Assembly (NCBI GenBank): GCA_016188215.1
Contig: JACPIF010000003.1
Coordinates: 35,388 to 99,387 of the forward strand
DNA: 64,000 nucleotides
Source: Candidatus Woesearchaeota archaeon
GTDB taxonomy: Archaea > Nanobdellota > Nanobdellia > Woesearchaeales > JACPIF01
Direction of reading: 5' to 3'
This document shows, one piece after another, positions 1 to 64,000 of this stretch. Each line of letters opens with the position of its first letter. Position 1 is the stretch's first letter. Below the pieces are notes generated by a model that was given only the letters and a program-made list of their open reading frames with translations, ran no database searches and had not been told where the DNA came from. Both the position numbers and the translations under genes were made by a program.

Positions 1-56
1 TTAATTTTTTTAAGCTTGTTATAAACCTCATCCGATACCATCATAGGTTTTGCCAT
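1..56 (-). CDS. 5' end (18 codons, MAKPMMVSDEVYNKLKKI...) of a gene that runs off the left edge of the window
   Basis: ATG at 54-56 on the minus strand with an open frame to position 1; no stop codon inside the window. Confidence 0.2.
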   Translation of the reverse strand, partial: MAKPMMVSDEVYNKLKKI

Positions 57-100
57 GGCTTATTTATATATATACATATATATAAATCTATCGTTCAGAA

Positions 101-3100
101 TCAGATATTCACCACTGGCTTGCCTGATCTCCCGCCGCCCCGCCGCGCTGGCGAGGATGTTGTTGTGCCGCCCACTCCCTTTCCTGTTCCGGAGCTGCCA
201 TCCTCTTCACCGCTGCCGCCCCAGCATGCCGGCATGAACAGCGTATAGGCGCCGCCGCACGGGTCTCCTATATTCATCTGCTGCGGCCCGTTTGCAATAA
301 GCGGGCTGCTGAGCTCATCGCCCTCAGAGACCCCGTCAAGGCATGGCGTTACTTTTCCAGTGAGTTCAATGAATTTGATTGAAACCTTATCATAGCTGTT
401 CTGGCTCTGTGCAAAGACCATGTTATTGCCTGCAAAATCAACAGGATCCCCGCCTGCCTCCACGCCAAATACGAAATCGCTGCCGTCGCCTGAATCAACA
501 AACAATGATCTCCTGCCTGAAGGGCCCGAGACCATTACCTTAAAGTTCATGTTGCAGCCCCTGCTCTCAATGCCAGGATTCACTTTCAGGCTGATCTTGT
601 ACAGGAACAGGTTCGGCTTTCTTTGCCCTGTGGACGCGTTGAAATCTATGATAGTTGCCTTCTCCCCTTCAACGTGGGCAAATGCCCCTGAAAGCGAGGT
701 TGCAAATGCAGCTCCTAGCTCATGTATGTCAGTTGCCCTGTCCGCGCATATCTGCGAAGTCCAGCCGTACAATTCCCCGGTCGGCCCGCCAAGTATGTTG
801 AGAAGCGTAGGGTCATCAACCCATGGGGCAGGCTCACTATACAGGAATGAGAAGAATGAATAGCCTTTAACTGCGGTCTGGATCTCCCTCAGCATATCTC
901 CGAACCAATTGAACCTTTGGACAACTGTAGGCTTGATTCTTTCTAATTGTTCTTTTGTTAGCTGAACTTTAATCCCTTGCTTTTCTAAATTATTAAGCAT
1001 TTGCGTTCCGCCAGTGACAGCCCAAAATGAAAATCTATCCAATGAAGTGCCAAGGAGATCGAGATATCTTATGTCCAATTGTCTTTCTTGGAGGTTAGGA
1101 TCATTCAGTCCAAAAGGTATTTGAGAAGCAACTGTCTCAACAACTGTTACACTTCCGTCAGGATAGAATTTAAGTGAAAGGCCATTAGCTGTGTTGTAAG
1201 TGATTATATCTGTTGAAGTTTTCGTAAAAGTAGAGCCATCATTTGCAATAAAAAGCTTTACACTTACTTCCAGTCCGTTTTTAGGATCACGATACTTCAA
1301 GTCGCTCTGGCTTTCATAAAATCCGTTTGGTTGCTTGTTTAAAGGAAGCAACAATGGATTTGCTTCTGCATAAACTGAAATCGGATAATAAAGCTTGCCA
1401 TCATCTTTGTTCTTATAAACGAGTGTATCACCTATTTTATAGGTATTGTACTTATTTTCATCAAAGGAAATAGTTCCGGAATAGTCATTGATAGTTGCTG
1501 GGGCGAGAGCAGGTGGCGGAGCACTAGGTACAGGAGTGCCGGCTGACACAGGAGCCTCCTTTTGCACTGGCGAAATTACCAAATTGCCAGTTCCTAGAGT
1601 ATTCTGAATCTTTGCGATTATCCCGGTTGTATCACTTCCAGACAGTTTTTCAGTAATGTATCTTAAATCAGATGCACTCAATGGATTACCACTGGAATCT
1701 GTAAATGTTATCTCTTGAATAGTCTTTTTTTGTTGAGTTTGTCCTGTATCTGCTACTGTAATAACATCATCTCCACGTTGTTCCCTTTGAACCTCTTTAG
1801 TAACTATTCTAACATCATAATTAATACCTTTCTCGTCTACAAATCTAACTAGCCGTGTGTCTTCACTTCTCTGCTCTGAATAGAATATACCAGTGGACAG
1901 CGCCGTATATGTATTTCCATCCAGCCCTTTATACGGCACAGCAGTTATCTCGCCCTCTTCCCTTTTAATATCTCCAGACACTTCAAATAATTCTCCGCCA
2001 ATATCAATGAACATCTTTTTATCTTTGTCCTGATATATCTGATATTCTTCTTTTTCATTCACGGTCATCTTTTCTACAGGCTTCAGCTTAAGAGCCGCTA
2101 TTTTCGCAGCTTCAGCCTCTTTAGCCTTACTCAAAGCCCTTTGTTGAACATCTCTAAAGCCAATTGGAACTTTCAACGGATTATTTGGATCTGCAGCATC
2201 CTTGGAAACTTGAGTTGCTCCACTGCTTGACACCAGTATAAGCCCTGTAAACCTGTGATAAGTATTAGTCAATACATTATTTCCTGCCTCATTAAACCAA
2301 ACCGGATTTGGAACTCCTCCTTGGCCATAGATGGCGTCATCAGTTATAGGAACCCCCCCTGAACTTATTGGCCTTAGAAACCAAAAACCTGTTGTTGGAT
2401 TTTGATCGGCTCTATAATAAACTTCAACCTGATTAACTTTATTTGGATCTTTGAGATCCTTGTGTTCCTCCAATCTGCCAACTATATCCCCCTTCTTCAG
2501 TTGTCTTTCAACACTATCAGAATCCACAAATGTAAGCGGAGGAATTGCAGAGGTTGTTCCGGTGGTTGCGGAATCTGGTGTTCCTGGGCGCACAACTGCA
2601 GCTTCAGCGGTTCCGGGTTTTGGTCCAGATTGGTCATCTTGAGGTTTTGCATCCCCGCTTGGAAAAGCTGCTGCAACAGCTTCGGGATAATATCTTCTCA
2701 GAATATTATAACCCTGCTCTTCGTTTGCATTTGCCAGTTCTGGAAAAAGGGAACTTTCTGATACATCAAACCATGTCAACTTAAAAAAACGTGACATTTG
2801 CCACTTTTGGGAATCTTTATTGAATCTGAACCAGAAAGATCTATACCATATACTGATTACTGGTTGTGAACTGGTCTCGAGTACAGGTGTTTCAGGCGTC
2901 TGCTGTCCTTTTTTAGCATTAGAGTTTTGAGCTTCTGGTGGTCTTTCCTCAGCAGCCCTTTCTGGAAACGGTCCTGGCCTGTCAGGCTCTCCGCCAGTGC
3001 TTGCTTTTGTGGAAGGCTCTGTTGGATATTTCTGTCCAAAAGTAAATGCTTTAAATCCGCCTTCATCTACGCATCCTTGCGGATTAATGCAGTACCATTC

Positions 3101-4540
3101 ATCTGCTCTTTGCTCCCAATCAGTAGCTTGCCCTATTGGTGAGGTAGTTGATGGTCCATCTCCAGGTGGCGTTTCGGCAGATGCTGGAGGCACTAATTGT
3201 GGCAATTCAGGTGTTTTTGCCCCTTCTGTTTTAGCCCATTCCTCCTGCAATTTTCTTAGCGCTTCGTAGCTTTTTGGAGAACTTGCGATCTTATTTACTT
3301 GGTCTTGAGTTAGAACAGTATTTCCACCCCAGTCATCAATAACAAATTTGCCATTTTCAATCTTTACCTTGGAATCTCCAAGAAATCCAAAGGTTGCTTT
3401 GGCTCTTAAATCGCCATTTCCATCTACATAAACTAGGTTCCCCCCGCCGATGTCAGTTGGATTCTCTTTAGTGAATTGGTTCTGTGGTTGTGGAGAGGCA
3501 CTTGCATCGTTCGCTTTTGGTTGGTCATCTACATTAGAACCAGCGGATTGAGCGCGGGCAGTTTCTCCACTCTCAGCCGATTGTATGTCTGTAATCACAA
3601 TGTCAATACTTTGCTTGATGATAACTCTGCTTTTACCTGACAGAGGCAGTCCACTACTGTCGACATCAGACTTATAATAAAATTGAGGTACGCCTCCAAC
3701 ATCAACAACTACAGCTTCTCTTCCCGCTATAGTAATCCTATAGCTATTGATTATTGATGGATCATTTACGCCAAATGCGCTGCTTACTACATCATATGCA
3801 GTAGCACCAGGATCTTTATCATAATCATATGAAACTGTGTAGATGCCACCTTCTGTTCGTATAGCTTCATACTCAACGCCCCTAGATTGTGTAGAGCCTC
3901 TTCCAATATTGTACCCCTCCATAAAGTGATTAGTTCTTCCTATGCCCGCGCTTCCCTCGTGTAAGCTTCCTTTAAATATGTCATTCGCTGGATTTTTTGG
4001 ATCTGCCAGATAAGCCTCAACTTGCCTGGAGGTAGGCATATTTCCAGGTCCTCTATTCCATGCTACCTGCAATTGATTCGCTCTTATATGATCTTGTGCG
4101 GAGGAATCAAACCTAGAATTTCTCATGAGATCTTGTGTTATCCATCTTGCAGCAATTTCTAATGATCCCTCCAAAGTATTCACATCATACATGCCATTCG
4201 GATTATACCTTCTGTCATTATATCTGGCGCCAGTTAAACCAAAAATGCCAGTGCTACCTGCTTTCTGATCAGCAGGATGATTGTGGTTGACATTTGTCCC
4301 ATAAGTTGATTCAGATGCATACAGCCCTTCCAAGGTTCCCCTAGGTATTTGAGGATATTTCACATAAGTTGCATCAAATTTTGCTTTAACTTCAGGCGGT
4401 ATAAGAGGAGAAACTGCCGCAGCCCCGCTCACCTTATTTCCATAATCTCCGCTAAGCAGAACCCCGCTGACTAGCATGATAACTGCTATGACCGCCAGCA
4501 TCTTCTGGAATTCGCTCATTGCCTTCTTGCTCTTTCTCAT
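101..4540 (-). CDS. giant secreted protein (1479 aa) with an N-terminal lytic transglycosylase/lysozyme-like (SLT-type) domain; the rest is probably beta-rich repeat/adhesin-like
   Basis: Uninterrupted 4.4 kb ORF with an N-terminal hydrophobic signal/anchor (MLAVIAVIMLVSGVLL). 'YASESTYG...STGIFGLTGA...DVNTLEGSLEIAARWI' matches the SLT catalytic ES motif plus a GLMQ-like segment. The start lies 4 nt after the upstream gene's stop. Confidence 0.85.
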   Translation of the reverse strand: MRKSKKAMSEFQKMLAVIAVIMLVSGVLLSGDYGNKVSGAAAVSPLIPPEVKAKFDATYVKYPQIPRGTLEGLYASESTYGTNVNHNHPADQKAGSTGIFGLTGARYNDRRYNPNGMYDVNTLEGSLEIAARWITQDLMRNSRFDSSAQDHIRANQLQVAWNRGPGNMPTSRQVEAYLADPKNPANDIFKGSLHEGSAGIGRTNHFMEGYNIGRGSTQSRGVEYEAIRTEGGIYTVSYDYDKDPGATAYDVVSSAFGVNDPSIINSYRITIAGREAVVVDVGGVPQFYYKSDVDSSGLPLSGKSRVIIKQSIDIVITDIQSAESGETARAQSAGSNVDDQPKANDASASPQPQNQFTKENPTDIGGGNLVYVDGNGDLRAKATFGFLGDSKVKIENGKFVIDDWGGNTVLTQDQVNKIASSPKSYEALRKLQEEWAKTEGAKTPELPQLVPPASAETPPGDGPSTTSPIGQATDWEQRADEWYCINPQGCVDEGGFKAFTFGQKYPTEPSTKASTGGEPDRPGPFPERAAEERPPEAQNSNAKKGQQTPETPVLETSSQPVISIWYRSFWFRFNKDSQKWQMSRFFKLTWFDVSESSLFPELANANEEQGYNILRRYYPEAVAAAFPSGDAKPQDDQSGPKPGTAEAAVVRPGTPDSATTGTTSAIPPLTFVDSDSVERQLKKGDIVGRLEEHKDLKDPNKVNQVEVYYRADQNPTTGFWFLRPISSGGVPITDDAIYGQGGVPNPVWFNEAGNNVLTNTYHRFTGLILVSSSGATQVSKDAADPNNPLKVPIGFRDVQQRALSKAKEAEAAKIAALKLKPVEKMTVNEKEEYQIYQDKDKKMFIDIGGELFEVSGDIKREEGEITAVPYKGLDGNTYTALSTGIFYSEQRSEDTRLVRFVDEKGINYDVRIVTKEVQREQRGDDVITVADTGQTQQKKTIQEITFTDSSGNPLSASDLRYITEKLSGSDTTGIIAKIQNTLGTGNLVISPVQKEAPVSAGTPVPSAPPPALAPATINDYSGTISFDENKYNTYKIGDTLVYKNKDDGKLYYPISVYAEANPLLLPLNKQPNGFYESQSDLKYRDPKNGLEVSVKLFIANDGSTFTKTSTDIITYNTANGLSLKFYPDGSVTVVETVASQIPFGLNDPNLQERQLDIRYLDLLGTSLDRFSFWAVTGGTQMLNNLEKQGIKVQLTKEQLERIKPTVVQRFNWFGDMLREIQTAVKGYSFFSFLYSEPAPWVDDPTLLNILGGPTGELYGWTSQICADRATDIHELGAAFATSLSGAFAHVEGEKATIIDFNASTGQRKPNLFLYKISLKVNPGIESRGCNMNFKVMVSGPSGRRSLFVDSGDGSDFVFGVEAGGDPVDFAGNNMVFAQSQNSYDKVSIKFIELTGKVTPCLDGVSEGDELSSPLIANGPQQMNIGDPCGGAYTLFMPACWGGSGEEDGSSGTGKGVGGTTTSSPARRGGGRSGKPVVNI

Positions 4541-4544
4541 ATTC

Positions 4545-7500
4545 CTAACCCAGGCTCGGAGTCCCCTCGCTCACCTTCGGCTTATTTTCATCCTGCAGCG
4601 CTTCCTTGCATGCCGCATCAGTATCAATCTTCAGCTGCTCCCAGACAGGCTCGCATCTTGCAGGCCCAATGCCCAGGTCGCATAGCACATCAGTGACCCA
4701 GCTGATAGTATCTGCAGTATAGCATGCATAGCAAAATCCAGTAGGCGTTAGCTCATTCATACAATTTAATTTGTAGCACACTATGGAAAGGCCAGTGCTC
4801 ACCAGCTCAAGCGGATGAGAAAGCGCTTTGGTGACAGCCTGCCCTATGCTTGTTAAAGCCGCCGCGAACGGAATTATATTGAACACCTGCCCCCACACGT
4901 ACTTGCAATATGCATAATCCCTTTGTGCAGTGCATAAGTAAAGCGGCATGCCGTTCTTGGTCTCCTTAAGGCAGTTGATGTACCTGCAGTCTATGACCCT
5001 TGCTTTCTGCAGATTATAGATAACCCCAGGCAGGCATAAAAACGCAACGCTACCCACCAGGCTTTGCTTTGGATCAATATTGGCAACATAAAACTGAGCC
5101 CATGCTTTTGGATCTTTGGTATTTTTCCCACGCACAGAACTAGGCACATTTGCATTGCTTAAGACATCAAAATACGGATTTTTTGCCCACTCTGCATCAA
5201 TAAGTGAAGCATCACTCCCGCTCTTTGACTTGGTGCCTGCTTCTTTTCTTAGCCAGTCTCCCCAGAAGAACTGGCAGTTTATTGCTTTGCAGAACTGCGC
5301 TGTCCGCGCCTGGAATCCAGTCTTTGCAAGTTCAACTGAAGCAGTTGTGCTGACTCCAAGGGCCTTGGCAAGCGGGCAGCAGAACCCTCCGCCAAACCCT
5401 CCCAAGGCAATTCCCGCCTGGCAGCATGATTTTAATTTTTCAGTCCCGCCAAAGAGAATATTCCATACAGTAAAAAGATAGCTAGTGAACTTGCACACAG
5501 TCTGCGCAAAATTCAGTATCTTCTGGGCAGTCTCCATCCAGGTGGCCTGAACAATCCAGCTGTCCCTTACCCTTTCAATCTCATCATTGATCCTTGAGTC
5601 AATAGTTCCAAGGGGATTGTTGAAGTAATTGATGGTGAACGTGATATTCTCCGTCTCTTCAGGAGAAAGCTCCCTGCCATCAACCAGCGTCCTCACCTTT
5701 ACAGTGCAGCTCACCTTTACAGAATCCTGCGGAGGCAGCGCTCTCTCCATGGTGAACTTGAAGAATGTATTGTAGGGAAGCGTGCTGTCAACTTTTGGAG
5801 TTATAGGATTGAAGTTGAAAACCTCAGGCTTGTTGCCGGTAGTTGAGCTGAGCAGCGCAGCAGTATCATCAGAGCATCTGTCAAGCGTAACTGATACAGG
5901 CCATCTTGTTAGGGAGCTTTCAGCTGTTGCAAAAGATGAAGGTGTTCTTGTCAAATTGGTATTTGCATCAACACTTAAGGAAACCGGGAACCATACGAAA
6001 GGGTCGTATCTTGTAACGAGCTGCTTGTCAAGCGCAGATGGTGATGGGCTTCCAACCGCAGCTTTCCAGTAATTCACCGGCTTGTCGCTTATCCCCGTTA
6101 CAGTAATGGCCTTTTTGTACACCAAGGCATTGCCCGCAATGTCGCTGAAATTAAACACAAGATCTTTTGCGATGAACCCCTTTATATTCACCTCATCAGT
6201 GTTCCATGCGCAGCGCCAGTTCCCTGCCGCATTCCTGGTGCAGTCATCAGCCTCCAGTATGCTCGCATTCTTGATGAATCCAGATGCGTCTAGAAACGCC
6301 CTGATCCCGTTCTCTTCAGCTAATTCAGCAGTAATTGCCAGTGCGTTTCCTGTTAAAATCAATCCAGGCAGCACGCCCTGTGATCCTGCAACTGCGCTTA
6401 CATTTACAGAAAGCACCGCAGGAGCTATGGTATCAAGCACAAGCGCGTCTATCCCTGCCTGTGCAGCCAAGGGATTGCCTGCCTTATCCTTGGTCAGGGG
6501 ATTAATGCCTATATATTTCTGCCCTGAAGATCCCGAAATAGGTATTGAATTCCAGACGCAGGTAACCTGCCCTTCGCCCGTGCAGCTGTCCGCAGGAACC
6601 GCATTGCCCGCGCCCAATCCTGAGGCATCAAGCAGGACATCTTTTGCATCCAGTCCAGAGCCAGTCTCAACAATTATTGCCTCAATCCTTTTTTTATTTG
6701 CACTGATATAGTAAGTCCCGTTTGAATCAGAAGATTCAGTATCTATATCGCTTACCACAGGCCCTTGCGTATCAATGAAGATATTGTAAACAAGCGATTC
6801 GGATGCATTGTTGCCTGCCTTGTCTGCTGCTTTGAAAGAAAGCGTGAGGGCAGTGCTCCGTGTAGTGTCAGGAGGCGCGTTCAGGTCAAGCGTCAATCCA
6901 TTCCAGAAGCATCGTGTCCTGTTTTGGTTAAGTGCCGAGCAGCTGCTTCTGGCAACATCACCCACAGTAACGCGTGGTGTCAATGCATTGAGATTCGCCT
7001 TGACTGTGTTCAGGTCCAGGCCGATATCCTGCTCAATGATGTCTACGCTTACTGTTATGCCTGTCAGTGCCCTGTTTGACACACCTGTGACAGCTCCTGA
7101 AGAGCTTGTGATGCTTACATTCTCAAAATCAGGAGGAGCCGTATCCGGCCGCAGCACTTTATCAAGGGCTATTATTCTTGTCCGCCTATTGCCTGCAGTA
7201 TCAGAAGCCTGCGCTGTGACAGACCCGGAAAATGTGGCAGTGTTCACCCTTATCAAGGCAGTGTTCAATGAGCAGCGCATCATGGTTTCATTTACAGCAG
7301 CGCACGAAGGTGTTGTTGAGCCGCCCCGCACGTCAAGGCTGCTCAGGTCAATGGCGAATGAATTTGTGTCAAGGAGTTTGTCTGACACCTCAAAGCTCAT
7401 GCGCGCCAGGTATGTCTCCGGCACGAAAAAATCAACGAAGGAGCCGTCCTGCTTCCTGATGTCAAACTCTTTAAGCTCAATGCTCGGGCTTGAGAAGTCA

Positions 7501-8273
7501 GTGGTAAAGCTCATGCTCTGGCCGGCCCGCTGCCCGAACAGGTCAAACGCAGCCAGCGTTGCAGTGGGATTGCCCTCTGCGAATGCATTGCTCAACTCCT
7601 GGACTGAGCCGCTGTAGCTGCATCCGCTCGGGAATATCTGGAAATTCCTGGAATAGTTGCCTGACGAGAGCGTGATATAGTTGAGCAGGCCTGTGCATTC
7701 AGCAGCGCCGCTTGATACCCTTGCCTTGTCAGTGAGTGTAAACGAAAAGGTGACGTTCTGGTTTGCCCCGTATTCTGACTTATCTGCCGAAGATGTAACC
7801 ACAGGCGCTTCTGTATCGCAGATTGGTGTTATGGTTTTTGCGTCTTTAAGCACGTCAGACTGGTTTAGGAGCCTTACGGTAAAGCTGAATTCAGGGCAGA
7901 TGATAAAGTCAGACATGTTCCTTGAGAATGTGCAGTCGTAGCTCCCGTCCGCCACCGGTGTGCAGGAGTCAAATGCAAACCCGCTGGAGCCTCCCGGCCC
8001 GATGAGCCGCACCTTGGTATTGTTCACAGATTCTGTATCAATAAAAGCGCGTGCAATGAACGTGTAGTAATCGGCATTGCTCCTCACATACCCGGTCACG
8101 CCATCCTTGCCGCGCACATTAAGGTTGCTCAATCCATTAGTTGCCGCCAGCGCATCTGCAGAATATATGGGCAGCATTATCATTAATGCGGCCAGGAAAA
8201 TTGCAATCCCTTCAATACCGCTAAAGCGATTCCGGAACTCTGTTTCAATACTCACCTTTCTTTTTGGGTTCAT
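4545..8273 (-). CDS. giant secreted surface protein (about 1240 aa), paralog of 16878..22175, with a conserved Cys-rich C-terminal domain
   Basis: The N-terminus aligns with 16878..22175 ('LNVRGKDGVTGYVRSNADYYTF' versus 'LTVKGRDGIKGYVRSNIDFFTF'), and a shared C-terminal motif reads 'CRYINCLKE...YAYCKYVWGQ' versus 'CMYRNCLQHE...CLYVDGAQ'. The start is assigned to the Met before the signal peptide at 8273 (the ORF track extends to 8327); a TATA-like box lies about 30 bp upstream of 8273. Confidence 0.85.
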   Translation of the reverse strand: MNPKRKVSIETEFRNRFSGIEGIAIFLAALMIMLPIYSADALAATNGLSNLNVRGKDGVTGYVRSNADYYTFIARAFIDTESVNNTKVRLIGPGGSSGFAFDSCTPVADGSYDCTFSRNMSDFIICPEFSFTVRLLNQSDVLKDAKTITPICDTEAPVVTSSADKSEYGANQNVTFSFTLTDKARVSSGAAECTGLLNYITLSSGNYSRNFQIFPSGCSYSGSVQELSNAFAEGNPTATLAAFDLFGQRAGQSMSFTTDFSSPSIELKEFDIRKQDGSFVDFFVPETYLARMSFEVSDKLLDTNSFAIDLSSLDVRGGSTTPSCAAVNETMMRCSLNTALIRVNTATFSGSVTAQASDTAGNRRTRIIALDKVLRPDTAPPDFENVSITSSSGAVTGVSNRALTGITVSVDIIEQDIGLDLNTVKANLNALTPRVTVGDVARSSCSALNQNRTRCFWNGLTLDLNAPPDTTRSTALTLSFKAADKAGNNASESLVYNIFIDTQGPVVSDIDTESSDSNGTYYISANKKRIEAIIVETGSGLDAKDVLLDASGLGAGNAVPADSCTGEGQVTCVWNSIPISGSSGQKYIGINPLTKDKAGNPLAAQAGIDALVLDTIAPAVLSVNVSAVAGSQGVLPGLILTGNALAITAELAEENGIRAFLDASGFIKNASILEADDCTRNAAGNWRCAWNTDEVNIKGFIAKDLVFNFSDIAGNALVYKKAITVTGISDKPVNYWKAAVGSPSPSALDKQLVTRYDPFVWFPVSLSVDANTNLTRTPSSFATAESSLTRWPVSVTLDRCSDDTAALLSSTTGNKPEVFNFNPITPKVDSTLPYNTFFKFTMERALPPQDSVKVSCTVKVRTLVDGRELSPEETENITFTINYFNNPLGTIDSRINDEIERVRDSWIVQATWMETAQKILNFAQTVCKFTSYLFTVWNILFGGTEKLKSCCQAGIALGGFGGGFCCPLAKALGVSTTASVELAKTGFQARTAQFCKAINCQFFWGDWLRKEAGTKSKSGSDASLIDAEWAKNPYFDVLSNANVPSSVRGKNTKDPKAWAQFYVANIDPKQSLVGSVAFLCLPGVIYNLQKARVIDCRYINCLKETKNGMPLYLCTAQRDYAYCKYVWGQVFNIIPFAAALTSIGQAVTKALSHPLELVSTGLSIVCYKLNCMNELTPTGFCYACYTADTISWVTDVLCDLGIGPARCEPVWEQLKIDTDAACKEALQDENKPKVSEGTPSLG

Positions 8274-8298
8274 TATTTTCTGACTTTTTATCTGGCTT

Positions 8299-8321
8299 TT
8301 ACATATTTTACATATTTTAAT
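8299..8321 (-). promoter_or_regulatory. TATA-like box(es) upstream of the 4545..8273 gene
   Basis: Minus-strand 'TAAAATATGTAAAATATG' lies 30-45 bp upstream of the 8273 ATG. Confidence 0.4.
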
Positions 8322-8330
8322 GAGCATACT

Positions 8331-8435
8331 GAGCGCGTAATGCGCGCTCTACCATAGGGAAGTCCCCGAACAGCAAGGCTACAGCCAGAATCGGGGACTG
8401 TTCACAGCAGCCGAGATTCATCTCGGCTGAGTCAT
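8331..8435. repeat. modular intergenic hairpin repeat, copy A (GCGCG hairpin, inverted gtccccga..tcggggac core, CAGCCGAG-atttatc-CTCGGCTG hairpin)
   Basis: Hairpin gagcgcg-taatg-cgcgctc; a core 'gtccccgaacag...aatcggggac' that is the reverse complement of the cores at 38876 and 45157; 'tgttcacag' followed by the hairpin cagccgag-attcatc-ctcggctg, which is identical to the one at 45297. Confidence 0.75.
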
Positions 8436-8480
8436 GCTCGTTTCTAGTTTTACCCGTTCCTGGTTTTATTATCATAGTCT

Positions 8481-10643
8481 TCACCTATAAGTCGGCTCAA
8501 TGCTTGCCCTGAACTGGGCTGCGAGGATCTCTGATTTCCCAACCTGGCTGATATCTTCAACGTCTAATGAGTCAAATGATGCGCTGTCCGGGCTGCTTAC
8601 AGCATAAAATATAATCTGCTGCGCCCTGTCAAGGTCAGCCTGGCTCAGTACCAATTCCAGGGTTGTTGATCCTTCGTTAAACACTCCGGTAAGCGGGTCA
8701 ATGTGCACTTTCTGCCCAGCAACAATCTTGTCCTTGAACTCCACATAAGTCCTGCCTTGTGCATCCGGCAGGCCATAATAAAGCTCAATGCTCACCGTAT
8801 ACTTGCCCGGCACCAATCCAGGGAGGACCTCTACGCTGCTCTCATTTCCATAATAGATTACCGTTGCAAACAGGTCAGGCTCTGCCTCAGCCTCCTTTAT
8901 CTTCTGGATACTAACAACTGCGTATTCATTCTTCAATAATGGAGCGGGTGATGCATCAAAGTTCCAGGTGCCTCCTGATTTAATGTTCCGCTTCTTCATT
9001 ACCGCGATATTCTTTGCCCTGTACGGCTCAACTGATACAGAGACCTTTCCGTTGTTACATACCACATTCTTCTGCCTGCACATTGCATGGTTCTCAGGAA
9101 GATCGCACCGCACGCTAAGGCTCTGCGGGGAGCTGAACACCTCATGGCCTGAGACTGTAAGCGTGCATCCGCTGCCCACGCATTGCGGCAGGCTGACTTT
9201 GCCTGCGCTTATCCTTCCCACAGAGCAGGCCTCTCCTTCATGCCCATAGGCAATCTCTGCATCCTGTGACAGGTTGCCCGAGCTTGTCGCTATGCTTACA
9301 TTAGCGCAGAACAGCCTTGGATCGCAGAGCAGCGTCCCTGTTGGCGGCAATGTTGCCGGCAGCCCAGTGCCTGTGCAGTTCAATGGCTTGTTGCCCCGTA
9401 CATTTGATTCAAGGTTGAACATGAAATGGTAGCCGCGATTATTCAGTGCAGCAGGATCATAAATATCAATCCTGACAGGATATGAGACATCATAGTAGAA
9501 ATTATAGCGCTGCAGGCCCAGCCAGCTGAAGAGTCCTGTTATGCCCGCTGTCTCCGGCCCGATGAAGTCGCCTCTCACTCCCCTGCCTTTTATGTCAAAA
9601 TAAATGGGCCACCAGCTGAGGTATTCAAAAGTCACCTTCAAGTCTGCATATGTTTCATTTACAGGAACCGTAGCCTTCTGGTAATAGCCTCCTCTTTCAT
9701 CATAGTTGCTTGTCCTCCACACCTGCAGGAATTGGGTATAATAAGGCAATATTGAAAACTGCATGAGGTTCTTTGCATCAGACTTCTGCCAGTACTCCGG
9801 CTTCTTGCTAGGGTCAAAAACACTGGCAGCAGTCGGCGGCAATGCTTCTGCATCAGGCCCCAACCCGAATGCAGTGACCTGCTCAAGTGTCCATCTCTCA
9901 AGGAACGGGTATTTTATCTCGGTATTGGTTATTTTTGAGGCAAACTCGTACAGCCTTGCAATCGGCACATTGACAGAAGCAGTGAACTGTTTCATGGATA
10001 TCTCAGAATTCTCAAGCACTACGCTTATCGGGTAATTGAGGATTACAGAAACTCCGTCACCGGCAACAATTACATTGCTCGTTGCAGGCCCAAGCTCCTG
10101 GACCACAAATCCGTCCTGTTTAAGGCTCCTGAACCCCTGCAGGCAATTCCCCAGATTTTCATTGATATAGCGGCCGAGCTGCCCTTCAATGCTTGGCTCT
10201 CCCTGGTTTTTCCTGAGGTTGGGCCGTTCTGAGCCGCATTGGCAGTTTTTAGTGCACAGGTTATTGCTCTTGAAATGCCACCAGTATGCGATGGCTGTAT
10301 CCTCATTGCTGGGATCAAATCGCACAGCCCTGCCTTCTGTGGGCTCTGCAGGATCTGATGCTATCCCATACCTTCTGGGCTCTATATATCCGCCTGTCTG
10401 GCCGATCCGTACAAGTCCTTCTTCAGCAACTTTTGCAGCGCAATTCTCAACAAATACCTGCACTGCGTTGAACTGGCTTGGAATCTCCTGCTGCTCTTCA
10501 ATCTGCCCTTCGGGCAATGACAATCTTTCCGTGCTGACAATGTAGAGCGTTACACCGCCCAGTAGCAGGATGCCGAGAATTATAAATAAGGTAGTTTGAG
10601 CCCTAGTACTAGCTAAAACCCTACACCCTCTTTTGCATACCAT
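8481..10643 (-). CDS. membrane-anchored large extracellular protein (720 aa), paralog of 12093..14372
   Basis: One N-terminal TM helix (LFIILGILLLGGVTLYIV); a shared 'IAYWWH...NLC' region with 12093..14372 ('IVYWWY...NLC'); Cys-rich. Confidence 0.85.
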   Translation of the reverse strand: MVCKRGCRVLASTRAQTTLFIILGILLLGGVTLYIVSTERLSLPEGQIEEQQEIPSQFNAVQVFVENCAAKVAEEGLVRIGQTGGYIEPRRYGIASDPAEPTEGRAVRFDPSNEDTAIAYWWHFKSNNLCTKNCQCGSERPNLRKNQGEPSIEGQLGRYINENLGNCLQGFRSLKQDGFVVQELGPATSNVIVAGDGVSVILNYPISVVLENSEISMKQFTASVNVPIARLYEFASKITNTEIKYPFLERWTLEQVTAFGLGPDAEALPPTAASVFDPSKKPEYWQKSDAKNLMQFSILPYYTQFLQVWRTSNYDERGGYYQKATVPVNETYADLKVTFEYLSWWPIYFDIKGRGVRGDFIGPETAGITGLFSWLGLQRYNFYYDVSYPVRIDIYDPAALNNRGYHFMFNLESNVRGNKPLNCTGTGLPATLPPTGTLLCDPRLFCANVSIATSSGNLSQDAEIAYGHEGEACSVGRISAGKVSLPQCVGSGCTLTVSGHEVFSSPQSLSVRCDLPENHAMCRQKNVVCNNGKVSVSVEPYRAKNIAVMKKRNIKSGGTWNFDASPAPLLKNEYAVVSIQKIKEAEAEPDLFATVIYYGNESSVEVLPGLVPGKYTVSIELYYGLPDAQGRTYVEFKDKIVAGQKVHIDPLTGVFNEGSTTLELVLSQADLDRAQQIIFYAVSSPDSASFDSLDVEDISQVGKSEILAAQFRASIEPTYR

Positions 10644-10733
10644 TTATAGGCCATAACCCGCCTTTTCTATATATAAAGGTTTCTGGTAGAGCTTTGTATA
10701 GTCTTGAAACCATAAAGAACCACTAAAACCCTG

Positions 10734-10878
10734 CAACTGGCTGCGCCACGCCACCCAGCTGCCCAGTCAGCTGGCACCTGAGGCGACCTCGCTTTTGCTC
10801 GGTCACCAGGTCCGTGATTGTGGATGTGCTCGCAGTTCGCGGACCCCGCACAGTCCAGTTGAGCTAGAGCTCAACTGG
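10734..10878. repeat. modular intergenic hairpin repeat, copy G (divergent core variant)
   Basis: 'gtccgtgatt...gttcgcggac' core variant, followed by 'cacagtccagttgagctagagctcaactgg' (compare 38917 'cacagtccagctctgctttagctgagctgg'). 'ggcgacctcgc..ggtcaccagg' recurs inverted at 59240-59290. Confidence 0.55.
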
Positions 10879-10943
10879 TTCCTGCTCATTTGTAGTAGAT
10901 AATCAAAATCAAAATTTTCCAACATGGGAAAGTAGCTACGAAG

Positions 10944-10952
10944 CTTTATATA
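10944..10952 (+). promoter_or_regulatory. TATA box for the 10976 gene
   Basis: 'ctttatata' centred about 28 bp upstream of the ATG. Confidence 0.5.
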
Positions 10953-10975
10953 CCTGCAATTCAGGAAATCTGCTA

Positions 10976-12100
10976 ATGCCGGATCCACGATTAACTGCAT
11001 ATATTCAGGCGCAGCTGCAGAAGGGAATTCCTCTCCAGGCTGTCCGTGATGGGCTGATTAAATATGGCTACCAGCCGCAGCAGGTTGATGAGGCATTCGC
11101 AGCCTTGCACCAGACTGTGAAGCATGAGCACAGCATATCAGCCGGGACACTGCTCAGTATCGCTGCAGTCCTTCTTGGAATTATCCTAGTCACTTTTGCA
11201 TTTTTCTACATGAATCCCTTCACTCAGAAGCAGGAGCAGCTTTTGGACATTAATCTGGAAGAGATTATCACTGAAGCCAAACCAGGAGAAACAATAACAT
11301 TCCTTAAGGAAATCTCAAATCTCGGCTCAGACAAGAGGTATGATATTACAGTTAAGCATGAGCTTCTGGATACGAGCGGCAATTTGGCTTATTCAAAGGA
11401 GGAAACCCTGGCAGTAGAGACCAAAAGCTCAACCCAGACAAAATTAAAGCTTCCTGCAACTATCAACGCATCATGCCAAGAGCTTACTGACGCCTGTCCT
11501 GCTTCATGTGACGATGAAAATCCCTGCACTGCTGACAGCTGCAGTCCTGCTACAGGCTTCCAGTGCGCTCATGAGCTGATTGCATTCTGCTGCGGCAACA
11601 ATGAATGTGAGGCAGATGAGACTTCAGCGACTTGCGCTACAGACTGCCTGGCATCAGAGCCCGATATCTCAATATTTGACCGTCTTGAAGACATAAAAAG
11701 TCTTGCAGCTTCCAACCCTGACAAGGCAAGCTCCCTGTGCGCCGGCATTGAGAGCAATACATACAGGGATGACTGCTACGGAAATGTAGGGAAAGTAAGC
11801 CGCGATCTGCGATTCTGCAGCCTCGTCAAGAGCGACCGCACCAAAGACGACTGTGTTTCAGAAATTGCCAAATCAAGCGGCAGCAGCAGCTTATGCCAGC
11901 AGATAACCCTTGACACAAGGCGTGATGCCTGCTACATGAACTTTGTCCTTACCGGGGACTACAGCGTCTGCGAAAGCATAGTTGATAATTATCTCAAGGA
12001 TTCCTGCAATGCGTTGAAGCAGAACGCTGAATTTCAGGCACATAGCCAGGCACAGCCTCAGGCCGAGCAGGCGACTGAAGAAAGCCAAACTCCTAGCTAA
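10976..12100 (+). CDS. single-pass membrane protein with a Cys-rich extracellular domain (374 aa)
   Basis: TM helix (LLSIAAVLLGIILVTFAFF), then repeated C-x-x-C/CC motifs (CPASCDDENPCTADSC...FCCGNNECEAD). Confidence 0.75.
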   Translation: MPDPRLTAYIQAQLQKGIPLQAVRDGLIKYGYQPQQVDEAFAALHQTVKHEHSISAGTLLSIAAVLLGIILVTFAFFYMNPFTQKQEQLLDINLEEIITEAKPGETITFLKEISNLGSDKRYDITVKHELLDTSGNLAYSKEETLAVETKSSTQTKLKLPATINASCQELTDACPASCDDENPCTADSCSPATGFQCAHELIAFCCGNNECEADETSATCATDCLASEPDISIFDRLEDIKSLAASNPDKASSLCAGIESNTYRDDCYGNVGKVSRDLRFCSLVKSDRTKDDCVSEIAKSSGSSSLCQQITLDTRRDACYMNFVLTGDYSVCESIVDNYLKDSCNALKQNAEFQAHSQAQPQAEQATEESQTPS

Positions 12101-14372
12101 ACACTGGTTCAAGCTGCGCTCTATAGCTTCTCGTAATGTTGGTGATGTCCCCGCCCCTTGCCACGTCATCAAACTTGCTTGGGTTGAATACCTTGTACAC
12201 ATAGAATGTTACCGCTTTGCCGGCATCAAGCGCATTCCTTGGCACGCTCCAATAGCCTGTTTCACTGCTCATTTCAACCCCTCCCACGATAACTGGCTTG
12301 ATAGTTACACTAGGTATGCTGCCTCCTGCAATCCCCGCGCCGCCGGTGGTATCAGTTGATATTACCGTGCCGTCCAGATTCTGGAGGACAGCCCTAACTT
12401 CATAAGTTCCGGGAGCCAGCCTGATTGTCTGCTTTGGATTTTTGGCATCCATTACAAGTGAGCTTGCAATACTGTCATCTTCACCACTCTGCCGCACCCT
12501 GCTTACTGTCAGGGTAACCTGCTCATTTCCAAGCAGTGATCGTGCAGCCTCCCTGAAATTACCTTGAGCCAATCCATTGATATCTGATGCAAGTATCTTT
12601 ACTTCCTTCTCTACAATGGTATCCAGTAACGTATTTACTGCTTTTGTTTCATCCGGCCTGCTCTCAAGCATCACTGTCCTTGCGATTACACCATCTTTCT
12701 CAAGCTTGAGTATTCCCTGCCCAATGCAGACCGGTAGTTTTCCTGCAAATTTCCCATCCGCGTCAGTAGAACCAATAGTGCAGCTCCTGTAATTCCCGCA
12801 GGTGTAGGTTATTGAAACGTCTGGGATAGGATTCTGTTTTGCATCCGAAAGTGCAAGCGTAAGGTTTGCCCCTATCCTTTGGTTTGCATTGCAGAGCAAG
12901 GTCTCAGGAATCCTCGGCCTTGACGTCTTTGCCGTGCTGGTTGTGCACGCGAAATTACAGGTTATGTTGTCTGCATACGACTTGCCGTTCAGCGGGCAGC
13001 TCCATGCAGCTCCTGATTGGGTACATCTGCCTAATGAAGGCTCAGAGCTTTTGAAGGTGACAGAAACCGAGTTAGGATCATAATACCCAAGAGTACCCCT
13101 TCCCTGGTTCCATTCGTGCAGGTCCTTGTTATCCCGTATATTTGCTTCAAGTGCAAACATAAAGGTATACCCATGCTCAGCTTCCGAGAGCAACGAAGCC
13201 TCGTCCCTGATGACGGCAATGACTGGATATGATATGTCATAAAAGAACTCGTAGTAGTTTGTCTGCTCAGGCGGCGCGAAGTTTGAGGGGAATGACTGTC
13301 TTATCACTCTTGGCTGTATTGTGCTTCCGCTCCTTGGCGTTATGTCAAAAAATATCTTCCAGCCGGGGTCATAAAGGAAGCGCATGCTGAGGCTTGGATA
13401 CTCAAAGGGCAGGTATGAAAGGTACAGGCTCTTGTAGAATCCCTGCACCACGCTGCCTGAAGCCTCAATCGGCTTTGCATCCTTTGTCTTGTCAACCTGG
13501 ATGATGTTTATGTTGGGCGCCAGAATCTCATTCCTGATCCTATCCTCAACTTTATCCTTAGGCCATGTCGCAAAAGTTTTCCTGCTGTCAATCCAGCTGA
13601 TTGGCGGTATCTTGTCTGCATCCGGTGCAGAATATACGCTGAACAATCCTAAGGTGATGTCCTCAAGGCTTAGATTATTGATCTCCTCAATCATGGTGAG
13701 CACTGCAACGTCATACACATGCTGGAAATCAAGGTCAAGGTTAATGCTGAAATCTGACATCTCGTACAGCGCATTCTCCTTTCTGATAGTGAGCGGATAC
13801 CTCACTCCAATGCTCACATCATCCCGGTTCACCCTTGCTGTTGCCCCGGGCTTGCCTTCCTGTATCTCAAATCCGGCCTCCTTGAATGAGGCAAACCTAT
13901 CGGTGCATTCCTGCAGGTTCCTGTTGACGTACACATCAACCTGCCTTTGGATATGCTCAATAGAAGGCATTAGGCTTGAGACCCTGCACTCACTGCACAG
14001 ATTGTCAGTCTGTAGGTACCACCAGTACACAATAGGGGTCGTATCTGCTAAAAATGCAGCGTCGCTTTCAGTCGGGCTATTCCTGTCAAGATTAAATGAG
14101 AATCCTGAAAGCTGCGCATCATACGGGTCTATATAGCCTCCATGCGCCCCAAGCTTCTTGAATGCCTCAATGCTTTTGGCCTTGATGCAGGAATCAACAT
14201 ACTCCTTGACCGGCTTGACCCACTCAGGCATTTCAAGCGCCATCACTGCCTCAATATCCTTCTCTTTTATTGTTGCATTGTAGTAGACAATGGTTACAGC
14301 TGCTGCTGCAAGGAACAGGATTCCGAGTATAATAAATACAGCAAGCTGTGATTTCTTGCTTTGAAATATCAT
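12093..14372 (-). CDS. membrane-anchored large extracellular protein (about 759 aa), paralog of 8481..10643
   Basis: Paralogy to 8481..10643. The start is assigned to the Met (MIFQSKKSQLAVFIILGILF...) immediately before the TM helix, as in the paralog. The ORF-track extension to 14672 runs through an intergenic repeat and is rejected. Confidence 0.8.
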   Translation of the reverse strand: MIFQSKKSQLAVFIILGILFLAAAAVTIVYYNATIKEKDIEAVMALEMPEWVKPVKEYVDSCIKAKSIEAFKKLGAHGGYIDPYDAQLSGFSFNLDRNSPTESDAAFLADTTPIVYWWYLQTDNLCSECRVSSLMPSIEHIQRQVDVYVNRNLQECTDRFASFKEAGFEIQEGKPGATARVNRDDVSIGVRYPLTIRKENALYEMSDFSINLDLDFQHVYDVAVLTMIEEINNLSLEDITLGLFSVYSAPDADKIPPISWIDSRKTFATWPKDKVEDRIRNEILAPNINIIQVDKTKDAKPIEASGSVVQGFYKSLYLSYLPFEYPSLSMRFLYDPGWKIFFDITPRSGSTIQPRVIRQSFPSNFAPPEQTNYYEFFYDISYPVIAVIRDEASLLSEAEHGYTFMFALEANIRDNKDLHEWNQGRGTLGYYDPNSVSVTFKSSEPSLGRCTQSGAAWSCPLNGKSYADNITCNFACTTSTAKTSRPRIPETLLCNANQRIGANLTLALSDAKQNPIPDVSITYTCGNYRSCTIGSTDADGKFAGKLPVCIGQGILKLEKDGVIARTVMLESRPDETKAVNTLLDTIVEKEVKILASDINGLAQGNFREAARSLLGNEQVTLTVSRVRQSGEDDSIASSLVMDAKNPKQTIRLAPGTYEVRAVLQNLDGTVISTDTTGGAGIAGGSIPSVTIKPVIVGGVEMSSETGYWSVPRNALDAGKAVTFYVYKVFNPSKFDDVARGGDITNITRSYRAQLEPVFS

Positions 14373-14394
14373 ATTTGAACGAGCCTTTCCTATT

Positions 14395-14600
14395 TTGGAA
14401 CTGGTCAAGCTGGGTAAACATTTCGAAAACCATGGTTTTCGGATGTCTCGAAACTTTGTTTCGAAACATGTCCGCGATTCAAGCTGTAAAGCCTTCTGTT
14501 CGCGGACCAACGTCACCACGGAGCGAAGCCAGAGGAACTTTAGTTCCTTGGCCAAGAAAATGCTATGCATTTTCTTTGGCTTTAGCTGAGCGACCACTTT
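14395..14600. repeat. modular intergenic hairpin repeat, copy B
   Basis: Hairpin tcgaaac-ttt-gtttcga; core 'gtccgcgattcaagctgtaaagccttctgttcgcggac' (a ccc/ggg to cgc/gcg compensatory variant of the 38876 and 45157 core); hairpin ccagaggaac-tttag-ttccttgg; hairpin gaaaatgc-tat-gcattttc. Confidence 0.75.
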
Positions 14601-14631
14601 GCTCATTTTTCCAATTTTAATACTCTTTATT

Positions 14632-15519
14632 TTATCCATGGTGTGAGTCTTTGAATTTCCTATAAGCCTCATAATAGTAAAACTTGATCCACGCGGTTTC
14701 CATGATGAACAGCAGCAGCAGGATCAAAAGCGCGGCATCCAATGAAAGATAGATTGCAAGCTGCGCCGATATGCTGAAAAGCACTCCTGAAAACAGCACT
14801 ATGATTATCATAAAGAATGTGAAAAAGAATACAGCAGGCATGAACCTGTAAAACCTGAATATAGCTGTGTGCAGCGCATGCTTCGTATTGCCCCAGGCGC
14901 TTCTTGCTTCAGTATAGCTTGCATGCATGACCATCAGCAAATAAAGGAAAGCAATGACCCAGAGCTGTGCAGAAAGTACGTCAAGTGGGCTCCTCAGGAA
15001 ATAGAGGCAGCCAAAAAAGGTAAGTATAGCTGCCCAGAACCACATAAAGTTTATGGCAAGAAATCTCTTGAAGTAAAGCCTTGAAAAATCAGTTCTCTTG
15101 ATTTTTGCCCATGCATACCCCTTAATCAGCGACACTAAAAACACGGCAAAAGTAAACATTACGGCAATTGTCGCTACAGTCTTCCGCAAAAAGCTGCTGA
15201 GCGCAGCTCCCAAAAGATACACGCCATCGTATAATTCACTGATTACCTCAGGCGTAGCCTGAATCCTGGGGTCATTCATGAACTGGAATACCGTAATGGC
15301 CTTTGGCAGCGCTACATTTGCCTGCTCTGCATAGGAATTGAGCAGTTGCTTGAAAATTCCGGCAGTGAGCAGCAGCCCAATAATTAGCAGAATGTCCATG
15401 GCAAGCACAATGAAATACCGCCTGTCAAGGTCAAGGCTTCTCATGAATGCAGTGCTGTAGAACCATGCGATTAGATTGGTTCTTTCCTTCACCTTCCTGG
15501 CTTTCTTATGCGCTGCCAT
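14632..15519 (-). CDS. polytopic membrane protein (295 aa)
   Basis: Six to eight hydrophobic helices; 1-nt overlap with the downstream ORF. Confidence 0.75.
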   Translation of the reverse strand: MAAHKKARKVKERTNLIAWFYSTAFMRSLDLDRRYFIVLAMDILLIIGLLLTAGIFKQLLNSYAEQANVALPKAITVFQFMNDPRIQATPEVISELYDGVYLLGAALSSFLRKTVATIAVMFTFAVFLVSLIKGYAWAKIKRTDFSRLYFKRFLAINFMWFWAAILTFFGCLYFLRSPLDVLSAQLWVIAFLYLLMVMHASYTEARSAWGNTKHALHTAIFRFYRFMPAVFFFTFFMIIIVLFSGVLFSISAQLAIYLSLDAALLILLLLFIMETAWIKFYYYEAYRKFKDSHHG

Positions 15520-16016
15520 TATCCTTCCACCTTGATCACAGGCACTTTAACATATTGGTTGTTTGAATATGTCAGCACGACATGCGTCAGCTGCTCAGTG
15601 ATGTTAAAGTATTTCGCGTAAAATCCGACTCCTGGATTACTATTAGTTGCGGTTGACGCCTCCTGCACGCTCCACGGGCTTATCGGGCTGTTGCCAACAA
15701 GCTCAACCTTGTAGGAGACTGAGCTGGCAGCAGGCTCTATATACCATGTGACTTTGAAAAGCGAGGTATTATCCGGCTGCTCTATCTTCTCACCCTGCAG
15801 TGTCAATGTCAGGACAGAAAGGTAGATTGGCTGCGACAGCTGTGCGCCTGCCTGTGCAGCCTCTGTCCCGCCCCATTTGCTGCAGATGTCCAGCTCCCAC
15901 TGCTCAACCTTATACCAATCATCCATCTTGGGGTTGAACTGCTTGGATTTCGCATAGGCTATAGTTGTAAGCAGAAGGAAAGACAAAAGCAGCACAATAA
16001 TTCTCTTATCAGTCAT
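15519..16016 (-). CDS. small secreted protein (165 aa)
   Basis: N-terminal signal peptide (IIVLLLSFLLLTTIAYA), then a hydrophilic body. Confidence 0.7.
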   Translation of the reverse strand: MTDKRIIVLLLSFLLLTTIAYAKSKQFNPKMDDWYKVEQWELDICSKWGGTEAAQAGAQLSQPIYLSVLTLTLQGEKIEQPDNTSLFKVTWYIEPAASSVSYKVELVGNSPISPWSVQEASTATNSNPGVGFYAKYFNITEQLTHVVLTYSNNQYVKVPVIKVEG

Positions 16017-16044
16017 TAATAATCCCTCCTTTGCATTCCATAAG

Positions 16045-16055
16045 ATTTATAAATA
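16045..16055 (+). promoter_or_regulatory. TATA box for micro-ORF 1
   Basis: 'atttataaata' centred about 26 bp upstream of the 16076 ATG. Confidence 0.45.
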
Positions 16056-16075
16056 ATAAAGTATAGACGATTATT

Positions 16076-16186
16076 ATGGCAAAGAAGTATAAAACTAAGG
16101 AAGAACTGATAGCAGCTATAAATGAAGCTATGAAGGATCCAGAATTTAGGAAAGGTATCCGACAGTTTATTAAGGCTACTACTTGA
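16076..16186 (+). CDS. micro-protein 1 (36 aa, MAKKYKTKEELIAAINEAMKDPEFRKGIRQFIKATT)
   Basis: A tandem paralog of 16254..16361 sharing the 'KDP[ED]FRK..[RA][QR]F[IV]K.TT' motif, with its own TATA box; the minus-strand ORF covering this region has low-complexity, un-protein-like sequence. Confidence 0.5.
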   Translation: MAKKYKTKEELIAAINEAMKDPEFRKGIRQFIKATT

Positions 16187-16221
16187 TATTATGTTCAAAC
16201 CTTCTTTTTCTATTGCGAAAT

Positions 16222-16231
16222 CTTTATATAT
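16222..16231 (+). promoter_or_regulatory. TATA box for micro-ORF 2
   Basis: 'ctttatatat' centred about 27 bp upstream of the 16254 ATG. Confidence 0.45.
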
Positions 16232-16253
16232 CTCTTCTTCTTCAATAGAGATT

Positions 16254-16361
16254 ATGAAATCAAAAAAATATGAAGATTTTTGGGAAAAACTGGAAGAATG
16301 GCAAAAAGATCCAGATTTTAGGAAAGCAGTAGCAAGATTTGTCAAGATAACAACCTCCTGA
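16254..16361 (+). CDS. micro-protein 2 (35 aa, MKSKKYEDFWEKLEEWQKDPDFRKAVARFVKITTS)
   Basis: Paralog of micro-ORF 1 with its own TATA box; its 3' end overlaps the 3' end of the convergent PIN gene by about 20 nt. Confidence 0.5.
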   Translation: MKSKKYEDFWEKLEEWQKDPDFRKAVARFVKITTS

Positions 16362-16878
16362 TTTCTTTTATGAATTTTGTATAGTCCTCAAAATACGGCG
16401 TTCTGATATTATTTAATCCGTTTACTATTTTGTAACTCTTAACTGCTGTTTCGCTTGCCATTGTTTTGTTGTCTTCTGAATAAATTATATCAAAATTCTT
16501 CATGCTCGATCCTGCCACTATAATAAAATCATTCAGAATTTCATGCTCCTTTGAAGAACCTCCTAATTCTTTATATACTTTATAATACTTTCCTGCGAGA
16601 TCTTTCATCTCTTGGTCTATGACAAGTGTATGATTCCCCACCAGCAAATCATAGAAATTAAGTACCGTTAATCTTACCTTTTCATTACCAATAATAGTTT
16701 TGCGTGAAGTCGCTCTTAATTCCTTTCTTATGACGTCAAATCCGTAAATTATAAAATGGCCTTTCAATACGCCTCTATCAACAGCTTCACGTATAACTTT
16801 CTGATGAAATTCCTCTAATATCCTGCCATAAATATTAGTATCAAGAATTACTCTTTTTGCAGGGCTATCTTTACGCAT
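16342..16878 (-). CDS. PIN-domain (VapC-like) protein (178 aa)
   Basis: N-terminal 'RVILDTNIY' carrying the conserved acidic residue of PIN domains, plus a later 'IIYSEDNK'. The gene is AT-rich relative to its neighbours. Its start codon overlaps the stop of the 1765-aa gene by 1 nt (TGATG). Confidence 0.6.
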   Translation of the reverse strand: MRKDSPAKRVILDTNIYGRILEEFHQKVIREAVDRGVLKGHFIIYGFDVIRKELRATSRKTIIGNEKVRLTVLNFYDLLVGNHTLVIDQEMKDLAGKYYKVYKELGGSSKEHEILNDFIIVAGSSMKNFDIIYSEDNKTMASETAVKSYKIVNGLNNIRTPYFEDYTKFIKEIRRLLS

Positions 16879-19800
16879 CAGTAATCCCTCCTTTCATCAG
16901 GGTACCCTGCGGTTGCGCAGTAATCCGGACCGTTTAACGCGCTTTTATCATAGCTGAATCCGCCATATAATGTGTCCCAGACACCTTTCAGCTCAAGCAA
17001 TGTTTGTACGGTCCCTACAATTCCGCATGCTGTAGGATATTTGCCTGCAGTTGCTATAAATGTTGTAAATGCCTGCTGGCAGTATTCAGGGCCGCCTGTA
17101 ATCGAATATGCTCCGCAAACACTTTGATATATCAATCCCCCAATCAAGAAAGGAAGCTTTTGCGAAATAGCATTAATCAGGTTGCCCATTGCATTCTCAT
17201 TGTCAAATAACTTGAATTGAGCTCCATCAACATAAAGGCATTGCCTTTCTTTATATGCCAAATCACATGCTGTAGTTGTAACTCCAGAGGTTAATTCATG
17301 CTGCAGGCAGTTTCTATACATACATTTTATCTGCCGCTCCTTCTTGAGATTGTAGATTATTGGCGGATAGCACATGCACGCATATGCATAAGGCTTGCTC
17401 TTGTACGGATTCCATATCCATGTTGCACTTTTAAGTTCTTCAGGGGCCTCTGTCTCTACAATAGAATTTCTCCAGCCGTTATTGTCTGGCCTGTAAGTTA
17501 CTTGAGGCGGTTTATAATCTCCAACACCAGGTACATCAGGGGGACCTGCTGCTTGGCCTGTGAAAGGGAAGCCTGAGTAGATGACAGTTGATATAGGTCC
17601 AGAAGGTGGTGGAGGTGTAGAAGGTGGTGGAGTTATAGTTGGCTGATCTCCAGTTACGAATAGATTTAGCGCTAAGGGATTTTCAGCGAGTTTCCAATTA
17701 ATTCCATTCGAAGTCTCGTACCAATACCATACACCATCAATTTGTCTGCTGGAATATACAAAAAATCCTCTCTCATCTCCTGCATTTGGGATATATATCC
17801 GCTCTCCAGAAAGCACATCAACAGCATAATAGCTTCCCCGTTCATCCCAAGCTTGGTATGCTAAATTTTTATCTACGTTCGTAGCTATATCATCAATAAT
17901 ACCCTGAGCAAATCTAGGATACCCTAAATCAACATTTTGTGGAGGAGAAGGACTAAATGTTTCTATAAGATTATATGGATCAGTATCTCCAAGAGGGGGG
18001 GTGGGTGGAGTGGTGAGTATATTAGTGGATGATTGGGAAATATCTCTTAATCTCGCAGGAAGTTGATCTTCAGGTATACTCCTTATCTCATCTCCACGAG
18101 CTACTTGCCATTCCAATCCTCTATCCGTCTGTGATGCAACATAAACTAAACTTCTATCATCACTTGGTATTAGAATTAATTTGTTATCCTCGGTAATTGC
18201 CATAAAATTATCATTTTTGTCAACTCGATGATATGTCGCTATGCTTTTATAATAATCAACTAGATCAGCTTGAGGTGATGTTGCACCGTCATAATTTGGG
18301 CTCCACCCACTCCCACTAAAATCTGTTTGTTCCACACCTCCTTCTTGATAACTTGCAGGAACTACTAAACCTCCCTCTTTTGGAGTTTTATATCCTTGAT
18401 ATGCCTCTTGTTCCTCTTTAGTCGCTGGCGCAATACTTTTGCTCCATCCAGACCCATCTTCATTTTCAGATAGCCTTCCAGTAAAAGGTTTTTGTTCTTG
18501 AGACTCAGGTGGTGGTGGACTTGATCCTCCTACACTAGAAGGACTTTGAGTAACAGGCGCAGAAGGAGTACCAATTGGAGAATATCTATAAGTTTCATAA
18601 GATTTTAGAATAATAGATTCTCCTCCTCCAACATCAACTGTATATACCCATACACCTGGTTTTTCACCCACTTTCTCGCCAGCAGTAACTTGGACAATAT
18701 TGCCTTCTCTACCATCAACAATAATTTTATCACCCTTTCCTACTGCAGTTTTGGTGCTAGTGTCTGTAACATCTGCTCCAGTCCCAGTTCCAAAGAAATT
18801 AGCCACAGTCCCCTTAATATGCTTTCCAAATGCCTTATCCAGAGCATCAAATCCGACATCTATCCAATCTTCCCAGTCGCACAATGCGCATTGGTAGCTT
18901 ATTGCGCAGCCCATCTTGTTTATCATGCCTATTAGGCTTAGCGCTGCAGCTGGGTTGCCGCTAACAGCACTTGAAGCTGCGCCTGAAACCCCCCCTGCTG
19001 CCGCAGTCGCAGCACCTCCCAAGCCAAACGGCCCGGGCGGCCATATGAATTTGTCAACAAATGAGTGGAACCATCCGAATTTAGTGCAGATAGACATGAA
19101 ACTAGTTTTTGCACTGTTCCATACTGCTGTCCCTGCAACAATTGTAGAGGCAGATGTTGCCAAGGCTGGTGAAAATCCCGCTGTAGTTGGACATGCAGCA
19201 GTTGATGCGGATGCCGTAGCAAATATCCCGGCAACAGTATCAGCGGATTTTGCTGCAAGAATATTGCCTGTTGAGGATAAAGCATTATACTCTGCAACAC
19301 CTTCTGTAACCCCTATCTCTAATGCAATTAGTTTAGCCTTTACTGGACAACATACAGTAGATGTTACAACAGCAGAACAGCCTGCAGAAGCAGCAGGAAT
19401 TGCAGCTGTAAAAGCAGCGGTACCAGCTGACATTGAAGTTGATATTTGGCTTATTGCATTTATCTCTTGAAAATTCGTAACAGTATACCACAGCAATTTC
19501 ACATTCTGCAACACGCTATTCAACTGCCCCATTAATTTGGAAATAGTGCACCACGTTGCTAATATGCTTGCAAACTTTTCTTTTGCTTCTATCTCTTTTC
19601 CTAAGTCTTTTATATCTTTGTCAATCTCATTTAATTTAGCCTGCACGTTTGCATCTGCAACACCAGTAGGTGCATCATAAAGCGGGATTTTCAGCTCTAT
19701 GGCCTCAACTTCAGGCTTTGAAAAGATAGTGCTGCCTCTTTTCACTGTCATGCTGAGCTTGCATGGTATAGTTATCTCATTCGCAGCAACATTGCCTACT

Positions 19801-22175
19801 TCAGAAGTCAGCCTGAAAGCAATAACAGGATCAATAGTTCCTTCATTTATGATATAGGTGCTTCCTCTCTCTGCATACTCTGAACTGCAATCTGCGCTCA
19901 TAGAGAGTATCTGCACGTTCTCTTTTGTCCCTAAAGAAACCTTGCCGAACATGCTGAATGGAACTTGTGATGTAGCTTTTCTTGGCACTTTGGTAGGTGT
20001 TATCCCGGTGCTCTTAACTGTAAGAAAATCAGGAGTCCTGCGCGCATCAGGCTCAGCTATTTCAAGCAACAGAACTCTCTCAGCAGTATTCCCTGCAAAG
20101 TCCTCAACTAATATCTTCACTTTATCTGACTGCGCTTTGGCAGGCAAGCCTGTTAATTCAAGATGGCATGTCACGTCATTCCTGTTTGTTTCATTATCAG
20201 TAGCGCTCCTGCATTCCATTCCCAGCTCAGTTGCATTAACAATGCTTCCCGGATACAGCACTGCTCTCTTGACACCTGAAACAGTATCTGCAGCTTTCAC
20301 TTCAAAGAAAATCTTGTCTGTATATGCGGGATACTGGGGTATTTGCTTTATTTCATTGATTGCAGGATTGCCCTCATCTATCTCAAGCTCAAGGGACAGT
20401 GAACTTGCAGCCTTGTTCCCAACCTTGTCCTGAATCAGCAAACTGCTGCTTATGGCCCTTCTGTCAGTGAAGCTGCTTCCAAGCTTATTCCAGTAGCACG
20501 TAAATATATCGCCCTGCTGCACACATCTGTCTGCAGCCAGATTTGGATTTCCGGTTATGGCAGATGCATCAAGCATAACATGGGACTCATCTAGCCCCAT
20601 GCCTATCTCCTGCAACACCAGCACGAATGTGCTCCCCTTTGGTGAGATATAGTTGACAGTCTCAGGCTCCTGCCCTTCCACATAAAGCTGCAGTGGAACA
20701 GGGGGCTCAGCATCAACAAAGACGCTATAAGGAAGATTCTCAGTTATATTATTGCCTGACTTGTCGCCTGCGGTGAACGCAAGGCTTTTGTGATTCAGCC
20801 CTTGGACATCAAGCCTTGCATTGACATTGTTCCAGGTGCACCTTGTGAGATTTTCCTTTAGAGGAGTGCAGTAATCCTTCGCAAGGTTTTTGTAGTTTGC
20901 AAAAGAGTTCAGTGCAGATAAGTCAGCCTTGACTGTTATTGTTTCAAGACCAGTCTCAGGCTCAAGTATGTCAACGCTGATGCTCACCTGATGCGTTCCC
21001 GGATTGGTGACATTAAACACTTTGCCTTGCTTCTGCACATTAAGGTTAGCTATCCTTGGCGCTTTCTTGTCAACAGGAAGGGATTTGACTAGGCTCAGCA
21101 CAGTTGTCTTCTTGTTGCCTGTTGAATCTTTTCCAGAGACAGTAATTATTCTGCTGAGTGAAGGCTCCTGAAGTGATAAGGGAATATTGCTCCATGCGCA
21201 GCGCTTCCTCCCATCTATATCAAAGCATCCATATTCAGCTGACGTAATGCCAAACTCGCTCAAGTCAGCCTCTAGGCTGCTTTCATCAAAATCAGGCTCC
21301 AGCACATCAACTGCAAATTCCACCAGTACCTGCATAGGCAGGAAATAGGCAATATCTTTATGGTTTGTATCCGTTACATTCACATAAGCCAGGATGAAGC
21401 TCAATCCCTGGAAATCAGTATCAAAATGAGGGTAGGCGCTGCCACCTTGGCCGAAAGCATCAAAACCAGTTACATTGAGCGTTACGCTGCTAACATTGGT
21501 TCCGGTATTGAAAACTGTTGCTGATTCTGTTATGGTTCCAGAGTAGCTGCATCCATTTCCAGGGGTTATCGTGTATGCTTTGGAGAAGCTGCCTGAGCTG
21601 ACTGTGATGGTATTCTTTATTCCGGAGCATTCAAAAGCTGAGCTGCTGCTGTAGGCAGTATCCTGAACAGAATAGGAGATGGCAACTGTATCCTGCGAAC
21701 TGTACTTGGCCTTGTCAACAGATGCTGTGACTGATGGAGCTGCGGTATCGCACAATACTGTTGCCTGCTCGTCATCAATAAAATTTCCGTTAGGATCATA
21801 CAGATTGACATCAAACGTAGTCTTTGGGCATATAAGGAACCCGGTCATGTTCCTCGCAAGCTTGCACTCATATCCATCACTTGAAGAGATGCAGGATTCA
21901 AACGCAAATCCTCCGTTGCTTGAGGTTCCTCCCAGCCTGACTTGCTCTGGTGCAATATTCTGGTCGCCATTTTTTGCAATGACTGAAAAGGTAAAGAAGT
22001 CAATATTGCTGCGGACATACCCCTTGATACCATCCCTTCCCTTTACCGTCAGGCTTGACAACCCCTGCGGCGCAGCCTGAAGGGAGGCGAGCGTAACCAG
22101 GAGCAGCAGCACTGCAACTATCCCTAGGCTTATACCTCTTCTAACATCCCTAGTGACCCCTTTTTTTTCCTTCAT
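16878..22175 (-). CDS. giant secreted surface protein (1765 aa), paralog of 4545..8273, with a Cys-rich C-terminal domain and an AT-rich inserted middle segment
   Basis: Signal peptide (LGIVAVLLLLVTLASLQA); N- and C-terminal paralogy to 4545..8273; Pro-rich linkers (PPPSTPPPPSGP). Confidence 0.9.
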   Translation of the reverse strand: MKEKKGVTRDVRRGISLGIVAVLLLLVTLASLQAAPQGLSSLTVKGRDGIKGYVRSNIDFFTFSVIAKNGDQNIAPEQVRLGGTSSNGGFAFESCISSSDGYECKLARNMTGFLICPKTTFDVNLYDPNGNFIDDEQATVLCDTAAPSVTASVDKAKYSSQDTVAISYSVQDTAYSSSSAFECSGIKNTITVSSGSFSKAYTITPGNGCSYSGTITESATVFNTGTNVSSVTLNVTGFDAFGQGGSAYPHFDTDFQGLSFILAYVNVTDTNHKDIAYFLPMQVLVEFAVDVLEPDFDESSLEADLSEFGITSAEYGCFDIDGRKRCAWSNIPLSLQEPSLSRIITVSGKDSTGNKKTTVLSLVKSLPVDKKAPRIANLNVQKQGKVFNVTNPGTHQVSISVDILEPETGLETITVKADLSALNSFANYKNLAKDYCTPLKENLTRCTWNNVNARLDVQGLNHKSLAFTAGDKSGNNITENLPYSVFVDAEPPVPLQLYVEGQEPETVNYISPKGSTFVLVLQEIGMGLDESHVMLDASAITGNPNLAADRCVQQGDIFTCYWNKLGSSFTDRRAISSSLLIQDKVGNKAASSLSLELEIDEGNPAINEIKQIPQYPAYTDKIFFEVKAADTVSGVKRAVLYPGSIVNATELGMECRSATDNETNRNDVTCHLELTGLPAKAQSDKVKILVEDFAGNTAERVLLLEIAEPDARRTPDFLTVKSTGITPTKVPRKATSQVPFSMFGKVSLGTKENVQILSMSADCSSEYAERGSTYIINEGTIDPVIAFRLTSEVGNVAANEITIPCKLSMTVKRGSTIFSKPEVEAIELKIPLYDAPTGVADANVQAKLNEIDKDIKDLGKEIEAKEKFASILATWCTISKLMGQLNSVLQNVKLLWYTVTNFQEINAISQISTSMSAGTAAFTAAIPAASAGCSAVVTSTVCCPVKAKLIALEIGVTEGVAEYNALSSTGNILAAKSADTVAGIFATASASTAACPTTAGFSPALATSASTIVAGTAVWNSAKTSFMSICTKFGWFHSFVDKFIWPPGPFGLGGAATAAAGGVSGAASSAVSGNPAAALSLIGMINKMGCAISYQCALCDWEDWIDVGFDALDKAFGKHIKGTVANFFGTGTGADVTDTSTKTAVGKGDKIIVDGREGNIVQVTAGEKVGEKPGVWVYTVDVGGGESIILKSYETYRYSPIGTPSAPVTQSPSSVGGSSPPPPESQEQKPFTGRLSENEDGSGWSKSIAPATKEEQEAYQGYKTPKEGGLVVPASYQEGGVEQTDFSGSGWSPNYDGATSPQADLVDYYKSIATYHRVDKNDNFMAITEDNKLILIPSDDRSLVYVASQTDRGLEWQVARGDEIRSIPEDQLPARLRDISQSSTNILTTPPTPPLGDTDPYNLIETFSPSPPQNVDLGYPRFAQGIIDDIATNVDKNLAYQAWDERGSYYAVDVLSGERIYIPNAGDERGFFVYSSRQIDGVWYWYETSNGINWKLAENPLALNLFVTGDQPTITPPPSTPPPPSGPISTVIYSGFPFTGQAAGPPDVPGVGDYKPPQVTYRPDNNGWRNSIVETEAPEELKSATWIWNPYKSKPYAYACMCYPPIIYNLKKERQIKCMYRNCLQHELTSGVTTTACDLAYKERQCLYVDGAQFKLFDNENAMGNLINAISQKLPFLIGGLIYQSVCGAYSITGGPEYCQQAFTTFIATAGKYPTACGIVGTVQTLLELKGVWDTLYGGFSYDKSALNGPDYCATAGYPDERRDY

Positions 22176-22517
22176 CTACTTCATCCAGACTTCCCTCACC
22201 TCAAAGGGAACCTTATGCTGGTTAAAATAATTGCTAAAATACATTGCAAATCCTGCAGGGACAAGCAGCACATTGCTGCCCAGCTTCTGCGAATAATTCT
22301 TCTGCAGCATGCCCTCATGCCTGTATTCAGCCTTGCCTTTCTTTTCCCTGTATCCAAGAAGCTCCCTCAGGATTTTTACCTTGTCTTTCTGCGGCTTGCT
22401 GCTCAGGGAATAGGTAAATAGCATGAAATGGCGGAGCTCCTGCTGCTTCATGTGCAGGGCTATCTGCTTTTTGATATATAAACCTTTCTGTAATAAATAA
22501 CAATATTTTATAATCAA
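22176..22517 (-). CDS. small basic protein (113 aa) directly upstream of, and abutting, the 1765-aa gene
   Basis: Its stop codon is immediately adjacent to the giant gene's start; a 110-bp region of more than 85% A/T (22518-22626) precedes it. Confidence 0.5.
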   Translation of the reverse strand: MIIKYCYLLQKGLYIKKQIALHMKQQELRHFMLFTYSLSSKPQKDKVKILRELLGYREKKGKAEYRHEGMLQKNYSQKLGSNVLLVPAGFAMYFSNYFNQHKVPFEVREVWMK

Positions 22518-22626
22518 TCACAAAATTCCATTACATTTAATAGAAAATATTTAAAAATTAACATTATATATGTTACTTATAACAATAATCTGTAATTTAA
22601 TCAATATTTATAATAATCTTAACAGA

Positions 22627-23142
22627 TTATGCCTTCCTGTTGCTTTCAATATGTGCAATCAGCTCAGGTATCTGTGCATTAAACGGGGTATAGATCTCTA
22701 TGGGTGTCGCTGTGTAGCGCAGCCTTATCCTTAGCCTACCGGTGAATGAGCTTATGAAATGGTGCAGCGCCACCAGGCCTAGCACAAAAAAGAGCAGTGC
22801 GAGCAGCCTGATAAGGTAAATTAGCCCCTCAAGATTGAAGAAGAAACTCCAGAACGATATCTTGGCAGTGCCCAGCTGGAAGTAGAACACATACGAGAAT
22901 GCGAGCCAGAAGAATGAAGTTATGGCCGCATGCCACCTTACTTCGGTCGTGTACTCCACAGATTCAACGTCACTTATCTTGAACGCCATCAGCTGCTTAT
23001 GCAGGCTCTTTTCAATGATTACCTTTGATTTGGTTGCGGTGATGCGATAGCCGCCTATAGAAAAACGCTTTGAAGGCTTCTCACCCCTATGCAGATAAGA
23101 AGCATAACTATGCTGTCCTCTATCCCCCCTTTTTTTCTTCAT
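22627..23142 (-). CDS. membrane protein (171 aa)
   Basis: Two or three hydrophobic helices in the C-terminal half. Confidence 0.6.
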   Translation of the reverse strand: MKKKRGDRGQHSYASYLHRGEKPSKRFSIGGYRITATKSKVIIEKSLHKQLMAFKISDVESVEYTTEVRWHAAITSFFWLAFSYVFYFQLGTAKISFWSFFFNLEGLIYLIRLLALLFFVLGLVALHHFISSFTGRLRIRLRYTATPIEIYTPFNAQIPELIAHIESNRKA

Positions 23143-23183
23143 CTTTAGGTAATATAAAATTGTGGATATATAAACCTTACTTA

Positions 23184-25301
23184 CTACTTGATGCGAGCAC
23201 CATCTCCTACCTTTTCTGCGCTCAGAAGCTCTTTATCTGTCTTCATGGCCTTTCCATTGTAGTAAATCCCGCCATCTTTCGTGTGCATCTGTACCTTTGT
23301 AAAATCTTCATAAGTTATCTGTCCTTTGTTGACCTTTGTAAAGCCCTCCATATAAACCTGGTCTCCCGGCTCTGATAATTTTGGTGCCACTACCCCTATT
23401 TCTTTTCCATCATCACCTGCAAGCAGCATGCCGTTGCTTTCCTTGCCGCGCAGCATCGCAGGCTTCAGGTTAGTGAGCACAACAATTTTCTTTCCGAGCA
23501 GCTCTTCCTTGCTGTAAAACTGCTTTATTCCCGCCACAATCTGCCTTTTCTCAGTTCCCAGGTCAATCTGCAGCACAATAAGCTTGTCTGCATTGGGGTG
23601 GTCTTCCACCGCAATTATTCTTGCAACCTTGATGTTGAGCGGGAACACTGCAGCCTTATCCTTCTCAGGCGCAGCAGCAGCTTCAACAATTTCAATCTTG
23701 GAGAACACTATTTTAGCCTGCCCCAAGGCATGCTCTTTTATGTCAAATGATGCATCCTTCCAACTGAGCTCTTTCAAATTCAGCTGCTTCTCAAGCTCAG
23801 CGCAGAATGCAGGCAATATCGGCTTTGAAATAATTGCAAGTATCTTCACGATATCAGCAGCAAACCCGATTACACCTGCTGCCTTCTCCCTATCAGCCTT
23901 GATAAGGTTCCATGGCTGGTTATCCTGCAGGTATTTGTTGCCGAGGCTTGATATGGCAAGGGTTTCCTTCAGCGCCTCGCCTATCTCCAGGTTATAGTAG
24001 TGCTCTTCTATGTTTTTTACTTTCTTGAGAATTTCTTTCTCCAGCTTCTTCTCAGGGGATACATGGGTTATCCTTGAATCCAGGTTATTGTTTGCAAAAC
24101 TCAATACCCTATAGCAGAAATTAGCGAGATTCGCAACCAATTCATTGTTGATTGAATCCTGGAAATTGCTGAAATTAAGGTCTATGTCAGACATGTTCCT
24201 GGCAAGAGTTTTCGCGTAGTAGAACCTAAGGTATTCAGGCCTGTACTTTGAGTGAAAGTCAGCGGCAGTAAAAAACGTGCCCCTGCTCTTGCTCATCTTC
24301 TCGCCATTGACTGTCAGGAATCCATGAACGGGGATGTTGAACGGCAGGTTGAATCCCGAGCCCATCAGCATTGCAGGCCAGAACAGGAAGTGGAAATAGA
24401 TAATATCCTTGCCGATGAAATGAATGATCCTTGATTTCCTATCAACCCAGTAATCCTCTGTCTTAAGCCCCCTTTTCTTACAGTAATGCTCAGTTGCTGC
24501 AATGTAGCCGATAGGAGCATCAAGCCACACATAATAGTATTTGTCTTCCTCTCCTGGAATCTTAAATCCAAAGTACGGTCCATCGCGTGAGATGCACCAG
24601 TCTTCCAGCCCATTCTTTATCCAGCTGTATACAAAATTCTTGATTTCAGGTTGCAGCTGCTTGTTTTTATCAAGCCATTTCCTCAGCCTTTCAGAGAAAG
24701 AGCTGAGCCTGAAGAAATAATGCTCTGCCTGCTTCCTTATCGGCGTGTTCCTGCAGATAACGCAGTATGGGTTGATTAGATCAGTGGTCTTGTAGGTTGC
24801 GCCGCACCGCTCGCACACATCTCCATACTGGTCAGGAGCGCCGCATTTCGGACACGTCCCTTTTACATACCTGTCCGGCAACGTCCTTTTATCATATTCG
24901 CAGTACGTTACCTCCATCTCTTTCATGTAGATATATCCTTTCTTGTTCAGCCGCTCAAAGATGAGGTCAGAATAGTATTTATTCTCGGGGCTATGCGTTG
25001 TGTAGTACTCGTCAAAGCTTACCAGGAAATTGGAAAAATCCCGGGTGTGCTCCTTATATACATCCTCAATCAGTTTTTCAGGAGTTATGCCCAGCTCTTT
25101 CGCTTTAATCTCAATAGGAGCGCCATGAGTGTCATCTGCGCAGATAAAGATAACATCTTCTCCTGCCAGTCTCAGGAATCTTACAAATATGTCTGTCTGT
25201 ATGTATTCTACTAAATGGCCACAGTGAATCGGCCCATTAGCGTATGGTAAGGCGCTCGTTACCAGAATCTTGCGTCTAGTCTTGGACTTTAGTTTGACCA
25301 C
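23184..25301 (-). CDS. metG: methionyl-tRNA synthetase with a C-terminal tRNA-binding (EMAP/Trbp111-like) domain
   Basis: 'PYANGPIHCGHL' (HIGH-type), zinc knuckle 'CPKCG...CERCG', 'KMSKS', and C-terminal 'ADKLIVLQIDLG...IVAGI'. Confidence 0.95.
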   Translation of the reverse strand: MVKLKSKTRRKILVTSALPYANGPIHCGHLVEYIQTDIFVRFLRLAGEDVIFICADDTHGAPIEIKAKELGITPEKLIEDVYKEHTRDFSNFLVSFDEYYTTHSPENKYYSDLIFERLNKKGYIYMKEMEVTYCEYDKRTLPDRYVKGTCPKCGAPDQYGDVCERCGATYKTTDLINPYCVICRNTPIRKQAEHYFFRLSSFSERLRKWLDKNKQLQPEIKNFVYSWIKNGLEDWCISRDGPYFGFKIPGEEDKYYYVWLDAPIGYIAATEHYCKKRGLKTEDYWVDRKSRIIHFIGKDIIYFHFLFWPAMLMGSGFNLPFNIPVHGFLTVNGEKMSKSRGTFFTAADFHSKYRPEYLRFYYAKTLARNMSDIDLNFSNFQDSINNELVANLANFCYRVLSFANNNLDSRITHVSPEKKLEKEILKKVKNIEEHYYNLEIGEALKETLAISSLGNKYLQDNQPWNLIKADREKAAGVIGFAADIVKILAIISKPILPAFCAELEKQLNLKELSWKDASFDIKEHALGQAKIVFSKIEIVEAAAAPEKDKAAVFPLNIKVARIIAVEDHPNADKLIVLQIDLGTEKRQIVAGIKQFYSKEELLGKKIVVLTNLKPAMLRGKESNGMLLAGDDGKEIGVVAPKLSEPGDQVYMEGFTKVNKGQITYEDFTKVQMHTKDGGIYYNGKAMKTDKELLSAEKVGDGARIK

Positions 25302-25347
25302 CTTGGCTAAAGAAATAAGTCAATTGTTTAAAAATGTATTGATGCAT

Positions 25348-26184
25348 TTAAGACCTCTTCTGAGGAGGCATTGTCGTCACATATGAAAGAACAGCTATAT
25401 TCTGTACTCCCTCAGCTTTGTAAGATGGTCGTTGATCTGCAAGTATATGAAGGGGAGTCTGAACTTTAAAATTTCCATCAATTATTCTCCTTAAAGTATA
25501 ATGATCAGATGGCCAAATAGAAGCTTTATCTAATCCTCTTCTTAATCTTTTGATATCCATTTCAGATTGGGAAACTTGGATTCTTCTTCCATTAACTTCA
25601 GCCTGCAATAAATTTCCTTCAGTCATCCTATATGCAAACGTAAGCATAAAATATTCAAGGCCCCTAAGATTTCTAGCATTAGGGTCTGCTGGCGTATCAT
25701 TCGAACTGCTACCTAACATATAGATGAACCTGTCTGGTCCTAAACCCTTTGCGGCTTGTGTATATCCGCTAGCAGCAACAGGAACCGCAATTAATTTTAC
25801 AATATGGTGCAACGGTAGAAAATCAGGACGCGAACCAGGAAAAAATCCTTTACCATCAAGGCCCCATACTATTCTTGGATCAGATAAATCGCTTAATCGC
25901 TCAATTCCTTGTATCTCTGTAGGGCTGAATACTTCTGGTTTACACCGCGCCGCAAGACTAGCAGCCAAATTTGCATACTCATTTGCTACTATTTCTCTTG
26001 TATGTTGATTTTCGACTCTGGAATAAGTTTGCTCAAGTTCATGTAATCTTCGTTTCTGTTCAGCTATCGAATGCATCTGAGGAGCTTTGGTATCATCTCT
26101 GCCCATTCTCCTTTCTTTCATCCTTTTAGCTGTATCAGCACCCGGTCTCCCTTCTGTGTCAGGTTTCCATCCAAAATGTCCCAT
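25348..26184 (-). CDS. hypothetical protein (278 aa) with deviant AT-rich codon usage
   Basis: Long ORF. Codon usage (AGA/AAA/TTA-rich) differs from the flanking metG. Confidence 0.6.
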   Translation of the reverse strand: MGHFGWKPDTEGRPGADTAKRMKERRMGRDDTKAPQMHSIAEQKRRLHELEQTYSRVENQHTREIVANEYANLAASLAARCKPEVFSPTEIQGIERLSDLSDPRIVWGLDGKGFFPGSRPDFLPLHHIVKLIAVPVAASGYTQAAKGLGPDRFIYMLGSSSNDTPADPNARNLRGLEYFMLTFAYRMTEGNLLQAEVNGRRIQVSQSEMDIKRLRRGLDKASIWPSDHYTLRRIIDGNFKVQTPLHILADQRPSYKAEGVQNIAVLSYVTTMPPQKRS

Positions 26185-26246
26185 ACTACCTGAAAAATTA
26201 TGACTCTTTATAAAGATTATTACAAAACTAGAAATGCCCCAAACCC

Positions 26247-26675
26247 TTATTCATCATCAGTCTTGTCACCTTCACCCTTCTTCCCGATCTCCTTCATCTT
26301 TTTGGTGATGTCAATGTTTGCATTGCATTTCTGGCACTGCACTCTGAGAACATCAACACCCTGCACCTTCTTTCTTTTGAACGGTACTTGTACCTCGCCT
26401 GAATTCTTGCAGCTGGGGCAGGTATACATGACATTTGCGGTAAGCGTATCCTCATACGCCTGCTTTTCAGCTCTATATCCACAAGCAGGACAAACATATT
26501 CCTTTGCCCGGATTGATACTTTGCCGGTTTTCTTGTCAACAGGCTTGCCCATCAATGCCTTGCCGCACTTAGGGCAGGGGTTCCTGAATACCCATGCCAT
26601 TACTTTTCCGTCTCCAATAACGCGCCTTGTAAAGTAGACACATTCATCTGCTGAGTTAGGTAGTTTTAGTGCCAT
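26247..26675 (-). CDS. double zinc-ribbon protein (142 aa)
   Basis: Four CxxC pairs (CPKCG, CPACG, CPSC, CQKC); Lys-rich C-terminus. Confidence 0.6.
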   Translation of the reverse strand: MALKLPNSADECVYFTRRVIGDGKVMAWVFRNPCPKCGKALMGKPVDKKTGKVSIRAKEYVCPACGYRAEKQAYEDTLTANVMYTCPSCKNSGEVQVPFKRKKVQGVDVLRVQCQKCNANIDITKKMKEIGKKGEGDKTDDE

Positions 26676-27300
26676 TATTTTGACCTAATTCCTGCTTTAA
26701 TCCATTGACAGCTCCATTAAATCTTGCCAGACTAACCCGCGCATATATATCAGTTTCTACTAAAAGCGTTACATCAATTGTAGGCTCTCTTACAAAGCCA
26801 AATCTAGTCCTTAAAGCATCAAATGCCGTGCCAGGATCTGGAGCTGCTTTATAAATTTGTATTTTTGCGAATAAAGGAATTCCGGAATATCCATTACCAG
26901 ATTTTGTCAAATATCCTTGAATAGAATACCAACTCCCGCCTGGCATAAGTTCAATGCGGGCATCTTGTGCTAACATCTCAGCAATTTCGGGGATTTCAGT
27001 ATCAATAAATCCCACTGGTGAAGGTTTTAACACCACCTGACCATCTCTGGAAATTATTTGGACAATTCCCGAAAATCCAGATCTTTTCTCATGAGGTGGC
27101 TTAAACCCTTGGGCACTTAGAGCATTACTGTATAGTACAACCTGCCAGTGGACTTCAGGAAAAGACGTGCATGCCTTTTTAGTTTCAAATGTATTAAAAA
27201 ATACAGGTTCATTAGGATCAATCCCAAGAACTCTTCTATTCCATACCCCCGCAATGTATTGACCAGCGACATCCAAAAAACTCAACCCAACACCACCCAA
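26656..27300 (-). CDS. hypothetical protein (214 aa)
   Basis: ORF overlapping the downstream gene by 20 nt (operon-like). Confidence 0.55.
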   Translation of the reverse strand: MGGVGLSFLDVAGQYIAGVWNRRVLGIDPNEPVFFNTFETKKACTSFPEVHWQVVLYSNALSAQGFKPPHEKRSGFSGIVQIISRDGQVVLKPSPVGFIDTEIPEIAEMLAQDARIELMPGGSWYSIQGYLTKSGNGYSGIPLFAKIQIYKAAPDPGTAFDALRTRFGFVREPTIDVTLLVETDIYARVSLARFNGAVNGLKQELGQNNGTKTT

Positions 27301-27348
27301 AACTTGCTAATTAGTTACTTTCCGAACTTCTTTATAAACTTTATTGTG

Positions 27349-28191
27349 CTACAAATCAAGTCGTTTTATTTCAACAGAGATAGCGTTCTCATTAACCCTG
27401 ATATATCTAGGACATTCGCTATACTCATATCCATTTCTTTTGCAGTAATCTATAAGCTGCTGCTTCACAGTATCATCCTCATACTTCACGATGACCACGA
27501 TCCCCATCTTGTCCTTATGGATAATATCAAATCCATCAAGCTCATACTTTACCTTGCCTACTTCCTTGTACAATGCAGCAAGCCGCTCAGGTGCTTTTTG
27601 CAATGCTGCAATCACCTTTTCCTGCTGTTGCGCATCAAAGCTGTATATTGCCGGATTTTCCAACCGTGCTGCATCTATGACTTCCTTTAATCTGCCGACA
27701 AATCCCTTGCTTCTTGCGCTGATAAACCCTCCATAGCCTGCATTAGCTACTTTCCACTTCCCAAAGCTGCACACAAAGAAATCAGCAGCATCAGCAGTGT
27801 ACATGTACTCATCTGAGATGCAGCCAGAAATGTCCATAATGACAAAGCATCCATTTCTCTTGCAAATCTCATATATCTCATGAAACGGCTGCCCTGCACA
27901 GTAGCCTGAAGGATTAGCATAGATTAATGCGGCAGCGCGTTTCGCCTTCTCTTCCAGGTCGTGCAAATCAATGACGCCATAGCCTGTCTTGACTTGTACT
28001 GTCCTTAGCCCCAATCTCTCAGGATACTCAAGAAAGGTCTTCCATCCGCCTTGGTCCTGCACCAGTATAGGACCTTGCTTCAGCAAGGAAACTGTTTTCA
28101 GCGCAACCCAGATTGCAGCATTCCCTCTTGCAGTAAGGAATATGTTGTCATGGCCGGTATACTTCCTTATTAGTTCAAGGATTTCTTCCAT
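27349..28191 (-). CDS. PLP-dependent enzyme, aminotransferase-fold-like (280 aa)
   Basis: 'GNAAIWVAL', 'DISGCISDEY', and a putative Schiff-base lysine in 'SFGKWK'. Confidence 0.5.
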   Translation of the reverse strand: MEEILELIRKYTGHDNIFLTARGNAAIWVALKTVSLLKQGPILVQDQGGWKTFLEYPERLGLRTVQVKTGYGVIDLHDLEEKAKRAAALIYANPSGYCAGQPFHEIYEICKRNGCFVIMDISGCISDEYMYTADAADFFVCSFGKWKVANAGYGGFISARSKGFVGRLKEVIDAARLENPAIYSFDAQQQEKVIAALQKAPERLAALYKEVGKVKYELDGFDIIHKDKMGIVVIVKYEDDTVKQQLIDYCKRNGYEYSECPRYIRVNENAISVEIKRLDL

Positions 28192-28211
28192 TCAAAAGCC
28201 GCAATCAAAAG

Positions 28212-28223
28212 TATTTATATAAT
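28212..28223 (+). promoter_or_regulatory. TATA box for the 28244 gene
   Basis: 'tatttatataat' centred about 27 bp upstream of the ATG. Confidence 0.5.
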
Positions 28224-28243
28224 CTTTTGTTTTCCTTGCCTGC

Positions 28244-28720
28244 ATGAGCCTGCAGGAATACAAGTTTCCGGATTCTTACGAGCAGTTGCGTGCAGCAGAG
28301 CAACTCAATAAGTTGAGAATCATCAGCAACGAGCTGAACCTTAGCGAAAAATCAATATTATTAGACATAGGTTGCGGCACGGGCTTGTCACGCAAGGTTT
28401 TCAATTGCAATATTGTAGGCGTTGATCCTGAGCCAGCACTTCTCCGCAAAGCGCCCCTGCACAAGAGCCTGGCCCGCGCAGAATCATTGCCTTTCAAAGA
28501 CAAGACATTTGACGCGGTGATTGCAGTGACTTCATTGCATAATGTGGAAGATATCCACAAAGCATTGGCTGAAATAAAGAGGGTTGGCAGGGGGAAGTTC
28601 GCCTTCACCATCTTGCGGAAATCACAGAAGCATGATTCAATTGTCACTGATATCACAAGGCTGTTTAATATTACTGACATCATTGAAGAGAAGGCAGATA
28701 CTATCCTGGTACAGCACTAA
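28244..28720 (+). CDS. class I SAM-dependent methyltransferase (158 aa)
   Basis: Motif I 'LLDIGCGTGL'; acidic residue after beta-2 in 'VGVDPEP'; 'FDAVIAVTSLH'. Confidence 0.85.
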   Translation: MSLQEYKFPDSYEQLRAAEQLNKLRIISNELNLSEKSILLDIGCGTGLSRKVFNCNIVGVDPEPALLRKAPLHKSLARAESLPFKDKTFDAVIAVTSLHNVEDIHKALAEIKRVGRGKFAFTILRKSQKHDSIVTDITRLFNITDIIEEKADTILVQH

Positions 28721-28772
28721 CTCAAACAAATAAGTATATATACTTGTTTTCTGAGAAATTGACCAAGGAATC

Positions 28773-28964
28773 ATGAAACAGCACCTGAAGTCAGTGGGAC
28801 AATTCTTCCTGACATATCTGAGGAGCCTCAACCCTACATCCTACTTAGAACTATATACAAGGATGCATCGCAACATGCTGCACTTTTTCTTCTCGCTTAT
28901 CTTTGTGGCCATGGTAGCACTGTTGGTGCTTTCCCTGCCGAAAATGGTCCTGTTTCCCTCATAA
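28773..28964 (+). CDS. small membrane protein (63 aa); in the same frame as 29001..29576, separated by a single TAA
   Basis: One TM helix; the two ORFs may be one interrupted gene. Confidence 0.4.
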   Translation: MKQHLKSVGQFFLTYLRSLNPTSYLELYTRMHRNMLHFFFSLIFVAMVALLVLSLPKMVLFPS

Positions 28965-29000
28965 CTGGACAAGCAGCTTGACAAGTTCCAGAAGCTGGAG

Positions 29001-29576
29001 GTGAAGCCGGATATAGTCATGACTGCTCCAATATTCTTCACCGATTCCCAGCCGCTCATAATCATTGACACCTCAGGCACCATAACATCGCTTGAGAACC
29101 TGCCTGCAAAAATCCTCATAACTGACAAGAAGATACAATTCAGGTCTTCATTGGCGAGCATCTATGAAGCTGACATCTCAGGCTATTCAAATGTGATTCA
29201 GCACCGGGTGGAGATCAAGCGGTTCCTGATATACCTCATTATTGTTGCACTGCCAACCATCCTGTTCATACTTTACCTGTTGTTAACTATCAAATACCTT
29301 ATCCTTATCCTGCTTGCCATACCGATAGCATTCGCTATAACGCGTGCATTCAGGAGCAATATCATGTTCAGGAGCGTAATCCGCGTTGTCTTTTATGCGT
29401 CAGCAGTAATGATTACCCTGGATGTGCTCACCATGACCTTCGGCATCGGAAAATACTTCTATGCAATTCCCTTTATCCTTGGCCTGGACCTCTATATAGT
29501 ATCCCTGCTGGCTTTTATAGTTTATATCAGCATTGGAATCGTCTTGGTAGCTGCAAGGGAGCGGTATGATTCCTAG
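29001..29576 (+). CDS. polytopic membrane protein (191 aa)
   Basis: Four hydrophobic helices. Confidence 0.65.
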   Translation: MKPDIVMTAPIFFTDSQPLIIIDTSGTITSLENLPAKILITDKKIQFRSSLASIYEADISGYSNVIQHRVEIKRFLIYLIIVALPTILFILYLLLTIKYLILILLAIPIAFAITRAFRSNIMFRSVIRVVFYASAVMITLDVLTMTFGIGKYFYAIPFILGLDLYIVSLLAFIVYISIGIVLVAARERYDS

Positions 29577-29629
29577 GGCAATGTTTATATACCATTTCTC
29601 AGTAAAGCAGTAGTAAGTAAGTTAACTGA

Positions 29630-29727
29630 CTTTGAAACTAGCAACTCCAGAGAAACGCTTTGCGTTTCTTGGCCAAGGAACTTTCAGTTCCTCTGGGGTC
29701 ACACGGGCGGCGCGCAGCGCCGTGCAA
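29630..29727. repeat. modular intergenic hairpin repeat, copy F
   Basis: Hairpin gaaacgc-ttt-gcgtttc (a T-A to C-G compensatory variant of cgaaatgc-ttt-gcatttcg at 45197); 'cttggccaaggaac-tttcag-ttcctctgg', which is the 14521 module in inverse orientation; hairpin ggcgc-gca-gcgcc. Confidence 0.65.
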
Positions 29728-29758
29728 ATTATCAAAATTTTAAAATTCAGATAAACAA

Positions 29759-30154
29759 ATGGCAACTGAAGACGAAATTTATAACATGGCTGTTTCTCTG
29801 GGCAAGACCGGTGTAGCTGCCAACATGACCGAGTCATTGGCCCTTGCACGCAGCCTGCTTTCGCACCAGGAGGAGAAGGCAAAGCTGAAGGAAGAGCTGA
29901 AGCAGAAAGAGCTTCAGGAACGCTTGTCAAGGCCTTTTATCCTGCCGCCAGTTAGGCTTGGAGTAGAGGGAGAGATTGACCTGAGCAAGCCATTGAATGA
30001 ATTATTGGCAGAGCCTGTTGAAAGGCCTCAGGTACCTGCTCCTCAGCCAAATGCTAAGGTTGCATCAGAAAAAACTCAGCAAACGCAGGATAATTCAGCG
30101 CAAAATAATTCTCAAGAAGCGCCTAATCTTTTTAATGCTTTTAAAACTAAATAG
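29759..30154 (+). CDS. hypothetical charged protein (131 aa)
   Basis: ORF with an A/T-rich box about 20 bp upstream. Confidence 0.5.
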   Translation: MATEDEIYNMAVSLGKTGVAANMTESLALARSLLSHQEEKAKLKEELKQKELQERLSRPFILPPVRLGVEGEIDLSKPLNELLAEPVERPQVPAPQPNAKVASEKTQQTQDNSAQNNSQEAPNLFNAFKTK

Positions 30155-30222
30155 GATGCTATCACTACTCATAAATAACGAATGCCATAACCTTTAAATA
30201 CCATAAGCTTCTCTACAATACT

Positions 30223-31581
30223 ATGAAGATTCAGGCTATAGTGTTGGGCTTATTCGTAATATTATTTGCATCTGTAGCCACAGCTTTGCTGTCAATTAAC
30301 CCATATCCGGTATACCTTGGAGACTCTTTGAGGGGCGTTAACTTTACAGGCAACACATTCAACATCACAAACACCGCAAGCACAGCTATAAGCAGTGTTT
30401 CCATCAGCTCAGATGCGGCCTCTAAATACAGGCTAACATTTAACACAACAAGCATTTCAAGCCTTGGAGCAGGCAGCACAGCAACTATTGCTTATAATCT
30501 ATCAATACCTACAGATGAGCCCATAGGCAACCGCTCTCTTGCATCATTAAATGTGTCAGCAGGCACTGTATCTAACTCAACTTCATTCATGGCAAATGTA
30601 AAGGGCAGGCTTAATATTAAGGATGTTGATGTAACCATTGATGGAAAAGGCTCATCAAACATGCAGGATGGAGGAAAGATTACACAGGATGCAAAGCCCC
30701 GCTCACGGGTAAAGTTTGAAGTTGACATTGAAAACCTGTTTGACAAATCGCAGCATGATATAGATATTGAGGATGTCCAGGTTACAATAACCATAGAAGA
30801 GATAGATGATGGCGACGACATAGAATTAGAATCAGGCACTTTTGACATAAATGCAGGAAGGACAAAGATATTTGAGCTTTCTTTTGAGGTGCCTGAAATC
30901 ACAGCAGAAGGGGCTTATGACGTAAAGATTCTTGCAGAAGGGATAACGGATGAGGATGCTGAAGAACAGCAGGAAATTACTATTTTGCTGGAAGTAGAAA
31001 AACAATCTCATGATATCCATATAACACAGTCAAAGCTTGATCCAGCAACTATAGTCTGCTCCGGCCAGGCAAAGCTTGACATTACAATCCAGAATGTAGG
31101 GGATCAGGATGAGCGATTGGCATATATCCTGGTAGAAAGCCCGGGCCTTAAATACAGGGGCCATGCAGGCGAGATTGAGCTTTTTGCGGATCCGGATGAT
31201 GAGGAGAACATCGCTTCAAGGAACTTCACCATAGCTGTACCCAGGGGAACTGAGCCAGGAAGCTACTCTATTGAAACAAGAGTTTATGATGACAACAATG
31301 ATGTTCGGGACTATAACAAGCAAATCCTCACCGTAGAATCATGCACCCAGCCAGTTACTCCTTCTAGGAATCAGACAGCTGAAACAGGCGGCACAAGGGA
31401 TTTGACAGGCGCTAATGCAAGCACTGCAGTGATTCCTATAATAAGGGAAGAGCAGCCTGAGCCGGGGTTTAGCCTTGATGCATTCAGGAAGTCTCCATTG
31501 TACTGGCCAATGCTCGGCCTTATAGCATTGGTTGTGTTCTTTGCAGTTGTTATAATCATACTTAAGATTTCAAGGAAGTAG
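30223..31581 (+). CDS. cell-surface protein with an N-terminal signal peptide and a C-terminal TM anchor (452 aa)
   Basis: Signal peptide (LGLFVILFASVATA), Thr/Ser/Asn-rich body, C-terminal 'LGLIALVVFFAVVIIIL-KISRK'; TATA-like 'ctttaaatacc' about 28 bp upstream. Confidence 0.75.
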   Translation: MKIQAIVLGLFVILFASVATALLSINPYPVYLGDSLRGVNFTGNTFNITNTASTAISSVSISSDAASKYRLTFNTTSISSLGAGSTATIAYNLSIPTDEPIGNRSLASLNVSAGTVSNSTSFMANVKGRLNIKDVDVTIDGKGSSNMQDGGKITQDAKPRSRVKFEVDIENLFDKSQHDIDIEDVQVTITIEEIDDGDDIELESGTFDINAGRTKIFELSFEVPEITAEGAYDVKILAEGITDEDAEEQQEITILLEVEKQSHDIHITQSKLDPATIVCSGQAKLDITIQNVGDQDERLAYILVESPGLKYRGHAGEIELFADPDDEENIASRNFTIAVPRGTEPGSYSIETRVYDDNNDVRDYNKQILTVESCTQPVTPSRNQTAETGGTRDLTGANASTAVIPIIREEQPEPGFSLDAFRKSPLYWPMLGLIALVVFFAVVIIILKISRK

Positions 31582-31582
31582 C

Positions 31583-32419
31583 TTAACGCGGCTCAGTCCC
31601 TGATATAGAAAGCAGGCTTCCGCTGCCTAATGCAAGCGGCATCTTCCCGTCCCATTTCTGTATGGTAAGGTAATTGATATATTGCGGGCTCTTGAGGAGC
31701 TCTTCATTGATGATTTTTATTGCTTCTGCTTCACCTTTTGCAGCTTCTATCTTCTGCTGCGCCTGGAATTGCACAACTCTTAGATTGTTCTGCTCTTTGA
31801 GTGCATTCTGCTCTGCAGTCACTTTCTGCTCAATCGCATGGTTGAATTCCGGGCTGAAGTCAAAATTAGTAATGGAAAGGTCATCCAGGATTATGTTGCT
31901 TTGTGCAAGCCGCTCAGCCAATTGCTGCTTTATCTCTTCCTTGAGTATTGCCCTTTTTGTGATAAGCTCTTCTGCGATATGCTTTGCAGTTGTTGCCTTG
32001 ACCACTTCCTGTATTGAAGGGCTTATGATTCTCTCTTCGTAACGCTCGCCGATGTTCTTGAACAGGTCATTCACCTTATCTTTTTCTATATGATAATTGA
32101 GTGCAACCTCAGTAGAGACTATCTGCAGGTCTTTTGATGCTGCAGATGCATGCGCATTGTAGATTCTTGTCCTCACTTCAAACCTGTATGGAGTCTCAAA
32201 GAAAGGCAGCTTGAAATGCAGCCCTTCTTCATATGTCTGCGGCTTGATGCCGAAAAAGCTGTTGAATATGACTCCTTTCTGCCCAGGGCCCACGACAAAG
32301 AATGAGCCATAGATAAGTGCAAATAGGACAATCCCTATGATGATATATTTTACTACCTTGAAAACAGACTTCTCATCAATCTTGCTTCCTCCTGCGTCCC
32401 AAGGCTTTTTTTCTGCCAT
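31583..32419 (-). CDS. prohibitin/SPFH (band-7) family membrane protein
   Basis: N-terminal TM helix, then a typical prohibitin core (VGPGQKGVIFN...FKLPFFETP...) and a C-terminal coiled coil (AEQNALKEQ...). Confidence 0.9.
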   Translation of the reverse strand: MAEKKPWDAGGSKIDEKSVFKVVKYIIIGIVLFALIYGSFFVVGPGQKGVIFNSFFGIKPQTYEEGLHFKLPFFETPYRFEVRTRIYNAHASAASKDLQIVSTEVALNYHIEKDKVNDLFKNIGERYEERIISPSIQEVVKATTAKHIAEELITKRAILKEEIKQQLAERLAQSNIILDDLSITNFDFSPEFNHAIEQKVTAEQNALKEQNNLRVVQFQAQQKIEAAKGEAEAIKIINEELLKSPQYINYLTIQKWDGKMPLALGSGSLLSISGTEPR

Positions 32420-32476
32420 GCTTATCCCCTGCAGTATACTTTAGAACCGAATATTTAAGCTTATTGCAATTAAAAA

Positions 32477-33319
32477 CTATTTCTGCCGCTTATGATACCC
32501 GGACTGCTCCCGCTTCTCAATGAACTTCTGCATCACGCCGACATATGCCTGCGCTTCCTTCAGGTACTTGTCATACTCCTGCCCGGAAACCTCTTTTATC
32601 TCGCGGTGCATTATCATTTTGGAAATCTTGTAGAAGTTCCGCATCACGTCAGCATAGCGCTTATCAAGCATCTTGGTCTTTACCATTTTCTCGTCAATCA
32701 GGTCTGCGACATGCTCTGGTGTCGGCGGGATCTCGCCAAGGGACATGAGCGCGGCATGGCTTGAGTCAATGACAGCCCAGTAAAGGTCAATCACTCCTTG
32801 CATCACGTGCCACTTTGAGCTGTTGACTGTCATGGGAGCCCGTGCAAAGTAAGTCCAGATGGCTTCCTGCGATGGCCTAATCCTTCCCTGACCCAGCAAA
32901 ACTTGTATCGGCTCAAAGAAACCCTCATCAATGAGCGGCACGCCGTCCCGCAGCATATTTATCACTATTGGATCGCCATTCCGTACATACTCCCAGAACG
33001 CAGTCAATCTCAGGGTTGTGATATGCAGCCTTTTGGAGACTCTTGATGCTGCATTTTCTGCAATAATCCTGTACGCGGTGATTACCTCCTTGTTCAGGAT
33101 GAGCGTGAGGTCATTCACTATTACAAGGACATCAATGTCCCGCTCATATATCTGCGTATGTGCGCTGGCTCTTGCAGCGCTGCCGAACAGGATAACTGCT
33201 TTTAGAAAATCCCCAACTTCTTTCTTCAATTCTTCGCCGAACTTCCTTGCAAGCTCATAATCTTCCTTAGAATAGCTCTTGGTATTAGGATTATCTCTTT
33301 TTTCTATCTTAAACTCCAA
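32477..33319 (-). CDS. nucleotidyltransferase-domain protein with a C-terminal HEPN-like region (280 aa)
   Basis: 'ILFGSAARASAHTQIYERDIDVLVIV' is a minimal NTase GS...DxD motif; the helical C-terminal half is HEPN-like. Confidence 0.55.
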   Translation of the reverse strand: MEFKIEKRDNPNTKSYSKEDYELARKFGEELKKEVGDFLKAVILFGSAARASAHTQIYERDIDVLVIVNDLTLILNKEVITAYRIIAENAASRVSKRLHITTLRLTAFWEYVRNGDPIVINMLRDGVPLIDEGFFEPIQVLLGQGRIRPSQEAIWTYFARAPMTVNSSKWHVMQGVIDLYWAVIDSSHAALMSLGEIPPTPEHVADLIDEKMVKTKMLDKRYADVMRNFYKISKMIMHREIKEVSGQEYDKYLKEAQAYVGVMQKFIEKREQSGYHKRQK

Positions 33320-33380
33320 TAATATCCCCTCTTTTTTATTTATAATGATGGCTATTGTTTATATATGTTACTAAATTAAA

Positions 33381-33893
33381 CTAATTAGTAAAGTGCCTAT
33401 TATCCCCGCCATATATTACTCTTGCTGTCTTTTCCACATATTCTGCAACTTTATCCTTTCCAAGTATTGCAGCTGTAATCACCCGCGTCTCATATTCACT
33501 ATCAGTATGTACGTGCTCGTGTATATTTACTTCCCCGTCCATGTCTTGCAAATCAGCAGGCTCTTGTTTCACGAGCATGCGCGAACCCAAGTATGTGTAG
33601 CCAAGCAAGCTTCCCATTTGATTTTTCCTTAAGGTGAAAATATCCTTCCAGGGAATCAGCTTAGTCATATCTTTTTTTGCGTCTTCAAACATTTTTAAGT
33701 ACATTGAAGGTTCAATAGGAATATATCTCAAAGATCCTTGTTTGTAAGCCTGATTATTAGAGACTTGCTCATGGTTTTCACTTGTATTCACAACTCCTTC
33801 CAACCCCTTGCTGAATTCCATAACCTTATGCATAACTTTTATATACTTAAATGTTTGGCTGGATATTATATCCAACGGATAAAAGAAAGACAC
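33381..33893 (-). CDS. hypothetical protein (170 aa), AT-rich
   Basis: ORF; it abuts 33895 on the opposite strand. Confidence 0.5.
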   Translation of the reverse strand: MSFFYPLDIISSQTFKYIKVMHKVMEFSKGLEGVVNTSENHEQVSNNQAYKQGSLRYIPIEPSMYLKMFEDAKKDMTKLIPWKDIFTLRKNQMGSLLGYTYLGSRMLVKQEPADLQDMDGEVNIHEHVHTDSEYETRVITAAILGKDKVAEYVEKTARVIYGGDNRHFTN

Positions 33894-33894
33894 T

Positions 33895-34404
33895 GTGGGG
33901 TTGAGTGCAATTCAAACATTTGCAGAGCTAAGCAGGTATAGGGCGCCATTTTCAGAGATTGATTCTAGCATAGTTGATTACCAGGGGAAAAAACTACCTC
34001 AAGTAAAGGCGAGAATACCTGACAAGAAGGATGGGGGCAGCCTGGAGCGCACTGTAAATTCTATTGGGCAAAGGCCTGACGGGAATTTTGTGATTGATGG
34101 CAGGGTTGCAGAGCCGTTCAAGCCGCAGTATGATGCGAGCAAAACAGTTGGATACCATCCGGCGCAAGAGCATGCGCAAGAATACCAGCAGCCCCCAGCC
34201 CTGAGGAATGATGAAGATTCTACTGCCTTATCCCATCAAAAATTACATGAGATGGCGCAGCACGATGCCTTCAAGAATATGGGATTTGTAGAAGGGAATG
34301 GGAGGCATTACACTCCCGCAGAAAAGGAAAAACGGAAACATAGGAACTATGCCCGCATGTCACCTTTATTGACCCAGATGGAATATTCTGGTGCTTTTAA
34401 TTAA
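33895..34404 (+). CDS. hypothetical protein (169 aa)
   Basis: ORF. Confidence 0.5.
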   Translation: MGLSAIQTFAELSRYRAPFSEIDSSIVDYQGKKLPQVKARIPDKKDGGSLERTVNSIGQRPDGNFVIDGRVAEPFKPQYDASKTVGYHPAQEHAQEYQQPPALRNDEDSTALSHQKLHEMAQHDAFKNMGFVEGNGRHYTPAEKEKRKHRNYARMSPLLTQMEYSGAFN

Positions 34405-34407
34405 ACC

Positions 34408-34805
34408 TGCTCAACCTACCCTCTCAAGAAACTGCTTTATCTCACTTACTTTCCGTGGATTCAAAGAAATATGCTCATTTGATCCTTTGCCAGTTCTCTT
34501 TGGCGCAAGAATAACCCACTCTGCATTTATGAGTTCTTTCAATACTTTTTCAACTGCTTTCTTTCCTTTATGAGTATTTCTATAATGCTCTGGAATTCCT
34601 TTAGTAACAAAGTCAAGAGGGATATATGTTTTCCTCCCCAGACATTCGCCCTGGCAAGCCTCTGAAGGATTAGCTTTTTCAAAATATCTGTCTCGTCCAT
34701 GCCTTTGCCTTTAGGCAACTCATTAATAATTCTTTCTTGACATTCTTGTACATCAACATACAATAAAGAAAGATTTAAATACTGTTTGGTATTATCATGC
34801 AGCAT
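34408..34805 (-). pseudogene. frameshifted gene whose 3' portion encodes a HicA-like (YcfA family) segment
   Basis: The 88-aa ORF 34539..34805 ends prematurely. The +1 frame continues as '...KAVEKVLKELINAEWVILAPKRTGKGSNEHISLNPRKVSEIKQFLERVG', which resembles HicA/YcfA mRNA interferases (G-S-H region). Confidence 0.3.
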
Positions 34806-35136
34806 GAAAGAAGAATCAATATTTTTGGACTATGTCGGGGACAGCCCAAGGATGAGAATTTTGCAGTACATAATAGAAGGCCGTGACTTTGACTATACAC
34901 TTACAGATATGCTCAATGCTGGTGTGAGCTGGGGGACGTTGAATGTTTTGGTTCCCAAACTTTTAGAACTAGGAGTTGTAATAAAAACAAGAAAAATAGG
35001 CAGGGCTACGCTTTATAAGATCAACAAAAACAATATAGCAGCTAAGCAACTCATTGATTTGTATGACAACCTAATTCTACAGGAATTAGGCCATTTGGAA
35101 AAATCTTCTAAGAAAAAGGTAAGAGTTCCTGCATAA
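34786..35136 (+). CDS. winged-helix DNA-binding protein (about 110 aa)
   Basis: 'MRILQYIIEGRDFDYTLTDMLNAGVSWGTLNVLVPKLLELGVV' is a helix-turn-helix followed by a wing; it sits in an AT-rich islet. Confidence 0.6.
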   Translation: MVLSCSMKEESIFLDYVGDSPRMRILQYIIEGRDFDYTLTDMLNAGVSWGTLNVLVPKLLELGVVIKTRKIGRATLYKINKNNIAAKQLIDLYDNLILQELGHLEKSSKKKVRVPA

Positions 35137-35151
35137 TAATTTATATGATTC

Positions 35152-37377
35152 TCATTCAAACGGAACCTGGCTCCACAGCGTCCACTCATTGCTCGGGCTG
35201 TAAGCCCCAAAGATAAAGTATGGGGAATATGCTCTTCCGGAATAGCTGTGCTGGAACTGCCCCCAGCTCACGCCTCCCGCGTACCCTCCCCTGAATGTTG
35301 GCGCTCCAAATGCCCGCCACGTCTGAGTCAATATCCTGCCCTGCCCGAACTGCTCTTCCTCATGCCCTTCTGAGACAATGAAGCCATTGAAGCCTTTTTC
35401 CTTGAACCTCTTGACAGCTTCAACCACCGGAAAGATTCCCTGCCCGGGCGGCAAATGACCATGAGCACCGCTTGCAGAATCAACTGCTTGTATTGAGCCT
35501 ACGACATCCTCGCGTGCAAGCATATCCACCTGATCAAGATACCATTTCCTGAACGCCTGCAATCTTTGCTCCTCACCTTCTCCTGGAACCCTCCTGAAAT
35601 GGTTGTACCACATGCCCATGTGGGAAGTATCAAACAATCCTTTAATATGCTTTTTCGCCTCTTCCCTTGCGCGAGCTTCATCCATCTCTCTATAATGTGG
35701 ATTATGTACCTTTACTCTCTGAAGGTTGCCCTGCTCATCAAGCACCTCTTTCTCAAATTCTGGCTTTGTAAGGAATTTCACCATATCATCCCGCGCCTTT
35801 TTAATCAGTTCCACGAATTCAGTCGGATGGCTTCCCCAGCTTCCGGGCCATCCTATCTCTGGCCCAACCGAAATATCCCGCTTCACATTAGGATTCTTAT
35901 GGGTCTCATCCATGGCATAGATGCCTGCAATTGCATACCCTTCAACAGACTTTTGCTTTGCGTACTTTTCGGCTGTCGTGATGTGCCTCCTGAGGATGGC
36001 AGCCTCCTCTGCCTGCTGAAGCTGGCCGCGGCTCATCTCCCTCCTTGAGTTCATGTCATTCCTCATGCTTTTTATCGCATCTTCAATAATTTCACTTGGT
36101 TTTTTATAACTCGCAGGAAGCAGGCCTCCTGCAGTTATATGACGGGCAGTTTCATCGCTTACCTGCCGCATGACTTTCCATTTCTCCTCTTCTGGCAGAT
36201 TGTCCTCAATTCTTTTATAGAATTCAAGGGATTTCTTGAGCTTTTCAATCTCAGCAACTTTCTTGTTTACATCCTGCCCATGGATCTGCGCCCAGCCGCG
36301 AGCAATGGATTCCTGGCTTTCAGTGGTTGCGAACATGAAGGCTTCCTGCACAGTATATTCTTCCTCTGGCCGCAGCCGCCTTCCCTTCTTTTGCTCAAGC
36401 TCGCGATTTAGCTCGTTCCTTTCGTCCTCAAAATCTTTCCATCGCTTTACCCTGATAATCATCTGCCCTTCTTCATCAATCTCGGGCACTCTGTCTTTCC
36501 TCGCCACTTTTCTTCCTTCAAAATCTACATAGTCGCCTTTTTTGATAGATGCCCTGTTTCCCTTGTCATCCACTCCTTCATAATCTGACTTTGCACGCTT
36601 CCATTCCGGATACGGCACTTCCTGGTTCAGCCTGATCTCCTGGATGACTCTCCCGGTTCTATCATCTACCAGATGCTTCACCGCACGCTCTTCTTCCTCG
36701 GGGTAAGCTACAAATTCAGGGATTTCTTTGCCATTGATGTTGTACTTCCTTTTGTTCCATGTAGCGTCAAAAACTGTTCTTGGGAACTCCATAGACACAA
36801 CATCAACAGCGCCCCCGCCGGAGATATCCCCGATAAACCTGATGGCATCCCTTATCTCGTTCAGGTCCTGGAATCTTTTGTCGTCGCTTATAGTCCCGTT
36901 CTGCGGATTATAGCCGGATAAGTTGCTGATAGCAGTCGGCAATTCAACGCCGGAAATCATGACCTCGTTCGCCTTCGCCAATTCACGGATAGCTTCCCTG
37001 ACATCTTTTCCATAAGCTTTCGGCCTGCCGCCTATTGCAGATTCAGGCGGCGTTGTCAGCACAAACTGTATATTGGCAGCTCCTGCCTTGATGGCAGCTT
37101 CAGTCGTTTGCAGGATATTAGCCCCTGTCCTGGGATCTCTCTCTGGAACTGTCTGGCCCAGCTCGTGTATCGGTACGATGGGCTCCTCCAGCTTCGGCTC
37201 GCCCTGAGCCATCGCCTCAAAATACCCCCGGTCCATCGGGATGTAATATCCTGTGTTTGTGTTGAATTCCATCAGCTGAAAATCAGCTGGCACTTTAGGC
37301 GGGTTCGCTCCGCTCACCCACCGGACAGCTGACATTTTATTCTTTATGAACCTTATGTGTCGGCTATCACGATACAC
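35152..37377 (-). CDS. large protein (741 aa) with a C-terminal xylose-isomerase-like TIM-barrel domain
   Basis: C-terminal 'GAHGHLPPGQGIFPVVEAVKRFKEKGFNGFIVSEGHEE' fits the H.H...pGeG.idf...L...gy.G...E pattern of sugar-phosphate isomerase/epimerase TIM barrels; the N-terminal 450 aa are charged and coiled-coil-like. Confidence 0.65.
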   Translation of the reverse strand: MYRDSRHIRFIKNKMSAVRWVSGANPPKVPADFQLMEFNTNTGYYIPMDRGYFEAMAQGEPKLEEPIVPIHELGQTVPERDPRTGANILQTTEAAIKAGAANIQFVLTTPPESAIGGRPKAYGKDVREAIRELAKANEVMISGVELPTAISNLSGYNPQNGTISDDKRFQDLNEIRDAIRFIGDISGGGAVDVVSMEFPRTVFDATWNKRKYNINGKEIPEFVAYPEEEERAVKHLVDDRTGRVIQEIRLNQEVPYPEWKRAKSDYEGVDDKGNRASIKKGDYVDFEGRKVARKDRVPEIDEEGQMIIRVKRWKDFEDERNELNRELEQKKGRRLRPEEEYTVQEAFMFATTESQESIARGWAQIHGQDVNKKVAEIEKLKKSLEFYKRIEDNLPEEEKWKVMRQVSDETARHITAGGLLPASYKKPSEIIEDAIKSMRNDMNSRREMSRGQLQQAEEAAILRRHITTAEKYAKQKSVEGYAIAGIYAMDETHKNPNVKRDISVGPEIGWPGSWGSHPTEFVELIKKARDDMVKFLTKPEFEKEVLDEQGNLQRVKVHNPHYREMDEARAREEAKKHIKGLFDTSHMGMWYNHFRRVPGEGEEQRLQAFRKWYLDQVDMLAREDVVGSIQAVDSASGAHGHLPPGQGIFPVVEAVKRFKEKGFNGFIVSEGHEEEQFGQGRILTQTWRAFGAPTFRGGYAGGVSWGQFQHSYSGRAYSPYFIFGAYSPSNEWTLWSQVPFE

Positions 37378-37457
37378 GGCGATGATTAGCCGACCCTTGG
37401 CACAGTAGCCTGACTTTTGTCAGGCTCGTCCTTTGCAAATTATTTGTTTCCTTTGCT

Positions 37458-38105
37458 CTATCCTCTGATGTATTGCATTATATTCTTCGTCAGGCTTGCT
37501 GTCTTGTCGATGAGTTCAGCAGTCCTTTCATTGCCTTTGTACACGCCTTCCTGCATGTCCCTTCCTTTGTAGAGTGCAGCATATTGCAGGTCCCTTGCTT
37601 TTGAGACTAATTCCTGAGCTTGCTGCTGGTACCTGTTTGGATCAAGCTGTTTTGCCTCTTCAATCAGCTGTGAAGCCATGCTGTACAGGTCCCTGATTGG
37701 CGCTGTTGCCAGCCTGGTTTGGTATTGCCTGTGGGCTTCCAGCTCAACAGGACTTAGCCGTGTAGGTTCTGAACCAAGTGTCTCTTCCAGCTTTTTCTCT
37801 GCGCGTTTTGGCTTTTCATCTTCATCGTCCTTCTTCCTGGCGCTGACCTGCCTTTTGGTGGCAAAAATCCTGCGCTCTTCCTCACTGACAAGCGTATCAA
37901 AATCAACAGCCTTCAGCTGCGGTATAGGGAGCTGCTCTTTCTCTTTCTCCTCCTCAACAAGCTCTGCCTCGGACTCCTGCATCAGCTTGTGGGCCTCCTC
38001 AATCTCTTTCTTGTTGCGCTCTTCAATCTCCCTGAGCCTCTTGAGCCGCTCCTCAGGAGGCAGGTACATCAGCTCCTTCAGCTTCGCTACGATATCATCT
38101 GCCAT
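37458..38105 (-). CDS. Glu/Lys-rich coiled-coil protein (215 aa)
   Basis: ORF with heptad-like charged repeats. Confidence 0.55.
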   Translation of the reverse strand: MADDIVAKLKELMYLPPEERLKRLREIEERNKKEIEEAHKLMQESEAELVEEEKEKEQLPIPQLKAVDFDTLVSEEERRIFATKRQVSARKKDDEDEKPKRAEKKLEETLGSEPTRLSPVELEAHRQYQTRLATAPIRDLYSMASQLIEEAKQLDPNRYQQQAQELVSKARDLQYAALYKGRDMQEGVYKGNERTAELIDKTASLTKNIMQYIRG

Positions 38106-38162
38106 GCTAAAATTAAAGCTTTTAACTTATATAAACTATATGGACTTTTCATGAGCTGGTCT

Positions 38163-38789
38163 TTAGCTGTAATTCTTGTATAAATGAAAGATATTCCCAT
38201 TGATTGCGACGCTTGCCTCGCGCTGCAGCTTTGTGGTATTTAAAAACGGCCCGTAGACTATCAACCTGCCCTGCAGCTCCTTCCTTAGCTTTGCATCCAG
38301 GCCCCTGTACAGAGGCTCGTCTGGAAATGAGAACACCATGTCATATGGTGCAATGCCGTGCTTGTAGAAATCCTCTTTAAGGAAGCTTGCGCTCAACCCC
38401 AGTTTGTGCTTTATCTCAATGCTCTTGCTCAATAATTCCTGGTCGCACTCAACTCCTGTTGCGTTCGTGAAAAGGGATGCAATCAATACTACCCTTCCGT
38501 CGCCGCTTCCCAGGTCAATGAAATTCCTGTACTGCGAAAGGCCAATCTTCTGGAATAATTCAAACACCTCATCGCATACTGAGACTCCCCAGAAGCCCTT
38601 TTCCGTTGACTTCACCGGCAGCCTTCCCTGCCTCAATAATTCCCTATGGTACCTGCTGTATTCTTCCTTTATCTGCCTGAACTGCCCGTGCCTCTGCCCG
38701 ACCCTCTCGGCAGCCTTCCTGCTGATCTTATCCTGCTCGCGGTTCGCAAGTATCTGCGCAACCTTTTTGCTGTACTTTATTTTGAGCAT
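38163..38789 (-). CDS. putative SAM-dependent methyltransferase-like protein (208 aa)
   Basis: 'FIDLGSGDGRVVLIASL' glycine-rich motif I followed by an acidic residue pattern. Confidence 0.5.
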   Translation of the reverse strand: MLKIKYSKKVAQILANREQDKISRKAAERVGQRHGQFRQIKEEYSRYHRELLRQGRLPVKSTEKGFWGVSVCDEVFELFQKIGLSQYRNFIDLGSGDGRVVLIASLFTNATGVECDQELLSKSIEIKHKLGLSASFLKEDFYKHGIAPYDMVFSFPDEPLYRGLDAKLRKELQGRLIVYGPFLNTTKLQREASVAINGNIFHLYKNYS

Positions 38790-38825
38790 TCAACACCTTC
38801 TTTTTGAAATGTATTAACTTTGACC

Positions 38826-38946
38826 TTTGCACCGCGCTGCTGCGCGGCATGCGCTTCGCGCACTGCAATATGTCCCCGATTCTGGCGGTAAGCTTTCTGT
38901 TCGGGGACTGTTCACAGTCCAGCTCTGCTTTAGCTGAGCTGGTCCT
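38826..38946. repeat. modular intergenic hairpin repeat, copy C
   Basis: GC hairpins (tgcgc-ttc-gcgca); core 'atgtccccgattctggcggtaagctttctgttcggggac'; 'tgttcacag'; hairpin ccagctc-tgctttagc-tgagctgg. Confidence 0.75.
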
Positions 38947-38997
38947 GCACATTTCCTAGTTTTCTTACTTTTGCTAGTATAAAATACAATACATTAC

Positions 38998-40467
38998 TTA
39001 CCATGAAAGCATGCCATGCGCTTTCTTGTAGTTCTTGTATGTTGGCCACATGAATCCCCTTGCGTCCCTTTCTGCATCGCGCTTCTCGTACACTACTGCA
39101 AGCTTGCTCATTCCTTTTTCATGGGGTTTGCCTTTCTTTGATCCAAGGCCGAACAGCTCGCCGAAACCTTTGAACATTGAAGTGAATGGGTCGTATATAG
39201 TGGCAGGCTTCTTCTGCTCAGGTTCCTTGCGCTCAACCATCTCGCCTGCTTCCTCAAGGTATTTCATCAGCTCGTCGCCTAGCGCGACCATTGCATCCTC
39301 CACGCTCCGGTCAACCAGCGCAAGCAGCTCAAAATCCTCCTCTGCCCTGTACCTCTTGTAATTCTCAATATCATCCTTGCTCCACCCGTAGCCTCTTGCG
39401 GTGACTTTTATTTCACCGATGTGGATGGGCCCTCTCTGATAGCCTTCTGCCTGGTACTTGAGCTCGGGCCTTACCCTGAACCTGAAATTGTAGATGGCGA
39501 CTCCCATGTACTTCTTATTGGTTCTCGGAAGCCTTTTGCATAATAGCTCAACTTCTATGACAGCCCCTTCAAACGCCGTGATCAGGTCAGGCGACGTTTC
39601 CTTTTGGCTCTCCAAAACTTCAGAATGCATGCGCTTTATGTTCCTGAGATACGGCTTGACCCACATCATGTACATCTTGATTATGTCAAAATGCTGCCTG
39701 AGGTAGCGCAGCGTAAATAATCTTCTTGACTTGAGTTCCTTGTAAGTATGCTCTTTCCATTCAAGGTAGCTGCGCAGCTTCCGCTTCAATACTTCCTTCA
39801 CCTTGCGGTTGAAGTCTAGCTTTTCAACAACCCTGTCAACATCATCTGTTCTCAGTGGATGCACGCTGAAGAATAAATCAGGCAGGGTGGTGAACTGCAG
39901 CTCGCGTGCCATGCCGAACACAGATGCAGGATTCTTTGCCCCGCCCTCTGCCTGGTCAATGAATACTCCTTTTAGCGTGATTTCCGCGCTTTCCCGTGAC
40001 CTGCTTTTTTCATCGTAAGAGTCTGCGTAGTAATGCAGCCTCTCATCCAATATGCGAAGCTCCCTTACCAGCTGGAACAATTCCCTTACCATCTTGCCGA
40101 TGGTCGCAAGAAACTGGCTTACCTTGTCCTGCTGCAACCCTATGCGCTGCTGGGAAACGCCAAAGAATGTTGAATGTTCTGTCCCTACAAACACATCAGT
40201 TATCTTCTCAACCTGGCACCCAAGATCATAGCGTAGGTAGTTCAGTACCCAGAAATACGTTTCCTCAAGACTGGCAGAGAATGTCTCATATACAAGGCGG
40301 TAGCGTTTGGTAGGCTTGGGGTAGCCTGTCTTGACCATCTGGTCCTTCCCCTCTTCCATGATCTCTTCTTCGTACTGCCCTTTAGGCTTGAAATACTCGT
40401 CCTTGGTCATCCGCGGCTTTACCGTGAGCGCAGGAGTAGGCTTAGCCGTTATTAGTGTTGATGCCAT
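38998..40467 (-). CDS. hypothetical protein (489 aa)
   Basis: Long ORF. Confidence 0.65.
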   Translation of the reverse strand: MASTLITAKPTPALTVKPRMTKDEYFKPKGQYEEEIMEEGKDQMVKTGYPKPTKRYRLVYETFSASLEETYFWVLNYLRYDLGCQVEKITDVFVGTEHSTFFGVSQQRIGLQQDKVSQFLATIGKMVRELFQLVRELRILDERLHYYADSYDEKSRSRESAEITLKGVFIDQAEGGAKNPASVFGMARELQFTTLPDLFFSVHPLRTDDVDRVVEKLDFNRKVKEVLKRKLRSYLEWKEHTYKELKSRRLFTLRYLRQHFDIIKMYMMWVKPYLRNIKRMHSEVLESQKETSPDLITAFEGAVIEVELLCKRLPRTNKKYMGVAIYNFRFRVRPELKYQAEGYQRGPIHIGEIKVTARGYGWSKDDIENYKRYRAEEDFELLALVDRSVEDAMVALGDELMKYLEEAGEMVERKEPEQKKPATIYDPFTSMFKGFGELFGLGSKKGKPHEKGMSKLAVVYEKRDAERDARGFMWPTYKNYKKAHGMLSW

Positions 40468-40670
40468 TTCAAAAATGTTCCATTTTTGAGACCCTGAAAA
40501 TGGTTACATTTTCATGGTATCCCTCTTTTACTGTAGTACTGACTAGCTACTAGTATACTATTTAGGTGCTTTATATAGTTTTCTGTTTGAATCTTTTAAG
40601 TAATTATACTACTAATAGGTAATAACAAAATCATAAGATTTATATAGTAGAAAACATGTGTTTATAGTAT

Positions 40671-41279
40671 ATGACAAAAAATCCATATATTGGATCAGAT
40701 AATCCTTTGACAGATATTACTAAACCATATAGTCTTAGAAATGAGCGTCTTTTATACGGGGCTGGTGTAGCCGGTCATGGTATTTTAGGGGCAGCTGCCG
40801 GTGGTACTGGCAAGCTTATTTTGACAGTTGCAGGGCAAGGTGTTGATGCCACTATGAATACTCCAGCTGCCGCTAAGCAAGCGGCCCAACGAGTATATGA
40901 CAGCGCTAAAGAGACAGCAATTAACACCACACGGAAGGCATGGGCTTTTGTCACACGTACAAAGCCTGAAGAATACAAAGCTGAAGTTAGGCCTGAGCCA
41001 GAATACTCCCGAGCTTTTGAGAAGCAGTGGGGCGGTGTATATGGTGATGTTTTCCTTACATTAGCTCTTTTGACAGGCCTCGCATGGGGCGCAGTCAAGA
41101 ATAGCAGATGGTATCTTGATGCCAAAAGGCAAGCTGCAGATATCAATGTTCAGCGTGCACGTGCATATGCAGATTTCCAGCGCGCAGAATCAGATAGCCA
41201 GCTCGCATCTTCAAATCTTGCTTTAGCAAGAGCTGCTATCGCAGGCAAAGGCACTCTGGAAGAAAAGACCCAAGCATAA
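40671..41279 (+). CDS. hypothetical Ala/Gly-rich protein (202 aa) with one hydrophobic segment
   Basis: ORF, GC-rich relative to its flanks; TATA-like 'gatttatatag' about 30 bp upstream. Confidence 0.55.
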   Translation: MTKNPYIGSDNPLTDITKPYSLRNERLLYGAGVAGHGILGAAAGGTGKLILTVAGQGVDATMNTPAAAKQAAQRVYDSAKETAINTTRKAWAFVTRTKPEEYKAEVRPEPEYSRAFEKQWGGVYGDVFLTLALLTGLAWGAVKNSRWYLDAKRQAADINVQRARAYADFQRAESDSQLASSNLALARAAIAGKGTLEEKTQA

Positions 41280-41282
41280 TTC

Positions 41283-41657
41283 TCAAAGTCTGCTCAACAC
41301 CCTCAGAACATCAAACGGGCTGACTTGCCTGTTTCTGTAAAACTTTACAATTAAGTGTTTATCTTCACTAGTTACCGAAGCTACTGGTTTTTCTGTTTGT
41401 GCAATATAGCCTACTACTTTTGTATGATCCCCTTCCTTTCTTGAATAAAGACCATCTGAAACAACGTTGAATGCTTGGGCAACTGCATATGCAAGGTTAT
41501 TAGGATCTTTAATATGGCCCGTCTTTTGAAAGCGCGCAGTCACAGGCCCTGATCCCTGCTGACCATTCAAAGTAACATATTCGCCGCGCAAGTGAAAGCC
41601 ATGCCTTTCATATACTTCTATATTCGGCATACCCAGATGAACTCCTTCTAAACCCAT
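41283..41657 (-). CDS. hypothetical protein (124 aa)
   Basis: ORF convergent with 40671..41279. Confidence 0.5.
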   Translation of the reverse strand: MGLEGVHLGMPNIEVYERHGFHLRGEYVTLNGQQGSGPVTARFQKTGHIKDPNNLAYAVAQAFNVVSDGLYSRKEGDHTKVVGYIAQTEKPVASVTSEDKHLIVKFYRNRQVSPFDVLRVLSRL

Positions 41658-41833
41658 CTTAAAACCCTAATGTTAATTCCTGAAGAAACTTATATATAAA
41701 GTTTTATGCCTAAACTGACCAAATCCCTACTCTCTATACACACATTAGCAAACTATATATTACTGTTAATATATAATCTCCATAGGAAATCAAAGATTTC
41801 CTGGTCTCAAAAATCCCTGATTTTTGAAACATT

Positions 41834-41844
41834 AACTATAAAAG
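41834..41844 (+). promoter_or_regulatory. TATA box for the 41867 gene
   Basis: 'aactataaaag' centred about 28 bp upstream of the ATG. Confidence 0.5.
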
Positions 41845-41866
41845 ACACCGTATCTTCAATAACACT

Positions 41867-42841
41867 ATGAGAGCAACAATAGTCCACACATTAATCTACT
41901 CAATACCGAAGGAGATTGAGAAGGCTAAGCCAGAGGTAGTCAAGCCTGCAAGAAGCTCCCCTAACTATGAGGAATACTTCCCGATGTTCAGGATTCTTGA
42001 GCAGGGCGTCGCGAAGGAGATAGCAGGGAAGAAGGTCACCTTCATGTTGAAGGTCTTTGAAGATAACTTGATTGTGGAGGCAGAGACATATTTTGATTTT
42101 AAGACAGCCCAGGCAATCCTTGACTTTAAGGAGCTTTTGTCAGAGGAGTCCAAGAAGTTTGCAAAGAAGTACAAGCCTTCCAGCTTTTTTGAGGAATACA
42201 CATTTTACCTGAAAAAGGATTATGACAATGCGCAGGGCTACATCAATGCCAATAAGAATACAATTGCAGCTCTCCTTAAAGACGAGAAGTCAGGATTGAC
42301 TCAGAAAGAGGTTGATAGCACGCTACTGAACCGCATCACTTATGGAAAGGAAGACCTGACCATTATTGAATGGGATGGCGCATTCCTGTTTGACAAGGAG
42401 GGTGAGTTCAAGGATACCATCTCAATCATAGAGCTGGCAAATGTTCAATTGCTTAATCTCAGGCTGCTGGACAATAGCCTGCAGGACGACATCGGAAAGA
42501 TCAAGGACCAGCTTGAGCCAGGCGGCCTGCGCTCATTCTTCAGGCTTTCAAAATTCATGAAGGACATCATCAAGGTGAGGACGCAGAGCGTCATTGAGCT
42601 GGACAGCATTGACAACTCGCTGAAGCTGTACGGCGACTGGTATTCAGCAAGGGTCTATGACATGGCTGCAAGGAAATTATACCTGGAGCGCTGGCGCAGC
42701 AATGTAGAGAAGAAGCTCAATGTGCTGAAAGACATCTACGAGATGATAGCCCACAGGATGTCAGAGAACTATAACCTGCTGCTTGAATTCACTATTGTCG
42801 TCTTGATTGTGCTGGAGATACTGCTATTTCTTCCCACCTAA
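41867..42841 (+). CDS. hypothetical protein with a C-terminal TM anchor (324 aa)
   Basis: Long ORF with a hydrophobic C-terminus (LLLEFTIVVLIVLEILLFLPT). Confidence 0.65.
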   Translation: MRATIVHTLIYSIPKEIEKAKPEVVKPARSSPNYEEYFPMFRILEQGVAKEIAGKKVTFMLKVFEDNLIVEAETYFDFKTAQAILDFKELLSEESKKFAKKYKPSSFFEEYTFYLKKDYDNAQGYINANKNTIAALLKDEKSGLTQKEVDSTLLNRITYGKEDLTIIEWDGAFLFDKEGEFKDTISIIELANVQLLNLRLLDNSLQDDIGKIKDQLEPGGLRSFFRLSKFMKDIIKVRTQSVIELDSIDNSLKLYGDWYSARVYDMAARKLYLERWRSNVEKKLNVLKDIYEMIAHRMSENYNLLLEFTIVVLIVLEILLFLPT

Positions 42842-43092
42842 CCTTCCGTGTACAGAACAACAACCCTCCCAACTACATCAACCAGCTGCGCTGCAGTTTT
42901 CACTGCAAGCTCTGCTCCCAGTGCTTTGACGTCTTCAACCGGTGCATTCTTCAGCAGCTTTATCTTGACCAGTTTCCTTGCCTTGAGCTGCCGCTTTATC
43001 TCTTCAATGGTTGTATGAGTAGCCCCGAACTTGCCTATCCTGACAGAAGGCTCAATTGCCCTTGCTTTTGCCCGCAACGCCCGCAGTTCCAT
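42838..43092 (-). CDS. YhbY/CRS1 (CRM-domain) RNA-binding protein
   Basis: 'VRIGKFGATHTTIEEIKRQLKARKLVKIKLL' matches the CRM-domain GxxG motif; 84 aa. Confidence 0.75.
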   Translation of the reverse strand: MELRALRAKARAIEPSVRIGKFGATHTTIEEIKRQLKARKLVKIKLLKNAPVEDVKALGAELAVKTAAQLVDVVGRVVVLYTEG

Positions 43093-43098
43093 AGTGCC

Positions 43099-44805
43099 TC
43101 AGCTATGGAGCGGATGCTCATGCCCAATCTCCTTCCTTAAGACAAGCTCCTTGATGTGCTGCAGCTTGTAGGGAAGGACGCTGCTTGCTTTGCCAGTGAA
43201 CCTTTCAAGAAGTCCTGAGGCATATTCCCCTCCTAAAAAGTGAGGCAATATTACGTAGTCTGCTCCAGCCTTGTACAACTCAAGCGCATCTTCTATTGAA
43301 TTTGCAGTAAGCATGATAACTGCCTTCTTATTTGCATCTTTAACTTTTTCCAGCAGCAGCAAGCTGTCATAAATGCTTGGAACAGTTGAAACCACCATCT
43401 TTGCATGCTTGAAATCAATGGCGTCAAGCACCTCCTCATCACCTATATCCCCATAAAGCGTAAAGGTTTGCTTATCCCTTATTTTCTCAATAATTTCAGG
43501 ATTATAGTCTACAACGAGCACTTTCATATCCAGATTCTTTAACTTTCTCCGTATGCTATACCCTATCCGGTTGTGGCCTGCCAGCACGACATCATAGCGA
43601 TCAGCTTTTTTAGATACATACTCCTCTTTCCGGAACCTCAGCAAATCCAGGAACCCCAGATATGGCTTGCATACCCTATATACTGTTTCCTGGTACTGCA
43701 TGAGATATGTGGTGAATGCAATGGTTATTGCGGTGACAACCATCACAACAGAGACGACCTCCTGCGATATAACCCCAAGCAGAAAACCTTGCGCAATTAA
43801 TATCAGGGAAAACTCACTAAGCTGTGAGATGCCTATGCTTGAAAGGAATGAAATCTTCTTGTCATATCCCATGAGCGAAAGCGGGATCATGACGCTTAAT
43901 GGGTCTATTACCATAACAAGCAGTATAAATAGAACTGTAATCCAGATATATCCCAATGCCGCTCCGAGCACAATCTGCATGCCAAGAGATACAAAGAATA
44001 TTGTGGCAAAGAAATCACGTAAAGATCGCACTTTTGCAACAATCTCGATGTGAAATGGAGAGGCTGCAAGGCTGATCCCTGCCAGAAATGCGCCTATGGC
44101 AATGGAATAATCAAGAAAATCTGCCAGAAAAATCATAATAAAAAGCCAAGAGACCGAGCTTAAGAAAAGCAGCTCTTGCGATTTTGCAATCCTTGAAAAT
44201 AAGTAAGGAGCGAGCCAGATAAGCAATGCAGTCAAGCTGAACAATACAGCCCCCTTTACAAGAGCAATAAATATCGGATATATCTGGAAAGAGCTGCCTA
44301 CGGTTGCAAGCAGCGCAAGCGCAAGTATTGCAACAAAGTCCTGCACTAACAATATGCCTATCATAAGCCTGCCGTGCAGGGTCTCAATCTCTTTTTTATC
44401 TGAGAGTATCTTTACTACAATAAGCGTGCTGCTGAACGCAAGCGCCAGCGATACATACAATGATACTATGTGGTTGAAGCCAAGCCATAGTGCCAGCAAA
44501 TAGCCCAGGAATGTTGTCGCCGCAATCTGTGCAATACCAGCAATGACCGCAGCTTTTCCGACCTGGCGCAGCTTTCTAAAGTCTAACTCCAGCCCAACAA
44601 TGAAAAGCATGAACGCTATGCCTAAAAGTGAGAGCGTGTTGATGACTTCTATGTCTTCAATTAGCGCCAGGCCAGACGGCCCGATGACAAGCCCGGCTAA
44701 AATGTATGAAAGGATAGGTGGCTGTTTGAAAAACCTGATAATAATTGCTACACCTGTTGCAAAGATAAGTACAATCCCCAGCGTAAAAAACAAGTCAAGC
44801 TCCAT
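43099..44805 (-). CDS. monovalent cation:proton antiporter (CPA2/KefB-like) with a C-terminal TrkA-N/RCK domain
   Basis: About 12 TM helices followed by 'VLAGHNRIGYSIRRKL...VVDYNPEIIEKI...DIGD' (Rossmann fold, KTN). Confidence 0.9.
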   Translation of the reverse strand: MELDLFFTLGIVLIFATGVAIIIRFFKQPPILSYILAGLVIGPSGLALIEDIEVINTLSLLGIAFMLFIVGLELDFRKLRQVGKAAVIAGIAQIAATTFLGYLLALWLGFNHIVSLYVSLALAFSSTLIVVKILSDKKEIETLHGRLMIGILLVQDFVAILALALLATVGSSFQIYPIFIALVKGAVLFSLTALLIWLAPYLFSRIAKSQELLFLSSVSWLFIMIFLADFLDYSIAIGAFLAGISLAASPFHIEIVAKVRSLRDFFATIFFVSLGMQIVLGAALGYIWITVLFILLVMVIDPLSVMIPLSLMGYDKKISFLSSIGISQLSEFSLILIAQGFLLGVISQEVVSVVMVVTAITIAFTTYLMQYQETVYRVCKPYLGFLDLLRFRKEEYVSKKADRYDVVLAGHNRIGYSIRRKLKNLDMKVLVVDYNPEIIEKIRDKQTFTLYGDIGDEEVLDAIDFKHAKMVVSTVPSIYDSLLLLEKVKDANKKAVIMLTANSIEDALELYKAGADYVILPHFLGGEYASGLLERFTGKASSVLPYKLQHIKELVLRKEIGHEHPLHS

Positions 44806-44815
44806 GTAACATCTC

Positions 44816-44962
44816 TTACACCATCTCCAGCCTTCCCGAATCCTTTTCCTCTTTTGCCCCCTTATCCCTTAGGTTCAGCTCAATGACATCCTGTTTTTTC
44901 AGCATTGTGACAGCTTCAGCTTCTGAAATGCCCATCAGCTCTGCCAGATCCTTCAGTTTCAT
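44816..44962 (-). CDS. small HTH-like protein (48 aa, MKLKDLAELMGISEAEAVTML...)
   Basis: ATG to TAA ORF just upstream of the antiporter gene; TATA-like 'ccttataatcc' about 27 bp upstream; helix-turn-helix-like sequence. Confidence 0.3.
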   Translation of the reverse strand: MKLKDLAELMGISEAEAVTMLKKQDVIELNLRDKGAKEEKDSGRLEMV

Positions 44963-45134
44963 GCGAACCTCTTTTTATAAGGGATTATAAGGGGAGTTGC
45001 CCGCCCAGCCTGGACGAGCAGCTCCGTCAACCCCTCACTTTGTGGTGAGCTTGTCTATTTTTGTAATCTCTTTTGTGCTTTTTCCTTTTCTTTGCATTGC
45101 TTTTTTTTTATTACTCTACTATATGTGCATGACT

Positions 45135-45325
45135 GGCGCGAAATGCGCGCCCAATTTGTCCCCGATTCTCGCTGTAAGCTTTCTGTTCGGGGACCATCGA
45201 AATGCTTTGCATTTCGGGGGTTTCGAAACTATGTTTCGAGACTAGGAATTGGGCACAATTCCTTTGTTTCGGAACGATAGTTCCGCAACTATTCACAGCA
45301 GCCGAGATTTATCTCGGCTGAGTCT
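45135..45325. repeat. modular intergenic hairpin repeat, copy D (composite, 5 hairpin modules)
   Basis: ggcgcg-aaatg-cgcgcc; core 'tgtccccgattctcgctgtaagctttctgttcggggac'; cgaaatgc-ttt-gcatttcg; tcgaaac-tat-gtttcga; aattgtgccc/gggcacaatt hairpin; 'tcacag' followed by cagccgag-atttatc-ctcggctg. Confidence 0.8.
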
Positions 45326-45346
45326 CCAAATTATTAGTCTCTTTCC

Positions 45347-45526
45347 CTAGCTTTTCTTGAACCTCCGGTTATACTCTGCAAGGAAACCCTTTTCTGATAA
45401 GTATGCAATCAGGATATTCTTCACTTTCTCCGCATCTTTCGTTCCCAGCCCGTACAGGCTGCTCAGTATCCTTGCCTGCTCCTTGTCAATTGAGATAGAG
45501 ACCCGTTTAGTCACGCAGCATGCCAC
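45347..45526 (-). CDS. ribbon-helix-helix (CopG/antitoxin-like) protein, GTG start (about 59 aa)
   Basis: 'VTKRVSISIDKEQARILSSLYGLGTKDAEKVKNILIAYLSEKG' is a classic RHH beta-strand plus two helices. There is no in-frame ATG, so a GTG start is required. The direct repeats ATTGTTACAAAT (x2) lie upstream. Confidence 0.45.
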   Translation of the reverse strand: MACCVTKRVSISIDKEQARILSSLYGLGTKDAEKVKNILIAYLSEKGFLAEYNRRFKKS

Positions 45527-45637
45527 CTAGCAGGATATTGCACTATTTGCACTAATTTGTAACAATTTATAGTCAATTTAGTTACGGATTTGTAACAAGA
45601 AGTATATAAAGCTTTCTACAAGCAGAATAAAGCAGAA

Positions 45638-46498
45638 TCAGAAGTTCTGCTTCCTCAATCTACCAATCTCCTCAACCATATCGCTCGCTAGAAAACTATA
45701 CCCTTTTTTCTTTTTCAATAATTGGTCGCCAATCATCCCATTGTAATACGCAGCATTGATAGCTGCCTGCAATAAGTTCCTTTTCTTGTCCTGCGCCAGG
45801 AACCCTGCGCATAATCCCGCCAGTACGTCTCCTGTTCCTGCTTTAGTCATTCCTGGATTGCCTGTTTTGTTGGCAAAAACTTTTCCTGCGGCAATGATAT
45901 AATCAACAGCTCCCTTAACGACAAGCACATTATTCCCGATGTATTTTTGCTTGCTTAACTCTTTCACTTTAGCTTCCATTGTCTTAAGCGCATTAATCTT
46001 CCCGCAGCCGGAATTCTGCAGCAGGTTCTCAAGCTCGTTATGATGCGGCGTGAGGATTGTATTCCTCAATTCGCCCAGGTTTACCATCCTGAGTGCATCT
46101 GCGTCCAGCACCAGCGGCTTGCGTATCTTTCCAATCAGGAAATTAACAAGTTTGCTGGTCTCAGGGTGCAGGCCGAGCCCGTTGCCTATCAGCACAACGT
46201 CATGCCGTTCAGCTTCTTTAAGGATTATAGGCGCATGCTCCAGGCCGATATGCTCTCCTTTCAGCTTAAGGGTGATCAAGTCAAGAGAAAACGCATTAAT
46301 TGCCCATGCAACCTTTTCAGGCGCAGCTATCCTCACCAAATCACATCCGCTCCTTAGCGCAGCCGCTCCAGCAAGTGCAATAGCCCCTGTATATTCCCTG
46401 CTTCCTCCTATGCAGAAAACATAGCCTCCATCACCTTTATGGCTTGGTTTCGGCCGCTTTGGAATCTTTAGGAGCTTCTTAGTTATGAGTTTAGGCAT
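45638..46498 (-). CDS. ADP-dependent NAD(P)H-hydrate dehydratase (YjeF C-terminal domain / carbohydrate-kinase fold)
   Basis: 'GAIALAGAAALRSGCDLV', 'LVLDADAL', 'ILTPHHNE', 'KAGTGDVLAGLCAGFLAQ'. Confidence 0.85.
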   Translation of the reverse strand: MPKLITKKLLKIPKRPKPSHKGDGGYVFCIGGSREYTGAIALAGAAALRSGCDLVRIAAPEKVAWAINAFSLDLITLKLKGEHIGLEHAPIILKEAERHDVVLIGNGLGLHPETSKLVNFLIGKIRKPLVLDADALRMVNLGELRNTILTPHHNELENLLQNSGCGKINALKTMEAKVKELSKQKYIGNNVLVVKGAVDYIIAAGKVFANKTGNPGMTKAGTGDVLAGLCAGFLAQDKKRNLLQAAINAAYYNGMIGDQLLKKKKGYSFLASDMVEEIGRLRKQNF

Positions 46499-46546
46499 CG
46501 ATTGGCAGATAGGTTTAATGGGCTTTTATACTTTACCTTTAACACT

Positions 46547-47461
46547 TTACTTTCCTGGCTGCGGCCTTTTCAGCAGCTTGTCATATTCCGATTTGATGAC
46601 ATCCCCAATCTCCTTGGGCTGCGGGCCAGTCTCCAGCGGGAAAGGTGACTGCTGGATAGTCTGCCGCTCCGGCTGCATTGCAGCATCTGGATCAATCCTT
46701 TGTTTCTTCATTTCTTCTGGCATAAATGCCCTTTGCTCAGGCGTAGTTGGAAATGGGGCATAGTGCACCTTTTGCTTTTCAAGAGTTAATCCTTGTTTTA
46801 CAAATTGTTCGCTTGGCTTGACTATCTCTTCAGGGTGCGGAATTTTATCATCCCTTGTCATGAATCTTGTATCAAATTGTGGGATAGGTGCAGGTTTTTT
46901 TAAGGGTTGACCTTCTGCAAGCTGGTGGTCCATAGTGTCTGGATGGAAAGGCAATCCGGGCATTGGTGTCATGGGAGGCTTTACTGGCCCTGTCCCGTCA
47001 ATTTGTTTTTCCTGAGATGTCTTTGCCTCTGCCTTCTGCCTTGTCTGCTCCTCAAGAGCTTTCTTTGCCTCGTATGGCTCAGGGCTTTGCTTGTATCCCG
47101 CAGGCGCTGTCTCAACTCTGTATCCCTTCTGATTCTCACTGCCTTGTGGAGCAGGCGCTGTCCGCGGCTCATCTATTCCAACATTCTCCTGCATCTTCTC
47201 AAATGCTCCTGGTGCCTCGCCTGGAATTCCTTCGCCTGGAATCCTGGTCTCTGTAGATACATCCACCTGCATGGAAAACCCTGCTTTCTGCTTGACTTTC
47301 CGTATGGCAGTGGAAACATCGCCCTTTTCTGAAGGCTTGGCGCGCGGCAATGCCTTCAGAAATTTAGATTTTGTCCTGCCTCCAAAAGACTTCTCAAGAG
47401 CTCTAGCTTTTTCTTTCAAGCCCTTTTTAGCCAATGTTTTCCTTATTGTTGCCATAGTCAA
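46547..47461 (-). CDS. hypothetical Pro/Gln/Lys-rich low-complexity protein (304 aa)
   Basis: ORF. Confidence 0.45.
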   Translation of the reverse strand: MTMATIRKTLAKKGLKEKARALEKSFGGRTKSKFLKALPRAKPSEKGDVSTAIRKVKQKAGFSMQVDVSTETRIPGEGIPGEAPGAFEKMQENVGIDEPRTAPAPQGSENQKGYRVETAPAGYKQSPEPYEAKKALEEQTRQKAEAKTSQEKQIDGTGPVKPPMTPMPGLPFHPDTMDHQLAEGQPLKKPAPIPQFDTRFMTRDDKIPHPEEIVKPSEQFVKQGLTLEKQKVHYAPFPTTPEQRAFMPEEMKKQRIDPDAAMQPERQTIQQSPFPLETGPQPKEIGDVIKSEYDKLLKRPQPGK

Positions 47462-47526
47462 AAGAAATCTTATTTAACCTAATCCCCTGGCTTTTTTAAA
47501 ATTAGTGATGCACAAATTCAGGGAGT

Positions 47527-48066
47527 TCAGAGAAGTGTTGCGTACGCATCCTGCTCCTTTTGGTATGAGAAAGAATAGCTGAGATACTGGTCGCTGTATA
47601 TATCCCTCAGCGAGAAGAATTCCGCAATATTGTTCAATATCTTTTTTATGACATCTGTTTCCCAGTAGGCTTTTATCGGCTTCAGCGGCTGCAGCGGGTT
47701 GAGACGTTCCCCTGCTGCCTTGTCAAATGCCACCTGCTCCTCTGCAGGCCCTTTCAGCTCCCATACCTTTTGCTTTATTGGGATACTGATAGAATAATGG
47801 TAATGCACCTGCCTTGGCTTTTGAACGTATTGCTGTTTAAGCTCATCTATCTTTTCAATGGCCTGCGGTGTCTCAGTTTCATGCGCAATATGCACTGCAT
47901 CCGCTACAAGCTTCTGCTCCAGATCCTGCTTAGATTCATTGCCTGCGCTGAATTGCCGGGCGCATGCCTCGCTGCAGAACTTATTCTCATCAAAGAATAC
48001 TCTTCTAAGTACTGTAAATGGGTTTGCTGAACGCCTAATAGGCTTGTTACAGGTTTTGCATCTCAT
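47527..48066 (-). CDS. zinc-ribbon protein (179 aa)
   Basis: N-terminal 'CKTCNK...CSEAC'. Confidence 0.55.
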   Translation of the reverse strand: MRCKTCNKPIRRSANPFTVLRRVFFDENKFCSEACARQFSAGNESKQDLEQKLVADAVHIAHETETPQAIEKIDELKQQYVQKPRQVHYHYSISIPIKQKVWELKGPAEEQVAFDKAAGERLNPLQPLKPIKAYWETDVIKKILNNIAEFFSLRDIYSDQYLSYSFSYQKEQDAYATLL

Positions 48067-48132
48067 TTTAGTGCATTCAGAATATACATTAATAGGTATA
48101 AGGCTTTTTAAAATTAAGTATACATAAATATA

Positions 48133-48930
48133 CTACTTTTCAAAAGAGCAATCTCCTGGCGGCAGGGCTGCCATTATATCATCCAGGCTTATTTTTTGCT
48201 TGGTGTGCTGCTCAATCATTTTCTGCAGTTTCTTGGCAGCATCGCTCTTTTTTAGCCTGCCCGGCTTTACTGTCACAAAATACGCGCAATGCTTCCTGCA
48301 GGCGCTTTCAGCAGCAGCCATCACCTTCCCTGCTTCAGTGACTCCTACGCTTATCTTAACGTCTGCAAACATCTTGTTTTTCTTGCCGTATATCATAAAT
48401 GCCCCTTTCCCGATGTATTCTCCGGAAGGCGCATCTTTGCTGACCTGCTCCGGATTCACATGGTATACCTCTAGGTTAGAAAGCTCAAGTTTCCATGCCC
48501 GCGAATTAGCTGCACAAAACACAGCAGTCTCTTGCAGTGTCTGCTCCCCAACCTGCTTTCCTTCAGCCTTGATTATGCAAAAAGGAGAGCCTGTAATGTC
48601 TGCATGAAAGATAATATCCGTTGGATCAACATGCTTCTTGACAAGAATATCATTAGTTGTAGCATCCCTGCCGCCCAGCACCATGAACCCCTCGCTTGAG
48701 ATAAACCATCTGAACTTCTCATACCACTCTTTTTTCTGTTTTGCAGCCCTCTTTTGCAGCTCTTCCTGCTCCTCAAAAGTGGCCTTGCGCTGCAGCTGCT
48801 CCAATTTCTTCTGGTGCATGGCTAATGCTTCACGCGCACCCGCTGCCTTCTTCCGCGCCTTCTTCGCCTTCTCAAAATAATAGGCGGCATTCTGCTCCAC
48901 AGTCTTGTTGATGTCCAGCCAGAGCCTCAT
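48133..48930 (-). CDS. NFACT-R/DUF814-domain RNA-binding protein (265 aa)
   Basis: 'FMVLGGRDATTNDILVKKHVDPTDIIFHADITGSPFCII' matches the G(R/K)na.eNd.L...DiwfHa..gs.hv core. Confidence 0.7.
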   Translation of the reverse strand: MRLWLDINKTVEQNAAYYFEKAKKARKKAAGAREALAMHQKKLEQLQRKATFEEQEELQKRAAKQKKEWYEKFRWFISSEGFMVLGGRDATTNDILVKKHVDPTDIIFHADITGSPFCIIKAEGKQVGEQTLQETAVFCAANSRAWKLELSNLEVYHVNPEQVSKDAPSGEYIGKGAFMIYGKKNKMFADVKISVGVTEAGKVMAAAESACRKHCAYFVTVKPGRLKKSDAAKKLQKMIEQHTKQKISLDDIMAALPPGDCSFEK

Positions 48931-49002
48931 GGTGTATGTGAAATTGTCTTACGTATTAAAACTTTCTTACTGCTAATTTGCAACTGATCATACTGTATAT
49001 CC

Positions 49003-49082
49003 ATGTCCCCGTTTCCGGAAGTCAATTTGCTGTACGGGGACCACTCGCCCAGTGAGACGAGATTTATCTCGTCTCAAGTCAA
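49003..49082. repeat. modular intergenic hairpin repeat, copy E
   Basis: Core 'atgtccccgtttccggaagtcaatttgctgtacggggac' with an extended 8-bp stem; hairpin gagacgag-atttatc-ctcgtctc, a compensatory variant (C-G to A-T) of cagccgag-atttatc-ctcggctg. Confidence 0.75.
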
Positions 49083-49138
49083 GCACCAAAAATTTAGTTT
49101 TAATTACCTCTCGAAATCCTTACTAAAACATCTAGAAA

Positions 49139-49149
49139 CATATATAAAA
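49139..49149 (+). promoter_or_regulatory. TATA box for the 49173 gene
   Basis: 'catatataaaa' centred about 29 bp upstream of the ATG. Confidence 0.5.
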
Positions 49150-49172
49150 CCCATATTCAAGTATATCTCCCA

Positions 49173-51662
49173 ATGGTAACCACAAAATTCCAAAAGGAAT
49201 TTTGGGTCCCGAAAATCAGGAGATTTTCGTGGAAAAGAGGAGGTAGGCAGTCTCAGCTAGCTGTGCATCCGATTATGTTTCTCTATATTGCATTTGGCTT
49301 TGCAATAGCAGCCCTGGCTGGCGTCAAGATATACAATTACGTGCAGGACAGTCAATGCAGGACTGCCCTCATCACTCTGAAGAGCAATGTTGATTCAGAT
49401 TTCACTGAGATTGCTTCACGGCAGGGCTCAGTCATGGAGCGTTCTTATACCTATTCCTGCGACACCGATGCGATCTACTTTGTGGATGCTGCCCAGAACA
49501 TTCCCCAGGATGCATTTAACCAGAGTGCTGAGATCCAGAACAGCCTTTTCGGCAGCACGACAGATAACCTCTTTATCCTTCGGAAAGGTAGGTTATTTGC
49601 CTCTTTCAACATAGGCCAACTCTCATTGCGCCATCCGTATTACCAGTGCTTCAACACGACTGGAGTAAAGAGGCTTGAGCTTCTTATCCAGGGTGAGGGA
49701 AACGGTGTTTCATTGTCACATACAGAGAAATACAAAAGCACAGGATATGACTGCACTGATTACAGCCTTCCGGAAGAGATTGCAGTACAGCCGGGCGCTG
49801 ATAAGGCAAGCAGCATCATAGGAAACTCAGCAGAATACCTGGCACGAAGCTACGGATTGGATGCAAGGACAGCATTTGAGCGTTTTAATGAGACAGAGGA
49901 GCGTGTAGAGATTGACCGGGAATTCCAAAAATTAGAGACAGGCACTAAAGTCAAGATAAAGATACGCCCGAAGAACCGCAAGGTTATTGACAATTTCATC
50001 TACATAGAGGACATCCCAAAAGCATGCCTGAGCTTCCTGACAGATTATGAGATTGAGGATCAAGGCGAGGTAGTCACTGCAGACCCTGTAATAGCATGGC
50101 ACTTCGCTTCAATAGAGGGCAGGCAGGAGGCAAGTTATTTCATACCTGATATTGAGCTTAAGGAGCGCTGCAAGGAACTGATTGATGGTGTAGGCCTGGC
50201 TGAGAACTTTGTAGATTCAAAAGAGGCAATCAATAATGACCCGCCAATCCTCGCCCTGCCTGACCTGTTCCTTTCAGAAGATGATGCATTGACAACAGAC
50301 CTAGCTCCATATATTTCTGACCCTGATAACCTAAAGAAAGAACTGAGGGTGAGCATAGCATCCCCTGCAAACCTTCGTGCAGAGCTTGACGGATTCATCC
50401 TGGTGCTGACTCCAAATCCGGATTGGAATGGTGCTGAAAAGCTTTATATCACTGTGCAGGACCAGGCGCAGGCGACAGTCCAGGCAATAACTGCTACAGT
50501 CCATCCGGTAAATGATGGGCCAGTGATAACTTCAACACCCCTTACTCAGGCTGTCCAATACCAGCAGTATAACTATCAGGTGACTGCCACTGACCTTGAG
50601 GCTGAGATAGAGCATGACATCCTTAAATACGCCTTGCTGGAATATCCTGCAGGGATGTCAATTGATGAAGCAGGATTAATTAGTTTCATTCCACAGCAGT
50701 CAGGGGAATTTACTGTAAAAGTGCAGGTTTCCGATAGGGGGACTTCAGCAGTCCAGCAATACACGCTTAATGTTCAGCACATAAACAAGGCTCCCCAGTT
50801 TGCAGCGCTGCCTGCAGTCTCATTGCAGGGTCTGGGAACAAATGATAACGGCGGCAGGGATAATGTTATAGCAAACCTCTGGGTGTTTGTTTCAGACGAT
50901 AATGATCCCAAAACTTTCACTTATTCAATAATCGCGCAGACCAATCCTGGGCTGGTATCCTGCTATGTTGATTCTATAAACAATCTTGACTGTGTTGTTA
51001 AGAAAAATGAGGATGGCTATTCAGACATCTCAATCAGCGCTTATGACGGGCAGTACAGCGCTTATACGACAGTGAGGGCAACTGTGAAGACAGTTCAAGT
51101 CCAGCAGGTTCAGCCTCCACCCACGCCTCCTCCCCCGCAGCCTGCGCAACAACCGCAGCCTGAACCTCAGCCCCAGACACAGCCCCAGCAAGAACCTGAG
51201 CCGCCTCCTCCAGAGCCTCCCCAGTCTTCTGCTTATTCCACAAAGATTATTAGTGGGGATAACCCCAAATGCGATTCTGGAGAAACTATAAGGAAATACT
51301 GGGCAAGCACCACCTGTTTTGACTCAGTCAATTGCAATACCTGCTCAACTGCTGCGGGATGGAGCGCTGACGCGCCAATATGCTTGTATGGAGGTTACCA
51401 CAAGAAAAAGTGTGGGGCCCCAGAGCTAACCTGCAAGGCAAATACCTGGACACAGGTTGAATGCTCATGCACAGGCAAGCCTGTAAGGCGGTGCGAGGGC
51501 AATAATGTATACGATACTGATAGCTGCGGGACAAGCTCGCTCATTAAATACTGCGGTGATTTGAAATGCCTGAGCGGCAGATGCTGCTATAAAAAGACAA
51601 AAGAGAATTGCCAGTGGTGGAAATGGCTCTTTGGCCAATGCTCAGAATGGGTGTGCCCATGA
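49173..51662 (+). CDS. membrane-anchored surface protein (829 aa) with a PQ-rich linker and a Cys-rich C-terminal domain
   Basis: N-terminal TM helix; paralogy of residues 60-200 with the next gene; 'PPPTPPPPQPAQQPQPEPQPQTQPQQEPEPPPPEPP' linker; 22 Cys in the last 140 aa. Confidence 0.8.
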   Translation: MVTTKFQKEFWVPKIRRFSWKRGGRQSQLAVHPIMFLYIAFGFAIAALAGVKIYNYVQDSQCRTALITLKSNVDSDFTEIASRQGSVMERSYTYSCDTDAIYFVDAAQNIPQDAFNQSAEIQNSLFGSTTDNLFILRKGRLFASFNIGQLSLRHPYYQCFNTTGVKRLELLIQGEGNGVSLSHTEKYKSTGYDCTDYSLPEEIAVQPGADKASSIIGNSAEYLARSYGLDARTAFERFNETEERVEIDREFQKLETGTKVKIKIRPKNRKVIDNFIYIEDIPKACLSFLTDYEIEDQGEVVTADPVIAWHFASIEGRQEASYFIPDIELKERCKELIDGVGLAENFVDSKEAINNDPPILALPDLFLSEDDALTTDLAPYISDPDNLKKELRVSIASPANLRAELDGFILVLTPNPDWNGAEKLYITVQDQAQATVQAITATVHPVNDGPVITSTPLTQAVQYQQYNYQVTATDLEAEIEHDILKYALLEYPAGMSIDEAGLISFIPQQSGEFTVKVQVSDRGTSAVQQYTLNVQHINKAPQFAALPAVSLQGLGTNDNGGRDNVIANLWVFVSDDNDPKTFTYSIIAQTNPGLVSCYVDSINNLDCVVKKNEDGYSDISISAYDGQYSAYTTVRATVKTVQVQQVQPPPTPPPPQPAQQPQPEPQPQTQPQQEPEPPPPEPPQSSAYSTKIISGDNPKCDSGETIRKYWASTTCFDSVNCNTCSTAAGWSADAPICLYGGYHKKKCGAPELTCKANTWTQVECSCTGKPVRRCEGNNVYDTDSCGTSSLIKYCGDLKCLSGRCCYKKTKENCQWWKWLFGQCSEWVCP

Positions 51663-52990
51663 GAAAAGCCCAGCTTATGTCGCAGCCCATGAATTTCATC
51701 TTTGCACTGGTGATACTAGGCTCTATCGCCATCATAGGCTACAAGGCTGTGAGTTTCTTCACTGACAAGGGCTGCGATTCAAAGCTGCTCAGCATGCAGA
51801 TTGACCTTTCTGAAGCAACACAGCAGCAGGCATCATTCACAGGCAGCAGGAAAGAAAAGACTTATGGCCTCTGCGACCTGGAGAGGCTATACCTGATTGA
51901 CGCATCCAAAGATGTGAGCTTCTCAGAATTCCAGGAATATCCGACTATTGTAAATGCGCTGAAAGGCAAGCTCCAGAAAAATATGTTCCTTGTAGAGCAG
52001 CGGCAGGTGGCGAAAGACCTCTATATCCCGAACCTTGACCTCGGCACACCCTATTACTTATGCTTAAGGCCGCGCAACAACAAGGTTGAGCTTGTCCTTG
52101 AGGGAAAAGGAAGCGGCACAAGGGTATATCCCAAATCAGGATTGTATGACTGCACGTTCAATGCAACGCCTATTGAGCTGACAAGCCAGGACCTTGACGA
52201 GCTGCTGGCTGACATCCAGAGCGAGATAAATATAGGCGATAATGAGGTCATTGATCCAAATGATGCGTGCCTGAGCCGCAGCATCGTGGAAAGCAACACC
52301 TCTGACAGGACAAGGGTTACCATACGTAAATGCCAGGGAAATTTCAGGTTTGTAGAGCAGATCCCTAAATGCGCTGTTGAAGAGCTAAAACGCTCTATGG
52401 AGCGCGGCGATATAATATTCTCAGAGCCGCCTTCCATCCTTGAAGCAGATCCCCTTATCATGTGGGAATTCTCAGGCTCAGGTGACGAGGAAAAATATTA
52501 CGAGATCAAGAAGCGGATTGAGGAAAGCTGCAAGACTCAGTTCAAGGGCGTTGGCGTGAAAGGAAAGAAGGAAGATGCTGGCGTCAACAGGAAGCCGGGA
52601 AAGAACGTGAGCCAGCGGCCGATAGACCTGCGGGTGGCATACATTACTGATATTGGCCACCAGCGCAGCGAAGATGCCCTGGACAAGGTAATGGCGCAGG
52701 ATGATGATGAGGAAAGCGTTGATGTAAACGAGTTATTGCACGTTGAATTTGAAAAAGGCCTGGGAAATAGGGCTGCGGTCCGGGTATATGCGCGCTGCGA
52801 GCCTTCAGGAATCATTTATTTAGGCTCTGAGAAGCTAGGCACGCTGCTTGCGACTGCCTCCTGCGATGACAAGTTTAGGATGATTGAGCTTACTATCAAT
52901 GCGCGTGATTTCTCAGGCAATGTCTTTGATTTAGGGACTACTCTGCCGGTAAGGAAAGTTGAGTATGATTATGTTGATATTAAAAAATAG
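51659..52990 (+). CDS. membrane-anchored surface protein (about 443 aa), paralog of the N-terminal half of 49173..51662
   Basis: 'PYYLCL...VELVLEGKGSGT' versus 'PYYQCF...LELLIQGEGNGV'. The start is assigned to the ATG at 51659, which forms an ATGA overlap with the upstream stop. Confidence 0.75.
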   Translation: MRKAQLMSQPMNFIFALVILGSIAIIGYKAVSFFTDKGCDSKLLSMQIDLSEATQQQASFTGSRKEKTYGLCDLERLYLIDASKDVSFSEFQEYPTIVNALKGKLQKNMFLVEQRQVAKDLYIPNLDLGTPYYLCLRPRNNKVELVLEGKGSGTRVYPKSGLYDCTFNATPIELTSQDLDELLADIQSEINIGDNEVIDPNDACLSRSIVESNTSDRTRVTIRKCQGNFRFVEQIPKCAVEELKRSMERGDIIFSEPPSILEADPLIMWEFSGSGDEEKYYEIKKRIEESCKTQFKGVGVKGKKEDAGVNRKPGKNVSQRPIDLRVAYITDIGHQRSEDALDKVMAQDDDEESVDVNELLHVEFEKGLGNRAAVRVYARCEPSGIIYLGSEKLGTLLATASCDDKFRMIELTINARDFSGNVFDLGTTLPVRKVEYDYVDIKK

Positions 52991-53040
52991 AAAAGTTTAT
53001 ATATTATATATATTTATTAGACATATAGACTTATATAACA

Positions 53041-53301
53041 ATGGCAAAAATATTGCACTATCCAAACTTAAAGACTGTACTTCAAGTAGAAAAAGTGCTG
53101 CAAGCTGCAGATACTGTTATCTCCAAGAATGAACTGAAGAGAAGATTGCCAACCAAAATAATGCACCAGACATTAAATCTTATCCTTGACTATTTAGAGG
53201 ATAGCGGAAAAATAGTAACAGGTTCAAAAGGGATAACTTGGATCCAAAACGATAATCCCAAACTAAGGAAACTTCTGGCAAGAGCAGTGAGAGTGGCTTG
53301 A
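53041..53301 (+). CDS. small winged-helix protein (86 aa), putative antitoxin
   Basis: It precedes the RelE/ParE-like ORF and overlaps it by ATGA; 'cttatataa' lies just upstream. Confidence 0.5.
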   Translation: MAKILHYPNLKTVLQVEKVLQAADTVISKNELKRRLPTKIMHQTLNLILDYLEDSGKIVTGSKGITWIQNDNPKLRKLLARAVRVA

Positions 53302-53669
53302 TGAAAGAGGTATGGGTTGAATTCTCCGAAGAATCAAATATAGATTACCTTGAATTACAGAAACAAGTTTTATTGGAAAAAGAGCAAGGGAGGGAAAATT
53401 CATTTAACCTGCAGTTGCTTAAGGCGGTAGAGCGGGAAAAGAGCAATCTAAAGATAGATCCGCAACATGGAACCCATATCCCAAGAAGGAACATACCTAA
53501 AAGCTTGATTGATAAATATGGCACTGATAGATTGTGGAAGATTGATTTAGTGGGTTATTGGAGATTACTATACACAATTACAGGTGACGAAGTTAAGATT
53601 ATTGCGTTTGTTCTTGAATTTATGGACCATAAGAAATATGATAAGCTATTTGGGTACAGGAAAAAATAA
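53298..53669 (+). CDS. RelE/ParE-superfamily toxin-like protein (123 aa)
   Basis: C-terminal 'LWKIDLVGYWRLLYTITGDEVKIIAFVLEFMDHKKY' fits the RelE L.g..W..R.g.YR.iY.i....v.I...g.H...Y pattern. Confidence 0.5.
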   Translation: MMKEVWVEFSEESNIDYLELQKQVLLEKEQGRENSFNLQLLKAVEREKSNLKIDPQHGTHIPRRNIPKSLIDKYGTDRLWKIDLVGYWRLLYTITGDEVKIIAFVLEFMDHKKYDKLFGYRKK

Positions 53670-53969
53670 TTATCTTTTCTTCCTCACGGTAACGTGCCGC
53701 ATAGGCTCATGCTCTTTTCTTATGCCGTGTAACCATGCCCTCAGGTCCTTTGAGAAGAAAAAGCTAAGCAGCAGGGCATAGGCCAGCATGAATCCCAGCA
53801 GGCTGAGCACGAAAAACGAATTGTCGCGAACCGGCGCAAGCCTTATCCCTGATGCCCCTATGGTTATAGCCTCTTCATTGAATAAAGGGACGAGCAGCAC
53901 CAGCGCAATAACTAAAGGGATAGAGGCTATCGTCATCCTGGTGCTTTGATTGTAGTTGAAGTCCAGCAT
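53670..53969 (-). CDS. small membrane protein (99 aa)
   Basis: Two hydrophobic helices. Confidence 0.4.
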   Translation of the reverse strand: MLDFNYNQSTRMTIASIPLVIALVLLVPLFNEEAITIGASGIRLAPVRDNSFFVLSLLGFMLAYALLLSFFFSKDLRAWLHGIRKEHEPMRHVTVRKKR

Positions 53970-55611
53970 TAGTGGTATTTTTAGGTTACGAGAATTTAAA
54001 GGTTTTGGTTCGTTACCTTTTTATACTTTCCTTCTTAAACACTTACAGATGACTAAAAGGGGTGAACATGAGGCTAGCAAGAGCAGGATACCGTACAGGC
54101 TCTTCTTTGAGGAGTTCCTGCTTCTTTACCTCTTATGGTCTGATATCTCAGGATATTTTGGAGTATTGCCTGCAGACTTTGAATACGTTGACAAGCTCAT
54201 TGCATGGGTTGTCATTGGCCTGCTCCTGTACCATCTCAGCCTGACCAAGCTCATGTTCGGCCACAAAAACCCAAGGGAGGATATCCTGATAATCATTGCG
54301 TTCTTCTTGCTGGTATTAAAGAATAATTTCGTCATCATCAAGGACTTGGCAAGGGAAAGCATCTTCTTGACAGACTACTTTAAGTTCATGCTGAAGCATA
54401 TCATAATTATAGAAAAGCTCGGCTTCTATGCAGGAGGAATACTTATCATCCTTATTGCATTCTACACAGCCAAGAGGCTCTCAATCAGGAAGCCAAGCAT
54501 CATGCATCTTATACATGAAGAGGGAGAGCCTCCAAAAACAGCAAGCAAAATATTTGCCCGATTCATTACAGTATTCCTTGTACTAGTTGCATTCTTTATC
54601 ATGCTATTCAACCTTTTCATAGAATGGATTGGCTACCTGGGTGATGATGCCATTACACTCCTTTCAATAATTCTGGCAATAATTATAATACGGAAGCACA
54701 CCACCCATCTGTCAGAATACAGGCTCTTCAGAAAAATCAATACCCTATCAGAAAAGTTCATAGATAAGATCTTTGAATCATTGGAATCAAGGAGGCATGT
54801 TTTTATTGCGCTCTCAGGAATATTGGTATTGCACCTCCTGACTGATTTTGTAGTGTTTATCATGCCATTATTAATAGGGCAGCCTTCTGTAAGTTATCTT
54901 GGGTCCTTGGATTCAAACCATCCCACCCTGTTCAGCCTTGCCGCGGCAGACATTGCGCCGCTGCCTCTTTCCGGGAAATTCGTATTCCTCTATTTGTATG
55001 CTGCTGAATTCATAGCCATAACATTCCTCATGGCCTTTCCGCTGTACATATGGTATCTTTACTATGCCGGGAAAGAGATGAAAGTTCCCCACAGCATCCT
55101 GGCGCTCTTCCTTGCCTCATTGCTGCCGTTCTTCCTTGCGCCAATCTTCAGGCTCAGCTCAATCTCAAAGGCTACGCTTCTTGGAGTGGACATCCGCATC
55201 AATCCTGTTTCCTTTGCCGCTTCCATAAATCCGGAATATATCATGATGGCATCATTAGTTACATTCATCCTTGTGTTCATTGCGCTGCATTACTTTACAT
55301 CCCTAAAGAAAGCATTGGTCTATCTTTCATTCATTCCCTTTGCCCTTTTTATGCTGAGGTATGTATTCCTCTTCCTCAAGGATCTTGCAATCTTCTACCT
55401 CAAGGCTATCTCAGGCTTCCTGCACGCCTCTGAAGCCTTCTTCCTGCTTTATTTTGCGCTGTTCCTCATACTCACTGTATTGTTCTACGGCTTCGGCACT
55501 ATATATTTCCTGTACGAGGCAGAGAGGAAGCTGGGATATTTTGCCGAGCACATTGACAGGAAATTTTATAAAGGCAGCAAGGATGTTTCTCCAGGGAAAA
55601 AGAAGCGGTAA
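53956..55611 (+). CDS. polytopic integral membrane protein (about 520-551 aa)
   Basis: At least 12 hydrophobic helices. It is directly followed by the IMPase and Ham1 genes. The true start may be the internal Met near 54050. Confidence 0.75.
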   Translation: MKSSISGIFRLREFKGFGSLPFYTFLLKHLQMTKRGEHEASKSRIPYRLFFEEFLLLYLLWSDISGYFGVLPADFEYVDKLIAWVVIGLLLYHLSLTKLMFGHKNPREDILIIIAFFLLVLKNNFVIIKDLARESIFLTDYFKFMLKHIIIIEKLGFYAGGILIILIAFYTAKRLSIRKPSIMHLIHEEGEPPKTASKIFARFITVFLVLVAFFIMLFNLFIEWIGYLGDDAITLLSIILAIIIIRKHTTHLSEYRLFRKINTLSEKFIDKIFESLESRRHVFIALSGILVLHLLTDFVVFIMPLLIGQPSVSYLGSLDSNHPTLFSLAAADIAPLPLSGKFVFLYLYAAEFIAITFLMAFPLYIWYLYYAGKEMKVPHSILALFLASLLPFFLAPIFRLSSISKATLLGVDIRINPVSFAASINPEYIMMASLVTFILVFIALHYFTSLKKALVYLSFIPFALFMLRYVFLFLKDLAIFYLKAISGFLHASEAFFLLYFALFLILTVLFYGFGTIYFLYEAERKLGYFAEHIDRKFYKGSKDVSPGKKKR

Positions 55612-55613
55612 AC

Positions 55614-56384
55614 ATGTCAATGCATCTTGAAGTGGCGAAAAAGGCGGCGAAGAAAGCAGGCATACTGCTCTTGAGGCAGTTCGGCAAAAAAGTTGTTTCA
55701 TACCGCAAGCACGGGTTAGCGTATGTCACGGATGCGGATTTTAAGAGCCAGACTTTGATAAAAAGGATATTAAAGCAGGCGACCCCCTCTTTTAATATAA
55801 TCTCTGAAGAGGCCGAGATTGAGCAGCATGGCAGTGAATATACGTGGTATATTGATCCCCTTGACGGCACCCATAATTTCATTCACAACCTCCCTGAGTT
55901 TGGAATTTCCATAGCACTCGCGTATGGCAATGAAATAATAGCAGGCGTAATTTATATCCCGTTCCAGGGTAGGATGTATTATGCCGAAAAAGGCAAAGGC
56001 GCATACTTGAATGGAAAGAAGATCCATGTCTCTTCCAGAACTTCAAAGCAAAGGTATATCCTTATGATAGAGCTTGAGCAGGCGACCCGCTCCTCTACTA
56101 CAAGCTTAATGAGGATCATGATACCTGAAAAAAACAGGTTGCGCGCATTTGCCTGTGCAACCTATAGCCTTGCCAACCTTGCTTCAGGAAACATAGACGC
56201 GTATGTAACCTTGAAGACGCATCCATGGGATGTTGCAGCAGGCATGGTGCTTGTGCAGGAAGCTGGAGGAAAGTTTACCACACTCAGGGGCAAAAAGGGG
56301 AATGTCAATGATCCCGGGCTTATATTCAGCAATGGAAAAGTGCATGAAAGGGTATTGTCATTATCTAGGAAGGCAGGATTATGA
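55614..56384 (+). CDS. inositol monophosphatase / FBPase-family phosphatase
   Basis: 'WYIDPLDGTHNF', 'WDVAAGMVLVQEAGG'. Confidence 0.9.
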   Translation: MSMHLEVAKKAAKKAGILLLRQFGKKVVSYRKHGLAYVTDADFKSQTLIKRILKQATPSFNIISEEAEIEQHGSEYTWYIDPLDGTHNFIHNLPEFGISIALAYGNEIIAGVIYIPFQGRMYYAEKGKGAYLNGKKIHVSSRTSKQRYILMIELEQATRSSTTSLMRIMIPEKNRLRAFACATYSLANLASGNIDAYVTLKTHPWDVAAGMVLVQEAGGKFTTLRGKKGNVNDPGLIFSNGKVHERVLSLSRKAGL

Positions 56385-56944
56385 AACTATACTTTCTCAC
56401 AGGAAATCGGCACAAGTTTGAGCAGGTCAGGAACGCCATGGAAAAGCTCGGCGTTGAGATTGAGCAGATCAAGGTTGACAAGCCGGAGATACAGGCAGAT
56501 ACACTGGAAGAAGTGTCACGCTATGCAGCTGAGAAGGTTGCGGCTGAGCAGGGTAAGGCAGTCGTAGTTGAGGACACTGGAATCTTCTTTGAAGCTTTCC
56601 GGAATTTCCCAGGAGTCTATGCAAAATTCATTTCTCATTCGCTAGGCTATGAAGGCATCCTAAAGCTCCTGCAGGGGAGAAAGAGAGGCGCTTATTTCAA
56701 GACAGTTGCTGCATATGCAGAGCCGGGAAAGCCAGCCGTTCTATTCTCTGCAGAGACGCATGGCAGAATCTCAGAGGAGGTCTATTGCCAAGATGCAGAT
56801 GTCATGTATTATGACCGCATCTTTATCCCGGATGGCTGGAATGAGCCTTGGTGCAAGAAAATTGCTCATGAGGATTATGCGAATCACAGGAAAGCTGCCT
56901 TTGTAAAGCTGGCTGAGTATCTTAAAAAAGATAAACATAAATAG
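56381..56944 (+). CDS. non-canonical purine NTP pyrophosphatase (Ham1/ITPase family)
   Basis: 'FLTGNRHKFEQ', 'VVEDTGIFFEA'; ATGA overlap with the upstream gene. Confidence 0.85.
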   Translation: MKLYFLTGNRHKFEQVRNAMEKLGVEIEQIKVDKPEIQADTLEEVSRYAAEKVAAEQGKAVVVEDTGIFFEAFRNFPGVYAKFISHSLGYEGILKLLQGRKRGAYFKTVAAYAEPGKPAVLFSAETHGRISEEVYCQDADVMYYDRIFIPDGWNEPWCKKIAHEDYANHRKAAFVKLAEYLKKDKHK

Positions 56945-56965
56945 GCTATTAAATTAATATCAGCA

Positions 56966-57376
56966 ATGGAAACCTGCATATTCTGCAAAATCGTAAAGGG
57001 TGAGATCCCTTCAAGCAAGGTCTACGAGGACAACGAGTTTCTGGCATTCCTTGATATAGGACCTATCCATAAAGGGCATACTCTATTGATCCCAAAAGAG
57101 CACCATGAAGACTTATTTACCATGCCGGATAATCTGCTTGAGCTGATGAGTGGAATTCTAAAGAAAGTAGGAGCTGCTGTCATGAAAGGGACAAAAGCAG
57201 ACGGCATCAATGTCGGCATGAACAACAAGCCGGCAGCCGGCCAGATTGTCTTCCATGCGCATTACCATATCATCCCAAGATTCAAAGGGGACGGCTTAAG
57301 GCACTGGCCGCAGGGCAAGTATGAAAACCCGGAAGAGATGCAGAAGTATAGCGATATTATTAAGCAAAATCTCTAG
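56966..57376 (+). CDS. HIT-family (histidine triad) protein
   Basis: 'CIFCKIV..EIP...VYEDNEFLAFLDI.P...GHTLLIPKEH', 'FHAHYHIIPR'. Confidence 0.9.
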   Translation: METCIFCKIVKGEIPSSKVYEDNEFLAFLDIGPIHKGHTLLIPKEHHEDLFTMPDNLLELMSGILKKVGAAVMKGTKADGINVGMNNKPAAGQIVFHAHYHIIPRFKGDGLRHWPQGKYENPEEMQKYSDIIKQNL

Positions 57377-57522
57377 CTAAAGTCAGGCTCCCAGTCAACA
57401 TGGAAGGTTTCTTCTTTCCCGTCATGCTCATGCACTAGCTCGTTGGCATCCACGCATTCTGCATAGTCGGGAATCTTGACAGTTTCCTTGCATTTCGGGC
57501 ATTTGGTCTTCCAGCTGCTCAT
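57377..57522 (-). CDS. small zinc-ribbon protein (48 aa, MSSWKTKCPKCKETVKIPDYAEC...)
   Basis: ATG to TAG ORF with a CPKC...C/H cluster; too short for the ORF track. Confidence 0.35.
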
Positions 57523-57558
57523 GATTAGAGAATCTATTTAGCGATATTTAAATTTATT

Positions 57559-58203
57559 CTAAACATACTTCTCCACACCCTGCCTTGGGCATAATTTAAA
57601 AAGCACGCACTTGGTGCAAATTGGAACAGGAGCCTTGCACACAGCCCTCCCATGCTCTATAACCAAATAGGTGAATTTAAACCACTTATCTTTGGGCAGG
57701 AGCGCCATCAAGTCCTTCTCTATTTTAGTTGGATCTGTATGCTTAGTCAGCCCTAACCTAAACGTGACTCTCTTCACATGGGTATCAACTGCAATCCCCT
57801 CAACAATATTATAGGCATTGCCCAGCACTATGTTTGCGGTCTTCCTGGCAACACCTGGCAGCCCAAGCAATGCAGCCATAGTATTTGGTACTTTGCCATT
57901 ATGCTGCTCTACAATCATCTTTGCTGCCCCCTGGATTGATCTTGCCTTTGCCCTATAAAAGCCAGTAGAGCGGATCAGCTGCTCAAGTTCCTTAATGTCC
58001 GCATTCGCATAATCCTTTGCTGTCTTGTATTTCCTGAATAATGCAGGCGTCACCATGTTAACTCTCTTGTCAGTGCACTGCGCAGAAAGTATTGTTGCAA
58101 CAAGCATCTCCATAGGATTTGAGAAGTGCAGTGCTACTTTTGCATCGGGATAGGTTTTGTTCAGGAGAGTATAGACTTGGAGAGCCTTCTTTTTCTCATC
58201 CAT
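57559..58203 (-). CDS. nth: endonuclease III (HhH-GPD DNA glycosylase with a 4Fe-4S cluster)
   Basis: 'LLGLPGVARKTANIVL', 'VDTHVKRV', and the C-terminal Cys ladder 'CKAPVPICTKCVLFKLCP'; TATA-like box about 30 bp upstream. Confidence 0.9.
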   Translation of the reverse strand: MDEKKKALQVYTLLNKTYPDAKVALHFSNPMEMLVATILSAQCTDKRVNMVTPALFRKYKTAKDYANADIKELEQLIRSTGFYRAKARSIQGAAKMIVEQHNGKVPNTMAALLGLPGVARKTANIVLGNAYNIVEGIAVDTHVKRVTFRLGLTKHTDPTKIEKDLMALLPKDKWFKFTYLVIEHGRAVCKAPVPICTKCVLFKLCPRQGVEKYV

Positions 58204-58389
58204 GGGAAAACCTGGTATTCCACAACCTTTATAAAATATAGTATAACAATAAAGCTACTTCACGCCGAAGTAACTCAGCCTGGCTAGAGTGATGCTCTCA
58301 TAAAATCATTTGGGCAAGGCATAAGTCGGGAGTTCAAAAAGAACTTATGGCACACGCCATGGTTCTGGAATTTCTCCCCTTCGGCATTT

Positions 58390-59121
58390 TTAAGCTACAC
58401 GCCTGACAGTAATATCCCTTCCCCTGACTCTGACATGTACTTCTTCCACCACTTTCTGTTCCAGGGAGAACCTAGCTCTTGTCACACTTCCCCTGTCCAC
58501 ACCTTTTAAGAGTTTATTGAAGTCTTTTGTTAGCAAGACCCTGCTATTGGGGTATAACAGCTCGGTAATGCTAAGCGCTGTATAGTTAGGCGCGCCTGTC
58601 CTATTTGAGAGCAGCCATACAGGAAATGTTTTCTTGCCTGGCTGACTTCCATGGTATCTATAATTGAGGTATGCGGAGCCTATATCATCTAACGGCGCAT
58701 CTTTTCTGATGGGAACCTGTGTAGCAGTCCATCCGCGCTTGAATGTAGCATATGGCTGCTCAGCATCCCAATGATAGGATATTTCCGTATCCCTATGCAA
58801 TAAAATTGTAGGCAGAATTCCTGACATTTCTATTGCAGATTCAGTTGGCCTAAAATGCCCGTTTGCAATTATACCTTTTGAATCTACATTGACTGAAGCA
58901 AGGAACCTTATACCGCCCTTTATTGTTATGTGATAAGTATTTGCCGCCCTATCTATTTTTTCTTGGAGGGTCAGCGGTAGCGTTATAGCAGTTTCTCCAA
59001 CGCTGCCTATAGCTTCATACAGGTAAGTATTATAAGTTTCTGCACGAGCCATCTCAGGCAAGCCAAAAGACGTGTAGGCTAGCGCAAGAAAATGGCGCCT
59101 TGTCAGTTCCAGCCTTATCAT
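58390..59121 (-). CDS. exported protein with a twin-arginine (Tat)-like signal (243 aa)
   Basis: 'TRRHFLALAYTSFGLPEMARA' matches S/T-R-R-x-F-L followed by an AxA cleavage site. Confidence 0.6.
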   Translation of the reverse strand: MIRLELTRRHFLALAYTSFGLPEMARAETYNTYLYEAIGSVGETAITLPLTLQEKIDRAANTYHITIKGGIRFLASVNVDSKGIIANGHFRPTESAIEMSGILPTILLHRDTEISYHWDAEQPYATFKRGWTATQVPIRKDAPLDDIGSAYLNYRYHGSQPGKKTFPVWLLSNRTGAPNYTALSITELLYPNSRVLLTKDFNKLLKGVDRGSVTRARFSLEQKVVEEVHVRVRGRDITVRRVA

Positions 59122-59174
59122 GTGCCCCCCTTACTTATTTGATGAAGCATCTATATAAAATATTTGTAAAAAAA

Positions 59175-59375
59175 ACGCCGGCGCCCGGACTTTCAAACCG
59201 AAAGTTTGAGCCTTCTGGTCTTTGAACCGAGAGTCCCTTGCGGGAGCAGTTCGCTCTCTGGTGACCGAAGCGACGCGAGGTCGCCCAGGTGCAAGCTGAC
59301 TATGCAGCTTCGAGATTCAGCTTTCCCATCTGCCGCTCTACCGGATTAAGCGACGCCGGCATAACAGACAGGAGG
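59175..59375. repeat. intergenic hairpin/repeat cluster, copy H (distant member)
   Basis: Direct repeats ggactttcaaaccg / ggtctttgaaccg; 'ggtgaccgaagcgacgcgaggtcgcc' is the inverse of 10795-10830; multiple GC hairpins. Confidence 0.45.
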
Positions 59376-59417
59376 CTTTAAACGCCTTATATACCTTACG
59401 CAAATCAGGATGGAAAC

Positions 59418-59428
59418 CCTTAAATAAT
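59418..59428 (+). promoter_or_regulatory. TATA box for the CaCA gene
   Basis: 'ccttaaataat' centred about 27 bp upstream of the 59450 ATG. Confidence 0.5.
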
Positions 59429-59449
59429 CTTCTTTTCAGAGTAAGGTAT

Positions 59450-60511
59450 ATGCACATCAGGAATAAGCATCTGTTCAATGCCCTTCTTATATTCTTCCCG
59501 ATCTCAATAGTAATGTGGTACATCGGCATAAAAGGCGCGCCGTTATTCATTGTCTCTATCCTTTCATTGCTGCCCATTGCAAGGGTGATAGGCAAGGCAA
59601 CTGAAGAGCTTGCCCTGCAAACCAACCCTACTATCTCAGGCATTCTCAGCGCAACCTTCGGCAACATCATTGAGATTATCATAGCGATTATTGCCATCAG
59701 GGCAGGCCTGATTGAGCTGGTAAAGGCGTCTTTAGTTGGCTCAATCCTTGCCAATATCCTTCTGTTGATTGGTCTGTCAATCTTCATAGGCGGGATAAAA
59801 TACAAGGAGCAGCGCTTCAACACGCAGGTCGCAGGAGTATCCTCGACCATGCTGATCATAGCTGTTACCGGCATGTCATTGCCGTCAATATATGCTATAA
59901 CCACAGGAAAGCGGCTGCTTATCCTTGGGGATATTGTAGCAGTGCTGCTTGCCATTATCTACATCGCAGGATTGGTCTTTGCGCTCAAGACGCATAAGCA
60001 CCTTTTTGATTACACTGATTCCTACAAGCGGGAGGCTCACAAGCCACTCTGGAGCAGGCGCAAGGCAGGCTTCATAATGGCAGCATTCATAGGCCTTGCT
60101 GCAATCCAGTCAGAGCTCTTGGTAGAGAGCATTGCGGGAGCCTCAATAAGCCTTGGGATCTCACAGACATTTATCGGCTTCACATTTATAGCTATCCTCA
60201 CAAATATTGCAGAGAAAAGCGCAGCCATACAGATGGCGCTCAAGAATAAGATAGATATTTCCCTGGAGATAGGAACAAATTCCGCGATCCAGATTGCCCT
60301 TTTTGTGCTTCCAATCCTTGCATTCATAAGCCTTTTCATGCAGAATCAGTTCTCATTGTTCTTCAACCTGTTTGAGATTGTCTCAATGCTGTTTGCAGTT
60401 ATGATTATCAATTATCTTTCCTCAGACGGCAGGTGCAACTGGCTGGAAGGCGCGCAGCTGATGACTGTTTATCTTATATTCGTGGTTGCATTTTTCTTTG
60501 CAGGGAGATAA
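59450..60511 (+). CDS. Ca2+/cation:H+ antiporter (CaCA/CAX family)
   Basis: About 11 TM helices with two alpha-repeats ('GNIIEIIIAIIA', 'NIAEKSAAIQMA...GTNSAIQIALFVLPIL'). Confidence 0.85.
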   Translation: MHIRNKHLFNALLIFFPISIVMWYIGIKGAPLFIVSILSLLPIARVIGKATEELALQTNPTISGILSATFGNIIEIIIAIIAIRAGLIELVKASLVGSILANILLLIGLSIFIGGIKYKEQRFNTQVAGVSSTMLIIAVTGMSLPSIYAITTGKRLLILGDIVAVLLAIIYIAGLVFALKTHKHLFDYTDSYKREAHKPLWSRRKAGFIMAAFIGLAAIQSELLVESIAGASISLGISQTFIGFTFIAILTNIAEKSAAIQMALKNKIDISLEIGTNSAIQIALFVLPILAFISLFMQNQFSLFFNLFEIVSMLFAVMIINYLSSDGRCNWLEGAQLMTVYLIFVVAFFFAGR

Positions 60512-60516
60512 AAAAG

Positions 60517-60604
60517 CGCTCCTGCCGGGATTCGAACCCGGGTCTCGGCCTGACCCCTCGGAAGAACGAGAGGGCCGAATGATTGGCCGCTACACTACAG
60601 GAGC
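60517..60604 (-). tRNA. tRNA-Glu (anticodon CUC) with a roughly 15-nt intron in the anticodon loop
   Basis: Minus strand: acceptor GCTCCTG/CAGGAGC plus discriminator G; T-arm CCGGG-TTCGAAT-CCCGG; the D-region 'GTGTAGCGGCCAATCAT' is typical of archaeal tRNA-Glu; anticodon stem CGGCC/GGCCG encloses 22 nt (7-nt loop C-T-CTC-G..A plus 15 nt); no encoded CCA. Confidence 0.7.
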
Positions 60605-60660
60605 ATAGTGTAGCAGTTTTGAGGTCAATTTATTAAGTTTATGGTAGAAATGAGCAGCTG

Positions 60661-61107
60661 CTAAGAAACCTCATGCAGCTTGTGCTTCAGTGATTTCTTG
60701 AAGTTCTTGATGTCTTTGACAGTCTCTTTATATCTCTTGATGGTAGTGTGGTCAAACTTGTGCTTCATGGCTCTGCTCAGCGCCATCTCAGCGCGCTTTT
60801 CCTGGATCTCAGCCCATTGCTGCTGCAGATCAACAATCTTGCGGTTCCTACCTCTGCTTGATATGGTCTTGTCCTCTGCAGTCTCAAGCAGCTTCCCGAG
60901 GACTTCCATCTCCGCGATATAGGTTCCGATATGCTCATCCTGATGCCCAAAATCCAACAGTTCTTTTGGCCTGAATATCTTTTTCTTATCTGAGAGGAAC
61001 CTGCCCAGCCTGGAGATAGCCATCTCGTTCTGGACCAGCCTGATCTTTGCATGTATAAGAGTTTTAGTGACCCTGTCAAGCCGCTTCTTAAGAAGGTAAG
61101 ATTCCAT
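60661..61107 (-). CDS. hypothetical Lys-rich helical protein (148 aa)
   Basis: ORF. Confidence 0.55.
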   Translation of the reverse strand: MESYLLKKRLDRVTKTLIHAKIRLVQNEMAISRLGRFLSDKKKIFRPKELLDFGHQDEHIGTYIAEMEVLGKLLETAEDKTISSRGRNRKIVDLQQQWAEIQEKRAEMALSRAMKHKFDHTTIKRYKETVKDIKNFKKSLKHKLHEVS

Positions 61108-61271
61108 ACTTTTGGGATAGCATCTTCTTATTTAAATTTTGCGAAACCTATTGCAACTTTTACATTGCTTTTATCCGCTCCCATGCCAATTTTCTCGCAA
61201 ATCTCCATATATTTTTTTTAAATTTGAAATATGAGTTGCATGCCTAGCTGCATTTGAATATCTTAGTCCTA

Positions 61272-62138
61272 CTAGCATGCAGCTGCTGCTTTTTCTGCGT
61301 CTGCGAGCAAGCCTTTCCTGTAAGCGAACATGTCCCTTTCCAGCGTCCTTTTTGCATCTTCTACCCTGCTTGAATATATTGCAAGGTCAGAGGATTTCTG
61401 CGGGTATAGCCTGATTACTGTATTTGCAGTGCACCAGACAGAAGCCACTGGAAAGATGTACCCTCCCATTGCATTATCATACCTATAGAACAGGATAAGG
61501 TGCGATTCAAATATCACTTTCTTGCCTTTGACTTCTTTTTCTTCCATTTCCGGCTCATACGAGTAATTGGCATCAATCCAGTCTCCCTCATAGAGCTTAT
61601 TGTAATCTATCAATTCCTTTGATAGCACATTGTAGTTCCTTACATCAAGGTCAAAATTTCGCTTCATAAATTCAGTAAAATTATTGTAGTAATAAAGGTA
61701 ATTGTGAGGTTTCTTGATCTGCCATATGTATATCCTGGTAGGAGAGGATTCATAGACTTCAAAAAGATTCTCAAAATCTGTTACGTTCCCCCTGTCCATC
61801 ACCTTGAAGGAATAGAGCGTCTTATTTGTAGAGAATGTGTCACTCATAATCTCTTGGACATCCTTTATTGAAAGATTTGCCTGCTTCTCCGGCTGCTTCA
61901 ACTCTTGAGGGGCTTCAACAGGTGCCGGCTCTTCCAGGGAGATATTCTCTGGCTCTCGTGACTCATAGATGTCACAGATAGAGTTTGCATCTGCATCAGT
62001 GCAGCACTCTCCTGCAACCATGATCTCCGGAGCCTTGCACTGAGGAGCAGCTACAGCTGCCGCGCTTGGCGACTGGGATGCTGAGCACCCTGCAAGAATT
62101 ATAATTGTAAAGCACAGGATATATAGCATATACTTCAT
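61272..62138 (-). CDS. secreted/lipoprotein-like protein (288 aa)
   Basis: Signal peptide with the lipobox-like sequence 'IIILAGCSASQS'. Confidence 0.65.
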   Translation of the reverse strand: MKYMLYILCFTIIILAGCSASQSPSAAAVAAPQCKAPEIMVAGECCTDADANSICDIYESREPENISLEEPAPVEAPQELKQPEKQANLSIKDVQEIMSDTFSTNKTLYSFKVMDRGNVTDFENLFEVYESSPTRIYIWQIKKPHNYLYYYNNFTEFMKRNFDLDVRNYNVLSKELIDYNKLYEGDWIDANYSYEPEMEEKEVKGKKVIFESHLILFYRYDNAMGGYIFPVASVWCTANTVIRLYPQKSSDLAIYSSRVEDAKRTLERDMFAYRKGLLADAEKAAAAC

Positions 62139-62142
62139 TGTT

Positions 62143-63207
62143 TCATCCCCTCAGCGTCTGGTTTAATTTTTTACCTTCCTGCAATAGCTCGGCATACCCT
62201 ACCCATTCTATCTTTTCTGAAAATTCATAAAATATCTTCAGGTCTGCATCTGTTATGATAAGCCATACATAATACAGCGTATCAGGCGGCATGCCCTGGT
62301 CAAAGAGCTTTATATCCTCAGTCTTGTTCATGTGCAGCATATATTCTCCTGTCTGCGGCTCAACCAGGACTGCATGCTTCATGCTGCCGAAGACTTCCCT
62401 AGATGCAACGATGGGCGAGCTTGTCAGTGCATTCACGCAGTGTCCGCCAAGCTGGTTGCCAATGGCTCTTGGATGGAACAATCCGCAGAGGACGTACATG
62501 TATTGCCCAGTGAGCTTCTCTTCCATGTCAGTTGTCCCAGTAGTTATGTTTTCTCTCCCAAAGCCGCGGCTCCCGCACTCTTCAAAAAGGTAATTGTATT
62601 CAGCCATGAAAAGCAGCGAGAAATCCTCGCAGTCGCCTCCCTTGAACAGGTCTATCTGCGTCAGGTTAAGCATGAAATCCTCTTTCCGTATTGAACTGGT
62701 ATCCTCTATGTAGCGGATGCCATTGTCATAGTTCACCTGGTACACGCATGACAGGTTAATATAACAATTGGCATCTGTTTTTATGCAGGTGCTATTGAGC
62801 TTCTCCCGCGTTGAATTGTATGCATCAGAATGCCTTATGTTGCTGTTTGCGGCAAACCATTCCATAGATTGCCTTACCCTGACATCAAAATCATGGAGCT
62901 TATCAAGCGACTGGTCCAGCTGCAGCTCAATCTCCTTCATGGATTGGTTTAGGGAAGCTGATTCCTTCTTGAGCAGCTCATTCGCCTTTCTGCTCTTGTC
63001 ATAATTTGCCTTCAATGTTTCATAATTTGCTTTTAAGGAATTAAGGTTCAGCTGCACAGTCTGCAGGGCCTGTTTTGTGAGCGATAATTCCTCGCGGGTT
63101 GATGCCAGTTTTGAGGAGAATATGAAATATACGCTTCCAAGCGCTATAAGGGCTATAGCTGCGATAGAAACCAGGGAAATTACTAAGGTCTTGCTGTTGC
63201 CCCCCAT
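62143..63207 (-). CDS. membrane-anchored coiled-coil protein with a C-terminal transglutaminase-like (papain-fold) domain
   Basis: N-terminal TM helix, a 150-aa coiled coil, then 'KGGDCEDFSLLFMAEY...GGHCVNAL...VEPQTGE', which resembles a TGase-like Cys-His-Asp core. Confidence 0.55.
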   Translation of the reverse strand: MGGNSKTLVISLVSIAAIALIALGSVYFIFSSKLASTREELSLTKQALQTVQLNLNSLKANYETLKANYDKSRKANELLKKESASLNQSMKEIELQLDQSLDKLHDFDVRVRQSMEWFAANSNIRHSDAYNSTREKLNSTCIKTDANCYINLSCVYQVNYDNGIRYIEDTSSIRKEDFMLNLTQIDLFKGGDCEDFSLLFMAEYNYLFEECGSRGFGRENITTGTTDMEEKLTGQYMYVLCGLFHPRAIGNQLGGHCVNALTSSPIVASREVFGSMKHAVLVEPQTGEYMLHMNKTEDIKLFDQGMPPDTLYYVWLIITDADLKIFYEFSEKIEWVGYAELLQEGKKLNQTLRG

Positions 63208-63277
63208 TCGTATGAGGAATCAGTACCCATTTAAAAACATTTATGCTAAGATATATGTGAAAGTATATATTACCTGG

Positions 63278-64000
63278 TTAGATTTGAAATGTAACCGACC
63301 TGCACAGGTCGTATGTTCCCTGCATAATTTGAGCAACCTCGAATCTTCTATCCATGACATCATGCAGCCTGTTTGCACAGAACAAAAGAGGATTCTGCTG
63401 CTTAAAGTTTACCTTTTTAGGATCAGGGCTGAAAAGTACTCTCTCTGAGTTTAGCACGCCATCTTCCATATAGCCAAACCGATGCAGAAAGCCAAACATG
63501 TTCTCTACTCGCCCCATTAAACCTTCTTTTGAGCCAAGGGCGTAGTCAACTGCTGTATTCGGCAGCTTACTTACAGCTTCTGCCCTAATTGAAACTAAGG
63601 CACATAAATTATCTAAAGTTAGCCTCTGTTTCCCTTTTTCCTGTGCAAGCCTTACAAGATATTCGCCTCCAAGCTGCGCAGCAGTATAAACGTTTAAATC
63701 AATGTATGCTTCCCTTATCCGTCTTGTGTGATGTTCTACGTCCGCCCTTATGTATTCCCCATTCGATTCGTTAGGTCGCCTTTGTACAGGCTCATAGAGA
63801 AATGGTCTCGAGAAATTTACAAAAATCAGATGTGAGTTCTTTCCACTAGAAAGCCTTCTTCCAGAGAGCAAGTCAACAGTCAAGCCTATTGGGGCAAATG
63901 CAACAGTTTCAATGCCACTATCCCCGCGCAGGACAGAAGCGTAATAGCAGCCTGCCTTGATTGGATATATTGTACCGTCAGTGCTTGTAGTCCCTTCCGG
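63278..64000 (-). CDS. hypothetical protein, 5' end beyond the window (more than 240 aa)
   Basis: The frame is open from 63278 through position 64000 with no stop; the ORF track's 201-aa version is an internal Met. Confidence 0.6.
   Translation of the reverse strand, partial: PEGTTSTDGTIYPIKAGCYYASVLRGDSGIETVAFAPIGLTVDLLSGRRLSSGKNSHLIFVNFSRPFLYEPVQRRPNESNGEYIRADVEHHTRRIREAYIDLNVYTAAQLGGEYLVRLAQEKGKQRLTLDNLCALVSIRAEAVSKLPNTAVDYALGSKEGLMGRVENMFGFLHRFGYMEDGVLNSERVLFSPDPKKVNFKQQNPLLFCANRLHDVMDRRFEVAQIMQGTYDLCRSVTFQI

Follow-up and report, generated by a model that had tools for sequence, protein, structure and literature searches.

Among uncultured archaea, Woesearchaeota and their relatives rank with the most abundant, and their assumed lifestyle is one of attachment to other cells. 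We know of no identified host or attachment machinery for them. The SPEARE proteins of Nanohaloarchaeota are giant, exported multi-domain DPANN proteins that have been proposed to mediate contact with the host. Modular type IV pilins are known, PilB of Streptococcus sanguinis being one example (PMC8179133), and archaeal class III proteins are known to be encoded away from the filament machinery (bioRxiv 10.64898/2026.04.22.720090). The class III signal peptide is defined by a leader that ends in Gly, with Ala or Ser tolerated in archaea (PMC4471445). Large proteins with lytic transglycosylase (LT) domains that are specific to Woesearchaeota and Pacearchaeota have already been recorded (PMC8204110, PMC9723730). 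Here we analyze a window of 64 kb of DNA that holds the larger part of a conserved cluster of giant surface protein genes. The reading that we favor, at a probability of roughly 45%, is that the cluster encodes a lineage-specific multi-protein surface assembly by which the archaeon would attach to cells, probably bacterial ones, and is thus a candidate apparatus.

Gene content of the cluster

Three of the giant proteins are defined by their minus-strand ORFs: A (101..4540, 1479 aa), C (8481..10643, 720 aa), and J (16878..22175, 1765 aa). The mechanical ORFs of the other two, also on the minus strand, are longer than the genes. The ORF of B (4545..8273, 1242 aa) reaches 8327, and the shorter start is correct because the NCBI product has 1242 aa. 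The ORF of E (12093..14372, 759 aa) reaches 14672, and the shorter start is correct because the N-termini of the E family align there. The sequence-only reading had listed five giants of these sizes on one strand with 4 nt between A and B, and the ORF coordinates bear this out. It had also given them most of the coding capacity, and the five proteins occupy about 81% of the 22 kb. Analysis of N-terminal signals and hydrophobic segments agrees that the giants are exported or membrane anchored, and the three small companions (D, F, and G) were found. A DPANN source had been suspected; identical proteins are filed at NCBI under 'Candidatus Woesearchaeota archaeon' with the locus tag HYV81_. Two minus-strand genes, I and U113, are additions to that inventory. 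The cluster extends beyond window position 1 at the left edge, where a third pilin-like gene and another giant are located. D is on the plus strand and the other cluster genes are on the minus strand. Searches of Pfam, NCBIfam, and PHROGs with all cluster proteins were essentially blank.

An intergenic repeat had been reported between the genes. It is present in the C-B spacer (8274..8480) as GC-rich palindromic copies, and further copies lie near 38872..38917 and 45158..45324. A scan of positions 1..23000 for long direct or inverted DNA repeats gave only short chance-level pairs. A promoter scan of the C-B spacer found no TATA box before B, and C-B-A is therefore probably a single transcription unit.

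U113 (22176..22517, minus strand) is the first cluster gene, a conserved gene for a small basic protein of about 91 aa from Met23 (pI 9.9) with no match in Pfam. Its stop abuts the start of J, and TTTATATA lies at -31 from Met23. U113 homologues open the cluster in loci L011, L013, L019/L027, L025, and L029. G (15519..16016, minus strand) encodes a secreted protein of 165 aa whose hydrophobic N-terminus is a Sec signal peptide; its promoter has a TATA box at -37, and GGAGG precedes the ATG. In L011, a G-like gene (E 2e-20) lies between the J-like and E-like genes. The start of F (14632..15519, minus strand) overlaps the stop of G. F is a 295-aa polytopic membrane protein with six hydrophobic segments and no Pfam match; weakly related genes are found in L004 and L008, and L032 has another copy (265 aa) past the window edge. 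F was considered as a prepilin peptidase and rejected, because the GxGD motif, a Peptidase_A24 match, and conserved acidic residues are all absent.

D (10976..12100, plus strand) is divergent from C, has a TATA box at -31, and encodes a 374-aa single-pass membrane protein. It consists of a short cytoplasmic N-domain, a transmembrane segment (aa 59-77), a CARDB-like beta-sandwich, and Cys-rich repeats. Pfam returned Dicty_CTDC (E 7e-9) and weak MG2/CARDB matches. Compared to another assembly of the same strain, 177 nt are missing at 11466/11467. A D-like gene lies upstream of the C-like gene in most loci. I (16342..16878, minus strand) encodes a 178-aa PIN-like protein that is recognized only by an N-terminal VILDTNIY motif and has no Pfam match even at E<=10. 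Its relatives are placed elsewhere: L010 has two of them behind the B-like gene, and L011 has none between the J-like and G-like genes. From its sequence and placement, I is probably an inserted toxin-type gene outside the cluster core. VapBC toxin-antitoxin genes follow A, and Hint/nuclease insertions are also present.

Conserved order and chromosomal setting

Related loci were found with the narrower C-family alignment, 9 in genomes and 14 in metagenomes. The synteny check proposed for the locus showed that gene order is conserved, with a C-like gene and then a B-like gene in every locus whose sequence continues downstream. D-, E-, J-, G-, F-, A-, and U113-like genes recur around C-B in the same order, and order and pairing are retained down to 25-30% identity in >12 distinct loci. 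This conserved synteny indicates that the cluster genes belong together. It argues against a loosely assembled island in which unrelated surface adhesins evolve fast and their genes lack functional coupling, as do the ancient and retained state of both paralogue pairs and promoter spacing that suggests operons. Rapid divergence, the mere handful of detectable B homologues, the inserted toxin-antitoxin-type genes (I, and VapBC after A), and the different domain contents of A-type proteins between genomes would fit such an island, which we regard as quite improbable.

The gene for MetRS adjoins the cluster in the window, L008, and L023. Strict conservation beside a housekeeping gene would suit a structural envelope role too. 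Whether the cluster is an integrated mobile element, either a provirus or a conjugation/type IV secretion island with a VirB1-like transglycosylase, was also considered. The combination of an SLT-type protein with large surface proteins is reminiscent of the conjugation loci of Gram-positive bacteria, and the toxin-antitoxin genes and Hint/nuclease insertions point the same way. However, integrase, ATPase, relaxase, and capsid genes are absent, the GC content of the locus is unremarkable, and the cellular neighbor MetRS is the same in distant genomes. There were 0 matches in 2.9 million viral contigs (IMG/VR), the best TM score against the viral folds of BFVD was 0.15, and the PHROGs search was empty. 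A conjugation or provirus island was rejected on these searches, the cellular neighbors, and the conserved position, and the mobile element reading as a whole is close to refuted. As judged by sequence comparison, the cluster is chromosomal, vertically inherited, and not viral, and on present evidence it appears restricted to Woesearchaeota/'Nanoarchaeota'-type DPANN archaea.

Domain organization of the giant proteins

C and E are classified from their sequences as modular type IV pilin-like proteins with predicted processing. C begins with the signal peptide and N-terminal helix (nt 10536..10643). Next are an alpha/beta head whose fold is new (aa about 50-425, nt 9369..10496) and a pair of beta-sandwich domains (aa about 440-720, nt 8484..9326). 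The class III signal peptide of E is MIFQSKKS followed by QLAVFIILGILFL (nt 14283..14372). The two proteins had been proposed as paralogues, and BLASTP aligns them with 25% identity over their whole length (E 5e-50). The class III (type IV prepilin) signal peptide is present in all 39 aligned C-family members. The family motif is M..[K/R][G/A/S] followed by Q[V/I/L]T[L/V/I]F[I/V]I[I/L]G, and Gln16 and Gly24 are invariant. The C and E leaders are short and basic and end in K/R-[G/A/S], ahead of the invariant Gln and about 21 hydrophobic residues. Both proteins thus have the hydrophilic leader, the Gly-type end, and the ~21-residue hydrophobic stretch of class III signals. The strict class III pattern matched only C/E-family genes in the window and the related loci.

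A confident structural model suggests a long N-terminal helix and then a globular head. The heads of C and E comprise roughly 650 aa, with the novel alpha/beta domain and the two beta-sandwiches. The fold of the C head had no match in the PDB, and sequence and profile searches with the C family gave nothing significant. In the C head, a strand with the invariant polar residues E412, N414, (R416), and N418 and a DxSxP motif look like a putative ligand site. E-like orthologues are found in L004, L009, and L011. Genes for a prepilin peptidase, a filament ATPase, or a platform protein were not detected within the 64-kb window or the flanks seen.

B is a Sec-secreted protein with three parts. The signal peptide (nt 8145..8273) ends in ALA before AT. 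The middle part (nt 5658..8144) is a chain of about seven Ig/cadherin-like domains with one Cys pair apiece, and the C-domain (aa 873-1242, nt 4548..5657) is helical and rich in disulfides, with the core CLPGVIYNLQKARVIDCRYINCL. Its paralogue J has an N-terminal signal peptide and an Ig-like repeat region (aa 34-821, nt 19713..22076) with Cys pairs spaced about 115 aa apart. The Cys-rich helical C-domain of J is in two pieces (nt 18828..19712 and 16881..17483), with about 450 aa inserted between them (nt 17484..18827). The proposed B/J paralogy holds, with BLASTP identities of 34% over 584 aa in the N-terminal part (E 5e-96) and 33% over 86 aa in the C-terminal Cys-rich core (E 8e-9). The sequence-only reading had a similar Cys-rich module recurring in D and in K (49173..51662), and this claim failed: the hhalign probability was 0.9% against D and 0.1% against K. 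D and K gave a BLASTP E of 0.88 with each other; on these comparisons, both are Cys-rich yet unrelated. B has a weak Pfam match to Big_3_3. The B/J C-domain was modeled as helical with a pLDDT of 56, which is unreliable, and sequence and profile searches found no relatives of it in the PDB. A J-like gene is present in L011 and P0003. B homologues are few, with 4 matches to the whole protein and 8 fragments to the C-domain profile in a word-indexed search, a method poorly suited to B.

The main rival to an attachment assembly is a scaffold of the cell's own envelope, an S-layer-like two-component coat in which B and J would form the canopy, C and E the stalks, and A an accessory. The SlaA/SlaB S-layer of Sulfolobales likewise places a large, secreted multi-beta-sandwich protein beside a membrane-anchored beta-sandwich partner. 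However, no sequence or fold relation to S-layer proteins of the SlaA/SlaB type was found. We consider such a coat possible but doubtful.

A is an exported protein with an N-terminal hydrophobic anchor (nt 4448..4501), an N-domain (aa 45-215, nt 3896..4408), a long variable middle, and a conserved, family-defining C-domain (aa 1160-1479, nt 104..1063). Homologues of the C-domain are encoded after the B-like gene in L004, L006, L008, L014, L015, L027, and L028. The N-domain is a probable divergent lysozyme/lytic-transglycosylase-like domain. Its candidate counterparts of the GH23/SLT motifs (catalytic Glu-Ser, GLMQ-like, and AYNxG-like) are ES at aa 77-78, GIFGL at 98, and AWNRGP at 160. An exhaustive search with the N-terminal 331 aa gave 7 relatives only; ES is invariant in six relatives, G-x-[F/L/M]-[G/Q]-[L/I] is found near aa 98, and [A]YNRGP near aa 160. 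All weak alignments of the N-domain put ES and GLMQ in register. Positional A orthologues with a genuine Pfam SLT domain at the same N-terminal place were found in L028 (75.6 bits) and L004 (30.8 bits). A recognizable SLT domain is present in these two and absent in most A-type relatives scanned. A 2677-aa relative of the N-domain carries LysM and Peptidase_M15_3 and adjoins the same cluster.

No significant SLT or lysozyme-fold match was obtained for the N-domain of A itself. Pfam, including SLT (PF01464), gave nothing at E<=10. Profile searches of the PDB with a canonical relative included gave EtgA (E 0.2) and lysozyme C (E 1.3), and without it lysozyme 1 (E 0.64), none of them significant. 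Alignment by hhalign to the SLT domains of L004 (E 0.0034) and L028 (E 0.044) also fell short of significance. Sequence and profile searches of the PDB with A gave nothing significant. Like the recorded LT giants of Woesearchaeota and Pacearchaeota, A and its relatives are giant, exported, and from the same lineages. In contrast, the N-domain of A is too divergent to score as SLT, and its family is defined by the C-terminal domain and a fixed place after B, neither of which is described in the papers cited on these giants (PMC8204110, PMC9723730).

The cell-wall domains also bear on another reading, a bindosome-like nutrient-scavenging array. Here the proteins with class III signals would expose binding or hydrolytic heads at the cell surface and, with the SLT-type protein, gather peptidoglycan fragments or other polymers from the surroundings without being tied to a partner cell. 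SLT, LysM, and M15 domains in related clusters fit such an array, as does the resemblance of the C-head polar strand and DxSxP motif to a ligand site, and archaeal class III signals serve substrate-binding proteins encoded away from pilus genes. However, transporter genes are absent in or beside the cluster in all loci examined, giant Ig-repeat proteins are typical of adhesion rather than solute binding, and no known binding-protein fold was found. We judge scavenging unlikely.

A candidate attachment assembly and its described counterparts

The attachment assembly that we favor takes its putative action on a host from three features: the pilin-type signal peptides, the Ig-like repeats, and the SLT, LysM, and M15 domains that A-type proteins carry in related clusters. 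The putative action of A-type heads on cell walls points to bacterial rather than archaeal partners. In the proposed mechanism, the cell's prepilin peptidase would cut C and E, which would be kept in the membrane or join a short type IV filament via the N-terminal helix. C would then hold or present B, and E would hold or present J, in a way comparable to the display of PilY1-type tip adhesins by minor pilins. The array would bind another cell, and the muramidase-like head of A would open bacterial peptidoglycan locally, allowing the small archaeon to attach to or feed on its bacterial partner. The LT-like domain adjoins the membrane anchor, which is awkward for reaching the wall of another cell. 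A more specific version is put forward tentatively, and we hold it to be on the unlikely side. It is an as yet undescribed type IV filament-linked attachment and penetration device of Woesearchaeota-type DPANN archaea in which each giant modular pilin (C, E, and the third copy) would have and present its own Ig-repeat giant (B, J, and a third copy), with a disulfide-rich helical end domain of new fold, and A-type proteins would deliver exchangeable cell-wall-cutting heads of the SLT and LysM/M15 kinds. If true, an archaeon living on bacterial hosts would have concrete machinery assigned to it for the first time.

What were 'hypothetical giants' are now a defined conserved cluster with testable parts, namely the pilin-type processing of C and E, the C-B and E-J pairing, and the cell-wall-directed A-type head. 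The C head, the B/J end domain, and the A C-domain are three families without structural relatives and are thus targets for structure determination. They are also possible markers for contact sites in enrichment cultures.

C and E share with modular type IV pilins and the Sulfolobus bindosome proteins (PMC4471445) a basic leader, a hydrophobic helix of ~21 residues, and a large module, and like the bindosome proteins they are encoded away from filament ATPase and platform genes. They differ in a head of about 650 aa whose fold has no PDB match, in processing that is predicted from sequence, in their pairing with giant non-pilin proteins, and in a family that is apparently confined to Woesearchaeota-type DPANN archaea. 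The bacterial minor-pilin and PilY1/PilC operons resemble the cluster in that a pilin-type gene adjoins one encoding a large non-pilin protein, Sec-secreted and about 1000-1300 aa long, which the pilin could present. However, the cluster has no set of small minor pilins and no pilus machinery nearby, and B and J have no sequence or fold relation to PilY1, being Ig-repeat chains with a Cys-rich helical end rather than beta-propellers. The analogy is functional only. Compared to SPEARE as generally described, no shared domains were detected. The cluster giants are likewise exported multi-domain giants from a DPANN source, but they are smaller, fall into paralogous families, and are encoded in a conserved multi-gene cluster.

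Gene organization and genomic setting

The locus encodes giant exported proteins A (101..4540, 1479 aa), B (4545..8273, 1242 aa), and J (16878..22175, 1765 aa), the pilin-like paralogues C (8481..10643, 720 aa) and E (12093..14372, 759 aa), and the smaller proteins F (14632..15519, 295 aa), G (15519..16016, 165 aa), and I (16342..16878, 178 aa). All are on the minus strand, which carries every large ORF of the locus; D (10976..12100, 374 aa) has the opposite, plus-strand orientation and is divergent from C. The mechanically called ORFs of B and E extend further upstream than the starts chosen in the sequence-only reading. Those starts are correct because the NCBI product of B has 1242 aa and the N-termini of the E family align on the short start. 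A promoter scan located archaeal TATA boxes (TTTATATA) 31–37 nt ahead of the starts of G, D, C, and U113 (from Met23), a small basic protein at 22176..22517, and found none ahead of J, I, F, E, B, or A. The G-F and J-I genes overlap, and U113 abuts J. The TATA placement and the overlapping or abutting genes suggest four transcription units: U113-J-I, G-F-E, D, and C-B-A. Near-identical promoter boxes (AAGGTTTATATAT / CCTTTATATATAG / GCTTTATATACC) at 22473..22486, 23165..23178, 10668..10680, and 10945..10955 are 31–37 nt upstream of start codons, a distance that is consistent with short-leader archaeal transcripts and supports the chosen starts.

The C-B spacer (8274..8480) contains GC-rich palindromic repeat units, for example GGGAAGTCCCCGAACAGC...GGGGACTGTTC and CAGCCGAGATTCATCTCGGCTG, with copies of 89–97% identity in two other intergenic sites (38872..38917 and 45158..45324). 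Between G and I, the opposite (plus) strand of 16017..16341 has two small paralogous ORFs of ~36 aa (MAKKYKTKEELIAAINEAMKDPEFRKGIRQFIKATT; the second with KDPDFRKAVARF); the 109-aa ORF listed for the minus strand of this interval seems spurious. Outside the cluster, 30223..31581 encodes a 452-aa exported protein with NPCBM_assoc/MG2-type beta-sandwich matches.

The window is ordinary cellular DNA. Base composition is even throughout, and other genes encode MetRS, a Band 7 protein, a Na+/H+ exchanger, NFACT, and inositol monophosphatase; tRNA and Rfam searches of the window gave zero matches. The NCBI proteins identical to B and C ('hypothetical protein HYV81_...') are assigned to Candidatus Woesearchaeota archaeon, which bears out the earlier guess of a DPANN archaeon as to taxon. 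Logan assemblies of the SRR12113430 run and its sister runs contain the same DNA. At 11466/11467, within D, an otherwise 100% identical Logan contig of SRR12113430 has exactly 177 nt (59 codons, in frame) that are absent from the window. This segment completes a CARDB-like beta-sandwich and bears a CTDGIQNQGEQGIDCGGPC motif; its absence reflects either population variation or a collapse during assembly.

The window truncates the cluster. Past position 1, the same contig (L032 14485..24440) continues with a VapB/PIN pair and a further F-like membrane protein of 265 aa. These are followed by a pilin-like protein of 652 aa, the third of the C/E family (N-terminus MTGKRG|QVTLFIIVGI), and by a Sec-secreted giant that is at least 2094 aa long and gives faint fn3/Big_13 matches. 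This order matches that in L008, a related locus. In full, the unit is more than 35 kb long, with three pairs of a pilin-like protein plus a giant.

Pilin-like proteins and their giant partners

BLASTP supports the proposed paralogous pairs. B and J align with 34% identity across 584 residues at the N-terminus (E 5e-96) and with 33% across 86 residues in the Cys-rich core of the C-terminus (E 8e-9), and C and E are 25% identical over their full length (E 5e-50). The 22 kb locus of giant surface proteins is real as observed, but the claim that its Cys-rich module recurs in D and in K (49173..51662) fails: hhalign of the B/J C-domain profile gave probabilities of 0.9% for D and 0.1% for K, and a D versus K comparison was at chance level. 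K (829 aa) is a separate Big_9/He_PIG/cadherin-like exported protein encoded outside the cluster; it has a linker rich in Pro and Gln, and its Cys-rich end is unrelated.

All 39 aligned C/E-family members have a short basic leader ending in K/R-[G/A/S], followed by an invariant Gln and a hydrophobic stretch of conserved sequence, Q[V/I]T.F[I/V]I.G. A plain signal anchor is not expected to keep conserved sequence within its N-terminal anchor. Across the window and five loci, the strict signal-peptide pattern matches only C/E-family genes. In the literature, a class III signal peptide consists of a hydrophilic leader, which ends in Gly with archaeal exceptions, and ~21 following hydrophobic residues that form the assembly helix (PMC4471445). 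By this definition the C/E N-terminus is a class III signal peptide, and C and E appear to be modular type IV pilin-like proteins that would be processed. An AlphaFold model built from the 39-sequence alignment is confident (mean pLDDT 86.7) and has an N-terminal helix (13–41), a second helix (56–82), an alpha/beta domain reaching residue ~425, and a pair of beta-sandwiches. One strand of the head domain bears the invariant polar residues E412, N414, and N418 and the nearly invariant R416; we read this strand and the D385-x-S387-x-P389 motif as a putative ligand site. ATPase, platform, and peptidase genes were not found within the window. This is no argument against the predicted processing, since archaea are known to have class III proteins, of the bindosome type, whose genes lie apart from those of the filament machinery (PMC4471445; bioRxiv 10.64898/2026.04.22.720090). 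A scavenging array of the bindosome kind is itself a reading of the cluster, though a distinctly doubtful one.

B and J carry Sec-type signal peptides (cleavage in B at ...SADALA|ATNGL) and about seven units each of ~115 aa with a closely spaced Cys pair. The units give weak Big_3_3/Big_13 matches, and the last gives cadherin/Ig-like fold matches. The C-terminal domain (~370 aa) has 12 invariant or nearly invariant Cys and the core motif CLPG[V/I]IYNL[Q/N]K[A/E]R.I.C.Y..CL; in J it is broken by a ~450-aa insert. It is predicted to be helical in a poor model (pLDDT 56), and no PDB relative was found by sequence or by fold. The domain has no strongly hydrophobic segment, and we therefore take it as a probable disulfide-stabilised extracellular helical bundle.

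Conservation of the cluster and the variable heads of A-type proteins

The C family has ~50 members in a 5.8-billion-protein collection, none with an assigned protein name, and all members with an organism named by the source are Woesearchaeota or 'Nanoarchaeota'. Neighbourhoods of three C-family members, nine species-representative genomes, and fourteen metagenome contigs were compared, each ORF against the window proteins. A B-like gene comes next after the C-like gene in every locus with sequence downstream of it (16 loci, ~13 distinct), and a D-like gene lies just upstream in most. A protein sharing the C-terminal 320 residues of A follows the B-like gene in L004, L006/L021, L008, L014, L015, L027, and L028. 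E-, J-, G-, and F-like genes lie further upstream in the window order, as in L011 (U113-J-G-E-D-C-B). A U113-like protein opens the cluster in five lineages, and MetRS neighbours the cluster in the window, L008, and L023. B-type and J-type proteins are distinct conserved subfamilies, each tied to its own pilin-like partner. Gene order is kept although identities drop to 23–30%, and no relative was found among 2.9 million viral contigs. These data argue against both an uncoupled island of unrelated adhesins, which is improbable, and a mobile element, which we regard as very improbable indeed. The cluster appears to be old, vertically inherited, and functionally coupled.

The PIN-like gene I begins at the final base of J and is not at that position in L011; two I-like copies follow the B-like gene in L010 (11549..12966). 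I seems to behave as a wandering toxin-type gene rather than a cluster member. The genomes of L009–L011, L013, and L015 were deposited as 'uncultured Methanosarcinales archaeon'. Their proteins are 44–64% identical to Woesearchaeota ones with the same synteny, and the label probably reflects a placeholder used at submission rather than a true signal of host lineage.

The syntenically conserved part of A is its C-terminal domain (aa 1160–1479; E 1e-38 to 1e-6 against the post-B proteins of the seven loci). The N-terminal 331 aa have only seven relatives among 1.84 billion representatives, including a short A (829 aa), an N-domain plus Hint protein, and, beside the L006 cluster, a 2677-aa giant that also has LysM, PT-HINT, and Peptidase_M15_3. 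Three family-1 lytic transglycosylase motifs are visible by eye: ES at 77–78, G-x-F/L/M-G/Q-L at ~98, and AYNRGP at ~160. The N-domain had no Pfam match at E<=10. In PDB profile searches, EtgA transglycosylase and lysozymes ranked first or close to it, but with E values of 0.2–1.3, and hhalign to true SLT domains gave E 0.003–0.04 with ES and GLMQ always in register. The domain does not qualify statistically as a lytic transglycosylase.

The strongest argument that A may have a transglycosylase-type head is positional. In L028, the protein directly after the B-like gene has an SLT domain (PF01464, 75.6 bits; cut-off 21.3) and then the A-type C-domain. In L004, an SLT domain (30.8 bits) and half a Hint module precede a DUF1016 nuclease gene, and the next ORF starts with the other Hint half and ends in an A-type C-domain. 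The heads of the other A-type proteins scanned had no recognisable domain. Genuine SLT domains in two loci and unrecognisable heads elsewhere point to a constant C-domain with an exchangeable head, which in at least some members is a peptidoglycan enzyme. We infer that the constant domain docks to other cluster proteins.

Several A-type relatives (L004 17018..22065; P0065; P0067, L006 1..7248) have a Hint/PT-HINT/intein-like module directly after the N-terminal cell-wall domain. The L004 split at Hint, with the DUF1016/YhcG gene between, looks like an intein with a homing nuclease within an exported protein. A has 1 N-x-S/T sequon versus ~11 expected from composition, which may reflect avoidance of N-glycosylation; B (15 versus 13) and J (9 versus 14) are near expectation.

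A candidate host-contact apparatus

At the sequence level, export signals, family relations, gene order, and peptidoglycan-directed domains at orthologous positions are established. They are consistent with a DPANN surface or host-contact locus, and host interaction is a reasonable hypothesis. Earlier studies described large LT-domain proteins specific to Woese/Pacearchaeota and interpreted them as tools that bind or degrade bacterial walls (PMC8204110; PMC9723730). We found no literature account of the cluster, its pilin-type partners, or the B/J family. Three protein families of the locus are structurally unassigned, and its architecture is clear and open to testing.

The main rival is an S-layer-like coat in which B/J form a canopy on C/E stalks. 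It fits the gene adjacency and suits the housekeeping-like conservation, but the pilin-type anchor, the three paralogous pairs, and the rarity of the families are at odds with it, and we consider it rather unlikely. Our tentative preference, at a probability of about 0.45, is an attachment array. A prepilin peptidase would cleave C and E, which would then either reside in the membrane or form part of a short type IV filament. The array would mediate attachment, and the A-type heads would open a bacterial wall. Each pilin-like protein would present its partner giant much as minor pilins present PilY1-type adhesins.

Follow-up and report, generated by a model that had tools for sequence, protein, structure and literature searches.

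What would an archaeon that has no murein of its own do with a domain resembling bacterial lytic transglycosylases at the N-terminus of a very large secreted protein? The question is raised by a window of 64,000 nucleotides (i.e., the whole stretch of DNA analysed here), in which an earlier note had called by eye an SLT-type lysozyme-like domain on a 1479-aa archaeal protein. The protein is indeed there, with the quoted strings in its N-terminus and a signal- or anchor-like segment ahead of them (Table 1); its gene starts 4 nt past the stop codon of the gene upstream, which encodes a 1260-aa protein, and an identical 1479-aa protein is encoded on a Logan contig of 41 kb. An archaeal origin is borne out by the MetRS of the window, which is 60-76% identical to those of Woesearchaeota and Nanoarchaeota MAGs; going by gene sequences, the host is a Woesearchaeota-type DPANN archaeon, and the MAG with the best MetRS match also contains the closest ortholog of the 1479-aa protein, P0003. 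We consider it probable that the ~175 residues following the export signal belong, as a highly diverged member, to the GH23/SLT lysozyme-like superfamily and are carried on a giant DPANN surface or secreted protein, which would cut murein together with cluster partners and would derive from bacteria or phages.

Table 1. Features of the 1479-aa protein, its gene neighbourhood, and the MetRS gene, in window coordinates
Feature	Position	Strand	Basis or remark
Gene of predicted exported multidomain protein, 1479 aa	101..4540	(-)	ORF call
Cys-containing conserved C-terminal domain, residues ~1186-1479	104..985	(-)	75-76% identity to ortholog P0003
Small domain, residues 229-319, counterpart of P0004 residues 814-900	3584..3856	(-)	blastp E 2e-6
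Putative divergent GH23/SLT-type lysozyme-like domain, residues 41-215	3896..4420	(-)	Core modelled confidently ~45-183
AWNRGPG, residues 160-166, motif III (AYNxG) position	4043..4063	(-)	Tyr -> Trp
GIFGLT, residues 98-103, motif II (GLMQ) position	4232..4249	(-)	Alignment A3; Gln -> Gly
Glu77-Ser78, putative catalytic E-S (motif I)	4307..4312	(-)	C-terminal end of modelled helix 69-77
Hydrophobic segment, residues 14-30 (MLAVIAVIMLVSGVLLS)	4451..4501	(-)	Sequence; Lys-rich N-terminus precedes
Secreted protein with Ig-like regions, 1260 aa, 37 Cys, upstream partner	4545..8327	(-)	Weak Big_3_3 match
Protein with N-terminal hydrophobic anchor, 720 aa, cluster partner	8481..10643	(-)	Homologs in L094, L001/L002
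Single-pass membrane protein, 374 aa, Cys-rich ectodomain, cluster partner	10976..12100	(+)	Dicty_CTDC repeat match
Paralog of 720-aa anchored protein	12093..14672		
MetRS	23184..25301		

A hydrophobic segment behind a Lys-rich start is the expected look of a signal peptide or signal anchor, and the segment probably serves either for export or to hold the N-terminus in the membrane; a single-sequence AlphaFold model of the N-terminus (pLDDT 38 overall) places a helix at residues 10-30, and the same Lys-rich, then hydrophobic, layout is common to the relatives P0001, P0003, and P0004. Were the anchor to stay uncleaved, the domain would sit beside the archaeon's own membrane, an awkward location for attacking another cell. 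C-terminal to the domain, the protein reads as long and adhesin-looking; phmmer searches of this remainder against PDB sequences gave no match, and the C-terminal domain matched nothing in Pfam or PDB.

Assignment of the N-terminal domain had to proceed through its relatives, as neither residues 1-240 nor the full protein gave anything relevant in Pfam, NCBIfam, or PHROGs. The HMM search that the earlier note had proposed came out negative for the window protein itself, with no match to the PF01464 profile even at E<=10; phmmer of the domain against PDB sequences was likewise without a match. Homologs were nonetheless recovered from a library of 1.8 billion proteins, at E 3e-36, 1.5e-22, and 3.8e-13, the last of these being P0004, a rare homolog with two LysM domains and a Peptidase_M15_3 domain besides. 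The N-terminal domain of P0004 scores 21.4 bits against PF01464 SLT (gathering score 21.3; E 1.9e-4), with the alignment spanning profile positions 7-107, i.e., 101 of 117. Membership of the window domain in PF01464 is thus supported in a wholly transitive manner, because it is P0004 that reaches the gathering score while the window domain gives no match. A local four-sequence SLT HMM ranked the two in the same order (p = 2e-4 for P0004, 0.04 for the window domain). Billions of sequences yielded about a dozen relatives in total; a third homology search with a 10-sequence profile added one sequence and provided no bridge to annotated SLT proteins, and neither a tblastn search of 50,697 phage genomes nor a family-profile scan of metagenome contigs returned a relevant match. 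Against the PDB, the family profile placed c-type lysozymes at a non-significant E of about 1, behind an unrelated top match.

The by-eye call draws its strength from P0004 and from the residue at the heart of motif I. YASESTYG lies at residues 74-81, and its Glu77-Ser78 pair is invariant in all 10 aligned relatives (alignment A3) as well as in P0013 (11 sequences in all), just as the putative catalytic Glu should be; the pair is kept across two subfamilies that are only ~25% identical, phage-borne members included. When the family was aligned by hhalign with four E. coli lytic transglycosylases, the E-S of Slt70 fell on Glu77-Ser78, and motif I, the GLMQ position, and the AYNxG position were all collinear with those of Slt70, MltC, MltD, and EmtA, at a P of 0.079 that is not significant. 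The remaining motif calls need amending. In AGSTGIFGLTGA (residues 94-105), GIFGLT does occupy the motif II position, in line with the GLMQI that the E. coli enzymes have there, but without the Gln; NTLEGSLEIAARWI (residues 121-134) forms the helix following motif II and corresponds to no named motif. Among relatives in alignment A3, GPMQIN is found in P0004 only, with the others having G-P-L-G-I or Y-V-F-G-L. A third family motif, VAWNRGPG (residues 159-166), had been overlooked; its counterpart is AYNRGPG in P0001 and P0004 and I-Y-N-R-Y in the phage-type subfamily.

Could the SLT likeness be a chance effect of short motifs on an unrelated fold? Direct searches with the window protein gave no significant match to HMMs, PDB sequences, or Foldseek structures, and the hhalign P of 0.079 and the low pLDDT of the single-sequence model point the same way. 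However, homologs at E 3e-36 to 3.8e-13, taken together with the invariant E-S, mean that the quoted motifs are more than chance, and we regard this explanation as highly improbable. An AF2 model of the domain built on 10 sequences (pTM 0.68; block-mean pLDDT about 74-93 across most of the core, unreliable at loop 40-56 and in the tail from 144, domain numbering) predicts a lysozyme-like α-helical fold with a substrate cleft. Foldseek comparison of the model with PDB and BFVD retrieved MltE, g-type lysozyme, MltF, phage SLT, tape-measure, and phage internal virion proteins, all with E-values >0.01; the best structural matches were murein lytic transglycosylases.

Relative to the family-1 lytic transglycosylases (PF01464; GH23; E. 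coli Slt70, MltC, MltD, and MltE/EmtA; P. aeruginosa Slt and MltF), the window domain is ~10-15% identical, separates motifs I and II by a longer loop, has Gly in place of the Gln of GLMQ and Trp in place of the Tyr of AYNxG, and stands at the N-terminus of 1479 aa in an archaeon lacking murein. It also differs from goose-type lysozymes and GH23 chitinases, as no conserved second acidic residue matching the g-lysozyme Asp residues was identified in it. Catalysis may be weakened or lost, because of the Gln-to-Gly and Tyr-to-Trp replacements and because P0003 keeps the first half of the domain only, with motif III gone. The same three observations, along with the adhesin-like remainder of the protein, would suit a lysozyme-like fold that is catalytically dead or weak and acts as a glycan-binding, adhesin-type module docking the giant protein on the wall of a partner. 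The invariance of Glu77-Ser78 across 11 sequences and two such distant subfamilies is, however, unlike a pure binding module, and P0004 carries separate LysM binding modules beside the domain, which implies that binding is not the task of the domain itself; a loss of function of this kind is therefore an unlikely, if serious, alternative to an active enzyme.

An active domain could in turn act on another glycan, such as chitin-like GlcNAc polymers, an envelope glycan of an archaeal host, or the pseudomurein of a methanogen partner. We judge this rather improbable, given that the top structural matches are murein lytic transglycosylases, that relatives pair the domain with Peptidase_M15_3 (a murein peptidase family), and that relatives reside on phage contigs beside endolysin-like genes. 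Pseudomurein, which the earlier note had also entertained, was rejected as a target, with no supporting evidence and unfavourable chemistry: it has beta-1,3 links and resists lysozyme, and we know of no GH23 enzyme that cuts it. Bacterial cell walls are the most likely target of the domain.

With murein as the substrate, the following sequence of events can be envisaged. The 1479-aa protein would be exported via its N-terminal signal, and the lysozyme-fold cleft would bind a beta-1,4-linked GlcNAc/MurNAc strand. Glu77 would then serve as the single general acid/base and cut the MurNAc-GlcNAc bond of bacterial peptidoglycan, in the manner of either a lytic transglycosylase or a muramidase. The remaining ~1260 residues, which apparently comprise linkers, the Cys-containing conserved C-terminal domain, and several small domains that match no database entry, would tether or position the enzyme. 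Together with co-conserved giant Cys-rich surface proteins, the 1479-aa protein would constitute a cell-contact or wall-breaching apparatus used against a bacterial partner or prey, with the enzymatic domain most likely acquired by these archaea from bacteria or bacterial phages.

The gene neighbourhood bears on such partners. Synteny with three other surface-protein families is kept in three loci: homologs of the 1260-aa protein are encoded beside P0001 (L003, E 5e-35) and in the P0004 locus (L094, E 7e-76), those of the 720-aa protein in L094 (38.5% identity, E 3e-164) and L001/L002 (E 1e-46), and those of the 374-aa protein in L001/L002 (E 4e-30) and L094 (E 1e-51). The anchored proteins of the cluster are of 720 and 859 aa.

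Might the gene lie outside the surface machinery of the cell and instead be part of a mobile element of the archaeon, such as an integrated virus, with a product that is, for instance, a lysin of the virion or resembles a tail protein? Outside the archaea, the nearest relatives are small proteins encoded on phage-like contigs, with one contig of the short subfamily being an IMG/VR virus that has a LysM/endolysin-like neighbour; phage tape-measure and internal virion proteins are among the structural matches; relatives have Hint domains, as well as a nuclease ORF; a VapBC pair lies downstream; and the ortholog locus is rearranged. Nevertheless, (i) PHROGs gave no match to the 1479-aa protein or to those neighbours of its relatives that are homologous to its cluster partners, (ii) the neighbours in the window have no virion-family match in Pfam, (iii) synteny extends over three contigs, distantly related and up to 141 kb long, and the cluster adjoins housekeeping genes such as MetRS, (iv) its composition is that of the rest of the window, and (v) a murein hydrolase would be of no use to an archaeal virus. 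We thus hold a mobile-element gene to be very unlikely. A prophage origin of the cluster was likewise rejected, no viral hallmark genes having been found. Unlike the virion- or transfer-associated SLT-type lysins of phages and plasmids (phiKZ gp144, phi6 P5, T7 gp16, and tape-measure SLT domains), the 1479-aa protein is encoded in the genome of a DPANN cell, with housekeeping genes beside its gene and no virion genes nearby.

A cellular muralytic protein acting with its neighbours leads to a bolder and doubtful proposal, namely that the SLT-like giant protein and three co-conserved partners (the 1260-aa Ig-like Cys-rich, 720/859-aa anchored, and 374-aa Cys-rich membrane proteins) form an undescribed, dedicated DPANN cell-surface apparatus to attach to and breach bacterial walls. 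In some lineages, a Hint/BIL autoprocessing domain would release a muralytic "warhead," and the module itself would have been captured from bacteriophages. If true, this would be direct molecular evidence of some Woesearchaeota parasitising or preying on bacteria, not archaea. To our knowledge, no Woesearchaeota host has been identified by experiment.

Large extracellular lytic-transglycosylase proteins are already known in Woese- and Pacearchaeota (Castelle 2021, PMC8204110; fam00969), as are GH23 proteins of these archaea recognised by CAZy GH23 (Vigneron et al. 2022, PMC9723730); later papers credit Rinke 2013 with first noting such proteins, and Castelle 2015 for AR20. The role proposed for them is to bind or degrade bacterial cell walls (PMC8204110, PMC9723730). 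A further paper reports archaeal peptidoglycan hydrolases with the ability to kill bacteria (PMC12352652). The window protein resembles the Woese- and Pacearchaeota proteins in its Woesearchaeota-type DPANN host, in combining great length and predicted export with a lytic-transglycosylase-like domain, and in its proposed role, the likeness to fam00969 being drawn from the description in the 2021 paper. Whereas the published proteins (at least those of Vigneron et al. 2022) were caught by standard annotation, the 1479-aa protein escapes Pfam, NCBIfam, and PHROGs. It is hence a new, hard-to-detect, divergent member of an already described kind of DPANN protein, and we infer an extracellular muralytic domain directed at bacteria, in agreement with the published proposals for Woesearchaeota.

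The concept being already in the literature, the gain is incremental. As domains such as this one can be too diverged for standard HMM annotation, Pfam and CAZy surveys probably undercount them. The window supplies a small domain (~175 aa) in which E77 is the defined candidate for the catalytic residue, and a conserved gene cluster that suggests partner proteins. Ultimately, a murein-cleaving surface enzyme would be one of the few hints at the level of sequence that the interactions of some DPANN archaea are with bacteria, not archaea.

The 1479-codon ORF encodes a protein with an export-type N-terminus, Lys-rich and then hydrophobic for 17 residues (14-30 of the translation); the string KKA(M/I)(S/T)EFQK directly before the hydrophobic segment is common to this protein and its closest ortholog, P0003. 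The stop of the 1260-aa gene, upstream on the same strand, lies 4 nt before the start of this gene, and the protein is also called on a 41-kb public contig. The earlier note had seen, by eye, an SLT-like domain here, and the strings it quoted occur in the translation: YASESTYG (residues 74-81), AGSTGIFGLTGA (94-105), and NTLEGSLEIAARWI (121-134). To these we add VAWNRGPG (159-166), absent from that note, which is the counterpart of motif III in the family-1 lytic transglycosylases.

Neither residues 1-240 nor the full protein had a relevant match in Pfam (even at E<=10), PHROGs, or NCBIfam, and the protein had none among PDB sequences or, by tblastn, in phage genomes. About a dozen relatives emerged when 5.8 billion proteins were searched by word index and 1.84 billion representatives were scanned exhaustively with HMMER; they fall into two groups: (i) archaeal-type proteins, giant or truncated, with the same N-terminal anchor as the window protein, i.e., P0001 (302 aa; E 3e-36), P0003 (829 aa; E 1.5e-22), and P0004 (2677 aa; E 3.8e-13), and (ii) P0007-P0013, about 200 aa each, with the pattern LAMQESSMG ... 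GYVFGLT. In A3, an alignment of 10 sequences, the E77 and S78 positions are invariant, as are Y59, P63, G68, L70, E71, T122, G125, A130, and A131; E-S is also present in P0013.

The HMM search proposed earlier thus failed for the window protein itself but succeeded for its homolog P0004, the isolated N-domain of which carries canonical G-P-M-Q-I and A-Y-N-R-G-P-G motifs and matches PF01464 (SLT) over profile positions 7-107 of 117 (E 1.9e-4), at 21.4 bits barely exceeding the gathering score of 21.3. Also in P0004 are LysM (two copies), PT-HINT, and Peptidase_M15_3 domains, LysM and M15 being modules related to peptidoglycan. By eye only, its residues ~1010-1100 (SIWASETGG ... GDYQIQ) resemble a second lysozyme-like segment. 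Against Slt70, MltD, EmtA, and MltC, hhalign placed A3 with E-S on E-S, G-x-F-G-L on G-L-M-Q-I, and A-Y-N-R on A-Y-N-x-G, at a score (P = 0.079) that alone is not significant; with an HMM built from the four enzymes, p was 2e-4 (P0004), 6.5e-4 (P0001), and 0.04 (window domain).

A single-sequence AlphaFold prediction was not usable (pLDDT 38). With A3, AlphaFold2 gave a model of pTM 0.68 and block-mean pLDDT of about 74-93 for the greater part of the core (domain residues about 5-39 and 57-143). Apart from a short beta hairpin this model is all-alpha, and one helix has Glu77 at its C-terminal end. Its structural matches were P. aeruginosa Slt (8.4), phiKZ gp144 (8.3), phi6 P5 (8.2), a further transglycosylase (8.2), MltE (8.1), Slt70 (7.8), MltC (7.8), and MltF (7.7), then a GH23 chitinase, EtgA, g-type lysozyme, Tse3, and FlgJ; nearly all others listed are lysozyme-like folds. 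Foldseek E-values were weak (at least 0.2 against PDB, at least 0.03 against BFVD) for lists of the same kind, with MltE, g-type lysozyme, MltF, and SLT, tape-measure, and tail-lysozyme proteins of phages. The modelled fold is lysozyme-like, and a chain of homology joins the window domain to SLT. With an HMM match via P0004, structural matches, and a conserved E77, the lysozyme-like assignment therefore stands, and for fold and family alone our confidence is high; chance resemblance, to which the hhalign and Foldseek values would leave room, is on this evidence highly improbable.

Compared with canonical lytic transglycosylases, motif II of the window domain is GIFGLT, with Gly for Gln, motif III has Trp for Tyr, and a longer loop, poorly resolved in the model, separates motifs I and II; P0003 retains E-S, diverges past residue ~148, and is without motif III. 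Because of these changes, catalysis may be weakened or lost, or specificity altered. A non-catalytic binding module, with which the altered motifs would agree and the invariant E77 less so, seems to us unlikely, and another glycan as substrate, given the matches to murein-cleaving enzymes, distinctly so. We favour, with some reserve, a diverged, exported SLT-type domain that would act outside the cell, bind a GlcNAc/MurNAc glycan, and cut bacterial peptidoglycan through Glu77, as either a transglycosylase or a hydrolase, the long C-terminal body and partner proteins holding it at the site of contact with a bacterial cell.

Features by coordinates (window positions unless a locus is named)
Feature	Position	Strand	Best match in other loci (E)
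1479-aa protein, export-type N-terminus	101..4540	minus	
1260-aa protein, Ig-like, 37 Cys	4545..8327	minus	7e-76
720-aa protein	8481..10643	minus	3e-164
N-terminus of 720-aa protein	10500-10643	minus	
374-aa Cys-rich membrane protein	10976..12100		1e-51
859-aa paralog of 720-aa protein	12093..14672		1.55e-43 (L094); ~1e-32 (L001/L002)
178-aa protein, PIN-like by eye	16342-16878		
MetRS	23184..25301		
VapB/PIN (VapC) pair, beyond window position 1	L090 7485-8080		
P0001 locus with Hint ORF	L001 2087-4077		
P0004 with Hint (residues 463-591)	L094 2867-10900		
P0003 locus (GCA_964602245.1, CAZRPY010000019.1)	L095 1-3380		
Large-ORF block (IMGVR_UViG_3300050139_000038)	L096 515-6462		

The SLT-like gene is co-conserved with three families in three loci, i.e., the window (4545-14672, both strands), L001-L003 (P0001), and L094 (P0004, a 141-kb contig), with homologs of the neighbour genes flanking it in varying order. 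The cluster is thus conserved, and its members look like one surface module of giant proteins; the 720/859-aa paralogs are anchored proteins, and Pfam assigned the neighbour families nothing beyond weak Ig-like or repeat matches. The N-terminus of the 720-aa protein (...STRAQ TTLFIILGILLLGGVTLYIV) resembles, by eye, an archaeal class III (type IV pilin-like) signal peptide.

In P0001 and P0004, the muralytic (plus LysM) part is followed immediately by a Hint-type (bacterial-intein-like) autoprocessing domain; the window protein is without one. The P0004 Hint domain ends in VHNA, without the Cys/Ser/Thr that splicing needs, which suggests cleavage, not splicing. The L001 Hint ORF resembles a decayed or split intein: it ends after its TPYH block, and a DUF1016/YhcG nuclease ORF overlaps it.

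The P0003 locus is a rearrangement hot spot. P0003 has residues up to ~148 and the C-terminal domain (76% identity to that of the window protein), with the middle wholly absent; rearrangement and shortening together suggest fast evolution. An upstream 42-aa ORF there duplicates the signal peptide, and a homolog of the 178-aa PIN-like protein is inserted between this ORF and P0003. The VapB/PIN (VapC) toxin-antitoxin pair directly downstream of the 1479-aa gene is also kept there.

Among the ~200-aa relatives, P0009 has a near-identical copy on a 45-kb IMG/VR viral contig that also encodes a LysM/endolysin-like protein, a RecE-like exonuclease, and a resolvase, and P0007 adjoins a GroES-like and an endonuclease VII-like gene. 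On phage-like contigs (L096, L091, L092), this subfamily ends a block of large unannotated ORFs, which in L096 opens with a 485-aa LysM/endolysin-like protein. These ~200-aa proteins may degrade cell walls as virion-associated components of an unknown phage group. A mobile-element or viral origin of the window gene itself, which these relatives would suit, is very unlikely beside the conserved cluster.

The window methionyl-tRNA synthetase (MetRS) is 60-76% identical to that of MAGs labelled Woesearchaeota, Nanoarchaeota, or Nanoarchaeia and much less similar to that of other archaea; Methanosarcinales labels on some top-matching MAGs are taken to be submission-default mislabels. P0003 and one of the two best MetRS matches (both 76%) belong to the same assembly (GCA_964602245.1, contig prefix CAZRPY). 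By these gene similarities the host is a DPANN archaeon of Woesearchaeota type, and "archaeon" was correct. Across window 1-64000, the minus strand holds most of the long ORFs, GC skew is below zero nearly throughout (its cumulative value declining steadily to -2.65), and many ORFs of 170-1765 aa are without a Pfam match, as is typical for DPANN genomes.

Genes for a "large lytic murein transglycosylase" (GH23) occur in Woesearchaeota MAGs, for which predation on bacteria was proposed (Vigneron et al. 2022, PMC9723730); such proteins, large and extracellular, are also published for Woese- and Pacearchaeota by Castelle et al. (2021, PMC8204110), who note earlier sightings (Rinke 2013, Castelle 2015), and bacteria-killing peptidoglycan hydrolases made by archaea are reported in a 2025 PLoS Biology article (PMC12352652). 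The kind of protein is therefore already known; what this analysis adds is a divergent subfamily that standard HMMs miss, together with its altered motifs, the relatives borne by phages, and the conserved gene neighbourhood. The result, while no surprise to a DPANN specialist, is solid, helps annotation, and offers a handle for experiments.

Follow-up and report, generated by a model that had tools for sequence, protein, structure and literature searches.

Mosaic hairpin-module repeats in the gene spacers of a Woesearchaeota archaeon

Gene spacers of enterobacteria and pseudomonads contain REP and BIME elements (and REPINs, which RAYT transposases mobilise), GC-rich imperfect palindromes of short length that form mosaics with other short motifs. 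Their orientation alternates or flips, their stems carry paired changes and lineage-specific variants, they persist vertically over long periods, and many are co-transcribed with neighbouring genes. The REP/RAYT literature that we found (PMC2817692, PMC3116915, PMC3733652) covers bacterial genomes; the present host is an archaeon. BOX elements of Streptococcus pneumoniae and the Correia/NEMIS, RUP and ERIC-type MITEs are non-coding sequences of 100-250 nt that end in inverted repeats, are predicted to be strongly structured, and are located near promoters and between co-transcribed genes, and BOX elements are in addition modular with a variable number of parts (boxA-boxB(n)-boxC). Rickettsia palindromic elements (RPE) are selfish-looking palindromes spread in a reduced genome, which can occupy structural-RNA and protein genes. 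The IS200/IS605-derived PATEs and the TnpB omega-RNA scaffolds are multi-hairpin, non-coding and directional, are without target-site duplication and are common in archaea.

Features of each of these systems recur in a 64-kb stretch of DNA (the window) from a 160-kb contig belonging to the larger MAG of a Woesearchaeota (DPANN) archaeon with a tiny genome. The hairpin-module repeats of the window are real and far above chance. We put at about 0.55 the probability that they are mosaic, palindromic, non-coding intergenic elements of an undescribed family in one Woesearchaeota clade, resembling REP/BIME, BOX or MITE sequences.

Architecture and extent of the family

The elements are 80-240 nt in length, are assembled from interchangeable hairpin modules, and occupy about one third of the longer gene spacers. 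Their core is directional, running from the M1 hairpin through a CACAG motif and a second hairpin, whose stem is variable and covaries, to an end motif. M1 is a 37-nt hairpin, GTCCSCG...CGSGGAC, with a loop orientation that flips between copies. Small hairpins with GAAA/TTTC stems, alone or as blocks, are inserted between the core parts, lost, inverted, or nested in the loops of other hairpins. The element ends are inverted-repeat-like with a consensus of about AGTCATGCWCRTTT, often followed by TAGTTT. The preliminary description had listed eight sites as one family; seven of these (A-G) are members, the eighth (H) reads as a tRNA gene with several inserts on the minus strand, and a ninth site (I, 37359-37445) had been missed. 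The features are as follows.

Element A, 8318..8452, plus strand: left end ATGAGCATACT, right end AGTCATGCTCGTTTCTAGTTTT; interior of M2 (8331-8349), M1 (8362-8398, loop inverted), TGTTCACAG and the M5 hairpin (8408-8429).
Element B, 10723..10897, plus strand: hairpin 10755-10774, degenerate M1 with one G-T pair (10810-10844), GCACAG, hairpin 10855-10878, end TGCTCATTTGTAG; segment 10757-10809 homologous by sequence to an insert of the tRNA at site H.
Element C, 14372..14612, plus strand: GAAA-type hairpins 14424-14441 and 14448-14464 (M4), M1 (14470-14507); then M6 (14529-14552), M3 variant (14554-14576) and end TGAGC..GCTCATTTTT.
Element D, 29625..29735, plus strand: M3 variant (29651-29669) and M6 (29672-29696), a block inverted relative to C; then hairpin CGGCGC-GCA-GCGCCG (29708-29722) and end TGCAAATTA; without M1.
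Element I, 37359..37445, plus strand: M1 variant GTCGGCTA..TAGCCGAC (37359-37394, loop inverted, overlapping the annotated GTG start of ORF 35152-37377), TTGGCACAG, hairpin 37407-37426, end TGCAAATTA.
Element E, 38822..38966, plus strand: GC hairpins 38832-38847 and 38850-38862, M1 (38872-38908), TGTTCACAG; then hairpin CCAGCTC..GAGCTGG (38919-38943) and end TGCACATTTCCTAGTTTT.
Element F, 45125..45345, plus strand: left end GCATGACT, M2 (45135-45151), M1 (45158-45194), M3 (45198-45216), M4 (45223-45239); then AGGAATTG hairpin (45244-45263), CGGAAC hairpin (45270-45285), TATTCACAG, M5 (45299-45320) and AGTC end.
Element G, 48971..49100, plus strand: left TGCAAATTAG (reverse strand, 48974-48983), M1 with extended stem (49005-49041); then GCCCAG, M5 variant TGAGACGAGA-TTTA-TCTCGTCTCA (49053-49076) and end AGTCAAGC.
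Site H, 59176..59360, minus strand: predicted class-II tRNA gene (probably tRNA-Ser), not a repeat.

Every module sequence named in the preliminary description is present at its place. The M1 pattern GTCCSCGWTTC-N13-17-CTGTWCGSGGAC has five matches in the window and none in 100 shuffles; beyond this strict pattern there is a degenerate sixth copy in site B and a seventh at 37359-37394. The module-5 core GAGATTYATCTC occurs three times in the window (0 expected). The window has 39 perfect hairpins (stem of at least 7, loop of 3-8) where shuffles have about 19, and 14 of the 39 fall within the 1,278 nt of the eight first-listed sites. Pairwise BLAST between the sites reveals modules common to copies in differing combinations. 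Element F has the order M2-M1-M3-M4-Mx-My-M5, A has M2-M1(inverted)-M5, and a copy in L011 has M3-M4-Mx-My-M2-M1(inverted)-M5.

There are seven M1 copies in the 64 kb of the window and two in another 14.5 kb, all intergenic. Four lineages have M1 at a density of about one per 7-9 kb; three more distant Woesearchaeota contain none. The copies of one genome are rather diverged (70-95%), unlike the near-identical copies of a recent burst. An Rfam covariance-model scan at the gathering score gave no match; in E-value mode the sole match over the whole window was a tRNA-Glu, with no IS605-type or omega-RNA family, and site H and the related loci gave none. Plasmid and phage collections hold no match to the family, and GTDB representative genomes just two, at chance level. 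Scans of sequence collections with the M1 pattern returned just two low-coverage Hainich groundwater contigs, and viral contigs none. Short-read assemblies break inside element D and, in three samples, inside element F, the Logan contigs of all three ending at 45321.

The preliminary description had placed several copies beside giant surface-protein genes. The association is weak: domains of this kind occur in only two ORFs, at 49173 (Big_9, He_PIG) and at 10976, and the three giant ORFs have no Pfam match.

Paired stem changes and the strand of the M1 loop

Compensatory changes had been noted by eye in three modules, and hold in each. The M1 stem is paired in 97.5% of cells, with changes on both sides in three of eight pairs, and none of 500 shuffles reaches the observed score. 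Module 3 has the stem versions CGAAATGC/GCATTTCG, AGAAACGC/GCGTTTCT and AAGAAAATGC/GCATTTTCTT, and module 5 has CAGCCGAGA/TCTCGGCTG and TGAGACGAGA/TCTCGTCTCA around an unchanged loop. As the preliminary description had argued, this covariation supports selection on structure, and the pattern extends to orthologous copies in other lineages. It cannot separate RNA from single-stranded or cruciform DNA.

The sequence of the M1 loop is conserved, but its strand with respect to the remaining element is not: about half of the copies have it in one orientation and half in the other. The inversion of the core in copy A was borne out by covariance-model strand scores (A 53 bits on the minus strand and 18 on the plus; E 57 plus and 21 minus), the right flank TGTTCACAG being identical in A and E. 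Inversion is confined to sub-modules, namely M1 in elements A and I and, in D relative to C, the M6-M3 block. The earlier statement that copies occur in both orientations does not apply to whole elements inside the window, all eight being plus by the order M1, CACAG, hairpin, end.

Alternatively, the elements might be genes for structured small RNAs, or long structured leaders, transcribed from the AT-rich TATA-like stretch beside the left end (often also serving the divergent neighbour) up to the T-rich right end (TGCTCGTTTTT, TGCTCATTTTT), with the hairpins as the functional RNA structure. The core is directional and its right end is always T-rich, reading by eye places a TATA-like box on the element strand of A, C, D, E and F, some 25-35 nt before the first hairpin, and the left end faces a gene start at six loci; the single orientation of the eight window copies, the covarying stems and the above-neutral conservation of orthologous copies would also fit. 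Nevertheless we consider this reading unlikely. An M1 loop on either strand would change the RNA sequence completely. Wobbles and C-A mismatches follow no consistent strand: on the plus strand the M1 of B carries a G-T wobble, but the hairpin common to B and H a C-A; together with the flipping loop this disfavours a strand-specific RNA role for M1. A functional RNA would not usually vary in module content between the orthologous copies of close relatives, as these elements do; site I leaves no space for a separate promoter; many of the T runs span just 3-4 T; and there is no Rfam match.

The elements might instead be double-stranded or cruciform DNA sites bound by a chromosomal protein acting in chromatin, topology or segregation, with the M1 palindrome (GTCC...GGAC half-sites) as the recognition unit. 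M1 is present equally in either orientation and spaced roughly regularly, about one per 7-9 kb. Its stem variants (GTCCCCG/GTCCGCG, GTCCGCC, GTCTGCTC/GTCGGCTTA) differ by lineage and are largely uniform within one genome, as expected from a co-evolving binding protein. The uniformity is broken in the window itself, where the stem of I differs from that of A-G; moreover no candidate protein was identified, and the other hairpin modules, the CACAG and the end motifs would be left unexplained. We regard this as very improbable.

Conservation, exchange and mobility

Relatives with 68-92% amino acid identity hold elements at the same spacers, between rps27e and eIF2alpha, between eno and prs, and upstream of an antiporter operon. 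The stems of these orthologous elements covary, and their sequence conservation is 67% compared with 39% at fourfold sites, the latter being near saturation between those lineages. Because elements at orthologous spacers exceed neutral conservation, a host function fits at least as well as a selfish element.

One such function would be that of cis-acting modules in transcription units, selected at particular spacers, with RNA hairpins that shield upstream mRNA from 3' exonucleases, mark processing sites, insulate or terminate. The position is kept at the three spacers above (proteins 68-92% identical at rps27e-eIF2alpha and eno-prs) with conservation exceeding the fourfold-site level, and this streamlined genome retains spacers of 100-430 nt only where elements sit. 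Element I occupies the entire 80-nt spacer between two minus-strand genes, and in this co-directional position must be co-transcribed. Yet four of the nine window sites lie between divergent starts, with no upstream mRNA to protect or terminate, and the convergent junctions at 12093, 31583, 35152, 41283 and 42848 have spacers of 0-15 nt and no element. Orientation to the flanking genes is not fixed, the element strand being sense at rps27e-eIF2alpha and antisense at eno-prs, A, C, E, F and I; a scan for bacterial-type terminators does not pick the elements out; and the strain that lacks a 104-nt block (below) is otherwise identical. A cis-acting role as the explanation of the family is quite doubtful. 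The option of intrinsic or oligo-T terminators in particular is weak, given the four of nine sites between divergent starts, the five or six convergent junctions without an element, and a T-rich end that is antisense in most tandem sites.

The interiors of the elements are remodelled much faster than their flanks mutate. Two relatives with 92% identical eIF2alpha have about 97% identity in the flanks and element ends of the rps27e-eIF2alpha spacer, around an interior of roughly 180 nt that is unalignable. The M5 loop of L020 carries a 64-nt insert holding two hairpins. L006, L008 and L009 share a 104-nt block with four hairpins that is cleanly missing from L007 (strains otherwise about 99.6% identical), and the block recurs reversed in the rps27e spacer of the same lineage. 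The conserved ends may serve as anchors for recombination or gene conversion that swaps interiors from copy to copy, and the M1 loop could flip when the stem arms recombine or when template switching occurs between them.

The elements are dispersed and related, persist at the same spacers across lineages, and keep their stems by paired changes. Several traits are those of a MITE: small non-coding sequences, nine dispersed window copies, and presence/absence polymorphism of the 104-nt block. The left ends, when reverse-complemented, carry the right-end motif (9-nt core 21 times against about 10 expected, 9 of the 21 at element ends), and both ends approximate to AGTCATGCWCRTTT(N)TAGT as candidate terminal inverted repeats, short and degenerate. 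Since they are partly BRE/TATA-like, e.g. TGCAAAG with ATTTATAAAA in L020 (1122-1140), the ends may represent functional motifs and not the termini of a transposon. No direct repeat or target-site duplication is found at the L006/L007 indel junctions or the element ends, only a recurring NTAG. The window's ORFs include no transposase, RAYT-like (Y1/HUH) gene, tnpA or tnpB; a 142-aa ORF has one weak zinc-ribbon match (Cas12f1-like_TNB), below the family threshold. Spread would require a trans-acting enzyme, either a transposase or a nuclease of HUH type, whose gene would lie elsewhere in the genome. The single orientation of all eight window copies, with a chance of about 0.008 if orientation is random and copies are independent, counts against the REP/BIME- or MITE-like reading.

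Differences from the described systems are several. Compared with REP/BIME, M1 has a conserved loop of 20-23 nt rather than a short one, forms no doublets and is accompanied by no RAYT gene among the window ORFs. A REP-type GTAG/CGTC tag is not conserved at its end: the stem begins GTC after variable bases (AAGTC, ATGTC, TTGTC), and GTAG adjoins it (as GTAG-TC) in no copies other than those of the eno-prs spacer in L020 and L026. Relative to BOX, Correia/NEMIS, RUP and ERIC, no target-site duplication or partner insertion sequence was found, module types are far more numerous, modules are nested in the loops of others, and the copies differ more from one another. An RPE is one unit with a fixed sequence, often in frame inside a protein gene, whereas here a module is shared only with a tRNA insert and no copy is seen in a coding region. 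PATEs and omega-RNA scaffolds differ in that the window has neither tnpA/tnpB nor an Rfam match of IS605 or omega-RNA type. Of the three identities first proposed, a MITE/REP-like element is the best fit, being dispersed, mosaic, polymorphic for a block and without Rfam match; a terminator set is weak. The elements are probably co-transcribed, being located inside or beside transcription units, and would then fold as RNA hairpins in the spacers, which could bring secondary roles as with REP/BIME elements.

Site H and the tRNA inserts

On its sequence, site H is no repeat but a class-II tRNA gene, probably tRNA-Ser, that is interrupted by two or more large inserts. It comprises a 7-bp acceptor stem, D arm, long variable arm, T arm CTCGG-TTCAAA[31-nt insert]T-CCGGG, and a discriminator G followed by TTTTTT; the second insert, about 70-80 nt, is in the anticodon region. 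Deletion of both inserts lets ARAGORN recognise a tRNA whose variable arm is long. Calls were obtained for 152 of 376 deletion variants, Ser predominating among those listed. Several candidate splice choices give GGA or CGA anticodons, and there is a perfect CTCGAAG loop.

Insert segment 59258-59309 has 83% identity to element B over 53 nt. By this alignment the likeness is real homology, though H is no family member, and it was the resemblance to site B that misled the preliminary description into listing H. A further reading, which we hold to be improbable, is that the elements are more than selfish repeats and form a conserved clade-specific class of structured non-coding sequence, retained in certain spacers, among them that of the core translation operon rps27e-eIF2alpha, with hairpin cassettes exchanged between loci that could also sit in tRNA genes as spliced inserts. 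If true, it would join intergenic repeats and archaeal tRNA introns into one mobile module pool.

In Thermoproteales, tRNA introns have been proposed to transpose as DNA (Fujishima et al. 2010, reviewed in PMC4090602). As there, a tRNA insert at a non-canonical position is homologous to sequence elsewhere in the genome, which implies that insert sequence moved at the DNA level. The related copies in Thermoproteales are all introns of other tRNA genes, whereas the related copy here, at site B, is part of an intergenic repeat.

Composition of the hairpin elements

The host is a Candidatus Woesearchaeota (DPANN) MAG with a GC content of 45% and no Pfam match for most genes; the strain of the window recurs in the Logan assemblies of runs SRR12113383-431, and its Na+/H+ antiporter has an identical match in an NCBI protein of this name, encoded on a 160-kb contig. 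Eight intergenic hairpin elements are located in the window.

A: 8318-8452
B: 10723-10897
C: 14372-14612
D: 29625-29735
I: 37359-37445
E: 38822-38966
F: 45125-45345
G: 48971-49100

The elements are built from hairpin modules (M1 to M6, Mx and My), and the module sequences quoted in the preliminary description are all present in the window. The M1 pattern (GTCCSCGWTTC-N13-17-CTGTWCGSGGAC) occurs five times and in none of 100 shuffles, with a further degenerate copy in site B and a seventh, of different stem, at 37359-37394. For the M5 core (GAGATTYATCTC) there are three occurrences, where none is expected. Perfect hairpins have twice their shuffle frequency, and 14 of 39 fall inside the 2% of the window occupied by the eight sites originally listed. 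An all-against-all BLAST of these sites bears out the proposal that modules are shared in varied combinations. Given this enrichment and the segments shared in BLAST, the hairpin repeat family is therefore real, and a chance pattern is excluded. Seven of the listed sites belong to it; the eighth, site H, is a minus-strand tRNA gene, and element I had been overlooked. Copies had also been described in both orientations, which holds for sub-modules (found inverted) but not for whole elements, all of which have one orientation throughout the window.

A common plan was derived by comparing the window copies with L010 and L011 (groundwater contigs from a metagenome scan) and L020 (another contig from the window population). 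Starting at the left end, the element forms an optional GC hairpin (M2), then M1, and continues through a spacer into the second hairpin (M5 in A, F and G) and the right end. M1 has a stem of 7-9 bp (GTCCSCG/CGSGGAC) closed by a conserved loop of 20-23 nt (ATTC..GCTGTAAGC..TTCTGTT). The spacer that follows carries (T)TGGCACAG or TGTTCACAG. In the second hairpin the apex is sometimes conserved (GAGA-TTTA-TCTC) and the stem sequence is free, variants being CAGCCGAGA, TGAGACGAGA, CCAGCTC, CCAGTTGAGC, TGCGCTCAC, TAGCCTGAC, GGTGAGA and GCGCTGAGA. The right end is AGTC(A)TGCWMRTTT, frequently followed by TAGTTT; the element ends are also denoted AGTCATGCWCRTTT. The right-end motif is found in left ends on the opposite strand, from which the elements are read as having short, imperfect inverted-repeat ends. 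A second class of module has GAAA/TTTC-type stems (CGAAATGC, TCGAAAC, CGAAAAC, AGAAACGC, AGGAAC, AGGAATTG and others), varying in number and order and positioned between or ahead of the core parts.

Further hairpins lie near the elements. Two more of the GAAA type, CAAAATTCC-AAAA-GGAATTTTG and CGAAAATC-AGGA-GATTTTCG, are found at 49183-49229, within the initial 60 nt of the 49173-51662 ORF; the true start codon of this ORF is probably downstream of that annotated, and element G may extend as far as these hairpins. Hairpins with AT-rich stems at 40467-40514 and 41754-41829 (TCAAAAATG..CATTTTTGA, TGAAAATG..CATTTTCA and AGGAAATC..GATTTCCT) form a pair of 33-nt inverted repeats, 79% complementary and 1,297 nt apart, flanking two small genes (40671-41279, plus; 41283-41657, minus); they may be additional members of the GAAA-type class. 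The stop codon of a small ORF of ~55 aa (45349-45516, minus; VTKRVSISIDKEQARILSSLYGLG...) lies inside the right end of element F. Its predicted product looks like a ribbon-helix-helix protein, and gives no Pfam match.

In ten copies of M1, 97.5% of the stem cells are paired, three of the eight pairs have changes on both sides, and the covariation score was reached by none of 500 shuffles. A covariance model trained on these ten copies recognized untrained copies in L020 (35.7 and 28.8 bits) and in two contigs of related lineages, L026 (E 0.019) and L028 (E 0.039), with no match in three more distant Woesearchaeota. The covariation had been taken as selection upon RNA or single-stranded DNA structure; the paired stem changes do exceed shuffles, but covariation does not separate an RNA from a DNA hairpin. 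Strand scores from the model confirm that the M1 core is inverted in element A relative to element E, with the same downstream flank, and the loop is likewise inverted in L010, L011 and the eno-prs copy of L020. The most likely cause of the flip is recombination between the two arms of the stem, or template switching from one arm to the other. The strand flips of the loop, together with the mixture of wobble and C-A mismatches, speak against M1 itself acting as an RNA of one particular strand.

tRNA genes and a shared insert

Three tRNA genes in the window are missed at default settings.

59176-59360, minus: site H; acceptor stem GCCGGCG/CGCCGGC; D arm GCTT-AATCCGGTA-GAGC; long variable arm TCCC-GCAA-GGGA; T arm CTCGG-TTCAAA[31 nt]T-CCGGG; discriminator G, then TTTTTT
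60516-60604, minus: tRNA-Glu(CTC) with a 15-nt intron; found only by ARAGORN -i or Rfam in E-value mode (48.5 bits)
58264-58386, plus: tRNA-Met(CAT) with two inserts, one following position 37 (~14 nt) and the other at 59/60 of the T loop (~34 nt)

On removal of the T-loop and anticodon-region inserts, ARAGORN recognized site H as a tRNA in 152 out of the 376 deletion variants, with Ser predominating among the calls listed. The anticodon is ambiguous (GGA or CGA), and a perfect loop CTCGAAG exists. The tRNA-Glu gene was missed by Rfam in gathering mode with default filters, and tRNA-Met received no call from default ARAGORN or Rfam. A TGCTCATTT motif lies ~45 nt upstream of the tRNA-Glu gene. 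The elements thus have the practical consequence of hiding tRNA genes from standard finders.

Element B is related to site H. Positions 10757-10809 are 83% identical over 53 nt to 59258-59309 (E about 1e-8 to 1e-9), and the latter stretch falls within the anticodon-region insert of the tRNA. The stretch 53414-53452, which is part of an ORF, also matches the tRNA 5′ half, apparently by chance. For Thermoproteales, tRNA introns have been proposed to move as DNA sequence (Fujishima 2010, as reviewed in PMC4090602); here, in contrast, the homologous copy of the insert is part of an intergenic repeat, for which we found no published report. The family also bears on how archaeal tRNA introns originated, as a system in which to ask if the inserts of tRNA genes and the repeats between genes come from a single pool of mobile sequence.

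Persistence and turnover in related lineages

Using eIF2alpha of L011 as a probe recovered a graded series of relatives.

Relatives recovered with L011 eIF2alpha (amino acid identity)
L020: window population, 92%
L026: lineage at 73%, GCA_023269535.1
L028: lineage at 68%, from the sample shared with the 74% antiporter relative (contigs L006-L009)

In all four (L011 included) the rps27e-eIF2alpha spacer is long (263-433 nt) and contains a hairpin of M1 type whose stem is specific to the lineage (GTCCGCG, GTCTGCTC or GTCCGCC). An orthologous element occupies the eno-prs spacers of L020 and L026; it consists of an M5-like hairpin, GGGTA, M1, ATAT..ACA and TTGYAMATTAGT. Between the two copies, three of the nine M1 pairs have changed on both sides, and the outer stem of M5 also differs. 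Core identity is 67%, compared with 39% at fourfold-degenerate sites of the four flanking genes and 46% in shuffled-sequence alignments. The same spacers are occupied across lineages whose silent sites are near saturation. An M1-type hairpin also lies ~200 nt upstream of the antiporter operon (Na+/H+ antiporter gene 43099-44805, minus) in both the window and L006, in opposite orientations. More distant Woesearchaeota (~50% antiporter identity) have short spacers with no such elements.

The interiors are remodelled. In the rps27e-eIF2alpha spacers of L020 and L011 the flanks and element ends are ~97% identical and the ~180-nt interior is unalignable: L011 has the order M3-M4-Mx-My-M2-M1(inverted)-M5, and L020 has M2, a variant M1 and an M5 stem with a 64-nt insert of two hairpins in its loop. 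Such replacement between conserved ends would most plausibly occur by recombination or gene conversion among copies. In the 74% lineage a clean 104-nt indel of four hairpins is present in three of four contigs that are otherwise ~99.6% identical, with no direct repeat at its junctions, and the rps27e spacer of the lineage contains the block again, in reverse orientation. Elements E and I have no strain variation in Logan contigs of other samples (99.98-100% identical).

Other observations were made in these contigs. A 542-nt non-coding stretch of L020 (12168-12710) with hairpins CCAGAAAACC..GGTTTTCTGG and CCCAGAAAATC..GATTTTCTAGG is similar to the 104-nt polymorphic block. A 26-nt stretch (GGAGGTGAGATTTATCTCACCGACTA) is identical at L011 586-611 (rps27e spacer) and L026 5432-5459 (eno-prs spacer), different loci in different lineages, and includes a perfect Shine-Dalgarno-like GGAGGTGA half buried in a hairpin. 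Within the PAC2 coding region a GTC..GAC hairpin at orthologous positions (L020 4934-4967, L026 1805-1838) has two paired stem changes (GTCCAGC/GCTGGAC versus GTCAAGT/ACTTGAC), and could be chance or an intragenic structured site. L006 7040-7200 is GC-rich (~165 nt) in an AT-rich spacer, with closing helix GGGTTTCA../..TGAAACCC and nothing similar in Rfam; a further tRNA with inserts, or an RNA of unknown type, may lie here.

Nature of the elements

Searches for known families were made at several levels. Rfam was run on the window, on site H and on related loci, both at the gathering threshold and by E-value, and tRNA-Glu was its only match; element F had no blastn match in plasmid and phage collections, and a scan of viral contigs found no M1. 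The exact M1 pattern, the sole scan made of representative genomes, has two matches in 185,579 genomes, both Gemmatimonadota in unrelated context and at about chance level for a 40-bit pattern; the metagenome scan returned two Hainich groundwater contigs. These two scans speak against a wide distribution of the M1 pattern. With no match in Rfam or in plasmid and phage collections, and nothing related found with the exact pattern in representative genomes, the family is new; its kind is known from bacteria. On inspection M1 lacks the tandem GA pairs, C/D boxes or ACA box directly 3′ of the stem of a K-turn, C/D-box or H/ACA RNA, and its asymmetric 5/7-nt internal loop is not the pair of 3-nt bulges about a 4-bp helix of a bulge-helix-bulge. 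A scan for bacterial-type promoters and terminators gave nothing informative on the elements, and a record look-up for the NFACT-like protein adjoining G returned none.

The reading that we place first, with a probability of roughly 55%, is that the elements are REP/BIME-, BOX- or MITE-like. They have in common with these bacterial repeats dispersed copies, inverted-repeat-like ends, mosaic, nested and flipping modules, gain and loss between strains and lineage-specific stem variants, and these features put it first. Five points oppose purely selfish elements: target duplication is absent, no mobilizing enzyme is seen among the window ORFs (Pfam scans of essentially all those of at least 100 aa found no transposase), the copies have diverged from one another, conservation of position and of sequence exceeds the neutral expectation, and one orientation is common to all eight window copies. 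Replication-strand bias does not account for this last, as two L020 elements 4.6 kb apart are oppositely oriented; GC skew tracks the coding strand. Because of the five points two functional readings stay alive. Small structured RNAs transcribed from the element strand are an unlikely explanation, and cis-acting spacer hairpins in mRNAs quite an unlikely one. That the elements are DNA-binding sites is very improbable.

To our knowledge, and in the literature found, descriptions of mosaic REP/BIME-like repeats are confined to bacteria, with none from archaea. The unusual traits of the family are its archaeal DPANN host, the long conserved hairpin loop that flips, cassette-like remodelling, module nesting, orthologous persistence and the module in common with a tRNA insert. 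The genomes of DPANN archaea are among the smallest and most compact, yet in this lineage a considerable fraction of the spacers holds hairpin-rich elements, 100-430 nt long. The family is a natural system for palindromic module shuffling, whether by loop flips, by nesting or by the exchange of cassettes between conserved ends, and for the RNA versus DNA action of such elements in archaea.

Short-read assembly of these MAGs is also interrupted by the elements. In the window population, contigs stop inside F (three samples) and inside D, as expected at repeats. Logan contigs of several samples start or stop at ~40100-40136 as well, within the 38998-40467 ORF, which suggests a repeat or strain heterogeneity separate from the hairpin elements.
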